The notes under the pieces were generated by a model. It was given only the letters and a program-made list of their open reading frames with translations. It ran no database searches and was not told where the DNA came from. Source: Laetmonice hystrix (lineage: Eukaryota). From it: DNA of 64,000 nt. Location of the stretch: contig OZ249436.1 in assembly GCA_965235115.1 (NCBI GenBank), positions 4,156,001 to 4,220,000 of the forward strand, given 5' to 3'. Position 1 is the first letter of the stretch. Every line of letters starts with the position of its first letter. Positions 1 to 64,000 of this stretch are shown piece by piece. Made by a program: the position numbers and the translations under genes.

Positions 1-907
1 ATGTCCAACGAATGTCTTTCTAAAAGTCCTTTAAAACTACGGTCAGTAACCAAGAGATAATGTCCAACGAATGTCTTTCTAAAAGTCCTTCAAAACTACG
101 GTCAGTAACCAAGAGATAATGTCCCAGAATTGTCTTTCAAAAAGTCCTTTAAAACTACGGTCAGTAACCAAGAGATAATGTCCAACGAATGTCTTTCTAA
201 AAGTCCTTCAAAACTACGGTCAGTAACCAAGAGATAATGTCCAACGAATGTCTTTCTAAAAGTCCTTCAAAACTACGGTCAGTAACCAAGAGATAATGTC
301 CAACGAATGTCTTTCTAAAAGTCCCTCAAACTATGGTCAGTAACCAAGAGATAATGTCCAACGAATGTCTTTCTAAAAGTCCTTCAAAACTACGGTCAGT
401 AACCAAGAGATAATGTCCAACGAATGTCTTTCTAAAGGTCCTTCAAAACTACGCTCAGTAACCAAGAGATAATGTCCAACGAATGTCTTTCTAAAAGTCC
501 TTCAAAACTACGGTCAGTAACCAAGAGATAATGTCCAACGAATGTCTTTCTAAAAGTCCTTCAAAACTACGGTCAGTAACCAAGAGATAATGTCCAACGA
601 ATGTCTTTCTAAAAGTCCTTCAAAACTACGGTCAGTAACCAAGAGATAATGTCCAACGAATGTCTTTCTAAAAGTCCTTCAAAACTACGGTCAGTAACCA
701 AGAGATAATGTCCAAGAATTGTCTTTCTAAAAGTCCTTCAAAACTATGGTCAGTAACCAAGAGATAATGTCCAACGAATGTCTTTCTAAAAGTCCTTCAA
801 AACTACGGTCAGTAACCAAGAGATAATGTCCAAGAATTGTCTTTCTAAAAGTCCTTCAAAACTATGGTCAGTAACCAAGAGATAATGTCCAACGAATGTC
901 TTTCTAA
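1..907. repeat. 59-bp tandem repeat, ~15 copies, truncated by the window start; probably in an E4F1 intron
   Basis: Unit ATGTCCAACGAATGTCTTTCTAAAAGTCCTTCAAAACTACGGTCAGTAACCAAGAGATA recurs every 59 nt with few substitutions. Confidence 0.97.
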
Positions 908-1112
908 TAAAACCGGCCTGCCAGTATTTTTTTTTTTGGGGGGGGGGGGGGGGTCATTAATCACAGGAAAACGATGATATTTGTTCCTACTTTAGAGTAA
1001 AGATGAATATCTGTATCTCATATAGGAGGTAGCAGTAGTTTTCACTACCTTCAGCAAATTATTATGTTTAACCTCTCAAATAACATGACAATACTGTGTT
1101 GTTATACCACAG

Positions 1113-2762
1113 AATGCATGTAAAGTTCACCTGCGGACACACACAGATATCTTTCCATGGCAATGCCGTTACTGCCACCGTACATTCCGGGAGAAAGGTT
1201 CCCTGGACCGCCATCTTCGTGTCCACACTGGTAGTAAACCTTACAAGTGCAGACATTGCTTGCGATGCTTTGCTGAACATGGCACCCTCAACCGTCACCT
1301 GAAGGCAAAGAGTAAGTAGGACCTGCCCCATTTTTCAAAGGTCATTTGGTATTTGACGTTGGCATTAAGTTGGAATGAGCAAGTAGGACCTGCCCCTTTT
1401 TCAAACATTATTTGGTGTTTGACGTTGGCATTAAGTTGCAAAAGTACTCCTATACTTTCGGATAGGATATTCAGAGTTGACATGTTTCAAATATTTTGCA
1501 AAATATAGAATGCTGTATGAAAGGGTTTTGGATTGTGAAACCTAATACAAGATTCATGCTATTTCAACAATTTCTTCTGTCAGGAAGACCAAATGCTATA
1601 TTTATTTGTTCCCGTCCCTGTCTTCAGTCAGGAACAATAATTTTCTGACTCCTTTTTTGTATTTAATCGTTCCCGCTAGTTCCCTGCACCAAACAGCTCC
1701 AAGTCCTGCGGGAGAAAGGCCCACGTTCGGCTCCGAGTGGTGGCGCTGCTGATGTCAGCGCCGGCGGCGATGATGGCGCCCCCACCGGCGGGGAGGAGGA
1801 TCAGACACCCACTGTGTTGGCCGAGTTCTCCTCTATGGTCGCCCACACCCAGCAATACATTATACAGACGGACGACTCACAGGACAATGTGGTCAGCGTT
1901 CGTTTCTCTCTACATCTAAAGTTGTTTTACTAGGTCACCAGGGGGCGCCATGGTCTGACACTGTCCGCTACCTTATGTTATTTGTCGGTCACCAATAGGT
2001 AACGCCTGTATACCTGAACAGAAGGTCCATCTAATTTTTATTGACCATGGTCAGTTCTCAAAATATATATTTCTGTTAGGTGTTTTAGTATGAAAACCCC
2101 CCGTGTTTTTCCGTGGATACGAAAAAAACCAAGCAATGGATGTCTCGAAATTTAGTTATTTTCGCATGGCTTTCCTCCCCCGATATCAGCAGACTAGCAC
2201 TTGATTTGAAAAACGATTATAAAGTTGTGCGTTGCGAACGTTGTGTGTGTTTCAGCTGACGCCCAGTTACGTGATGCTGACAGCGGATGGTCAACCACAG
2301 GCCATCGAGATCCTGACAGAGGCCATGTCAGGCGACCCTAACGTCCTGCCTGGTACTGAGTACGTCCTACTCGATCAGAGCGACATTCACATGGTAACGG
2401 AAGATGGACAACCGCTCGAGCTAGGCCCAGATGACGTCAGTATCGAGGGACCTATCGCTGTGGTCCAGGCCGGGGGCGGGGACAGCGGGGAACAGCTGCT
2501 GCAGCAGCAGCAGATGGAGCAGGAGGTGACGGAGGAGGAACAGCTGGAGGCGATCACCCTGGTGGCGGAGGCGGGAGACACTGTACAACAGGCCCTGGTC
2601 GAGGCCAGGGTGGTAGAGGTTGCTGAGGAAGGGGTACAGATGGTGGAGGGAGAGGTACAGATGGTGGAGGGAGGAGAGGACATTGTGGAGCAGGTGCACA
2701 TTATCCAGCAGGCGCAGATGGTGGAGCAAGTACAGGTGGTGGAGCAGGTGGAAAACAGCTGA
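1113..2762 (+). CDS. E4F1: Transcription factor E4F1 homolog, last three coding exons (5' part outside the window)
   Basis: GT-AG exons 1113-1311, 1680-1891 and 2256-2762 splice in frame. C2H2 fingers ...CRYCHRTFREKGSLDRHLRVHTGSKPYKCRHCLRCFAEHGTLNRHLKAK/IPC, then TVLAEFSSMVAHTQQYII, match E4F1 motifs as I recall them (FREKGSL, FAEHGTLNRHL, TVLVEFSSVVADTQEYII). Acidic E/V/Q tail; TGA at 2760-2762. Confidence 0.92.
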
Positions 2763-3051
2763 TGAGACAGCAAGACACCGGTGGTGTCTCGGTGAAATGA
2801 CCTCTGACCCTGATTCAATGTCACCGTGTTTAACAGACAGGAAGGAAAGCCCAGAATTACAGTCTGTTTGCTCCAAGAAGAGCTCGAGCATATTCATGAC
2901 CCTCCCGCCCCACTCCTCCAGCGTGTCCAATTTGGGGTTTGGTGCCATTCTTGAGTGACAGGCGGTGACAGGCGGGGAGGAGGGGGCAGGTCACAGCTTA
3001 TAATGAGGCCGAGGTCAAGCTCTTCTTAGAGCGAACAGACTGTAGGATTCC

Positions 3052-3507
3052 GCTGTCAGTTAGAGACACTGACATGCTGTCAGTTAGAGACACTGACATG
3101 GTGTCAGTTAGAGACACTGACATGCTGTCAGTTAGAGACACTGACATGGTGTCAGTTAGAGACACTGACATGCTGTCAGTTAGAGACACTGACATGCTGT
3201 CAGTTAGAGACACTGACATGGTGTCAGTTAGAGACACTGACATGCTGTCAGTTAGAGACACTGACATGCTGTCAGTTAGAGACACTGACATGCTGTCAGT
3301 TAGAGACACTGACATGCTGTCAGTCAGAGACACTGACATGCTGTCAGTCAGAGACACTGACATGCTGTCAGTTAGAGACACTGACATGCTGTCAGTCAGA
3401 GACACTGACATGCTGTCAGTTAGAGACACTAACATGCTGTCAGTTAGAGACACTGACTGACATGGTGTCAGTTAGAGACACTGACATGCTGTCAGTTAGA
3501 GACACTG
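3052..3507. repeat. 24-bp doubly palindromic tandem repeat, ~19 copies
   Basis: Unit GCTGTCAGTTAGAGACACTGACAT; TGTCAGT/ACTGACA are reverse complements both within and across units. Confidence 0.97.
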
Positions 3508-4724
3508 TCCTTCAATTATATATAATTCTGTACAGGAAAGCCAGCATTGAAAATGAATGGCTGATGTATTCCCACATGACGTTAATTGGCTGACTGCCAA
3601 AAACCTAACAATTCAAGTGATATGATCCAGGCAAACAGATACAATGTACATGTATATATTTATGAGGCCATTTAGTCTAAATTAATTGTTTCCTCACGAT
3701 TGATTCAAAAACCACTGCAGAGATACACACGAGTGCAATTTCTGTTTGAATCCTGAATAAACTGAGTTCCCACGATGAACTAAATGTCATGTGTTTTTAA
3801 GACCTTATTCAGGCTCAGCACGCCTTGAACATCGTGGTGTTGGCCCGACAGGTAGCCCCTTTGCCCCTCGTAGACCCCCCCCCCCCCCCGTAAAAAATAA
3901 ATAAAATAACTTAAAAAGATGGATAATTCAATAGAAATCTGCCTGAATAATGCGAGTATACTGCCACTGAGTAAAATATTGCGTCGTGTGATCTCACCCG
4001 AGACTTCAGGTGTGCCGTGATGGTAAGTAGCATACATCTGACCTTGGTGGTTGCAGTAACATCTGCCACATATACACTGTATGTAAACCGGTAAGAGGCC
4101 AATGGTCTCTACTCGGACAAAACTTGAGCCAGAGGTGGTCGGGGTTAAATTGTGTCTCGTGAAGAGCCGCTCAATCATCGAAACCAGCTCCACTATTCAC
4201 GCCACCTATCGAATATCTCCAGAACTAAGTCTTGTAAAAGAACGCTTCATACCTTGTGTTGAGGGTAAAACTCGCTTAAAGGTAATATGTCACGATTTTC
4301 AAATAATACGTCATGTTTCAGCAAAAATGCATCCGCATTGCGGTTCTCTGATATGCCCCAAAGGTCCCTACCTGTTTATGTAGCTTTGGTCGGTATTTCG
4401 TAAAAAAATCACCAATTCTTAATGTGGTCACTGAAAATGACACAGATTCCAAGACCCCGGGATTTGCAGCCGGCTGTGTTTTGCACCCTTTTCAAACGAT
4501 CGGGGGATGGGCGCGTGTTTACATCTCGAGTAATCACAGCGAGAGTCGAGTGATCATGAGACCCGTTCAAACGATTTGCGGCAGCCAAAGGGGGCCAAAA
4601 TGGCGGATTCATCGCACTTTGCGGAACCTGCAGCTAGTTTTATTCCTTTTTCTACATTGGGGAGAATTTCACAGCTGTCTACTCGTAGTATGTGTTAATA
4701 GAATCAATATGAAAAACATAAAGT

Positions 4725-5061
4725 GTCTGTAAATTTAATACCTGTATGCCATAGCTTGGGTTAGCAAAGACAAACTAGTCTGTAAATTTAATACCTGTAT
4801 GACATAGCTTGGGTTAGCAAAGACAAACTAGTCTGTAAATTTAATACCTGTATGCCATAGCTTGGGTTAGCAAAGACAAACTAGGTCTGTAAATTTAATA
4901 CCTGTACGCCATAGCTTGGGTTATCAAAGACAAACTAGTCTGTAAATTTAATACCTGTACGCCATAGCTTGGGTTATCAAAGACAAACTAGTCTGTAAAT
5001 TTAATACCTGTATGACATAGCTTGGGTTATCAAAGACAAAAGATCTAGTCTGTAAATTTAA
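4725..5061. repeat. 53-bp tandem repeat, ~6 copies
   Basis: Unit GTCTGTAAATTTAATACCTGTATGCCATAGCTTGGGTTAGCAAAGACAAACTA. Confidence 0.95.
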
Positions 5062-5203
5062 ACCACTTTTATTTTGTCATTTTACAAAACAAACATTCTC
5101 TGAGGAGACTTTCACTGTTTAATTCCATATAATTTGAATATTTAATGTCTGTCAATCAACGTCTGTCGCGAGAAGATCATCTGGATCTCCGGATATTGGC
5201 CGC

Positions 5204-5472
5204 CCTGTTCACACAACTAAAGAGGCTGTCCTGTTCACACAGCTGGACAAACTGTCCTTTTTACTCGCACAGCTGAACAAGCTCAAAACTGAACAAACTG
5301 TCCTGTTCACACGAGTGAACAAACTATCCTGTTCACACAGTTGAACAAACTCCTGTTCACACAACTAAACAAACCGCCCTGTTCACACAGCTGAACAAGC
5401 TCTCCTGTTCACACAATGACACACGGTTGAGCAAGCTGTCCTGTTCACACTGCTGAACAAGCTGTTTTGTTC
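5204..5472. repeat. Degenerate ~22-25-bp tandem repeat
   Basis: Recurring CCTGTTCACACAGCTGAACAA-like unit with internal TGTTCA/TGAACA symmetry. Confidence 0.8.
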
Positions 5473-6595
5473 TTAACAGTCCGACCCCTCCGCCCAGTGG
5501 CTCATACCTGACAAAACTGTTATACTATTTCCCGACATATATTTTGTCAAGTGAGCCTAATCAACTTTGTACTTATTGTAAAATCAAGGCTTCTTTTAGA
5601 AATTACTGCCACTACAGTTAAGTGTTTAAGTCAAAATTTCTATTGGTGTCACAAAATACTAATCGTCTCAATTTTTCTGTGATTCTGTGTAGCAGAAGAG
5701 AAACACGTCTGCACATCACAAGAAACAATATCAAACTCTTTTTAAACAACAGTTCATATAAATACATGTAGAACACCATGGGTTAACACTTTTACCAGAC
5801 TGCCAGATGTCTTTTATTATGTTCAAACTGTTACGTCCAGAAATACACACGTCGTTTATCACATCGGATTAATTTCCCCAAAATGATATTATGAACGTCC
5901 CACAATCTAAACTTCCGGCATACTGTCTTCTAGACAATCTGGGTCTTTCTGGCTCGTCTTTATATTTTCATTTATGAAATAATATAAAATAATATAACCC
6001 TATGCACCTCGATGACGCTGACGAAGCCATTCATTCAAGTCTTTTCACAGAATGATTATTTTTTTTGATGTTTTGTTTGTTTGAACTCCAGGCACAGGCT
6101 TGCCTCCTGGTTTCAAACTAGACCTGTCACAGAGAAAGTTTACTCACAGCTCTGAATACATACAAGTCTCCAGAATGCTCACTTTGACCAACAGCTGCCC
6201 ACCTTGCAATGTTCCAGTAAATTCTCCTGTCCATTTACAACTGTAAAAATACATCGATGGTCGACCACTTGAGGAGACATCTATGGCCAACTCGGAGAAT
6301 ACATCCCTGGTTGATTGTTTGAGGACTGACAGTAGTTAGATGGAGCCAGTCAGCCCAGCTACTGTCCGCCGATCCATGTGCACGTCCAGTTTTAATTAGG
6401 AATGCTGCCATCCAATTCTTTGTTCTGTTTTCACATATATCATCAGTTTGTACACCGATTCCCTCCTGGCACTGATACAGGCTACAGCAGAACCTATTTT
6501 AACACCAAACGTAGATTGGGAAGCATCCCACAATCTTTTTTAAAAGTCATTTAGATATGAAGTATGCTGGCAAAAATTCCGCACCCCAGTATGAC

Positions 6596-9233
6596 CTAAT
6601 TTTGATCACGGAATCGTAGGGCTTGCTCTCGCACTCGCCGTTCATACTCGGACTTGTTTTGGCTGAAAAGAAAAATCAGACTTGGTTAACAATTCTTCTG
6701 ATTTTGGTGACTGAAAATATCTGAGCCAGAGGTGGTCGAGGCCAGAGGCAGAGGGTCTAGACTTCCATAAGTTAAGATTGGTATTCAGTTTATTCTGATT
6801 ATAAATTTTACCTAAAATCTTCCTCCCTAAGATATAGGGTACAGAATCCCATTCTGAATTTCTCTCCTAACAGAATTCCGTCTAGAGACAGAGTGTTAAC
6901 ACCCATGCAGATAGTTAGAGACAGTTACCTCCAGGTGGGGCTTCACAGCAGTTACTGCATGAATCAGGAAGCGACCCTTCCTCCCAAAAGCATCATAATT
7001 AAATACGATATTTTTTGGAAAAAAATAATTCTCAAACTAATGGAGAACTCCTAGTTTTGGAGGGGACTGACTCCCAGATTTTACAACTTGGAAGTCAGGC
7101 TGTAAACCCAAACAAACAAACTGCCACTTACCAGTATATTGTGTATGCCTCTGCTTGGGCTGGATCACGAATGTTGGGTTCATTGAGCAACTCTTGGATG
7201 CCAAGCAGAATCTGTCAGTAGCAGAAGGAAACATCAATTTGTCAGCATGTCATGTGATTGACTTGAAAACACCAGTTAGCATGTCACTCTGTCAACAGGA
7301 CCAGGGATGTGATTGACTTGAAAACACCTGTTAGCATGTCACTCTGCTCAACAGGACCAGGGATGTGATTGACCTGAAAACACCTGTTAGCATGTCACTC
7401 AGCTCAACAAGACCAGGGATGTGATCGACTTGAAAACACCAGTTAGCATGTCACTCTGCTCAACAGGACCAGAGATGTGATTGACTTGAAAACACCAGTT
7501 AGCACGTCACTCAGCTCAACAGGACCAGGGATGTGATCGACTTGAAAACAACTGTTAGCATGTCACTCTGTCAACAGGACCACGGATGTGATTAACTTGA
7601 AAACACCAGTTAGCATGTCACTCTGCTCAACAGGATCAGGGATGTGATTGACTTCAAAATAAAACACCTGAAAAGATTCTAGAGGGTGTTTCGGGTGAGG
7701 GTTCAGCGAAAATGTGGGTATCTTCTGGGACACCTGAGATGTCTTCTGGGGATATTATATAGCAGTTTTTCATTACCTTTTTTTTATTTTTCAGGCTACA
7801 ATCAAACTTGTACGAATACATTGTCAAAAGAAACTTTCATACTAAGTTTATTCAAAATCTTTTTTTTTTTTAACATAATAATGTCAGTTGCCATGTCATC
7901 AACTCAAATACTACAAATACAATAGGTTTTGAGGAGTTTGCGTACTGGTACCTCAAAAGTCCTCACATGTTCAGACCTGTACATCAGGCGTGACTCTCAC
8001 CTGTTTTATTGTGACAGCTGGTCGCCAATCTTTCTCCTCATCAAGTAACGACAGGCATACCGTCCCAGAGGGATACACATTAGGGTGGAACAGTGGTGGC
8101 TCAAATTTACCTGACAAAAGAAAAATGGCAGTCTGTTAACACATATCCTAAAACAATTTCAGACTTTGCTAATCTTTTGAAAGTCTGCTAATTTCAAGAA
8201 GTCAAAACTTGTCATGGGTTGACATGATCAAACATGCTTAACTCAACTGTAATTTATACTTAGTGATAGAAACCTGACTTACATTTGGGTGGTGATGATG
8301 GATAATCATCTTTGAAGATCATACGTAGTCGGTACAGCCCACCTTCCCAAGGAGTCTGTCAAGTTTATGCAGAAGAAAATGTCAAGTTTATGCAGAAGGA
8401 AATCTCTCAATACTTTTTACACTTACTTTATTCCCAGTGAGGATTCCCACTGTAAAACAACCAACTGTTTACACTCACTCTATTTAAGTTCATTCTTTGA
8501 TGTTGTTAATTTTTTTTAGGAAAGTTCTCTTTCGGATAAAAGTTAAAATATAATCCCTTTTGTTTAAGAGCACATAAAGCTGAAAATAATTAATAGAATT
8601 TGCTTATAATGTGAACCATTTACATTCACCATACTGTGGTTAGTATCACTAGTAGAACTTACCCCTTTTTTCCCTGGAATTGCACACTCCCAATTCATAA
8701 GGTTCAAGGTGCTGTCAGGGTTCCTTGTGGGTTTGGCTACAAATCCCTAGATCAAGTAAGAAAGGTAATATAGGTCAACCTCAAATAATTCAGTTGGCAC
8801 ATGTTCAAACGACTGGCATCCATTTATGATGTTCCATCATCCTCAGTCAGGCTCAGTGGGCCTCAGTTTATGTCTTTGTTCATTTACAGTACTCAATTCA
8901 CTTTAGAACTAGAAATGTTTATAACCAAAGACTTAATCCAGTTTAAGCCAGTTGATAAGCGGGATTTATAACTAGTTACTACTGGTTGCTAAAAAGTCAA
9001 CATTGGCCATCTAGATTAAATTGTCATTGAGATTAATGTCAACATGTGTTAATATAATTTATCCTGATAGTATCACTGTATATTGGTCTCACATGTCTCT
9101 TCTTATCAATTAATTTGTTCTGAAAATAAAAAGACTAATTGAAGGATTGAATGAAAAGCAGACTTACGAAAGGATGGTCCTTACGCCATGCCTTCCTCTC
9201 CTCCGATAGACGTGCAATAGCAATGCCAGACAT
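6596..9233 (-). CDS. UBE2I: SUMO-conjugating enzyme UBC9, 159 aa
   Basis: Exons 9168-9233, 8663-8746, 8283-8355, 8001-8110, 7132-7211 and 6596-6662 total 480 nt, all GT-AG. Protein [28 protein letters not shown]...[38 protein letters not shown]...QALRFRDQN; catalytic Cys intact. Confidence 0.98.
7252..7670. repeat. 55-56-bp tandem repeat, ~7 copies, in a UBE2I intron
   Basis: Unit ATGTGATTGACTTGAAAACACCAGTTAGCATGTCACTCTG(C)TCAACAGGACCAGGG; ends ~40 nt from the acceptor at 7212. Confidence 0.95.
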
Positions 9234-9783
9234 TCTTCTCCTTTCTTATAACTGCAAACAAAAAGGCAGAACCTATCTTTGATATACATAACACCAACAG
9301 GCACATGAAGTCATCTGATTTATACACCCTCATGGGTCGAGCCGGCAGGTGGGCAGCGGGGTTCTCCTGGATGGTCACCATGTAATCGACTTACAGCTAC
9401 AGTATAGAAAATGAAATTTCTATTCCGACGGCAGTCGCCAAGTGGCATTGCCATTGGCCTAGGTGTGTGGTCGCATGGATCGCCATGGCTATACTTAAGG
9501 AATAGTGAACGTTTAGGATGCCATCGTTTAGGATGCCCCTGACTGGCTGCGCCAGCCTGGGCCTCCTTGGCCTTCGTGCCCTATCCCACCGCCAACGCAT
9601 CCAAAAATTTCACTATTCCTGTTATGAAATGGCCCAACATTAACAAACAAGTAATAACAATAATTGTTACAGTTTATCATCCATAGGCCTACCATACCAT
9701 CGTCACCTACTTCTGAAACGTGAGGCATCAATGACCAAATTCCCCGCTATGTGATGCCCATGTATCTATTTGCAAGACCCTTC

Positions 9784-10156
9784 CTGATGAGGGACTTCAC
9801 ACTCCTTGAGACGCATGCGCAACAGCGCATTTCAGGTCATATCCGCGTGGCAGCAGCACTGTTGCCCGGTCCTCTTGGCTACACATTAGTATGACGTTAG
9901 ATAGGACGATGAAATGCTAATCTGTGGTAGGATGTGTTTAGACTATTTGTTATGAAAAATAATAACTTGATAGTCTTCACCATGTTGTAGAACTCCTAAA
10001 CGTACCATAATATTTTATAGCAAATAGCTCTACGGCACCCAGCGATAGATTAGCATTTCGTCGACCCACCTAACGTCATAATAATGTGGGCCCAAGGGGA
10101 CCGGGTTGATAGTGCTGCCGCCACGTGGAAAAGACGGTAACAAAGTCCCTCATTAG
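9784..10156. mobile_element. Foldback/MITE-like element with diverged inverted arms
   Basis: Termini CTGATGAGGGACTT / AAGTCCCTCATTAG; inner arms ~9843-9931 and ~10038-10128 are imperfect reverse complements. Confidence 0.7.
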
Positions 10157-11823
10157 TTAATGCCGAAATGTCACAATTGTGACGTCACTGATGACGCTGC
10201 CTTCGCTTTGTTTAGTAAACAATGGCATTATACGTTGTCAAGTTCATCGTTCGATTCCGTGACTCTATATCAGTAGAATAGATCGTGAACGTTGCTAATG
10301 CTAAGTGTGGAAAGTCATTACGTATACTCTATCTGGGGCTCTGGGCCGCTACGTTTCTATATGCTGGCCAGACCGTGTGTTTTCATTTGCGATGTTGCGG
10401 GATCAGAATAGTGCACGCCAGCCATTTATAGGTTAGCCTAGGCTATCGGCCAAGGTGTGACAGTGGAGATTGCAAAAAGTTAAAGCGAGTCTCATCCATT
10501 AGACCATGCTCGCAGCCACCTAGTGGCTACTACCAGTACCATCCTATGTTGTAGCAGGAACTGCCGTCTATAAATAGCACAGTGAGTGAGTGACGGATAG
10601 CAGGGCATGGCCCTCTAACTTACTAGTAACTACTCTGTCTCTAGTCTTACTTTTGAGTCTGACTCTTAGTAGGGAGTTTCGTCACGTGACCAAAACAAGG
10701 GGATTCCGCCACATTTCGCCATCGTGGCTGGACAATGTGCAAACAACACCTTGTATCTATAAAACTAAAAGTTTTTAAAAGATGAAACTCGCGTGGTGCA
10801 CGTAAAACATGTTAAGCACGACGTCTGGCCAGTTTTTAAGACCAAAGATCGTCGATTTCTAGAATTATGGAGAGTTCTTCATGGCGTTACGGCCGCGACG
10901 GAGCTTCACCGCTCTGGGAGCACTGTGACGCGCATTTTTGTGATTGTGACGAAAATCGCATCACAGACAAATTAAAAACCTCTCGCCGTTATTGGATGAA
11001 AGACTAAAACAATAGGGCCATCTGATAGAAAAGAGGCTGAGGATTCTGGAACCGTTTGAACTAAATCTGAAGGTCAGTAAACAACGGAGATACGATCGAA
11101 ACTGTCACAGATTTGAAAATAACTATTGGAATCATCTTAGGTCGGTAGTTAGTTCACTCGGATCTAGTTAAATGAAGTCACGTAAATTCAATTGGGCTAG
11201 TTTTTTAAGAGGTTAATGTTACTATGAGTGGAGGTTTTTGATTTGAAAAATGCATGACTGGGCCGATTTGTGATTAAAATGGCGCGCGGGTGTCGACGCC
11301 GGCACAAATGTGACGTTTGCGGACTTTTGACGCTAGCGCGGGCGGCAGACCGGGCATTGTTGACGGCCTCTGATGGCGGTTACTCCCGCAGTGCTGTACC
11401 CGCCAGCGCCCGGGTCTTTGCAGTTACTTATCAATAGACTGTTAGCATACTGGGGCTTTTAAAGATGGATTTAACAAGTGCAGACGAGGTCAGCTCTAGT
11501 ATACCCTTGCTGTAAAGTTGTTGAGGGTGAGAGTACGCCAACTGACAACAGCCTGTTGAACAGGCAACAGCGCAGCGGTAGCACACGCACGGCGACACGG
11601 CGGTGACTGACGGCGGCTCGGCCGCTGAGTGAGCCAGTGCAGTGGGGGGTGGCTGGGGCGGTGTGGGTTTGGCTGGTCCTGGTAATGGTACAATGTGTCT
11701 TTGATTTTACTTTATGGCCACTTCTGTCTTGACTTTATGTCATCTTAATTAACCGTAAACCGAAGTCAAGTTGGCAAGAAACATAGATCTGTTATGAAAG
11801 CTAGAAATGGCCAGCATTGGATT

Positions 11824-11968
11824 GGCAGATCCAGGGTGGGGGGGGGGGGAGGATTGCAACTCCCCTTCCCTTAGGCAGTGATTTTTCTTTCTGATTGAAA
11901 GGCACCTACAACCCCCCTCTTGGCACCCCACAACACCCACCCCCTCGGCACAAACCTGGATCTGCCCC
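11824..11968. mobile_element. Short non-autonomous element with GGCAGATCCAGG terminal inverted repeats
   Basis: GGCAGATCCAGG ... CCTGGATCTGCC flanking G/C homopolymer runs; similar fragments near 17415, 30755-30982 and 38150. Confidence 0.55.
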
Positions 11969-12936
11969 TCCCTGATCAGTTGTGATTTTGTGAACTTTCT
12001 GTTACTTGTGATTACATGCTTCCATGCTTTTTTTCATCCACCTTAGATTTTAGGGGCCATTTTTGGCGTCATTTTGAATTTAAATAACGTTTATATTCAT
12101 TAAATAACTGTCTTGGAACAATTAAACAATAAATAGAGTACATTTAGTTTAAGATTCAGCAGACTGCTGTGAAAAAAAATCATGGAATTTTATTTGGTAT
12201 CTGTTTTGACTCGTGACACGGCCGCCATCTTGGCCGCCATCTTGGCCGCCATCTTGGATTCGACAAAATTATGAAAGGCGAGGGGTTGACCTACTTATTA
12301 TTAAAAACCAAATTAAAATTAGACCAAAACTTTTTCAGATATCATATATTCTGTTAAAAATACAGTTTCTAGATTTCTGTAAAAGTGGGATTTCTGGTGC
12401 CATGGCTTCCACTACTTTGAATAGGCCCAGCGATCCCCTCGAGGACCCATTTTTTGACCCACTAAAATAGTCATAACTTTGTTAATAATGGTGCTAGAGA
12501 CTTCATTTAAAATCTGTAGGTCTTAGAATTGTGTGTTCTATGCACTGATAACAATAAAAAAACAGTATCTTTCCTATTTAAAAATGGCCGAAACACCCTA
12601 CTCTTAGTCTAATACTATCTAGACTAAACTCTAGTCTAATTCTTATCGCGAAAGGACGAGACCTCAGACTGTCGCCTCAAAGTCGTGGCGGCCAAATGTT
12701 TGTTATCGGCAGTCGCCGTGGAGCAAGGCGTCGAGTTGGGTTTGATCGGTCGCGTCGCGTGGGACGAGGCGATCGCTGTCGCCGAAGTGTGGCGACTGGC
12801 GTGACAGACCACCACGTCTAGCCCACCGTTCTCACAGCGGCGCAGGCAGCGCGAACCGGCAGCGCACACCGACCCAACCGGACGTCGACGATCACAAAAT
12901 AACTACGACGATTTAAACACACACTCAGACATTGGT

Positions 12937-13383
12937 ACTCACTGAGGTGACTGCACGATCTTTCCAGATAATAAAGACTCAAACTTAAGTTGAACTAACC
13001 TATTATCAGATTCAATGAGCCTTCAGCGGGAAACAAACTCAGCGAAAGTCCGTCCTGTTTATGTGAATATGGCGGAATCTCGTGGTCTTCAACGAGAATA
13101 CCACCGAGAACCAGGTTTTTGATATACTGCAGGGATCGCGCATATACAAACATTCTTCGTATGCGAACTGCACGGAAACTCATATTTTTCTAAGACAAAA
13201 TATCCATTCAGTATTCGAGCAAACTTCCCCTAAAAAATAAGTACTTTATTAAAAAAATAATTATGTATAGTCTAAAAGTAAAAAGAAGTTATCTGGTACG
13301 GTTATGAAAATGGGTCCCTATGACGTTGATTTTGATTTCTTACAAACTTTCTGTAAATAGTTGGACCAATTGCACAGCATAAC
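12937..13383. promoter_or_regulatory. Probable bidirectional promoter region for UBE2I (non-coding first exon) and RINT1
   Basis: UBE2I first coding exon has an acceptor at 9252-9254 upstream of its ATG; candidate minus-strand donor GTGAGT at 12937-12942; YY1-like ATGGCG motifs near 13068 and over the RINT1 ATG. Confidence 0.5.
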
Positions 13384-23562
<10,179 letters not shown>

Positions 23563-26500
23563 GAGTCACTGTAACGGTCACTATGGGACGTATCGTATCT
23601 ATGGTAAACCTATGGGACGTATCGTATCTATGGTGAAACTATGAGACGTATCGTATCTATGGTGAGACTATGGGACGTAACGTATCTGTGGTAAAACTAT
23701 GGGACGTATCGTATCTATGGTAAAACTATGGGACGTATCGTGTCAATGGTAAAACTAGGAGATCAGCATTCATAAGCTGTCTCCGGACGACTCTGAGCTC
23801 GTGTTGTCGTTACGAACGGACCTTACAACCTAGGAGTCACTGTAACGGTCACTATGGGACGTATCGTATCTATGGTAAACCTATGGGACGTATCGTATCT
23901 ATGGTAAAACTATAGGACGTATCGTATCAATGGTGAGACTATGGGACGTAACGTATCTGTGGTAAAACTATGGGACGTATCGTGTCAATGGTAAAACTAT
24001 GGGACGTAACGTATCTGTGGTAAAACTATGGGACGTATCGTGTCAATGGTAAAACTATGAGACGTATCATATCTATGATAAAACGGCACCATGAATACAA
24101 GCGTGTCTGAACACTATTAATTATGGAAGGCCCTGATGTATACATGTATATTGTCCTTACAAAATCACACCTTCTACCTGCAGCCAGTTATACTGCATGT
24201 ACGGAAATCTGCGTATACCGACAGTGGTGTGCTAAGTAAAGTTCTATAATTGTTAAAAGTTCGTTCACAGTTGCCTTTAACTTCCTGCTTCAGTATTGAT
24301 ATTCAGGGCTTAGGAGAGCCGCCCCCCGGGCTTAAATTAGTAGAGTTTCCCCTGCCCATTTGCTTATTTTTTCAAAATGAGGGCACCATTACAACCCCCC
24401 CCCCCCAAAAAAAAAGGGCTTCAAGTTGCCTGCTCCTTCAAAAGGTGATATTTTCCGGGAACCCTCATACTGTTGTATAATATATTATTATATTCCTTTG
24501 TGTGTGAGAGAACGCAATCATGCCGGCTGATCATGTAGGTGCTGAAGAATGTCAAGTTTGACCAAAATTTGAATAAACAGGCTTAGTGAATATGAAACGT
24601 CCTCGGCATTCGGCGGCTTGTTGAGTTCTCCGTGTCCGCCAATCTCGGTCACCTGACTCTCTCGGGCCGCTGAGGATCTGGATGATCGAGACTGCGTGTC
24701 CGCATGACCTCTAAAGGTCAAATATGATTCCCACGGTTTCGGTGCACTGCGTGAATGTGAACACGACTAGACACAGATATACCGGTGGGGTTTCATTTAC
24801 ACCATACACTTGATCAGCAATTGACTTTTGTAAATATTTTTATTTCATCCGTACTTGACCTTTGACCTTCGCAATATGACATCACATAATAGAATTGTTA
24901 AACTTTGTTATATGTTTTGTTCCTGACTCCCACATGCCTTTTCATCGGCTTTTAGCTATCGTACCTTCCTACATCTTTGTAATACCTTCCTACATCCTTG
25001 TAATAAGATGTGGAAAGGAAACGCACTTAATTAGGCCGATTTCGATTATAAAACCGGGCCAAGGGGACTCAACACTAATGAACGGGGATACGTTATGCTC
25101 AACTGAGCAATCCAATGAAACTTTTCTTTTGGCCGGTTAAAGGACCATGCTAAAATACACGTTTTTGAGGATTTCCGGCAATTATCCAACATGACCGTGT
25201 ACTAGGGACCCAAGTAAATAATCCTACCACTTTTTGTCCTACGTGTTTTCGCTGTGTATGCAGCACAAGTAGGTTCTATACGACCAAACCTATAGATTTC
25301 TCTCGATAGCACATCTCCCGCCATAATTTGCTATAGACAACCTCCCATCAACCCGTGTAATCGCATACTGCGTCACATCCTGCTGTGCACTCTCTGCAGG
25401 TGCTTGGTCACGTGCTTCACTTAGTTGTAAACAATTCAGCAGTTGCACTCGGCATCGTTCGGTATCAAAATGCCACCCAAAAATATTTTACGGAATCGGC
25501 AGAGAACCGGGCAAGGAAAGAAAGATACAGAAGTTGAAAAAGATAGCAAGTCAATCTCGGAAACCAAGGCAAGGGGGTCGTGTCGAGAGAGTAGTGCGCT
25601 AGCGTCTGGCCAAGGCTGTGCGGCCGGCGGGGGAGGGGGGGGGGGGTGACACGCTCGATTCGTTCCCGAGCCGCCATTGTTTCCCGACTCCTTCTGCCAC
25701 GATCAAGTTTCAGATAATTTCCTGACTGATAGCACTAAACGCTTCAAAACAAACCGCCTGAGCATGCGTGAGGGTTCTGCGTGTCACGTGTGTCAACAAA
25801 ATCCACGTGCAAACCGTGGGCGGAAGATGGCCAGCAAGGGGATTCCAAAAACTTTCTCACGCAAAATGGAACTAATAAGTCTGTCTGTGTTTATCAAGCA
25901 ATTTTTATGAAGGATCTCTTCATGAAAACAGCAAAAGTTCTTTGAAATACCGATTTTTCATGTTTCCTGATAATATGCACCTTTAAGATTTCTAACGAAT
26001 CAAGAGTAGGTCGGCCAAAACTTAACTAGGGGGCCTACAATATGTATGACGTAGGAAAATAATCTCGTTTTAATATGAAGAATATTCACGAAATGTTCAT
26101 TTTTATGTTGACGCAAAACGTTGAAAATGCTTCAGTTACACAATGAATGCAATCAATGTGATTTTATTATATTTTAGTGGCTCCCAAGCGTTTTCTGTCT
26201 TTCTAATTATATTATTATTAACTAGCCCGAGGCATAGGAACATAGTACATCGTTTTCCATATTCCGCTAAGAAATCATAATTATGTCCATAATAATGTCA
26301 ACTAAAACCTCGACTGGGCAAGCTGGACAAACTATACGTCACCTGGGATGTAAACCCAGTAAACCGGGTAGAAGAGCTACATCATTCAAGTCTAACAGCA
26401 GTGCTCACAAATCTCTGTTTAGAGTTCAGGGATTTTACAAATCATTGTAAAATCAATAAAATGACAAAAAAACAATTATGATTATATAATCTTTATTTCG

Positions 26501-26789
26501 TTTTGATCAAGTTTCTTATCAATAGCTAACACACACACACTAGTGCACACCCTCACATCAAGTTCTATTCCATGATACGCTGATGTTTTGCAGGTCAACT
26601 ACTATAGGTATATCAGATACCTTCAAACGGGTGGCACCAGTAGCCGCCAACAACAATCTATATTGTAATCAAGTTTAAAATATTAAATTGTGCAGTTAAT
26701 ATAACACTTCTATCAATAATTAGAAGTTAGAAAGAATCTGATCCCTATCACTGTGGACTCGGACCGTCCAATATATAGTTCTTCATGAT

Positions 26790-29741
26790 TCAATGATTTA
26801 GACACTTCATGTCTAGCCCCAACAGATACCGTACTTCTAGAGTTCTTCATCAATGATTCACATACACGTCATGTCTAGCCCCAACAGATACCGTACTTCT
26901 AGAGTTCTTTATCAATGATTCACATACACGTCATGTCTAGCCCCAACAGATACCGTACTTCTAGAGTTCTTCATCAATGATTCACATACACGTCATGTCT
27001 AGCCCCAACAGATACCGTACTTCTAGAGTTCTTCATCAATGATTCACATACACGTCATGTCTAGCCCCAACAGATACCGTACTTCTAGAGTTCTTCATCA
27101 ATGATTCACATACACGTCATGTCTAGCCCCAACAGATACCGTACTTCTAGAGTTCTTCATCAATGATTCACATACACGTCATGTCTAGCCCCAACAGATA
27201 CCGTACTTCTAGAGTTCTTCATCAATGATTCACACACACGTCATGTCTAGCCCCAACAGATACCGTACTTCTAGTGTTCTTCATCAATGATTTACAGACA
27301 CTTCATGTCTAGCTCAAACAGATACCGGACTTCTAGTGTCCTTCATCAATGATTCACACATACTCCAGGTCTAGCCCCAACAGATACCGTACTTCTAGAG
27401 TTCTTCATCAATGATTCACACATACTTCATGTCTAGCCCCAACAGATACCGTACTTCTAGAGTTCTTCATCAATGATTCACAGACACGTCATGTCTAGCT
27501 AAAACAGATACCGTACTTCTAGAGTTCTTCATCAATGATTTACACATACTCCATGTCTAGCCCCAACAGATACCGTACTTCTAGAGTTCTTCATCAATGA
27601 TTCACACACACACTTCATGTCTAGCCCCAACAGATACCGTACTTCTAGTGTCCTTCATCAATGATTCACACATACTTCATGTCTAGCCCCAACAGATACC
27701 GTACTTCTAGAGTTCTTCATCAATGATTCACAGACACGTCATGTCTAGCCCCAACAGATACCATACTTCTAGAGTTCTTCATCAATGATTCACACATACT
27801 TCTTGTCTAGCCCCAACAGACACCGCACTTCTAGAGTTCTTCATCAATGATTCACACATACTTCATGTCTAGCCCCAACAGATACCGTACTTCTAGAGTT
27901 CTTCATCAATGATTCACACACACTTCATGTCTAGCCCCAACAGATACCGTACTTCTAGAGTTCTTCATCAATGATTCACAGACACGTCATGTCTAGCTCA
28001 AACAGATGCCGTACTTCTAGAGTTCTTCATCAATGATTCACACACACGTCATGTCTAGCCCCAACAGATACCGTACTTCTAGAGTTCTTCATCAATGATT
28101 CACATACACGTCATGTCTAGCCCCAACAGATACCGTACTTCTAGAGTTCTTTATCAATGATTCACATACACGTCATGTCTAGCCCCAACAGATACCGTAC
28201 TTCTAGAGTTCTTTATCAATGATTCACATACACGTCATGTCTAGCCCCAACAGATACCGTACTTCTAGAGTTCTTTATCAATGATTCACATACACGTCAT
28301 GTCTAGCCCCAACAGATACCGTACTTCTAGAGTTCTTCATCAATGATTCACACATACTTCATGTCTAGCCCCAACAGATACCGTACTTCTAGAGTTCTTC
28401 ATCAATGATTCACAGACACGTCATGTCTAGCTAAAACAGATACCGTACTTCTAGAGTTCTTCATCAATGATTTACACATACTCCATGTCTAGCCCCAACA
28501 GATACCGTACTTCTAGAGTTCTTCATCAATGATTCACACACACACTTCATGTCTAGCCCCAACAGATACCGTACTTCTAGTGTCCTTCATCAATGATTCA
28601 CACATACTTTATGTCTAGCCCCAACAGATACCGTACTTCTAGAGTTCTTCATCAATGATTCACAGACACGTCATGTCTAGCCCCAACAGATACCATACTT
28701 CTAGAGTTCTTCATCAATGATTCACACATACTTCTTGTCTAGCCCCAACAGATACCGCACTTCTAGAGTTCTTCATCAATGATTCACACATACTTCATGT
28801 CTAGCCCCAACAGATACCGTACTTCTAGAGTTCTTCATCAATGATTCACACACACTTCATGTCTAGCCCCAACAGATACCGTACTTCTAGAGTTCTTCAT
28901 CAATGATTCACAGACACGTCATGTCTAGCTAAAACAGATACCGTACTTCTAGAGTTCTTCATCAATGATTCACACATACTTCATGTCTAGCCCCAACAGA
29001 CACCATACTTCTACAGTTCTTCATCAATGATTCACACACTTCATGTCTAGCTCAAACAGATGCCGTACTTCTAGAGTTCTTCATCGATGATTCACACACA
29101 CGTCATGTCTAGCCCCAACAGATACCGTACTTCTAGAGTTCTTCATCAATGATTCACATACACGTCATGTCTAGCCCCAACAGATACCGTACTTCTAGAG
29201 TTCTTTATCAATGATTCACATACACGTCATGTCTAGCCCCAACAGATACCGTACTTCTAGAGTTCTTTATCAATGATTCACATACACGTCATGTCTAGCC
29301 CCAACAGATACCGTACTTCTAGAGTTCTTTATCAATGATTCACATACACGTCATGTCTAGCCCCAACAGATACCGTACTTCTACAGTTCTTCATCAATGA
29401 TTCACACACTTCATGTCTAGCCCCAACAGATACCGTACTTCTAGAGTTCTTCATCAATGATTCACACACACGTCATGTCTAGCTAAAACAGATACCGTAC
29501 TTCTAGTGTCCTTCATCAATGATTCACACATACTCCAGGTCTAGCCCCAACAGATACCGTACTTCTAGAGTTCTTCATCAATGATTCACAGACACGTCAT
29601 GTCTAGCTAAAACAGATACCATACTTCTAGAGTTCTTCTTCAATGATTCACACACACTCCATGTCTAGCCCCAACAGATACCGTACTTCTAGTGTCCTTC
29701 ATCAATGATTCACACACTTTATGTCTAGCTCAAACAGATAC
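26790..29741. repeat. 62-bp satellite, ~47 copies
   Basis: Unit CATGTCTAGCCCCAACAGATACCGTACTTCTAGAGTTCTTCATCAATGATTCACATACACGT. Confidence 0.98.
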
Positions 29742-31161
29742 TATACATGTACTTTTTGAAGTTACAGTGTTAGTGTCCGTTTACTATCTAGATTTACCTA
29801 ACAAGTTTAAAACCTAACAGGTATTAACATTAGTTTAGGATCGTTAGTATCGTTATTGTCCTCCAGGCTTTTAAAACCTCCTTATCTAAATTTCCATTGC
29901 AAAATATTCTAACAGAATGATGTATATCGAACATAGTTGAATTTCCTTAAAAATTTAGATAAGCTGTAAAAGTTAAAGTTAAAGTGTAATTATTGATCTG
30001 AATAATCACATCCACATGTACATACCTTAGAAAATGAAAGTTTAAAACTGTTTCGTTCTCTTCCAAAAGAGTTGTTCTTTTTCATGCTTCGATCTCCCGA
30101 GTACTTTAATCTCTGTAACTGGCTTCACTCCAGACTGGAACATCGTAACTTGTCATAGGAATAGGAATAGGAATAGGAAATCATCTACAGCCAATTATAG
30201 GCACGCAGACCAATTATGAATTTAGTGTAATATTAATTAATCAGTTGTACAGGGTTAGTGACAATCCACATCTATGTAAAAAGGTTAAAACATTTCACAT
30301 CTATAGGTTTTAATTTACTACACACCGTTGAAGATATTGTGCCTAGGAAAGGCAGCTGACTTTTCGTAATTATAGACCACATTCGTTTCAACCCAGTAAC
30401 CCCCGGCTGATCTTGCTGCGTCGATCAGGCCAGTGCTACCCCCGGGCGCGAGGTTGAGGTAACAGTCGCTCGCCCCTTACGCTTGTCTTTAGTGACAGCA
30501 AGCAGGGGTGTGCCTGCACATCCCTGCTTGGCAGGCACAAGGTAGGCCTTCCTGTCTCGGGACACATTTTTCTTGGAATAACCCCAAGAAATTCTTAGAA
30601 TGATTGTACTGTATACTACATGCACATCATGTGTAGGCCTATTCCCTAACATCATTCCTATATACTTAAACGCATCGTCCAGGGGCAAAACATTTTTCGT
30701 CACCATTATGCAGTATTTATACCTCATACTGCAGATTTAACTGTTAAGAAAGCAAGCACGGAGCCAGAATTTTTAAAGGGGGGGGGGGCAAACATTTTAA
30801 AAATAGGTATTTATTAAAACTACTCTCGAAATTATTACTTGAAATAACATCAACGTTATTTAAACCAAACATAATTTGTTCAAACAGCCAAATAATGTAA
30901 CACGGTCACAGTATAATGCCGCTATGCTCGGTGAACTGAAGGGGTGGGGGGCACGTGTCACCCCCATGCAGCTCCGTGCCTGTGCAGTATGTTGAATCGG
31001 GGAGCCACGTCTCGACGTCTTTATGCATATATAAGCTGATATGTTTTTTTTCTTAATTAAAATGTTGACGTCTCATAAGGAATATGACATTATAAACGGT
31101 ATCCAAAAATATGCTGAATAGGCTTGCCTATAATTAATATTGTCGAGATGATCCTTGAACT

Positions 31162-32676
31162 CTATGTTTGAATGCATGCAGTTTCCTCGAAATGCTCCCG
31201 GAGATCGTCGTCGAGTTCAGTAATGAGAGTTGCATCCACTTGTCCCGCTATGTTGTATCGCTCAATGGGATCCGTCGAATGGTTATACAGCTCGCGGAAC
31301 TTGCTCTTGGTCCAGTCTGGTTGCTGTGAATTTTTCGGCCCAAAGTACCAGTGAGTATAGCGAAGGGGGCCCTTCTGAATGGTCAGGCCGTATACGTCCC
31401 TTTGACGTTTACGTCGTAGTGTCGTCGTGTACGCCTTCCCTTCCTGTGCCGGCCTTTCTCCCTTAATGAGGCTCATTAGACTTTTACCCTCCGTACAATA
31501 GGGTTGGATTTGATTACATTGGCATTTCTCTAACATGTCCTGCCCCAGCGCGGCTTCAACCACAGTCGGGAATATATCCACAACTTCCACGACCTCTTTG
31601 ACCCTGGCTTCATTTGTATACCCCGGTACAGATATGAAAAAAACAATTTTGGATGCCAGTCGAAAGATCATATCCTTACCCCAGATAGCGTTCTCACCGA
31701 GATGGTATCCATGATCGCTGACAAGGACCACGACAGTACAGTTGGTCAATCGTAAGGCATCGAGCTCGGCCAGGACCCTTCCAAGCTCCTCGTCCACGTG
31801 CGTCACGGCGGCATAATACGATTTCTTTAGATTTGATATTGTAACAAGGCTTAGACTTTCGTTGAAGTCAATGTCATATTCACCGTTTTCACCATACGTT
31901 GATATTTCGTTCATGGATGGCCAACCTATGTTATTATTAGGCCTAGGGTCATAAACATATCGGGGTTCCGGATCAGAGATAGCGACATTTTCATATTTAT
32001 CCAGATGACTTTGCAGATGAACGAATGGTAAGTGGGGCTTTCTGAACCCTACCGCCAGCAAGAAGCTGCAGCTCTGCCCGTTATTCAATTCTCTCAAAGC
32101 ATCAATCGCTTTGTTTGCTATATCCGTGTCCGGAAGAGGCGTGGAATCAAGTGTATCGTTGTCATCTGCAACAGTCGTGGCCGGACCTGTCCCTTTCCAT
32201 ACTCTCTGACTCCTTCTACTTGCATCGCTTGTGCTGTCCCAAGTCTCCTCGTACATGGAGTCGTCGTGAAATACCTTTCCAATCGCCTTAGCTGTGCAAT
32301 TTTGGTTCCGAAAGAACTCTGCCATGTTCTTAATGTTCTCATTCTCAGGTCTATTTGTGCAGGCGGTTCTATAGTTATCGTTGTTCTTTCACACACACGT
32401 CCCGAGTTGAGATCGGCTGGTCAGCATGGCCGTACGACTGGGACCACACAGACCTCTCGGTGCATAGGCAGCAGTGAATTCTATGCTATGTGCCTTTAAT
32501 TTGTCTATATTCTCAGTTTTCATCTCTGAATCCAAACGCAAGTCATCTACCATGATGAAGAGCACATTCTTCTTGCCGCAGTTCTCACTGCAGACACCAG
32601 AAACATGCTGAGGGATGACTGTCAAGATACATACAATTACTGATAGTAAGAGCGTACAAAGATACGCGCCAGCCAT
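31162..32676 (-). pseudogene. Intronless secreted formylglycine-dependent sulfatase (iduronate-2-sulfatase-like), 504 codons with one in-frame TGA at codon 96
   Basis: ORFs 32389-32676 and 31162-32325 share a frame (offset 351 nt); the only stop between them is TGA at 32389-32391. Hydrophobic signal peptide; motifs NVLFIMVDDLR, CGPSRTAMLT, GKVFH, GFRKPHLPF, SDHGYHLGE..WGK, ELYN...DP.E..N. Confidence 0.85.
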
Positions 32677-32767
32677 GTCTGCCAGCTTATCCCAAACTGA
32701 GCGTTCTGGTAGGATGGAGCCGGGAGGTGATCACGTGGTCTGTACAACACTCATTCCCTCATGTTAA

Positions 32768-33669
32768 AGGCAGGGTAAACACCCAAGGCAAATAAGGTTT
32801 CGTAGACCAAATGAAACACCAGCATTTAACTGAGGGCAATAAATGCCACAATTACGTTGTCAGAATGAAGTAATTAACGTGTAACCGCCCAATGTATGAC
32901 GCCGCTGGTTCTTACCTTGACCTTCTTGTGTGTTCATCAGAGCCGAATGCTGCACACCGCGGCGTATTGCGTAACATTACGTGTAAAGCGGTGTTTCCAT
33001 TAACGCGGCTGCGGCCCGGCTGCGGTCCGGGCACGGGTACGGCTGATATCGCACGTCGTTGTTTTTAATGTAAGTGTTTCCATTAATGCGATCTTCGTAC
33101 GGCGCCCGTCCGGGCGTCGCATGCGGCTCTTCCCGATCGCGTCTTGGAGCGATTCGAGCACAGCCGCAGATGAGCCGCATGAGGGATCCCCTTGATCCTA
33201 GGTGGTCACGTGCATGTTCTTCACTCAAAAAATGGATGGCACCATGCCTCACGTGGTCAGCAAGGAAGATATCGAAAAACTTATCGAAAAACTTATCGAT
33301 TCGGCAGGTGTATGGCCTATGACCTTATACCAACAACATTGAGACGCAGCCGGGACGCACCTTTAAAAACAACGACGTGTCTTATCAGCCGTACCCGTGC
33401 CCGGACCGCAGCCGGGCCGCAGCCGCGTTAATGAAAACACCGCTTCACTCTGCTCACAGACCTTGTCTACACGATGTTTGGAGTCCCAACGTTTGTAAAC
33501 GTCCGAGGTGTTGAACACACGAGCAGAACCAGTTGCGTCATAAATCAGGCAGTTACACTTTAATTACTTCAATCAGACAATGTAATTGTGGCATTTATTG
33601 CCCTGAGGTAAATGCTGGTGTTTCATTTGGTCTACGAAACCTTATTTGCCGTGGGTGTTTACCCTGCCT
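32768..33669. mobile_element. Kolobok-like MITE with a TTAA target duplication, carrying a nested element
   Basis: TTAA|AGGCAGGGTAAACACCC ... GGGTGTTTACCCTGCCT|TTAA; inverted arms >120 bp; AG...CT termini with TTAA fit Kolobok rather than piggyBac. Confidence 0.8.
32987..33444. mobile_element. Nested MITE, possibly PIF/Harbinger-like
   Basis: ~80-bp arms AGCGGTGTTTCCATTAACGCGGCTGCGGCCCGG... and ...CCGCGTTAATGAAAACACCGCT; flanks TAA and TCA (imperfect 3-bp duplication). Confidence 0.75.
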
Positions 33670-33833
33670 TTAAAGGGATCGTCTCACCCGCTGGATAGGC
33701 CGGAATCTTCAGATATATGTTCACCTCCTCACCACTGACGCACTTTATGGCACTGAATGTTTTTCATATTGATTCTGTTACCATCTCCTCTGAGTAGATA
33801 GCTGTGAAATGCACGCTAACATATGATGAATGC

Positions 33834-34300
33834 ACTGTCTGTCCCACTGGCCCGTAACCTCTCGACACTGTCTGTCCCACTGGCCCGTAACCTCTCGAAA
33901 CTGTCTGTCCCACTGGCCCGTAACCTCTCGACACTGTATGTCCCACTGGCCCGTAACCTCTCGAAACTGTCTGTCCCACTGGCCCGTAACCTCCCAAAAC
34001 TGTCTGTCCCACTGGCCCGTAACCTCTCGAAACTGTCTGTCCCACTGGCCCGTAACCTCTCGAAACTGTCTGCCCCACTGGCCCGTAACCTCCCAAAACT
34101 GTCTGTCCCACTGGCCCGTAACCTCCCGAAACTGTCTGTCCCACTGGCCCGTAACCTCCCAAAACTGTCTGTCCCACTGGCCCGTAACCTCCCGAAACTG
34201 TCTGTCTCACTGGCCCGTAACCTCCCAAAACTGTCTGTCTCACTGGCCCGCATAACCTCCCAAAACTGTCTGTCCCACTGACCTGTAACCTCCCAAAACT
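33834..34300. repeat. 33-bp tandem repeat, ~14 copies
   Basis: Unit ACTGTCTGTCCCACTGGCCCGTAACCTCTCGAA. Confidence 0.96.
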
Positions 34301-34547
34301 ACTCACAGGCCGGTCACCTCGCTAAACTTTCTGCTGGCCCACTATATAGGACATCATCCGCTGGTCCGCCCCCCCCCCCCCCCACCGCCACCACCACCAA
34401 CAACAACAACTGTTAGGACATCATCCGGAACAAAGACAAACTCGGAAGCTGGCAGATGCCTCGGACATTGAGAGCGCCATTTTTGCGGACAAAATACTTC
34501 CTGATTTTCAATGATGTCGAGCTCTTGGCAGCAGTGAACAGTACTAC

Positions 34548-35427
34548 CTCCAGTCGCACCGACTGGAAACAGTGCGATATGTCGGGCTCGTTTCTATATC
34601 TCCAGTTCCACCGACTGCAGAAACAGTGCGATATGTCGGGCTCGTTTCTATATCTCCAGTCGCACCGACTGGAAACAGTGCGATATGTCGGGCGATCGTT
34701 TCTATATCTCCAGTTGCACCGACTGGAAACAGTGCGATATGTCGGGCTCGTTTCTATATCTCCAGTCGCACCGACTGAAAACAGTGCGATATGTCGGGCT
34801 CGTTTCTATATCTCCAGTCGCACCGACTGAAAACAGTGCGATATGTCGGGCTCGTTTCTATATCTCCAGTGGCACCGACTGAAAACAGTGCGATATGTCG
34901 GGCTCGTTTCTATATCTCCAGTGGCACCGACTGAAAACAGTGCGATATGTCGGGCTCGTTTCTATATCTCCAGTCGCACCGACTGGAAACAGTGCGATAT
35001 GTCTCGCTCGTTTCTATATCTCCAGTCGCACCGACTGAAAACAGTGCGATATGTCGGGCTCGTTTCTATATCTCCAGTGGCACCGACTGAAAACAGTGCG
35101 ATATGTCGGGCTCGTTTCTATATCTCCAGTCGCACCGACTGGAAACAGTGCGATATGTCTCGCTCGTTTCTATATCTCCAGTCGCACCGACTGAAAACAG
35201 TGCGATATGTCTCGCTCGTTTCTATATCTCCAGTCGCACCGACTGAAAACAGTGCGATATGTCGGGCTCGTTTCTATATCTCCAGTGGCACCGACTGAAA
35301 ACAGTGCGATATGTCGGGCTCGTTTCTATATCTCCAGTCGCACCGACTGGAAACAGTGCGATATGTCTCGCTCGTTTCTATATCTCCAGTCGCACCAACT
35401 GAAAACAGTGCGATATGTCTCGCTCGT
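34548..35427. repeat. 52-bp tandem repeat with an internal hairpin, ~17 copies
   Basis: Unit CTCCAGTCGCACCGACTGRAAACAGTGCGATATGTCGGGCTCGTTTCTATAT; stem-loop TCCAGTCG-CAC-CGACTGGA. Confidence 0.96.
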
Positions 35428-36427
35428 TGCTATGCCTAATTCAACAATCGGGCCTCCTGTGGCTCTCCACTTGAACAATCCTTAATAATCCTTGAACAAT
35501 CCTTAACGACCATTAATTGACCCAGGTGACGATTTCCAACACCAAATGAAATCACATTTATGGTAATTTATTTTAGACGAATCTGGCTGGTTCTAATAAT
35601 TTATTATCTTTGACGTTTAATTCACGACTCACTTAAAATAAGGTACATGTAGTTAGTCACGACTTTAAGAAGAAGAAGGCGAAGAAGAAGAATGGCCATT
35701 CACATCCAGATCATTTCCGTCGCCCCCCCCCCCCAAGAGATGATCCCTCCAACAATATTTCTACTTTTGACGCGCGCACGCGCACCAGAATATATGAGTA
35801 GGGCAACGACGCTCTCCGGACAGAGATCGTTCACTTCATTCAATTTCTGCCACAGGCTGGGTACTGCCGTTCGATTGACCCCTGACCTGACCTAGAAATC
35901 CCCGACCGGGACAGCCGAACATTGCCGAGGTCGAATCGTGGCTGCTCGATTTTGCTGAGACACTCTTGTTGTTTACTTTTACGGCGCAGACTGTCAGAAT
36001 ATGATGCCACACAAACATCTAAATCTTCGGAGAAATCAACTACAGCTAGCCGTTATGTTGAACGGAAGTACCTATAGTCGAAAACACCCGAAGTATTTCG
36101 AATCATCACGCAATTGGCCAACCGACTTAATTGCGACTATAGCTGATTTCCCTCCGCAAATGTAGTTCCTAATATTTCATCAGATATTTCTCTTGTAAGG
36201 TGAATGTCACTTGTTATAATCTCGGTTTGGGGATTTAGAGGTACGTTCAATTTTATAGATACCATAAAGGGCGGCCGACTTTGCAAAAACAGGGCTAAAC
36301 GCGTAGGGGTCCGATTTTGCCCGTAAAAAGTGAGGTGTGGCAGAGGGGTAGTGGAGCGAGCCCCTCTGCATTATGGGGGATTGGGGTAACGACAGCGCGG
36401 AAGAGCGTACACGTTACGAGAACTTAC

Positions 36428-37526
36428 TACAAACATTGTCGGCTGGAGGATTTCGATCTTCGAGTCACATATATCGCTACTCCGGTCAAATGTTGCTACT
36501 CGGTTCGTCGATATCGATCCTCGGCTCGCAGATTTCAGTACTCGGGTCCAATGCTGCTACTCGGCTCGCAGAGTTCGCTACTCGGGACATTGGACCCGAG
36601 TGGTACCCCCGTCACACTTATTCGGAATCAGCAAGAATCAAGCAGAACCAGCCGGAATGAAGAATTCTCAAAATTCGCGTCACATTCGGGAGGGAATTTT
36701 AAATTGACCAAGATTCTTACAGCTTTGTAAGAATGGCGTTCGAATACTTAGAATGCACTTCGAACCCGCCTCGAATGATTCTTGCACATTCCGGGTGTAT
36801 TAGCTCTCAAATGCAGCTCGAATGTAGTTGGAACACAGTAGGAATATTTAGAATGCTGTTAGAATGCAGTCAGAATATTTAGAATGCACCTCGAATGCCG
36901 TACGATTGCGGTTCGATTGCTGCCCAAATTCAAACAGAATGCAGCTCGAATACTTAGAATGCACTTCGAATGTACTTAGAATGTAACACGAATGTCCCGA
37001 GTATAGATTCCGACAGCAATCGAGATGCATTCGAGGTGCATTCCGGCTCATTCGAGGCGCATTCGGGACATTCTGGCAGGATTTGAAGTGGCTTGCCGTT
37101 TCGATTCTGCCTCGAATGCGATCAGAATGTTTCGAATGCTATTGGAATGCCGTAAGAATATTTAGAATGCAGTCAGAGTGCATTTACAATACACTTTGAA
37201 TGCCGTTCGATATTTTCCCCCTTCGAATGCACCTCGAAAGTTTTGAGCATGAGCAAAACATTCGGGCAGGCCACAAGAATGGGCCCGAATATTTGGAATG
37301 CACTCAGAATGCAGTCAGAACTTTTAGAATGCAGTTCGAATATCCAGGAATATACCAAGAATTTTCATTCCGACGGCATTCTGGCTCATTCCGCCTTTAG
37401 TGTGACTAGGGTATAACGAAATCTGCGAGCCGAGGATCGAAATCGACGACCCGAGTAGCAACATTTGACCGGAGTAGCGAGATCTGTAACCCAAGGATCG
37501 AAATCCTCCAGCCGAGAATGTTTGTA
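36428..37526. mobile_element. Inverted-repeat element (arms 36428-36536 and 37418-37526) with a nested GAATG-rich MITE (36604-37413)
   Basis: Outer arms are diverged reverse complements over ~110 bp; inner termini TACCCCCGTCACACT / AGTGTGACTAGGGTA. Confidence 0.75.
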
Positions 37527-38387
37527 CTTTTCGGCCACAGTAATAACTACGTAATAAAAACACATGTAGGGCCTAGAGGATATATCGCTCGCTTGCATTC
37601 AGCTGCACTCGGGGATACATCTTATACACCGAGGCGTGTCATTTCTTAAATATTCATCCATCTTCAAACAAATCTTCTATTGATGTAGTAAAAAGTTGAT
37701 CAATGTGTACATAGCTTGCTTTGACGACGGCGTTCCGGTTATTATTATTTCAAGACGAAAATGCATCGTGCCCGCAGTCCCGTGCGCAGTCAGCTTTCAG
37801 AAAAAGTTACTTTTGTTACCGACTGGTTACGAAGTATTGGAGATAAAAGTTGAGTTCGATAACTGTCTTGAGTTCACCAATCAATACCACACGAAGTGTC
37901 CTGTTGATACCTGTCTTTGTGATCCACAGGCCCGTATACGGGGGTGGGGGTGGGGGTGCGAAGTCCAGGATTTTCAGCAGGGGAGGGGGTGGGGGGGGGG
38001 GCTCTCAGGAAATTAAAAAAAAATAGAAGCTCTGAGACGCGATTCCCCGCAATTTAGGGGCCATTTTAGGGCATTACATTTTGTGGGTTCATCGCTAGCT
38101 CAATGGGTTCAAAACGGCGGGAATGCTTAATATCTCTGTGGGAGCAGGGGGGGTCCGGACCCCCTGGACCCCCCCCCCCCTGGATACGCGCTTGCCACCC
38201 CCCTCCAACCGAGCCACCAAGGTCCGCCTTTCGCAAGTCCCAAATGCATAGCATAAGCCTCCAGATATACTAAAATGACAAAGGCCTCCCTCCAAAATAA
38301 ATAAATTTAAATAGGCCTAAAGGTTAAATAAAAATTATCGGACCCTCTCTCCAAGGCATTGCACGTACGGCGCTTGTATCAACACTC

Positions 38388-38788
38388 CATTCCGGGAGCG
38401 TTCTGACTGCATTTGAGGTGAATTCGTACAGCATTCGAGGGACCTTCCAACCAGACTTCGGGTGGTATTTGGGCAGCAATCGAACCGCACTCGCACGGCA
38501 TTCGAGGTGCATTCTAAATATTCTGACTGCATTCTAACAGCATTCTAAATAATCCTACTGTGTTCCAACTATATTCGAGCTGCACACGAGAGCTAATACA
38601 CCCGGAATGTGCAAGAATCATTCGAGGCGGGTTCGAAGCGCATTCTAAGTATTCGAACACCACTCTTACAAAGCTGTAAGCATTTTGGTCAATTTAAAAT
38701 TCCCTCCCGAATGTAGCGCGAATTTTAAGAACTCTTCATTCCGGCTGGTTCTGCTTGATTCCTGCTGATTTCGAATAAGTGTGACGGG
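38388..38788. mobile_element. Partial inverted second copy of the GAATG-rich MITE
   Basis: ~38470-38788 is the reverse complement of ~36608-36927; the same spurious peptide PVTLIRNQQESSRTSRNEEF appears on opposite strands in the ORF track. Confidence 0.8.
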
Positions 38789-39424
38789 AGCAGGAGCCAC
38801 ACTGACGCGGACGAAATTTGCACGAGAATTTGCTAAACATTTTCGCCCGCGTGAAGGGGCGCGGAAGTAGCCCACACAGATCGCGAACGATTTTTAAGGC
38901 GGACGGAAATAATGGCCACACTGATCGGTGGGAGGGAAGTTATTTTGACCGAGCCGGGAAGTTGCGCCTACGAACTCTAGATGGCGTATGTATATATAAA
39001 TCGTTTTGCCGCCTATTCCCCATCTTGTCCAATGATATCGATCGTGCATAATACGATTTGTGCTGTAGGAGCCCTCTATTGGCTGGTGGGGGCCTATTAT
39101 ATATATAGCAGTAGGGCCTATAGCTATAGCAGTTACAAGAATGAGAAGGAGAACAAGGCAACTCCATGCATGAACTGGTCTTCCTCGGCTCGGTAGGGGG
39201 CAGACAAAATTTCCGCGCGCGAATGAATTTGCCAGCGGAAATATCTAATTTTTTTAGATGTTTCCGCATGGCCACGCGGATGACACTCGATTCCGCATAG
39301 GTCCATATTTCCGCCCGCATGATACAAACACACCGATGTAGTCTACATGCGGAAGTGTAATTTCCGCGCGCCGATGAATTTTCTCCTCCCGCCTAAGGAT
39401 TTTCGCATCAGTGTGGGCCCTGCT
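38789..39424. mobile_element. MITE with AGCAGGGCCCACACTGA-type termini, copy A
   Basis: AGCAGGAGCCACACTGA ... TCAGTGTGGGCCCTGCT|TAA; both ends match 41880-42476 in reverse orientation. Confidence 0.75.
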
Positions 39425-39605
39425 TAACACCTGGGGTGGTATTTCCAGACGCACGAAACAAGCATTGTATAACTTGTTTTTGTTGGTGGGTCGATAGATA
39501 TGTTGAATTGTTTAACAGCTCTCCCCAGACATTTTCTATGGGATTGACATCTGGCGACTGGGCTGGCTACTGCATCACCTGGATTCCATTTCTATTCAAA
39601 AGCCG
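39425..39605 (-). mobile_element. Degenerate Tc1/mariner transposase C-terminal fragment
   Basis: Minus strand reads LLNRNGIQVMQ*PAQSPDVNPIENVWGELL (Tc1 WPxxSPDLNPIENxW motif with W mutated to TAG), then frameshifted YRPTNKNKLYNA...EIPPQVL; cut by MITE copy A. Confidence 0.85.
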
Positions 39606-41879
39606 CGGCGCTTGTTTACGGAGCCCTGTTGGGGACATGAAGAGAAAAAATAGTTTCAGAGAACAAAATTTCTGGTGATCTCGAAATTAACATTTAGTGA
39701 CGTCATTAACTCTTTATTACGACTGTGTGTACACTTAGTGACGTCATTAACTCGTTATTACGACTTAATGACGTCATGATGTGACAACTAGGGTTCGATG
39801 GGAGCCTTTTTATTGCCTTAGCGCATGTAATGAGCAGTTCATGTATTATCAAACCATAATGGACCAACTTATTAATTATTGTTTTCCATATAAAACAGTC
39901 ACTCGGCACTGAGGTGATACACTGTGAATTTTTGGTGTCCGTGAGCAGCAGGTTACCTAGATTGACTGATAATCATATTTTTCAGTTAGAAGATCCACTT
40001 CCTGCTGAATTCACTATTAGTGTGGCTGAAACCAAACAAGCTCTGTGTATAAGGTTAAGACTAACCAAGCTACAGGGGCCGCTAATGTCCCACCTTGGAT
40101 ACTTTGAGATTTTGCATACATATTGGAGTGGGGGATAATGGACTTAAGGTCTTAAAAGAAAAGAAAATCGTCAGTCTGTACAGGCCAGGCACACAGGCCG
40201 TGATATTCTAAGCAAGTTAAAAAAGGTTTGAACACAATTGGTGCTCAAATAGTTAAGATATAAGCACTTATTGTTTGGGGCCTGCTCAGCTGGTGGAGGC
40301 CGCCATAGCGTCTGCTCGTTGGGCTAATCCCAAATTACGCATGCTCGACCTAGCTAGGCCTGACCAATCACAGCACGACTGCTCTCCAGTTTGGGAGGAA
40401 CTAAAAACTGACGCACCTGTTGCGTTGAGCGATTCGGAAGGTAGCGATCGTTGACAGCTTATTAAAATTTGTTCGCACATAGACGAAAACCATCGATAGT
40501 GGTGAGGAATGGCTAGGAATTAAGCCTACCGATGTCAGGAGATATATCAGGGTGGACACGGATCTGGGCAGCCGTGGGTTTCGGCCGCCTGCATTCAATT
40601 CGTCCCGCTCGGATGTTGACGTGTGATGTTGACGGAGCTCAACGCCACTGGGCGCGGGGCCCACTCTGACTGCGACCGCGGGCACTGGCAGTGTCAGCAC
40701 CACAGGAGTCAGACTCCAGTGGTCAGCACCGACCTGTTGCGTTCAGTTGTGACTGTGACTGTGGGACTGACCCCAGTCGATTTGCCCACCCGCCTCGGCC
40801 GCCATTAGCCTAGTCTAGCCTAGCCCCGGCATGCAATAGATGGGCACAATTTAAGGACGTCTTACTTCCGACCAGTCCCACAAATGGCTGCGCCGCTGAA
40901 GCCAGTGATTTTGTCACGGTTGTCATGTTCAATATATGACTTCTTGGAATAGGGGGACATTTATTTCCAACCACTACTCTGAAAGGTGAGTATATATAGA
41001 GGCCTTGCAGCTGTCCAAATGTGATTTTTGAGTGGACTTCTCCTTTAAATAGGGGCAAAAAGGGGAGGCGAGACACAAGACAGCATAAATAGTTGATAAT
41101 GATAGATATTTGTTACTTCATGGTTCCTGACCCGTTGTGGTTGGTGGCTTACCTGGTTATGTGTGCGTTATTCATAAAAGATAGATGATAGGGTTACTGC
41201 TGGACAAAAAGGGGGATGCATCACTCATTTGGGAGGCGAGCCAGCAACAGCAAACACACACCGCGGAGCAGCAGGGTAGATCTTCGGCGCAGGAGCTAGG
41301 TAGCACTGGGTTGGAAGGCTCGGCAGTGACCTATCAGTTGCCAGCTTTCGCCGGACCAGGTATGCCAAATGCACTTCTGCGGCTTAACTCCGCTCTCACG
41401 ATGCTGCTCTACTGCGAGCTGCTGCTCAGGCGGGTGGTAGTGCTGGCTGCCGTCCCATCGGAGAGGCTGGATCACTCTCCCCGAATTCAAGGCGTGCAGG
41501 TCCTTTTATAGGGGGTCCCTGCAGCCGACCAGGCCGGCGACCAGTGGGGGGGGGGGGGCAGCCCTATCCACCCGGCCAGCGGGGCTGACCAATGGGCCAG
41601 CATCCGCCCGGGGAGTGGCCTGAGATTGACATCTCAGCTCCCCACTTGGCCACGCCCACGCACGCACAGTCTGGACACTGGCGGGTGGGATCGAGGGGGG
41701 GCCACCACGGCCACCGGCACATACACACCAAAATAATGCCTTACAATAAAACTTAAAGAAACACATAAACACAAAATTGCCACAGTACTCGCATCCTGTT
41801 TCCCCTTAATCCCAGAGGTTTTCTTCTGAAAATGCGACTGTAGATACCTCAAGGAAGCAGCCGACGCCTGATAGTCTAA

Positions 41880-42476
41880 AGCAGGGCCCACATTGACGCG
41901 AAAATCCTTAAGCGGGCGGAAAGAATTTATCCGCGCGGGGAAATTGCACTTCCGCATACATCCGCGCCAGTGTGTTCGTGTCGCGCGGGCGGAAATATGG
42001 AATGCAGAATCGCGTGGCATCCGCGTGGCCATGCGAAAATATCTATAAAAAAATAGATATTTCCGCCTGTCGCGCGGAAATTTTGTCGTATGAATGGGGG
42101 TCTGTGGGCCCTCCCCCAGAAAAAAAGAAAATTACAGTGCCAAATACGTGATATAGACCAGCCTTTAGGCCTATAATAGGCCTATAGGCTTAGACAATTG
42201 GACATTTAAATTTTGAAAATCTTATAAAAAAGGGCACTTGGGGGAGAGAAAATGGCACTTGGGGCGGAAGGGGGGTGCGCACCGCCTGCACCCCCCCCCG
42301 GCTAAATTCACTCCTACCGATCAGTGTGGCCATTATTTCCGTCTGCCTTAAAACATCATTCGCGTTCTGTGTGGGCTACTTCCGCGCCCCTTCACGCGGG
42401 CGAAAATGTTGCGTGCGGATGTATTAAATTCGCTCGCACGCGTGGAAATTTCGTCCACGCCAGTGTGGCCCCTACT
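41880..42476. mobile_element. MITE with AGCAGGGCCCACACTGA-type termini, copy B (inverted relative to A)
   Basis: TAA|AGCAGGGCCCACATTGA ... CAGTGTGGCCCCTACT|TGA. Confidence 0.75.
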
Positions 42477-42549
42477 TGAAGCGCCCTGTATCCACCCAAA
42501 CTCCTGGCCGTACGGCGTGAAAACGCCCCCGCCGGTGCAAAGCTGAATA

Positions 42550-42885
42550 CACGATATGTCCGCATGACATTATTCTGTTCGGTATTTATGGAAACTTTGA
42601 TATGAAATGAAACTAATGTGATCATGTCCTGCATGGCGTTCGCGGTTTTCTCCCCAAAACGACACGATATATCCGACCAGCACGATATGTCCGCGTTTTT
42701 CACAGCAGAAATGGCACGATATGTCCTACCGGCACGATATGTCCGCAGTTTGTTCCCCCAAACTGCACTATACATGTATGTCCGACCGGCACGATATGTC
42801 CGCGTTTTTTTTCAGCAAAACCGACACGATATGTCCACCGGCAGGATATGTCCGCGTTATAAGCAAAACCGGCACGATATGTTCA
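42550..42885. repeat. Irregular cluster of CACGATATGTCC motifs, probably transposon subterminal repeats
   Basis: About nine copies of (GG)CACGATATGTCC at variable spacing. Confidence 0.6.
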
Positions 42886-43336
42886 CATTTCTTTTCAGCA
42901 AAAAAAAAAAAAAAAAAAAAGGCTCCACATGCCTGCTCGTTAAAATAGTTGGCGTTTTTTCTTACAAAGTAATATTTGATATATTTATTGAAAAAGAAAA
43001 ATTTCAGTTGACATACAGTGCGTATCGAAAAAGGTAATCCAGATCCAAGGGGTTAATATGCCGAGGTCACTAAGTCTGACAAGTTGCAAGTGGCTTACCA
43101 TTTAAGAGGAGCTCTTCGGCTTTCCATTGATACTTTTCTTGCATAATTGCTGCCACAAATAACCGAGTACACATTCATTGAAAATGACCTGTCGAAATCA
43201 CTTTTTTCCAAATTTGAGGAACTGGTGTTTGAGAAGCCAGTAATGAAGAAATTCAGATCTTACGTTTATCAACTGAAAATAATTAAGATAAACAAGATCG
43301 TCTCAGGAATAAGTGGACTTTATTCAAAAAGGATAT

Positions 43337-43464
43337 CTTCGAACCTTTCTCTTTTATGCACCCACACGAGCTGTGCACGACATGCGCCACCGCTGTGAAC
43401 TTTGTGTTGAGAGGGGAGGTGGACATGTGGAGGGTGTGGGTGCATAAAAGGGAAAGGTTCGAAG
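43337..43464. repeat. 128-bp hairpin / mini inverted-repeat element
   Basis: CTTCGAACCTTTCTCTTTTATGCACCCACAC versus GTGTGGGTGCATAAAAGGGAAAGGTTCGAAG (31-bp arms, one mismatch). Confidence 0.85.
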
Positions 43465-43993
43465 TTAGTTACAGAAATTGTCCATTGGCGGGAACGTGAC
43501 CGCCGAATCTAGCAAGGCGAAGTAGTATAGAGAAATAACTCCAAGGATCAGGCTAGATATGGCTACCGAAACAACTACCGGTATGTGGTTATTATCCCAT
43601 TAGCACGGGGACGGGATCTTGAAATTGTGTGCTTGTAGTAAAAACTATGTCTATCTCAGTTATTTTCCAAGATATCTTAACAAAACTTGGCACACACCTT
43701 GACCATGACGATGTCTGGTCAGACAATCAGTCATTACCGGTTAAATCACTCCTTCCTCATTTTCCGGTGAAATTTGACAATATTAGTTTCGGATGAAACC
43801 GACTGTGAAGGATTTATTATGTCATTAAACCACGACTTTACGGGAAAATGGAATATTAAGAAGATTATAGATTAAAAAAGGCTTTTATGATTTGACTGGC
43901 TGACGTGAACGAGCCATGGTGGAAGTCGACTTTTCTGAGGTTCTAATGTACACGTGGATCACGTGAAGATAGGCCTATAATATATGGAGAATA

Positions 43994-46900
43994 CTAGACT
44001 GTAAGCTTTGAACCCATCAGTGACATCTCGAGTTGGGGGTTTCCATAGTGACACGGAATGACGCGGTTTATGGTGACGGAAGTGATTGTACCGCGACCTT
44101 TTCCCCGGGTCACCTGTTCCTTCCGGAATAGAAACGTCTGCGCCGCGCGCAACAGACGCCCCCGGAAATCAGCAATGTCTGTCTGCGGAAAGAGCTGCGT
44201 CGGATTGTCTACGTCTCCGAGCACCTCTGTTCTCTCTCGTTTGTCTTTACCTCTCACTATCTGCTTATTGGTCTCATCAAACAAACGAATTCTGCGGCAT
44301 TTCGTATTCATTTCCGGTCTGAGGCCGTGGATGGTGTATGGTAGTCGAGACTCGAGGAACCCCTCGATGTGTTTCCGTTTGAGGCTGTCCATGGTGTCCG
44401 TTGCCATGGGGCGACGTTTCTTCCGGCGAACAAGAAGGCGGAAGTTTTCGATGCTGTACTTTAAATTTAACGAGTTTTTGTTTAAGGGTGGGGCGGCCCG
44501 GTCTCCTGTCGGACACGGTGGCTGCTGCTCGCCATGCGATGCTAGATTGTCTGGTTCTGAATTCAGATCGGCAAGTGTTTGCCCTTGTGAATGTCCTTCA
44601 GGTTTGGCCGGCTGAGAAACGACCTGCTGTTGATGCGCCCGTACGGACCCGTTAATTGTTCCAATGTTATAAAGTAATGCGGCCCTGTCTCCATGGACTT
44701 TCCTTGAGGCGACTTTGTCCCTCCATCCCGCCGACAAACACCTTTTGTTTGGTGACCTCCAGTGACTTTGCTCAGTATCCTCCATGGCATCGCGGTCAAC
44801 CAGAGCTCTAGATTTAGACCCCCTATAAGCCAACACTTTGGGTTCTGCTGCATTGTGAACGAGTCCCTTGGCTTGGTATCCACCTGCTAGTTCCTCCTCT
44901 GATATGACGACATGTTCTTTGGTGTCTACAGGTCGGAATGGTACAATGGAAATCTGGCTTTTGCTTGGCGCCCGTGTTGTGAGTTGCTGCCATCGCCAGG
45001 TGGTGGAGCCACCGTCGCCCTGTTCATAGCCATCTTCGCCTCTGTCATCAATAAAACGTATTATCGAATTTACCATGCTTTCGTAGGAAGGTTTGGGTTG
45101 GATCGACGTTTTTGAAGTCGTGTTGGACCCGGTCTTGCCGTCAACGAGTCTGCCATTTGTAATGAGTTTGCTTGCCATGTCTAATGGACCGCACGTGGTC
45201 AATGCCTTGGCCAGCAGACTTACCACCGAATCGCTGTGAGATACGGCGGTTAGGTCAAGGGAATGCTTTGATTTGACAAAGGACCCCTCCGAGTGTTTAC
45301 CTTGCGACAGGAATGACTTTTTAGGAACAAGGGTAAAGGACGTGGCAGAAGAACTGTCTGTTTTCAGTGAATGTTCGCGTGAAGTCGGTGAAACGGGTCG
45401 ATTCGAGGAGAACCCAGGGCTGTCGGTACGCGGGACCTGGCTGGTGGTAACAAGGGTCGATGACGTCATGCTGCTAGCCGAGTCGAGCTGTGACGATACC
45501 GCCCTGTCCACGCCGTAGTACGTGAACGTAATCTTGACATCTTCGGTGTTAAGTGTAATCACCTGAAATAAACCGTTTACAAACTGTGAGACGCACTTGC
45601 CTTTAATACGCATACATTGTTGTGATAGTTTTAAGGAAATTAAATTTGAATTTTCAATTATAAAGTCAGTGAGTATGAACAATTGAACATAAATTAATTA
45701 CAAGTAAAAGAATGACAGGACCACTAGGGTCTAGGCCTATTATAGAAGCGGCGAATCCCGAATTTGGGTGTTTTGAAATAATAGGCCTATTGACCATTTT
45801 TAGACAGACTATTTCCTCTAATGCATGTTACATCAGGCATCAAATTGAAACACCATTTAGGGCTATATAAAGGAACAATCAAGTCTAACAAAAAAAACAA
45901 CAATGGCCAAAGCTCTGTCAACCGGAAGTTGCGCACACAGAGACCGGAAATAGGCTACACATTGTCGATTCACCCGTTTGAAAAAATTCTAAGATTCGTC
46001 CCAAGGTCTGATTCGGCCCCAGTTCGCCCCTTCGAGACATTTTATGTTGGGTCATTCGCCTTTCTGTATTTTGTAAATTTTCTTATTGGGGGGGGGGGGG
46101 GGGGTCTAAGCGATAGAAAAATGAATATAAAGTGTCATACAAGGTATAGGGGCTATAGCCGATAGTTATTGAGTACCGTAATTTTCTCTCGAGGGCGAAT
46201 CCACAATAGTTAGGCTAGGCCTAGATCTATGGTTGAGGACAGTTCCCCTCTAGTCTATAAATGCGACGCGAAACGCGAAATCCGTTCAGTTAAGACCAGT
46301 TCGACAAGTTGAGTGGTCACAGTGAATCTAGACTTACTAAGTTAGCTATTCAGATTTTTAAACCCAGAAATATATTTTGACAAGTTGGCTCTCTTTGTTA
46401 ATGACTATAGATTTAGCCTAAGCCTACTCCAGTTTTCAGGAAGAAAGAATGATTACCCTATAGCCTATACTAATAGACAGATCTATGCTATGTTTGTATC
46501 TATTTTTGTAGACTTACATTATTATCCTCTTTGAGAACAGTCTGGTAGCAGGGGATCTGGCATGTGTCGAAGCGTCCAACTTTATGCGTGTTCAGGTATC
46601 CGGCGTCTGAGAGTAAATAAAGATTCTCCACAAACTGGTCGAGTAGTTCACCTTCACAGACGCGCAGTGAGCTGCAGTCCTGCCACTCATCCGAATACAG
46701 GAACGACCAGAAGCTACCTACCGTGTCAAATGAGGACAAACAATCTATTTTAACACATCTAATTTTTTTTAAACACAGCAGACAGAATCATATGCAACTA
46801 TAAATGTAAGTCTATAAATGCAGCCAAGGGTGTAGCAAGGGGAGGTTCGAGGTTGCCTGGACCCCCCCCCCCAGCCCCATAAAAAAAAGTAATAGATAAT

Positions 46901-47247
46901 TAAATAACTAAATAAATGAATGACTATAATATTATGGTTGGGACCCCCCCCCCCCCCATCTCAGTTGGAACCCCCCTCCCAGAGCTGTCACAAAGACACT
47001 GAAAACACTTACTTTCATTAAATGTACGGATTTGGAGAGGAAGGTCCCTATCGTAGCGCTCACATCGAACTTCAGACTGCAGTCGCTCCAAAGTACTGTA
47101 TGCAAACAGTTTTAAGAAGCGAATGTCATCGCGCAGGTCGGCATTCCTCTCTAGATTCGGATGGAGATCGAAGCGTACCCCCTTCTTACGGAACTTTATG
47201 TAATTCTTTATCTTGATGTACGAAATGTTCCGCTTATCATTGTTCAT
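43994..47247 (-). CDS. Uncharacterised protein, ~667 aa, 3 exons
   Basis: Exons 47013-47247, 46518-46717 and 43994-45562 total 2004 nt, joined in frame by GTAAGT donors and AG acceptors; ATG in ACCATG context. ~165-aa ordered-looking N-terminus, then an S/T-rich and basic region. Start codon not certain. Confidence 0.78.
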
Positions 47248-47743
47248 GGTACTTTTTGGGAGCAGGTCATTATCTTGGAGCGACTCTGTCTTATGGTTGT
47301 CATAGTAAACGTCACAATTAATAATCTACCTCTATTACGTCATACAATCAACACGATATGACACGTCACAGTATCTTTATTCATTGTCCGTCTTGTCTTT
47401 AGAAATGATTAATCTACAAACTCATAATAATTAGTCATAATAAAGGAGGATATATCTGCATGCCCACGATCCTCTCGAGAATGAAACCATTGAGCATCTG
47501 GATGAGACTCCCATCAACATCTGTTCTCTGATGAGGCATGAGGCCGATAGTTTAGTTGGAGCCCAATGTAGATTTTTAAAGGCCACTACTCGTTCGTCAG
47601 GGTTTGACTGCGCATGCTCACAGGACCATCGAAGTTGTTTACATCATGGCGGCGGTTGTTACAGAGGATTGAAGGCACGTTTGAAGGCAAAACACATGCC
47701 TAAAACACGTCTATAACATGAACAAATAGATCTAATAATAAGT
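47248..47743. promoter_or_regulatory. Probable bidirectional promoter between the uncharacterised gene and LRRC49
   Basis: Divergent ATGs ~500 bp apart; X-box-like GTTGTCATAGTAAAC at 47296-47310; NRF1-like TGCGCATGCTCA near 47609; YY1-like CATGGCGGC near 47645. Confidence 0.6.
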
Positions 47744-50700
47744 ATGTATCAGTACAACAAACAAAGGAGTAGGGCGACCATTTCGCCAAAAGATGTAAGT
47801 ATTCTGGTTCTATGTCTGTCGCCTTTGGCAGGTCAGTCGGTGGGGACTACCCTCGAAGAGTGAAGACGGTAACGTTAGTGAACGAGGCCCGCTGCCAGTG
47901 CGAGCTGTCAGTCACTGCCGCAGTGGCTGCAGCGCCAGACCGCGAAACGAACCGTGAACATGAAAAGTTGAACTAAAGCCAGTAAAGGCTTGACTTGACA
48001 TGGTCTCGTCATGGCCTGGCCCTGCCTGTAACGACCTTCCAGTATGTGACCAGCAAGTGCAGCCTGGAGCAGGGCCGAGGGGGTGTTTCTCACTTCTGGC
48101 CGCTCACTTCTGACGTTCTGTTTGTATCCCTCAGCCAGACCCAGGGTAAAAAAAGGGAGGAGGGCGCCCTTACCACTGTTTCCCACTTGATGTGGCCCCC
48201 TACTAACAGGGAGTACGTTAGCGGTCGCCACGCTCGCAAACGCGAATACCTACCGCTTGTGGCGAGGTCCACTGCCAAAATAAACCAACAAATTCGCCAC
48301 GCGTGCGAATTCCACTATCCCCCAGTTTATAGCCCAGGTATCCCCCGGGAGTGCCGTTTCTCTCAAAGCCCGCACGGCTCATCCGCCACATGTATTGACT
48401 CTGGGTGGAGCACTGTGTGTAGGTGTCACATGTAGGTGATCAGGGACCATGGTGACCGATCCACACAGCCCGGTCACTGCGCCAGGCCAGGGTACCACAT
48501 ACGCACTGCCCAGGTCGCCGACCTCAGTGCTGGCCCGTCACCCCTTGGCCATGGCCCTCACTCCTCATGTGCTGGGAGAGGCCAGGTGATACCAGGTCAC
48601 ATGGCATGAAGGTGGGGAGTCAGCTCGGCCCGCTTAATATGGGGTGGGGTCGGGGTTGTTAGGGGGGATCGCCGCAATAAGGGGTATATAGCCTAGGTAT
48701 GGTACCCCTCAATGTGGGCCGGGCCCCTACTGAGACATCCCGATATTCTTGCCGAGAGGGCCACTTGTGTAGAGTTATCCTAGCTCTAGACAGCTCATTC
48801 CTTTAAAGAAAACTGTCACTACACACAGGCAGCAAATGACAGCGAATGAAAGTACCTTTCTTTTAAGAAACAGCAAACACTTTATAATATACAGAGAAAT
48901 TAATATAATCTAAATAAAAAAAAAACAACATTTCCTTAACAATACTGTGGCTAAAACTTTTTCCATGTGGCGAGTTCTTTTCCTCAGTTGTTAGCCACTG
49001 TGGCTAAGACCCAAAATTCACTAGTGTGCTCCCTGACTAAAGTACTACGGGTGTACTACCATGGTTGACTATGAGTATGACTGTGTGTAGACCATGTAGA
49101 CCATATGGACAGTCGTAGTGTAGAGAGTCTGATGTAGTACCGTAATAGAACTGACTAGGCATAGGTGTAGAGAGTCTTAATGTAGTACAGAACTAGGCAT
49201 AGAACTAGAAGAAGTGTCGACTGTCGTTGCCATTACGTTAAGATTAGGCATAGCCGTAAAGTACTTCTATTAAACTGAGGCAGTATTGCATGACACCATT
49301 AGATGAGTACCAGTTGTGACTGTCCATCGTCTCACTCATACTCGTACGTCGTAGATCATTATGTGGATATGATGCCGGCAAAGCTCATATTCATCATGTC
49401 ATATTCTCATATTACTGCAAGTACCAGGCCAAGGGTTACTAGGGTTTACACGTACTAGGCTTGAAGATCTGTCCTGTGTTAACGTCCCTATTGAAAATAT
49501 AGGTTTGAAAGATCATATGACTAACAAATGATAGATCATGAAACTCATCTTGATGAACTTTGAACTGGAACTAATCTACATGTATGCTGAAACGTTTATA
49601 GTACCGGTATTTCATGAAAGTGACAAAATGTTTAACAAATCCTCAGTGACACCATTACATACTTCAAAACAAAGTCAAACTCAAAAGTCAAAGGTAGGAT
49701 TCATGCTGTAGTTATTTTCTGTGTTGTTTTCCATCCTGTATCTGCTGTGTTCAACCCGTCCTTTTTGTTTTAGAGTGAAGGTGCACAACATCACACATAA
49801 AAAGCATGATATTAAGTGGTAGATGATTTATATTTGGTGTTTAAATATTTTTATAAAGTAATTATTTATTTTTCACAAGGGTGAAGTATAATTTAAGAGT
49901 GAGTGTAACATATTGTGAAGCTTACCAGTGTATATTATTTAATTTTGTTACTTTCACCATTTTTTCAATCTATGATTTGGCTCAGTCAACATAAAGTGTG
50001 ATTTGTTGTTGATCTGAATATTCTCAATGCACTCTTGAAATTTGCCCTGCCCTCTCCCACAAACAGTTATGATGTAAAAATATAGAGACCTGTAGAAAAA
50101 AAGTTGATATGACTCATCGGTATAATTCTCTCTCTGAGGTTATATAATGTTTAAGATCATGATGAGTAAAAATTTTCAGTTTCTTGAAGAGTGAGTCAGT
50201 TTCATTTGAGTTGGAGTTTAAACTTTGATATTTTAATTTACAGGGCCTCATGTTTGGACCACAGTTCAGCCTTCAAGCATCTGCAACCACTGTTTGTGAG
50301 CGTCCCCTGAAGCAGGTACAACCTTGGATTAGTCTCGTGCCTGCTGCTTTTCAGGGCACTTGAATCTAAGTGAATCTTAATAATATTGGCAATGTATGCT
50401 TTGGAACAGTGATAAATTTCAATGTAAACCCTTTTGTTGTTACCCCTATAGGGAGTGAAAATAACGTCACAATCTTGTTGGATTTTGCCAGTTCCTGGAA
50501 TACGCCGCTTGGCGGCAATGGTTAAAGTAATGTACCAAATCTTACAACATCCCCCACCAGGCCTACTGCAATTATCAGACCTTGCCGTTTGACGGGCGCG
50601 ATCGCGCTTGCGCCCCCTAAGCGCCCCCAAAATCTGTTTCAGAAGCGCTGTTTATCGCGCCCCTCAACTTCACTGACTGACGTGAATTTATTTGTTCCTC

Positions 50701-53700
50701 AACCATGTCTGAGGCAACCTCAAAAACGCTGTCTGTCTCCTCCTTGTCCCCCAGTCATTAATGAGTCAATCATTTCTGAGACGGCTCCTAGGACCTCTTT
50801 AGGCAGCCTATGCCAAACCTTATAAACTACCCTGAGTTTACCTGGAAATACCCAAACGTGGGACAGGAACGATTTCTAGGGGAGTGATTTAGCTCTCCTC
50901 GAATAACCAAGGAGAGTGATAGATCACTCCCCTAAAGATTTCAAACGGCAAGCACTGAATTATTGATTTCCAACTTTGTACACATCATTTCTGTCACTGC
51001 ATGATAAACTTAAAGGCCGCCGTTCACCGATAAACAATTGTTTGTTCGGCGTTTTGATCACTGCACACAAGCGGATTTTTGCTCGTGAACAAAATGTTCG
51101 TGAACAAATGTTCATCATCTGCGGCGGCCTTCAGTCTAAATCTAGCCTCAAAATATTTATAACTCTGCTTATTTTTTCACGTGCGGTGATTCTCCTATGT
51201 TTAAAACTCTGTGCTATTCCCCGGAAGTGGCTCTGTTCCACCCATTATCATACCACATACCACAGGACGACGTCACTTTCACTCCCTATTGAAGTTAGTC
51301 TGTCCTCCATGTTTGGTAAAATTCTCCAAACTCCTAGTGAAGTTACATACCAAAAACTTGAGTACCGTTTTGAGTTTAACTTGAGTTTGCTGGTGTTTTC
51401 CCAGATGCTGTCTGGCACTAAGGAGGCCCAGCCATACCAGAGAAGTGATGTATCTGCTCCCAGCCCCACTATGAGGAAGATATTGAGTAGTCAGTCGAGT
51501 GACGGTGGACAGTTGAACAGTGCTGCTTCTTCAGGTAAGTTTGTTACAGCAAAAATATCCTAACACAGATTTCGCTTGACTGAATTTTGTACATAATGTA
51601 AAGAGGCACAGAATAAACTGCAAATAATTCTTGCTGTGGAAGTTATCCCTATTAAATGTTAAAGTAAGATGTCATGACATCTTGAATTCATCTCATTGAG
51701 TGTGAATGAGTATAATAGTAAACTTGAATTGGAATGGTAATTTTGTCTACAGCTAGCTCAGGAAGACCTGGTGAGTTAGGGTACTCGTCATATAGCAGTC
51801 TGGTAAAATACTGTAAAAAAATCTACAGGCCACTTAGTCCCCACTTCACAGGAGTAACAAATTCTTGATTAACATTTCCTCCGGCGTTGGCTCATTTGAT
51901 ACTAGCTGACCTGGTTTGGAAATACTGCCAGCTTGTTTGGTCCTTTGATCCATGCTAGTTACACCATCTGGCATAAGTCCAACACCCAAAACTTTGTCCT
52001 TTGTGTCCTCCACATGTTGCTCCACATGTCTCATGTTGTTAGGTCCTGTTCACTGAGATGAGGGTCTTGCCAGTCGTAAACTTTCTTTCATTGTCAATGT
52101 AGCAAAAGTAAATTATTACCGGTAAGTGACTATTGGCAAGCATACACTTAAGTAGGTAGAGTTCTAAACCAGTCAGTACTTCGGGAACATTCCATTTACA
52201 TGTGACGATTATGACTGGTTTAGATCGGCATGAAATTTTAAATCGTGTTCACCTCTTCCTGTTTAGACCCCAGTGTAAATTACAACAATACTTGACCCAT
52301 GTGGTAAATATTCGCTAAAGCTGTTACAACAATACTTGACCCATGTGGTAAATATTCGCTAAAGCTGTTACAACAATACTTCACCCATGTGGTAAATATT
52401 CGCTAAAGCTGTTACAACAATACTTCACCCATGTGGTAAATATTCGCTAAAGCTGTTACAACAATACTTCACCCATGTGGTAAATATTCGCTAAAGCTGT
52501 TACAACAATACTTTACCCATGTGGTAAATATTCGCTAAAGCTGTACTTACTCCACAGGTTCCAGCAGAGGAATGGTTCTCACCACGACACGGGGTAAACA
52601 CTGTTGACGTACATGTTGTTAGACCTACTTTACAGTTTACCCACACTGTTGGGCGTTAGGCCCGTTCTTTCTCAAGCACTGGTGAAGTGAAGAGCATGCC
52701 TTTAATCCCTCACCTTCTTTTTCGTCCTTCAAAGTTTGATTGTTCCGTGAATGCAAATTACAAAATTGGAAAATTTTATTGGTCTAGATTTTTTCACTTA
52801 AATGGTGAAGACCAAAGTCGTGTGGTGTGCAGAGATTTCATTATTATTTCATGGATGCAGGAAACAAAAGAAATTAATGATTACATGTCTGATCAGCAGT
52901 TGGCCTTGTCAAAATTATCATGTCAAATTCTGTGACAAGAGCCCAGCTACGGTAATTTTAATTAAATTAAGAAACCTCTATATATTAAATTTATATAATC
53001 CTTTGATGTGTACTGTCATGTTCAAAGTTACTCTAACTTTAACAACATCCAAAAACACTTTGTAATTTGTAATTTGAGGCTGAGCATCCTAACTTCTTGT
53101 TTCCTGTGTACATGTAGTTTGGTACCTGTCCAAGCCACCAGTCTGCATGTATCCCACCCCACACTCTGAGCGTCAGTTTGAGTCGCCGAGGCACGTACAA
53201 TGTACTTGGTGTTGTGTTGTTGTCGTCCCCACAGACCGCCTCCAACCTTCCTCAGCCGGTTCCTCATCCTGCTCCTCCATCACCCAGCACTCCTACCTGA
53301 GGGACAGGCGACACCTGGCCACGGCCTTCGCTCAGGACCTGAGCTACTCGGACGTTCAGGGTCAGTCGGTGCAGTCGGGTCACTCGGTGCAGTCGGGTCA
53401 CTCGGTACACGACGACCAGCGGGACCGTGTCCAGCACAATGCTGGCCGCGTCCGGAGAGTCCCTGTCTACCTCCCAGGTATACCACCAGGTGGAGCCCCT
53501 GTCCCTCACCACTCGGTTATGGTCAGACGTGCGTGAGGCAAAGAAAAGTAAATAAGGGTTATGAAAGAAGCCACACTTCCGCAGATTTCAAGCCCCTTTC
53601 CAAATCCCCCTTTTTTCACCCTCTCGGTTCATATTGCACACAGTTTAATGAATGACTTCCATGTTAAGGCACAGTGCATACAACTTCTCCTGTTCGCTCA

Positions 53701-56700
53701 GTCAGTGTTTTTAAGTAACCATTTATTATGCTCCATACTATGCTCTTTTGTCTTTACACCGAGGACACCATGGTGTTGGGTACCGTTTACAATCTTAGAT
53801 AAAATTAATGTCACAGAAAGTTGAATTTACTCAGTACTTTTGTTAAAAATGACCATAGATTGAGGTTTACAAGAACTGAGCACATTTGTCCTTGCTCATG
53901 CATCCTGACCTGTAGAAAGTAAAGATTTCATTTGATGAATGAAAAATAATCTTCGACTCATTTAGCAAACTGCACATATCTTTGATGGTTTGACCATGTA
54001 GTTAAAGATTACTTCTCTATTCCCGTCCGCATACTGCCGTCTGTTTAAGGACGCTCAGTTTATACAGTTTGACAAGTAGACAGAATGACAAGATGAGTGG
54101 CCACTGTTGTAGGTGATCGTGTCGTGTTTGCTGAGAGTCCCACGTCACCAGGTATACCTGTCGTATACAGGACTCAGGAGGAGCGAGCAGCCAACCCAGA
54201 TAGATTAAATCTCGACAGGTAAACTCACTCCTACTGTGTGCTTCTAAACTACCGTTATCTCGTCACTACCTGTTGTAGTCATACTTCAATTCTTTCTCAT
54301 AAAACTGTTAATACGTTAATAGAAACGGTTATTATAGGATTGTATTACTTTCTGTGACCAACGAGCATTCAAGGTCTGAGGTGACTAGTGAGAAAAACTC
54401 TATGACATGTAGTCGGATTAGTGTATTTTTTAGCCACCAGGGGGACAATGGCAGTGAAGGAAGTGATCAACTGATATTAGTATATATGTGTACCGCCAGG
54501 TGGACAATGGTAGGATGAACTGCTATATTAGTGTTTCTGTTTACCACCAGGCGGAGGCTAACAGTCTGCCCCCTACTGGAAGGCGAGGAACAACTGCGGC
54601 TGTTGAATTACCAGCACAACATGATATCCAGTATTGACCATCTCCATGGCCTCAAACGCCTCATCTTCCTTGATCTCTATGACAACCAGATCGACTGTAT
54701 CTCAGGACTGGATGCACTCAAGTCCCTGCGTGTTCTTATGCTGGGCAAGAACAGGTAAATTGGTCAATGGAAGTCGAGGCACTTAACATGAAATCTGCTT
54801 TCAATTTTTTTTAATTTTTTTTTATTGAGCATCTTTAAACAGGATTACCTACTCGGCTGAGAGCCGTCATGAAAGCGGGGTCCTGTAATCACATCATCCG
54901 ACATATGTACATGTTTTAAATTACACGATAAGATTGAAAGTCAAAAGTGAATACAATCTAGGGATTAAAAATAAGCATATTGAGATCACAGAAAACTAAC
55001 ACTACATCACACCATATATCACAGAGAACTAACACTACATCACACCATATATCACAGAAAAACTAACACTACATCACACCATATATCACAGAAAAACTAA
55101 CACTACATCACACCATATATCACAGAAAAACTAACACTACATCACACCATATATCACAGAAAAACTAACACTACATCACACCATATATCACAGAAAAACT
55201 AACACTACATCACACCATATATCACAGAAAAACTAACACTACATCACACCATATATCACAGAAAAACTAACACTACATCACACCATATATCACAGAAAAA
55301 CTAACACTACATCACACCATATATCACAGAAAACTAACACTACATCACACCATATATCACAGAAAACTAACACTACATCACACCCTATATCACAGAAAAC
55401 TAACACTACATCACACCATATATCACAGAAAACTAACACTACATCACACCATATATCACAGAAAACTAACACTACATCACACCATATATCATATACTTCA
55501 AACAAATGAGTTCAAAGTGTGCCACAGTATCACAGTTACTTCTGTTGGTCGATTCACCAGGAGTTCCTCTCTATGTTATTTTCTGATAGAAACATTTTTA
55601 TGGAATAAGTTTTGATTAGTTTTTTGAAGTAGTCATATTGATTAATGTTTCTTATGTGTGGTAGGAGGTGCTTCCATAACATCGGTTTGGTATAACAGTT
55701 GGACTTTTTAAATAATTCAGATTTGGGTAATGAGACATGTAATGGGACATGTAATGGGACATCGTGGGTTCTAGTTCGGATGTCTCTGTTGTCCATTTGT
55801 ACCTGTCTTTCTATTATCTCGTTAAAGGTGATTCCATGGTATGAGGATGTCTGTCATTTAGTACGAATTAGGTTTAACTTCTTCCACCATATATTTGCTC
55901 CTACTATTTTCAACAGAATCCGACGGATTGAACATCTTGAGGCCCTTACTAAGTTGGATGTCCTTGACCTTCATGGCAATAAGGTGTGTAGCATGCATCA
56001 ACACACTCTAAAAACAGATTGGTTGCCAAGATATTGGTTGAATTGATCAACCAATATTGATTGAAATGTGTCCAACCAATCTGGAATGGTTGGACACATT
56101 TCAATCAATATTGGTTAATTTAACCACATGTGTTTTTAGAGTGCACATGTTCACCAGAAACATCTAGTGTTTATCTGTTTGGAGTGTACGATTGGAGTGT
56201 ATTGTGGGGTATATATCTGATTGGAGTGTCGTGTGGGTATATCTGATTGGAGTGTATTGTGGGGTATATATCTGATTGGAGTGTCGTGTGGGTATATCTG
56301 ATTGGAGTGTATTGTGGGGTATATATCTGATTGGAGTGTCGTGTGGGTATATCTGTTTGGAGTGTATTGTGGGGTATATATCTGATTGGAGTGTCGTGTC
56401 GGGTATATATCTGATTGGAGTGTCGTGTGGGGTATATATATCTAATTGGAGTGTCGTGTGGGGTATATATCTGTTTGGAGTGTATTGTGGGGTATATATC
56501 TGATTGGAGTGTCGTGTAGGGTATATATCTGATTGGAGTGTATTGTGTGGTATATATCTGATTGGAGTGTCATGTGGGTATGTCTGATTGGAGTGTATTG
56601 TGGGGTATATATCTGATTGGAGTGTCATGTGGGTATATCTGACTGGAGTGTATTGTGTGGTATATATCTGATTGGAGTGTATTGTGGGGTGTATCTGTTT

Positions 56701-59700
56701 GGAGTGTATTGTGGGGTATATATCTGATTGGAGTGTATTGTGGGGTATATATCTGTTTGGAGTGTATTGTGGGGTATATATCTGATTGGAGTGTATTGTG
56801 GGGTGTATCTGTTTGGAGTGTATTGTGGGGTATATATCTGACTGGAGTGTATTGTGGGGTATATATCTGATTGGAGTGTATTGTGGGGTATATATCTGAC
56901 TGGAGTGTATTGTGGGGTATATATCTGATTAGAATGTATTGTGGGGTATTTATCTGATTAGAATGTATTGTGGGGTATATATCTGATTGGAGTGTATTGT
57001 GGGGTATATATCTAATTGGAGTGTATTGTGGGGTATATATCTGTTTGGAGTGTATTGTGGGGTATATATCTGTTTGGAGTGTATTGTGGGGTATATATCT
57101 GTTTGGAGTGTATTGTGGGGTATATATCTGTTTGGAGTGTATTGTGGGGTATATATCTAATTGGAGTGTATTGTGGGGTATATATCTGTTTGGAGTGTAT
57201 TGTGGGGTATATATCTGATTGGAGTGTATTGTGGGGTATATGTCTGACTGGAGTGTATTGTGGGTTATATATCTGTTTGGAGTGTATTGTGGGGTATATA
57301 TCTGACTGGAGTGTATTGTAGGGTATATATATATCTGATTGAAGGTGTATTGTGGGGTATATATCTGACTGGAGTGTATTGTGTATGATTGGAGTGTATT
57401 GTGGGGTATATAGATATCTGATTGGAATGTATTGTGGGGTATATATCTGACTGGAGTGTATTGTGGGGTATATGTCTGACTGGAGTGTATTGTGGGGTAT
57501 ATATCTGATTGGAGTGTATTGTGGGGTATATATCTGATTGGAGTGTATTGTGGGTATATATCTGATTGGAGTGTATTGTGGGGTATATATCTGACTGGAG
57601 TGTATTGTGTGGTATATATCTGATTGGAGTGTATTGTGTGGTATATGTCTGACTGGAGTGTATTGTGTGGTATATATCTGATTGGAGTGTATTGTGGGGT
57701 ATATATCTGATTGGAGTGTATTGTGGGGTATATATCTGATTGGAGTGTATTGTGGGGTATATATCTGATTGAGTGTATTGTAGGGTATATATCTGATTGG
57801 AGTGTATTGTGGGGTATATATCTGATTGAGTGTATTGTAGGGTATATATCTGATTGGAGTGTATTGTGGGGTATATATCTGATTGGAGTGTATTGTGGGG
57901 TATATATCTGATTGGAGTGTATTGTGGGTATATATCTGACTGGAGTGTATTGTGGGGTATATGTCTGACTGGAGTGTATTGTGGGGTATATATCTGATTG
58001 GAGTGTATTGTGGGGTATATATCTGATTGGAGTGTATTGTGGGGTATATATCTGATTGGAGTGTATTGTGGGGTATATATCTGATTGGAGTGTATTGTGG
58101 GGTATATATCTGATTGGAGTGTATTGTGGGGTATATATCTGATTGGAGTGTATTGTGGGGTATATATCTGATTGGAGTGTATTGTGGGGTATATGTCTGA
58201 CTGGAGTGTATTGTGGGGTATATATCTGATTGGAGTGTATTGTGGGGTATATATCTGATTGGAGTGTATTGTGGGTATATATCTGATTGGAGTGTATTGT
58301 GGGGTATATATCTGACTGGAGTGTATTGTGTGGTATATATCTGATTGGAGTGTATTGTGTGGTATATGTCTGACTGGAGTGTATTGTGTGGTATATATCT
58401 GATTGGAGTGTATTGTGGGGTGTATATCTGACTGGAGTGTATTGTGGGGTATATATCTGTTTGGAGTGTATTGTGGGGTATATATCTGATTGGAGTGTAT
58501 TGTGGGGTATATATCTGTTTGGAGTGTATTGTGGGGTGTATATCTGATTGGAGTGTCGTGTGGGGTATATATCTGATTGGAGTGTATTGTGGGGTATATA
58601 TCTGATTGGAGTGTATTGTGGGGTATATATCTGACTGGAGTGTCGTGTAGGGTATATATCTAATTGGAGTGTCGTGTGGGGTATATATCTGATTGGAGTG
58701 TATTGTGGGGTATATATCTGATTGGAGTGTATTGTGGGGTATATATCTGATTGGAGTGTATTGTGGGGTATATATCTGATTGGAGTGTATTGTGGGGTAT
58801 ATATCTGTTTGGAGTGTATTGTGTGGTATATATCTGATTGGAGTGTATTGTGGGGTATATATCTGTTTGGAGTGTATTGTGGGGTATATATCTGATTGGA
58901 GTGTCGTGTGGGGTATATATCTGACTGGAGTGTATTGTGGGGTCTATATCTGATTGGAGTGTATTGTGGGGTCTATATCTGATTGGAGTGGTAATGATGT
59001 GCTAGACTGACCCTGTAATGATGTGCCAGGCTGACACCGTAATGATGTGCTAGACTGACCCTGTAATGATGTGCCAGGCTGACACCGTAATGATGTGCTA
59101 GACTGACCCTGTAATGATGTGCCAGGCTGACACCGTAATGATGTGCTGGACTGACCCTGGAATAATGTGCTAGACTAACTAGACTCGTCATGTACGAGAC
59201 TGACACTGTAATGATGTGCTAAACTGACAAGACTCTGACTCATCATGTGCTGAACTGACTGTAATTATGTGATTTGTGTTGACAGATCAGTCAGGTAGAG
59301 CACCTATCTCACCTGTCAGAGTTGAGGGTTCTGGACTGACTAGACTCTGTCTCGTCATGTGCTGGACTGACTGTAATGATGTGATTTGTGTTGACAGATC
59401 AGTCAGGTAGAGCACCTATCTCACCTGTCAGAGTTGAGGGTTCTGGACTGACTAGACTCTGTCTCGTCATGTGCTGGACTGACTGTAATGATGTGATTTG
59501 TGTTGACAGATCAGTCAGGTAGAGCACCTATCTCACCTGTCAGAGTTGAGGGTTCTGGACTGACTAGACTCGTCATGTGCTGGACTGACTGTAATTATGT
59601 GATTTGTGTTGACAGATCAGTCAGGTAGAGCACCTATCTCACCTGTCAGAGTTGAGGGTTCTGGACTGACTAGACTCTGTCTCGTCATGTGCTGGACTGA

Positions 59701-60335
59701 CTGTAATTATGTGATTTGTGTTGACAGATCAGTCAGGTAGAGCACCTATCTCACCTGTCAGAGTTGAGGGTTCTGGACTGACTAGACTCTGTCTCGTCAT
59801 GTGCTGAACTGACTGTAATTATGTGATTTGTGTTGACAGATCAGTCAGGTAGAGCACCTATCTCACCTGTCAGAGTTGAGGGTTCTCAATCTGGCCGGGA
59901 ATAACATAGAAAACGTGGACAACTTGTCCGGAATGGAAGCTCTCACCGAACTCAACCTCAGACGCAATCGCATTCGTACCCTGGTAAATATCTTACATTT
60001 GTGGCAATTGAACAAAATAAGCTATTTTTCCTGAGACTATAAATGGTTAAATTACAATAGATATAAAGGATATAAAGACTTGAAATGGTGAAAGCATGGG
60101 TTGAGTGTCTCCAATAGAAAGTGAACTGTTTACATTATGATTCTACCCAATATTATTGATTCTGGTATTCCGGAAGTGCTAATGCAAAAAGAAAGTTGCG
60201 ATTAAAGTTAAATGTGGAGATGTAAGTGTTTATTATTTCTGTAGACTGGATCTGTATTGTTTACACCTTGTAGAACGATGTTGACAACTTGCCAAGTCTA
60301 CAACGCCTTTTCCTGAGCTTCAACGAGATTGCTTG
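47744..60335 (+). CDS. LRRC49: Leucine-rich repeat protein 49 (tubulin polyglutamylase complex subunit), 5' part; continues beyond the window
   Basis: Exons 47744-47794, 50244-50315, 51405-51534, 51753-51770, 52558-52593, 53235-53477, 54113-54218, 54551-54754, 55917-55983, 59840-59983 and 60274-60335 are phase-consistent. PDRLNLDRRRLTVCPLLEGEEQLRLLNYQHN...LDLYDNQI...LRVLMLGKNRI...LDVLDLHGNKI...LRVLNLAGN...LQRLFLSFNEI. The first five exons are less certain. Confidence 0.92.
50576..50957. mobile_element. MITE with 17-bp imperfect TIRs and a 6-bp target duplication
   Basis: AATTAT|CAGACCTTGCCGTTTGA ... TCAAACGGCAAGCACTG|AATTAT; internal hairpin ~50877-50934. Confidence 0.7.
51014..51130. mobile_element. 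Small MITE-like element, possibly PIF/Harbinger-like
   Basis: TAA|AGGCCGCCG ... CGGCGGCCT|TCA. Confidence 0.5.
52280..52543. repeat. 44-bp tandem repeat, 6 copies, ending 14 nt before an LRRC49 microexon
   Basis: Unit TTACAACAATACTTSACCCATGTGGTAAATATTCGCTAAAGCTG. Confidence 0.96.
54985..55491. repeat. 33-34-bp tandem repeat, ~15 copies
   Basis: Unit ATCACAGAAAA(A)CTAACACTACATCACACCATAT. Confidence 0.96.
56004..56143. mobile_element. 140-bp CMC/EnSpm-like MITE
   Basis: CA|CACTCTAAAAACA ... TGTTTTTAGAGTG|CA (2-bp duplication, CACT termini); long internal palindrome centred near 56082. Confidence 0.8.
56171..58990. repeat. 29-bp satellite, ~95 copies, in an LRRC49 intron
   Basis: Unit ATCTGATTGGAGTGTATTGTGGGGTATAT. 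Confidence 0.98.
58991..59225. repeat. 24-bp repeat arranged as alternating A/B dimers (48 bp)
   Basis: GTAATGATGTGCTAGACTGACCCT alternating with GTAATGATGTGCCAGGCTGACACC. Confidence 0.9.
59223..59886 (+). repeat. ~112-bp tandem array of an LRRC49 splice acceptor plus exon start, 6 copies
   Basis: GTGATTTGTGTTGACAG|ATCAGTCAGGTAGAGCACC...GAGGGTTCT with AG ending at 59285, 59397, 59509, 59615, 59727 and 59839; only the last continues into the full exon. Confidence 0.97.
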
Positions 60336-61849
60336 GTAAGTGTTTTTGATTTACAGTCTTACCCATGGCCCCAAGAATCTGCAGTGCGTTCCACAGACAG
60401 AAAACCTTGTTCAAACTATCCAGCTGTATAATTTACAAGCCACGTTGTTCTTTCCTTACTGTGTAAAGTCGAAGAAAAGGACGGATGAGGTCACCACTTT
60501 AAAAATTATTATAATACCACCATAACGTGCTGTACATGCGAGAATGGTTGACATAATTATATTACGACTCGACCATCACATGTAGTACCCGTAGGTCCTT
60601 GAGGGGGTTCTTGTTAGGTGTTTTGTACAAGACCACATGAAGTACCGTCAGGAAGGTGGTACCAGATTGTACTTGACCAATAGGTCACCTTTTCTTGTTG
60701 ACTTTTGTAGTATCAGTATAGTTCAGTATAGGTTTCATATGACCTACTCAGTTGGTGTCGGTGAATGTGTAAATTGGACTTCTAGCCATAAAACAATATT
60801 TAACATACTTCACAGATTAATCAAATTTATTTTTTCTAAATAACAGATTTAGCGTGGAATGTGGTGATTTAATGCAAAAAAAACCACCCAAACTTCTTTT
60901 TAGAAAATTAGTAATAGGCATACAATCCGAATATATCTTTAACTATTAATGTATACCTTACATAGATTAAGGACTGATGGATTAACTTAACTGGATAATC
61001 CGGTCGTCCTGTGCCAAGAGTGGCGCTGTGAGTTGCCAGGTAAAGATGATAACCCCACCCCCCCCCCCACCCCCTCCTCCGCCGGGTAGGCCGAGGTGTT
61101 ACGTACAGAGAGTGGCCCGACTCGACCACTCTTCTTCCGGTCGGGTCTCGCATAACATAAAACAGATGACCTGACCACAGGACCCGGGCAGTGCACTCAG
61201 TGTGCTGGCACGGCAAGCAACGGTTGGAAAACTCGGGATCTAATCATCCACAATGGATTGCCTTTAACTTGTCGGTTGTCTCCGTTGTGCTGAAGGGCGG
61301 CTTCTTTTCTTGAAGTTTCAGTCTTTATTTAACATAACTTTGTGGATAATAGTTGACCAGGAGTGGAGCACAAGCCAAATATGGATCGGTGCCCTGACCA
61401 GGGGGTCACAGGTGTAGTTAATGAAATCTGCTAGAAATACCTCAGAGAGAACCACATGGTTACTGGAGGTTGTATGTGGACGCAGATGGTTTTCATTGAT
61501 CGAGATCAGTGGATCATAACATGAGTGATGGCAGTGATTGGAGAGGCAGGTTGAGGCACAGTGCATGTTACGATTCGTGTCCACGACCCCAAACATCTCA
61601 TGTTTGGGGTGTTGGCTGTTTCCACAGATCGCTTGTCGATGGCAAGCAGCCTATTGATTGACGTGGGCTTCCACTCTTCTCAACGAGCATAGCTAATATA
61701 AAATGGATGTCGGTGTGTTTGTACTTACAACAGGCGGCAGCAACATGTTGTAGAAAACATATCGTGTAATCAAACAGAAAAATCACCGACCTTGTGCATG
61801 ACGTCAGCTGGATTAATAGTTGAGGTGTGTTCATACTTCTCTACGCCAG

Positions 61850-63193
61850 CCCCAGTCGACAACTCCCTGGACCGTGTCGTCTGGTGTCAGGATTCCCCAG
61901 TCGACAAAACTGCTGAACCGTGTCGTCTGGTGTCAGGATTCCCCAGTCGGCAACTCCTGAACCGTGTCGTCTGGTGTCAGGATTCCCCAGTCGACAACTC
62001 CCTGGAACCGTGTCGTCTGGTGTCAAGATTCTCCATTCGGCAACCCTGGAACCGTGTCGTATGGTGTCGGGATTCCCAAGTCGACAACTCTCTGAACCGT
62101 GTCGTCTGGGGTCAGGATTCCCCGGTCGACAACCGGTCCCTGAACCGTGTCGTATGGTGTCAGGATTCCCCAGTCGACAACTCCCTGAACCGTGTCGTAT
62201 GGTGGCAGGATTCCCCAGTCGGCAAATCCCTAAACCGTGTCGTATGGTGTCAGGATTCCCCAGTCGGCAACTCCCTAAACCGTCTCGTATGGTGTCAGGA
62301 TTCCCCAGTCGACAACTCCCTAAACCGTGTCGTCTGGTGTCAGGATTCCCCAGTCGGCAACTCTTGAACCGTGTCGTCTGGTGTCGGGATTCCCCAGTCG
62401 GCAACCCTGGAACCGTGCCGTCTGGTGTCAGGATTCCCCAGTCGGCAACTCCCTAAACCGTGTCGTCTGGTGTCAGGATTCCCCAGTCGGCAACTCCCTA
62501 AACCGTGCCGTCTGGTGTCAGGATTCCCCAGTCGACAACTCCCTAAACCGTCTCGTATGGTGTCAGGATTCCCCAGTCGACAACTCCCTAAACCGTGTCA
62601 TCTGGTGTCAGGATTCCCCAGTCGGCAACTCCTGAACCGTCTCGTATGGTGTCAGGATTCCCCAGTCGGCAACTCCCTGAACTGTGTCGTCTGGTGTCAG
62701 GATTCCCCAGTCGACAACTCCCTAAACCGTGTCATCTGGTGTCAGGATTCCCCAGTCGGCAACCCTAGAACCGTGTCGTCTGGTGTCAGGATTCCCCAGT
62801 CGGCAACTCCCTGAACTGTGTCGTCTGGTGTCAGGATTCCCCAGTCGGCAACTCCTGAACTGTGTCGTCTGGTGTCAGGATTCCCCAGTCGACAACTCCC
62901 TGGAACCGTGTCGTCTGGTGTCAGGATTCCCCAGTCGACAACTCCCTAAACCGTGTCATCTGGTGTCAGGATTCCCCAGTCGGCAACTCCTGAACTGTGT
63001 CGTATGGTGTCAGGATTCCCCAGTCGACAAATCCCTGAACCGTGTCGTCTGGTGTCAGGATTCCCCAGTCGGCAACCCAGGAACCGTGTCGTATGGTGTC
63101 AGGATTCCCCAGTCGGCAACTCTCGAACCGTGTCGTCTGGTGTCAGGATTCCCCAGTCAGCAACTCCTGAACCGTGTCGTCTGGTGTCAGGAT
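61850..63193. repeat. 44-46-bp tandem repeat, ~30 copies
   Basis: Unit AACCGTGTCGTCTGGTGTCAGGATTCCCCAGTCGRCAACTCCCT(R). Confidence 0.97.
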
Positions 63194-64000
63194 ACGTGAT
63201 GAGTTGGCAGGTAGTAGTTGATGTGTGTGGGGCGAGGGTGTCTCACGGACCACGGGACTGACTGAAGGGAGTATGGACGGGCAGATCAGCAGGAGTGAAG
63301 ACTAGTGCACGTATTGTAATGAGGGCAATCAGCCCCTGATTTTGATGAAGGAATCACGATGCTAGATTTGATCAGCCTCGCCCCAGGCTCCACGGTCTCG
63401 ACAGAACCCCAAGGTTAACCCACGTAGGTGGTGGCCACCTGGTTTAATTCACAGGAGATGTTTGCTGAAAAACTGACCGAGTTCTCATAGTTGTGAGAGA
63501 AATGTGCCATTAATGATCAACTCCTCTATTGGAATAATCACGCCGTAAACACTTCATTGTCTACAATTAGAGACTTGTTTGGGGTGTGATTACCAGATAT
63601 TTGATACTGACAAGACTGAAACCATACGTCCTTAAATGTCCAACCCACCCAAGATTGGATCTGTACCAGAGATAACAATGGGCTACGTCAAACGCACTGG
63701 TACGATCGGCAAAAAACGGCCCAATCGACTTGGTGGGGACTTCCTCATGAAACAATCACTAGCAAGTATCACTCCTGTCTTAGAGCGATTCAGAGAACGT
63801 TTAAAAATTCTGGACAACGCAATCCAGAAAGCTGACAACACGCGGCAGGTTCACGTTGAAGATGGTTTGGCCAGCCGCCAACAGGGGGCGACAGCTGTCC
63901 TCCAGAAATACGTCATGGCAGTGACGGATGGGTGCGGAGACCGCCAGGGGGCCATGGAGACCACCATCCCGGTGTCGGTCGTCAAGGAGACAACCAGGCC

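Follow-up and report, generated by a model that had tools for sequence, protein, structure and literature searches.

We think it likely that the tandem arrays in this window, a stretch of 64,000 bases, are locally born minisatellites, a fraction of them mirages, which start at microhomology, multiply chiefly near chromosome ends and pass through a splicing filter. The arrays are real and of a kind already known, here found in a probable annelid. The window-wide tendency for duplications to begin or end at splice sites, noted in an initial annotation, would then stem largely from a regional activity of repeats in introns that are short. The geometry of short introns accounts for about two thirds of the overlap between arrays and exon-intron junctions, and two genes near contig ends drive the rest.

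Host and genes of the window

The window comprises positions 4,156,001-4,220,000 of contig C1 and lies 4.2 Mb from one end of this 73.8-Mb contig, in an assembly of 627 Mb in 35 contigs. Its host is probably an annelid, judging by mitochondrial gene order and by the grouping of LRRC49. A mitochondrial stretch carries nad3-nad2-cox1-cox2-atp8-cox3 on a single strand (names read from the translations, with Pfam for cox1 only), and the accessible text of PMC7889199 gives the block cox1-cox2-atp8-cox3 as part of the annelid ground pattern. LRRC49 clusters with Capitella at 92/93, a support under the tool's starred threshold, and RINT1 shares only 50-54% identity with Branchiostoma. Amphioxus, suggested at first as the host, is rejected on these data.

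The arrays are spread over four genes, as had been described. The first is a C2H2 zinc-finger gene, presumably E4F1-like, of which the last three coding exons were modelled (1113-2762, plus strand). The second has six coding exons (6596-9251, minus strand; Pfam UQ_con) and is UBE2I/Ubc9, assuming that the name Ubc9, which we took from its translation, is right. RINT1 follows with 14 modelled exons and a homologue match (13386-23562, plus strand), and LRRC49, assigned by homology, runs past the end of the window (47744-64000, plus strand). Exon models come from spliced alignment or manual work, with GT/AG and open frame checked. All 30 modelled introns of the window are GT-AG with an open frame; four LRRC49 exons within 51405-53477 are based on frame and splice signals only. 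The modelled exons fit together in frame and agree with homologues, and neither a gained intron nor a gained exon turned up in the window.

Several other features were seen in passing. The RINT1 intron 15412-16120 (plus strand) has the donor GTATCCTT, of U12-type (minor spliceosome) by what we take to be the U12 consensus, and a CCTTGAC branch-like motif 9 nt upstream of its AG. Ubc9 and RINT1 stand head to head (12200-13386), with a possible non-coding first Ubc9 exon ending near 12945 (minus strand). At 31162-32676 (minus strand), an iduronate-2-sulfatase-like gene is apparently free of introns and has a single in-frame stop, in its first third. Its best matches are about 35% identical and mostly unnamed or bacterial, the top named animal being Paralvinella, and a search for a close relative found none; it may be a retrocopy, a pseudogene or a product of horizontal transfer. 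A probable gene of three exons, the last of them long (567-aa open frame), lies at 43994-47500 (minus strand), head to head with LRRC49; a Pfam search of it gave no match. By eye, two inverted related pairs (36600-37400/38400-38800 and 38780-39420/41880-42480) resemble nested non-autonomous DNA transposons.

Arrays at and near splice sites

All arrays named in the initial annotation are present in the sequence. Of the eight cases that it placed at splice sites, four hold a junction, three end 1-13 nt before an acceptor, and one lies 40 nt off. The junction is inside the unit in the arrays at 1310, 15118 and 59223, in a decayed array at 54416, and in 29 further cases outside the window. The arrays at 7252, 8357, 18686 and 52280 do not span a junction and are ordinary intronic arrays near acceptors.

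In the zinc-finger gene, a 66-bp unit in 1.9 copies (1310-1438, plus strand) is duplicated across a donor with 2 exon and 64 intron nt. It starts 2 nt inside the exon, the donor being at 1312, and the second copy has GC instead of GT. In RINT1, a 67-bp unit in 2.5 copies (15118-15285, plus strand; 12 exon nt per unit) crosses the acceptor of the exon starting at 15274 and leaves two decoy AGs upstream; contigs of the runs X1 and X2 end inside this array, at 15147 and 15256. LRRC49 carries a 112-bp unit in six copies (59223-59886, plus strand; 65 intron and 47 exon nt) across the acceptor of the exon starting at 59840, with five intact decoy AGs. At 59284-59297 and its five repeats (plus strand) there is an AG/GT 9 nt past each acceptor in the unit, and a decoy copy could in principle make an in-frame 9-nt microexon with a weak donor. 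The same gene holds a decayed triplicate of an acceptor and the first exon bases (about 54416-54555, plus strand; exon start 54551). In this triplicate, which falls under the default TRF threshold, 30 of 38 columns agree, and its score of 41 compares with at most 29 among 1000 shuffles.

The junction-free arrays near acceptors differ in how close they come. In Ubc9, a 56-bp intronic array of 7.3 copies (7252-7659, minus strand) lies upstream of the acceptor of exon 7211-7132, its end 40 nt away, and is not a splice-site array. A 23-bp stretch of pyrimidine tract, present twice (8357-8403, minus strand) at the acceptor of Ubc9 exon 8355-8283, falls 1 nt short of the last base of the intron. Over 8198-8802, the contigs of three runs differ: that of X1 has 605 letters and no gaps, that of X2 has 582 letters and 23 gap letters, and that of X3 has 604 letters. 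This suggests a presence/absence polymorphism of the 23-bp duplication, with which the gap is identified by its size. In RINT1, a 26-bp unit in 144 copies (18686-22412, plus strand; exon start 22414) fills an intron of 3872 nt that collapses to 184 nt, and it too stops 1 nt short of the intron's last base. An AG-free terminal zone in this array is not convincing, with YAG in 66 of 136 units and absent from the last three. The 44-bp array of six copies in LRRC49 (52280-52544, plus strand) stops 13 nt before a candidate 36-nt exon (52558-52593), which is in frame and without homology support.

Other arrays are junction-free counter-examples. A 29-bp unit in 97 copies, together with 24/48-bp arrays (56190-59219, plus strand), occupies the same LRRC49 intron as the array at 59223, which measures 3856 nt and collapses to 397 nt, and a 34-bp unit in 15 copies lies mid-intron (54985-55491, plus strand). 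A 271-bp duplication in two copies (23486-24084, plus strand) takes in the end of the last RINT1 coding exon, the stop codon and a nested 29-bp array that begins about 18 nt past the stop; no splice site is involved.

About a quarter of the window had been estimated to be arrayed. By our count, arrays with a period of at least 10 cover 17,901 of 64,000 bases (28%), but only 6 of the 34 come to within 15 nt of any modelled splice site. Each unit was said to derive from local sequence, and this is borne out: in a whole-genome search that scores best candidates only, all four units tried match their own array only, the unit at 59223 matching just its own six copies.

Placement of arrays compared with chance

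As an array grows by whole units, its ends mark where the single-unit seed lay before expansion. In our null, each array is collapsed to one unit (or a unit plus a fraction), and seeds are placed randomly wherever they overlap the intron. A naive null, in which whole present-day arrays are dropped into present-day introns, yields huge enrichment (6 against 0.9 expected; 34 against 10.5); we discarded it, since the growth of an array starts from a single unit. The proposal that expansions are stopped at exons fails for a related reason, as whole-unit growth leaves the outer ends at the seed position.

The TRF enrichment test suggested for the whole genome was run on 211 introns outside the window, holding 95 arrays: 205 introns from 17 of the 18 dynein heavy-chain genes found, on 12 contigs, and six LRRC49 introns in the 20 kb downstream of the window. 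Together with the 12 arrays in the window's 30 introns, the pooled set has 107 arrays in 241 introns. Extensions went chiefly to genes that showed arrays (C18, C13a, C6a, C7, C10), so that the pool is weighted to array-rich genes. Introns beside exons that could not be fixed were left out ahead of the count; this removed C13a past the 18th exon of its model, whatever precedes the first exon retained in C18, sections of C2, C6a, C10, C12 and C19, and the ends of loci. The median length of array-free introns is 210 nt. In C13 (L034 and L040, about 1.139-1.156 Mb), the dynein model ends after the 18th exon and four arrays with 407-bp units follow over about 15 kb; the break may be a very long intron, a broken gene or a misassembly.

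Of the 12 arrays in the window's introns, 3 cross a junction, where 2.5-2.9 are expected. Six lie within 15 nt of a splice site (3.3-3.7 expected, p 0.07-0.11), and for acceptors alone the count is 5 against 1.7-1.8 (p 0.015-0.024, post hoc). Outside the window, 29 of 95 arrays span a junction (18.6-21.0 expected, p 0.0008-0.012), which gives 32 of 107 in the pool against 21-24. Spanning is marked among arrays of at least six copies (20 of 50 against 11.5-12.9) and at the expected level among two-copy arrays, where power is low (4 of 29 against 3.8-4.4; at a lower threshold, 3 of 43 against 3.5).

Acceptors carry most of what is left. Outside the window, 24 of 95 arrays lie within 30 nt of an acceptor or across it (16.3 expected, p 0.016), and 20 do so for donors (16.3 expected, p 0.16), which show no consistent excess in the placement tests. 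When TRF is run at four settings and seeds are defined in two ways, observed over expected at acceptors is 1.34-1.49, with p 0.006-0.066 and lower bounds of 0.88-1.05 when bootstrapped by locus; as several cut-offs were tried, the effect is modest and borderline. The test thus finds a modest acceptor excess on top of what is mostly chance geometry. Array ends distributed as by random placement in short introns had been named as the outcome that would speak against a special process, and this is mostly what we see, the acceptor residue aside.

It is possible, if somewhat doubtful, that there is no positional bias at all, and that the residue comes from multiple cut-offs and from the null itself, in which later insertions and decayed repeats would inflate ancestral lengths. 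The p values drift between 0.006 and 0.07 with TRF settings and seed definition, and without C18 and C13a, the two near-end genes, the spanning excess in the pool is no longer significant (12 of 65 against 9.5-10.8). The difference between acceptors and donors (29 against 21 within 30 nt) is also unconvincing. However, the acceptor excess persists in introns that collapse to less than 700 nt (28 of 59 within 30 nt, 17.0 expected). It persists as well under a splice-feasible null with lengths capped at 210 nt (16 against 7.9, p 0.002), and a mistaken intron length would lift both ends alike.

A mutational bias by which duplications break at the 3' ends of introns or the edges of exons is, in our judgement, unlikely. 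It could act through transcription- or splicing-coupled breaks, through nucleosome edges, or through meiotic repair synthesis that slips at the border between a conserved exon and a divergent intron allele. Equally unlikely is the more specific claim that small tandem duplications arise preferentially at intron 3' ends, at up to about twice splice-compatible chance, via a link between splicing signals or edges of allelic homology and germ-line DNA repair. Such a preference would perhaps extend to other highly polymorphic marine invertebrates (lancelets, sea urchins). Beside the outside acceptor excess, this reading draws on the acceptor-side count once the two richest genes are set aside (16 of 65, 8.0 expected, p 0.001; the subset includes the window) and on the null from which splice-incompatible placements are removed (acceptors 17 against 7.1, p 0.0002; 32 spanning against 17.4). 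Allelic contigs in genic regions differ by about 1-2%, and the 163 bases at 13178-13340, just upstream of the RINT1 start codon, have 19 listed allelic differences. Against it stand the chance rate at which two-copy arrays span junctions and the bootstrap lower bounds. In addition, the 95 outside seeds have a mean relative position of 0.53, with no shift (p 0.43), and 75 of the 107 arrays have no contact with exon. A mutational process favouring exon boundaries, one of two alternatives offered by the initial annotation, is needless for most arrays, though it may account for the residual 1.3-1.5-fold acceptor excess. The other alternative, a general local duplication process with a selection filter and a decoy-tolerant spliceosome, fits the data.

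Junction-spanning units and their decoys

The 32 spanning units (17 acceptor and 15 donor) are 19-165 bp long and contain 1-81 nt of exon, in no fixed register to AG or GT. Their composition is skewed. The exon share is at most 55% in 29 of 32, with 3 above it against 9.4-13.4 expected. At least 24 intron nt are present in 15 of 17 acceptor units (fewer in 2, against 7.9 expected, p 0.0003), and fewer than 15 intron nt occur in 2 of 15 donor units (6.1 expected, p 0.018). The 24 or more intron nt of acceptor units are what one would expect if the last copy has to carry a branch point and a pyrimidine tract itself. The make-up of the surviving units points to a splicing filter, presumably through selection.

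In the decoys, AG or GT is intact in 261 of 294 copies, where a neutral rate predicts 264, although copies in one array share mutations and the 294 are not independent events. By type, 113 of 131 acceptor copies (117.8 expected) and 148 of 163 donor copies (146.5 expected) are intact. Purging of decoys was looked for in these 294 copies and not found, and neither was a preference for in-frame length among the 32 spanning units, 10 of which are a multiple of 3. Decay at a neutral rate and 10 of 32 in frame together give no sign of purging or of use. In 20 arrays, polarity of divergence along the array was not found, the signs being mixed.

That the decoys are functional, as ladders of alternative sites, in recursive splicing or in tuning expression through nonsense-mediated decay, is very improbable. 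Most are intact, and the length of the human ABCA7 array can change splicing, according to the available part of PMC5954066. However, they are intact only at the neutral rate and show no in-frame preference, each unit is private to its locus, and one duplication is apparently present in some runs and absent from others. Least credible is that the arrays are assembly artefacts: copy numbers are indeed those of the assembly, and contigs of the runs X1 and X2 break in the 67-bp array, but copies differ from each other (75-100% TRF copy matches within arrays), decayed arrays exist, and an independent contig, from run X1, carries the 23-bp duplication gap-free.

Proposed origin, growth and persistence of the arrays

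We return to locally born minisatellites that are amplified regionally and filtered by splicing. Microhomology of at least 3 nt flanks 10 of 33 clean arrays, against a background of 5-7% (p 6e-5). Arrays of at least six copies number 43 in 44.4 kb of collapsed intron up to 5 Mb from a contig end and 7 in 62.5 kb further in, or 0.97 against 0.11 per kb, a density about nine times higher (three near-end loci against fifteen). Array density falls with distance from the contig end (rho -0.50, p 0.03, 18 loci), and 5 of the 18 loci are free of arrays. GC-richer units have higher copy numbers (rho 0.33, p 5e-4), and interior arrays of at least six copies exceed the GC content of the intron around them by 5 points (p 0.007). 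Human minisatellites are subtelomeric and linked to recombination, and the distribution of arrays here is similar.

An array would be born when a stretch of 10-200 bp is doubled in place, often at a microhomology of 1-4 nt as the flanks suggest, perhaps by slippage or microhomology-mediated repair. Unequal exchange or slippage may then multiply the units while the ends stay at the seed position, and this growth would be stronger near chromosome ends and for GC-richer units, as the correlations indicate. With ancestral introns of about 200 nt, roughly one seed in five is predicted to cross a junction by chance. Only duplications that leave a complete site beside the full exon would persist, consistent with the skew in unit composition. 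By analogy with amphioxus and human F7, the spliceosome would pick the site at the intact exon and ignore the copies, which would then decay neutrally, as the decoy counts suggest. Such tolerance is not complete in every case: a decoy donor is used in ABCA7, and the proximal duplicated site was used in early globin constructs.

For the remaining acceptor excess, the most likely cause is persistence near a zone that does not tolerate deletion. Beside the branch point and pyrimidine tract, deletions that remove an array would be purged and duplications tolerated. A higher supply of microhomology at acceptors was looked for and not found; as the background is no higher there, the persistence step is unproven. 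Further results count against our explanation. The excess grows under the splice-feasible null, and seeds weighted by GC (weights from interior arrays) absorb the donor part (15 against 12.4) and leave the acceptor part (17 against 7.9). Two-copy arrays also lean toward acceptors (7 of 29 within 30 nt, 3.4 expected, p 0.03; low power), and a mutational bias would give the same.

Comparison with known systems

The initial annotation put the arrays forward as a candidate for an undescribed system, but such arrays are known as amphioxus mirages and as junction VNTRs of human F7 and ABCA7. In a dedicated, splice-site-targeted system, most arrays would sit at junctions or in a fixed register, and we find 32 of 107 spanning. 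Our literature search met no genome-wide enrichment test and no report from an annelid, a weak negative as most subscription papers fall outside its coverage.

Amphioxus mirage minisatellites have been described in Adh3, troponin C, the globins BflGb6 and BflGb9 and PGBD5 (accessible parts of PMC3087553 and PMC3902484). The PGBD5 and troponin C cases were added by Pavelitz et al. 2013 (PMC3902484), Ebner et al. being the other amphioxus source, and RT-PCR in amphioxus suggests that splicing is normal (PMC3087553, same part). As here, the unit joins an intron end to the adjoining exon start or end, donor and acceptor types occur, and arrays are locus-specific. Units of 10-160 bp there compare with 19-165 bp here, and AG or GT is kept in many copies. 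The amphioxus arrays belong to a cephalochordate and ours to an annelid. They were described in single genes, in the text available, whereas we count 32 cases in 241 introns against a null, and somatic instability and splicing were examined there, whereas our arrays are known from DNA sequence alone. Reed and Maniatis (1986) reportedly dealt with duplicated splice sites.

In intron 7 of human F7, the first unit of a 37-bp VNTR spans the exon-intron boundary, and experiments showed that the most upstream donor is chosen while the identical downstream donors are silent; early globin constructs, as discussed in the same source, used the proximal duplicated site (available part of PMC1557585). The unit across the boundary is shared with our arrays. 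F7 is one donor-type locus with experiments, unlike our set, read from sequence, in which acceptor types are as common (17 against 15). The 25-bp VNTR in intron 18 of human ABCA7 has a decoy donor used at a low level, and its length affects disease risk (PMC5954066, in part). It begins at a donor and inflates a short intron many-fold, comparable to the RINT1 intron that went from 184 to 3872 nt, whereas decoy use and the effect on disease risk are features of ABCA7.

The Rogers model of intron gain through duplicated AG/GT proto-splice sites (summarised in the accessible part of PMC3087553) starts from the same raw material, intragenic tandem duplication with splice signals, and differs in the gained intron or exon that it predicts. 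A genome with many natural ladders of identical splice sites would offer a test bed for 3' splice-site choice and for intron creation by duplication. If the acceptor excess were proved mutational, gene architecture would be tied to where insertions arise. Taken together, what this window and its sample add to the known systems is a measured null, under which junction clustering comes mostly from short introns, units filtered for a complete acceptor, decoys that are not purged, and a concentration of arrays near chromosome ends.

Follow-up and report, generated by a model that had tools for sequence, protein, structure and literature searches.

The LRRC49 gene in the analysed window (the whole stretch of DNA, 64,000 nt) carries a minisatellite across an intron-exon boundary, in which the end of an intron and the start of the following exon are repeated six times. 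The reading that we favour, with a probability of roughly 0.8, is that this array is a tolerated mirage whose spare copies are ignored by splicing. At contig resolution, the spare acceptors of the array are probably silent.

The array spans positions 59221..59886 on the + strand (as are the LRRC49 exons and the two minisatellites given below) and consists of six units of 112, 112, 112, 106, 112 and 112 nt, each made up of about 65 nt of intron end with the acceptor AG, followed by 47 nt of exon start. Unit 1 (59221..59332) forms the left edge, with its acceptor AG ending at 59285. It is followed by unit 2 (59333..59444; acceptor 59397, internal GT at 59407), unit 3 (59445..59556; acceptor 59509), which is identical to unit 2, unit 4 (59557..59662; acceptor 59615), which owes its 106 nt to a 6-nt deletion in the intronic head, and unit 5 (59663..59774; acceptor 59727). 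Unit 6 (59775..59886) forms the right edge and carries the authentic acceptor at 59839, which opens the 144-nt LRRC49 exon (59840..59983) with its donor CTG/GTAAAT. Tandem Repeats Finder reported a period of 112, 6.0 copies, 96% matches and a score of 1237, and the mean column identity across the six units is 97%, with the differences confined to the intronic part; as a repeat, the array is not a product of chance. Copies 1 to 5 are identical to the real exon over the 47 nt, and each reads ISQVEHLSHLSELRVLD and then meets a TGA at codon 18 (positions 59337, 59449, 59561, 59667 and 59779). The motif CAG/GTAGAG is found 9 nt past every acceptor, in the authentic exon at 59848/59849. The sequence-only reading had proposed the six acceptor positions with the 47 shared exon nucleotides, the translation of the first five copies up to the TGA, and the internal CAG/GTAGAG; the coordinates bear out the first exactly, the second at all five copies, and the third as well.

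Several features of this arrangement are those of mirages. The repeats stand head to tail across the boundary, and the splice signals are kept, with an AG and a branch-point candidate in 6/6 copies. The inner copies are homogenised while the edge copies are excluded, although few sites bear on this: position 59807 reads G in copies 2 to 5 and A in copies 1 and 6.

The gene carrying the array is LRRC49 by its sequence homology. A search with a single exon returned 336 matches, and the 120 listed, at 70–85% identity, are mostly named LRRC49. When five exons were joined by coordinates, they gave one open frame of 193 aa, gap-free against 26/26 homologues compared; Pfam gave no match for 2 of the 4 short exons. 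The host is an invertebrate and probably a lophotrochozoan: the LRRC49 tree places it beside the annelid Capitella with weak support (93/80), and Branchiostoma has no row among the 120 matches listed. In mammals, LRRC49 is described as a subunit of the tubulin polyglutamylase complex (PMC13376646), and a large loss of its correct splicing could affect cilia; no such loss was observed here.

The intron ahead of the array suggests where the repeat unit came from. About 3585 of its 3856 nt are tandem repeats, so that the intron without repeats would measure about 270 nt. Its bulk is a 29-bp minisatellite of 97 copies (56190..58990), which is followed by a 24-bp minisatellite (58991..59229). The 112-bp unit has an intronic head built of degenerate units of the latter, and this head aligns with the last units of this neighbour, and the breakpoints show a 4-of-5 near-match (GTTCT / GTGCT). 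Slippage or unequal crossover may have fused exon base +47 to the 24-bp minisatellite at this near-match, and later unequal exchange would have produced six copies and homogenised the inner ones. We infer a turnover of the repeats that extended into the exon, with the length of the intron working in favour of the last acceptor.

Four public runs from one sample (X1 to X4) were used to assess the array, with their contigs placed on 59775-60900. X1, X2 and X3 cover introns and are genomic runs. The head-to-tail junction 59886->59775 was present in all three, at depths of 264 (X1), 213.5 (X2) and 213.6 (X3), which argues that the array is not an assembly artefact. A genome holding one copy only, the outcome by which the sequence-only reading would have fallen, is thus refuted by the genomic reads, and we regard it as practically negligible. 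Although these may be the runs from which the window was assembled, in which case they test the assembly and not the population, the junction stands at 4 to 8 times the flank depth, and the differences between copies are patterned and match the adjacent minisatellite. The ratio of unit to flank depth expected is 4.1–4.3 if both haplotypes resemble the assembly and no more than 2.5 if one of them carries a single copy; the observed ratios were 4.05–5.2 (X1), 4.6–4.7 (X2) and 6.6–7.7 (X3), none of them near 2.5. Read depth is not copy number, and the X3 ratio exceeds both models; this run is without cover at 59889-60040, and library bias could account for its high ratio. The flank of the array shows heterozygosity in this sample, and X2 holds a second left-edge sequence that differs from the assembled left-edge copy. 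By depth, with X1 and X2 fitting, both haplotypes appear to hold several copies, and therefore the normal mRNA described below probably comes from multi-copy alleles.

The fourth run, X4, was taken as RNA because its cover is exon-only and it holds a GT..AG joint to 60274, the start of the downstream 62-nt exon (60274..60335); its nature is thus inferred from coverage. Its evidence consists of contigs of this one run, and the joints to upstream exons were read from the contigs' loose ends. The first contig runs unbroken over 59838-59982, through the end of unit 6, and is spliced to 60273 (depth 38.7). The second joins the upstream 67-nt exon (55917..55983) straight to the exon start (depth 35.9), and the third joins the 204-nt exon (54551..54754) straight to the same start (depth 12.8); the incoming depth of 48.7 is higher than the mean of the outgoing contig (38.7). 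A retained copy or a unit junction was found in 0/3 of these contigs, with depth 0 at 59775-59812, and the extra 9 nt (ATCAGTCAG, ISQ) were absent at the 55983 joint. Since 3/3 contigs fit the use of copy 6 and the unit junction is absent, the canonical 55983->59840 product is the main form, and regular splicing is undisturbed in it, as is typical of mirages.

The resolution of these contigs sets the limits of this result. The contigs collapsed a heterozygous exon site at 59908, as well as a 7-nt indel bubble in X1 and X2 that X3 kept, so that a form longer by 9 nt and below about half of the transcripts can be lost, and the loop of a rare retained copy could have been trimmed. At contig resolution, the outcome that the sequence-only reading had itself named as its refutation, the canonical 55983-to-59840 product, is the main form in X4. 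Of the branches that this reading had left side by side, five decoys under exon definition agrees with the canonical main form, copy-number-dependent NMD finds no retained-copy contig to support it, and a nascent microexon or intron-gain intermediate lacks support, with no ISQ in the main form and weak internal sites.

In X4, the 67-nt exon 55917..55983 belongs to the main form and is skipped out of frame in about 26% of the contig depth; the skip form joins the 204-nt exon directly to the repeated exon start and runs into a stop that precedes the next junction by 131 nt. The acceptor of the skipped exon is among the weakest (−0.6), and a strong hairpin, formed by an inverted repeat with 36-nt arms (56046..56119; z −7.2), lies about 60 nt past its donor. 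The skip is the one unexplained observation, and nothing in these data ties it to the array.

To compare splice-site strength, weight matrices were built from 18 donors and 18 acceptors of the window (14 RINT1 and 5 LRRC49 exons). The six array acceptors score 9.6–9.8 and share a branch-point candidate at −28, so that nothing in their sequence marks out copy 6. An advantage of copy 6 in its own sequence was rejected, as its last 30 intron nt are the same as in copies 1, 4 and 5. RNA structure was rejected as the selector too: copies 5 and 6 with the exon fold like shuffled sequences (z −1.46, 6/100). What distinguishes the last copy is its position. Paired with the real donor, copies 5 to 1 would need exons of 256–698 nt, while the 17 mapped internal exons measure 62–242 nt, and the intron is long (3856 nt); for these reasons the last acceptor is expected to win. 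Copy 6 alone would pair with a good donor over an exon of normal size (144 nt), be chosen by exon definition and leave copies 1 to 5 to be removed with the intron; any leaked product of an upstream acceptor would carry a premature stop and be cleared by NMD, leaving the protein unchanged. In human, upstream 3′ sites are reported to be favoured in general; long flanking introns move the choice toward whichever site is closest across the exon, yet they only lessen the upstream preference (PMC9225289). Exon definition alone is thus no guarantee of the last copy, and enhancers located past +47 in the exon may also be required.

The same equality of the acceptors could favour a different outcome, in which a considerable part of the transcripts is spliced at copy 5 or 4, reaches the TGA at codon 18 and is degraded by NMD, so that LRRC49 output drops with copy number. 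The shared scores and branch-point candidate would permit it, as would the copy-5 exon (256 nt), barely over the local size range, the position of each stop 202–644 nt before the next junction, and the frequent preference for upstream sites (PMC9225289). However, none of the X4 contigs holds a unit junction or intronic unit sequence, whereas the other stop-bearing form, the skip, is visible at about 26%, and NMD alone is therefore unlikely to hide abundant products of upstream acceptors. Moreover, several copies appear to be present on both haplotypes, and nothing points to a single-copy allele against which regulation could act. We consider such dose control unlikely.

The internal CAG/GTAGAG raises a further alternative, namely that the first 9 nt of an upstream copy are spliced as a microexon, or that the AG/GT at +9 serves as a re-splicing point. 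Joined to the normal acceptor, as in the pattern of potato RdRp, the microexon would add ISQ; joined to the CAG at 59848, as in the Rogers pattern, it would leave the mRNA unchanged, since the 9 nt of copy 1 and the CAG at 59848 rebuild the normal sequence, and RT-PCR cannot settle that route. Products of both routes are in frame. The internal donor fits the U1 consensus at 6/9 positions, like several real donors here, yet it scores 3.7, above 1/18 real donors (8.6 for the real donor of the exon), and the +9 acceptor scores 0.2, above 3/18 real acceptors (9.6 for the authentic one), which places both sites near the bottom of the real ones. The main form lacks the extra ISQ, and neither a 59848->60274 joint nor use of the +9 acceptor occurs in the three contigs of X4. 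An insertion at this position of the leucine-rich repeat was seen in 0/120 listed homologues, many of which are isoforms of few species. A recursive, or ratchet, splice site is a strong acceptor directly before GT. Here ATC comes after the strong acceptor, and the AG/GT at +9 scores poorly as an acceptor (0.2), so the array was not assigned to this class. Among 3′ sites at most 9 nt apart, the upstream one is reported to be strongly preferred in human (PMC9225289), which again speaks against the +9 site.

A comparison with SRRM4-type neural microexons led in the same direction. These are described with a UGC between branch point and acceptor, a long branch distance and an extended pyrimidine tract, marks that come from vertebrate data, with the UGC not in all microexons (PMC12871342). 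The units have their branch candidate at −28, their sole TGC at −38 and 15–16 pyrimidines in 30 nt, a context that does not match. On the other side, a gain of this kind has one proven case among duplications that cross a boundary, that of potato (PMC4974935), and intron gain has been modelled for mirages (PMC3087553); no report on microexons born through tandem duplication came up in our literature search. Taken together, splicing of the 9 nt, or re-splicing at +9, seems most improbable. The same low standing applies to the broader idea that the spare copies serve, in some tissue, as up to five stacked in-frame 9-nt microexons or stepping stones, a mirage becoming exon-intron structure in which copy number would set the ISQ units per leucine-rich repeat, part of it visible only in lariats; this we hold to be very doubtful. 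If microexon use were true, the array would directly exemplify the intron-gain model that was put forward for mirages in 2010.

The tolerated mirage thus remains our preferred reading, and its surroundings show that its location is not exceptional. Tandem arrays of period at least 20 make up 27% of the window, and 2/18 mapped acceptors lie inside one, that of LRRC49 and a RINT1 acceptor at 15273 with two decoys; an array at an acceptor is therefore no rarity here. The end of a third array lies 1 nt from an acceptor, the donor of a zinc-finger exon is duplicated at 1310-1438, and the end of the last RINT1 coding exon is duplicated at 23486-24028. RINT1 was mapped over 14 exons, with a chain of 791 codons and 49% identity to a homologue over 790 positions; for a RINT1 exon, the word-index search gave 0/189 candidates and the full HMMER search 194 matches, and Pfam gave no match for 3 of 9 window segments. 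The RINT1 array, at 15118-15285, lies in a short intron (367 nt), which should favour upstream acceptors and makes it the sharper test. The LRRC49 array itself offers a natural test of acceptor choice, with six acceptors that are equal in sequence and probably present on both haplotypes, of which one is used. For annotators, boundary-spanning arrays are a warning, as they give false exon fragments.

Among known systems, the closest are the mirages of amphioxus, described for BflGb6, BflGb9, Adh3, troponin C and PGBD5 (PMC3087553, PMC3902484), with Canestro 2002 cited in both sources as the original mirage paper. In BflGb6, 6 and 3 units of 150–160 bp comprise an intron end and exon start, RT-PCR showed normal splicing, and the finding prompted an intron-gain model that is the same as that of the sequence-only reading (PMC3087553). 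Like the LRRC49 array, these mirages repeat the 3′ intron end and 5′ exon part in tandem, keep the splice signals, yield normal mRNA, and have homogenised inner copies but not edges. Copy-number polymorphism and somatic instability are further features of amphioxus mirages, whereas the LRRC49 array is known from one sample, and its host is no lancelet by protein identity. Our literature search, which misses most subscription papers, found no report of mirages in lophotrochozoans.

Other boundary duplications share part of this pattern. In human CBS c.844_845ins68, the final 52 nt of intron 7 together with the initial 16 nt of exon 8 are duplicated, and, as in LRRC49, splicing takes the downstream acceptor and removes the upstream copy (PMC7490669); that duplication is a polymorphism of two copies, in contrast to six copies apparently on both haplotypes here. 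The 37-bp VNTR of human F7 intron 7 is likewise a boundary minisatellite with identical and normally silent pseudo-sites, but it lies on the donor side, and the copy adjoining the intact exon is the first (PMC1557585). In the two-copy potato RdRp duplication, the intron end and exon start are repeated across the boundary as in LRRC49, and a cryptic upstream donor could pair with the downstream acceptor; in potato the donor, GTAAG, is stronger, the new junction has 106 reads across it, and the gene gained an exon (PMC4974935). In LRRC49, the donor is GTAGAG and the would-be exon 9 nt, and use of the cryptic donor is not the main form in the X4 contigs, where a minority path of +9 nt is droppable. 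The Rogers model, tested on a wholly exonic ATP2A duplication with 6–16% splicing, shares with LRRC49 an AG/GT in the unit, such that splicing from the first GT to the last AG restores the mRNA, but it concerns wholly exonic duplications that otherwise break the gene (PMC3265369). The LRRC49 array does not belong to that type, as intron sequence, with the real acceptor in it, accounts for 65/112 nt of the unit; with this acceptor also duplicated, no new intron is needed. The structure and its intron-gain idea are already in print (PMC3087553, PMC4974935), and the LRRC49 array is most likely one more mirage, here outside lancelets, which as such matters little.

A second acceptor mirage, that is, a tandem repeat spanning an intron-exon boundary, was found in RINT1 at 15118-15285, where a 67-bp unit copies 12 nt of the exon. 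The scores from a small matrix built on 18 mapped acceptors showed that the decoy acceptors at 15139 and 15206, both CAG, exceed the real TAG acceptor at 15273. The intron that holds these copies is short (367 nt), and within it the upstream acceptors should be favoured over the real one. Elsewhere in RINT1, the acceptor at 22413 lies 1 nt from the end of a 26-bp minisatellite (18686-22412; about 144 copies), whose unit approximates the sequence upstream of that acceptor, minus the AG. Moreover, a 271-bp tandem unit at 23486-24028 duplicates the last ~75 coding nt and the stop codon of the gene, together with a 29-bp minisatellite.

Analysis of contigs from X4, an exon-only sequencing run taken as RNA from its coverage, revealed a joint from 54754 to 59840 in LRRC49, which skips the 67-nt exon at 55917-55983. 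The depth of the skip was 12.8 versus 35.9 for inclusion, so that skipping amounts to about 26%. The skip form loses the frame and reaches a TAG at 59850. The acceptor of the skipped exon is weak, and a hairpin with 36-bp arms (56046-56119; z −7.2) lies about 60 nt 3′ of its donor. This skipping could represent either noise of repeat-inflated introns or regulated unproductive splicing. In the real exon downstream (59840-59983), position 59908 is heterozygous A/C, with C in the genomic run X2; the change is synonymous in an Ile codon, and the site can serve as a marker for allele-specific splicing counts from raw reads.

Repeats also lie at or near other exons, established or likely, in the window. 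A 44-bp array of six copies (52280-52544) ends about 14 nt 5′ of a likely LRRC49 acceptor near 52558, which would open a candidate exon, and a C2H2 zinc-finger exon has, from its donor onward, a 66-bp tandem duplication (1310-1438), with GT replaced by GC in the second copy.

Further coding candidates were found on the minus strand, including a 567-aa open frame at 43994-45697. Pfam returned no match for the segment with the exon at 8564-8746, which we take to resemble the SUMO-conjugating enzyme UBC9. Two neighbouring long ORFs of 408 and 113 aa (31162-32730) presumably resemble, judging from their motifs, an intronless sulfatase-like gene broken by one stop.
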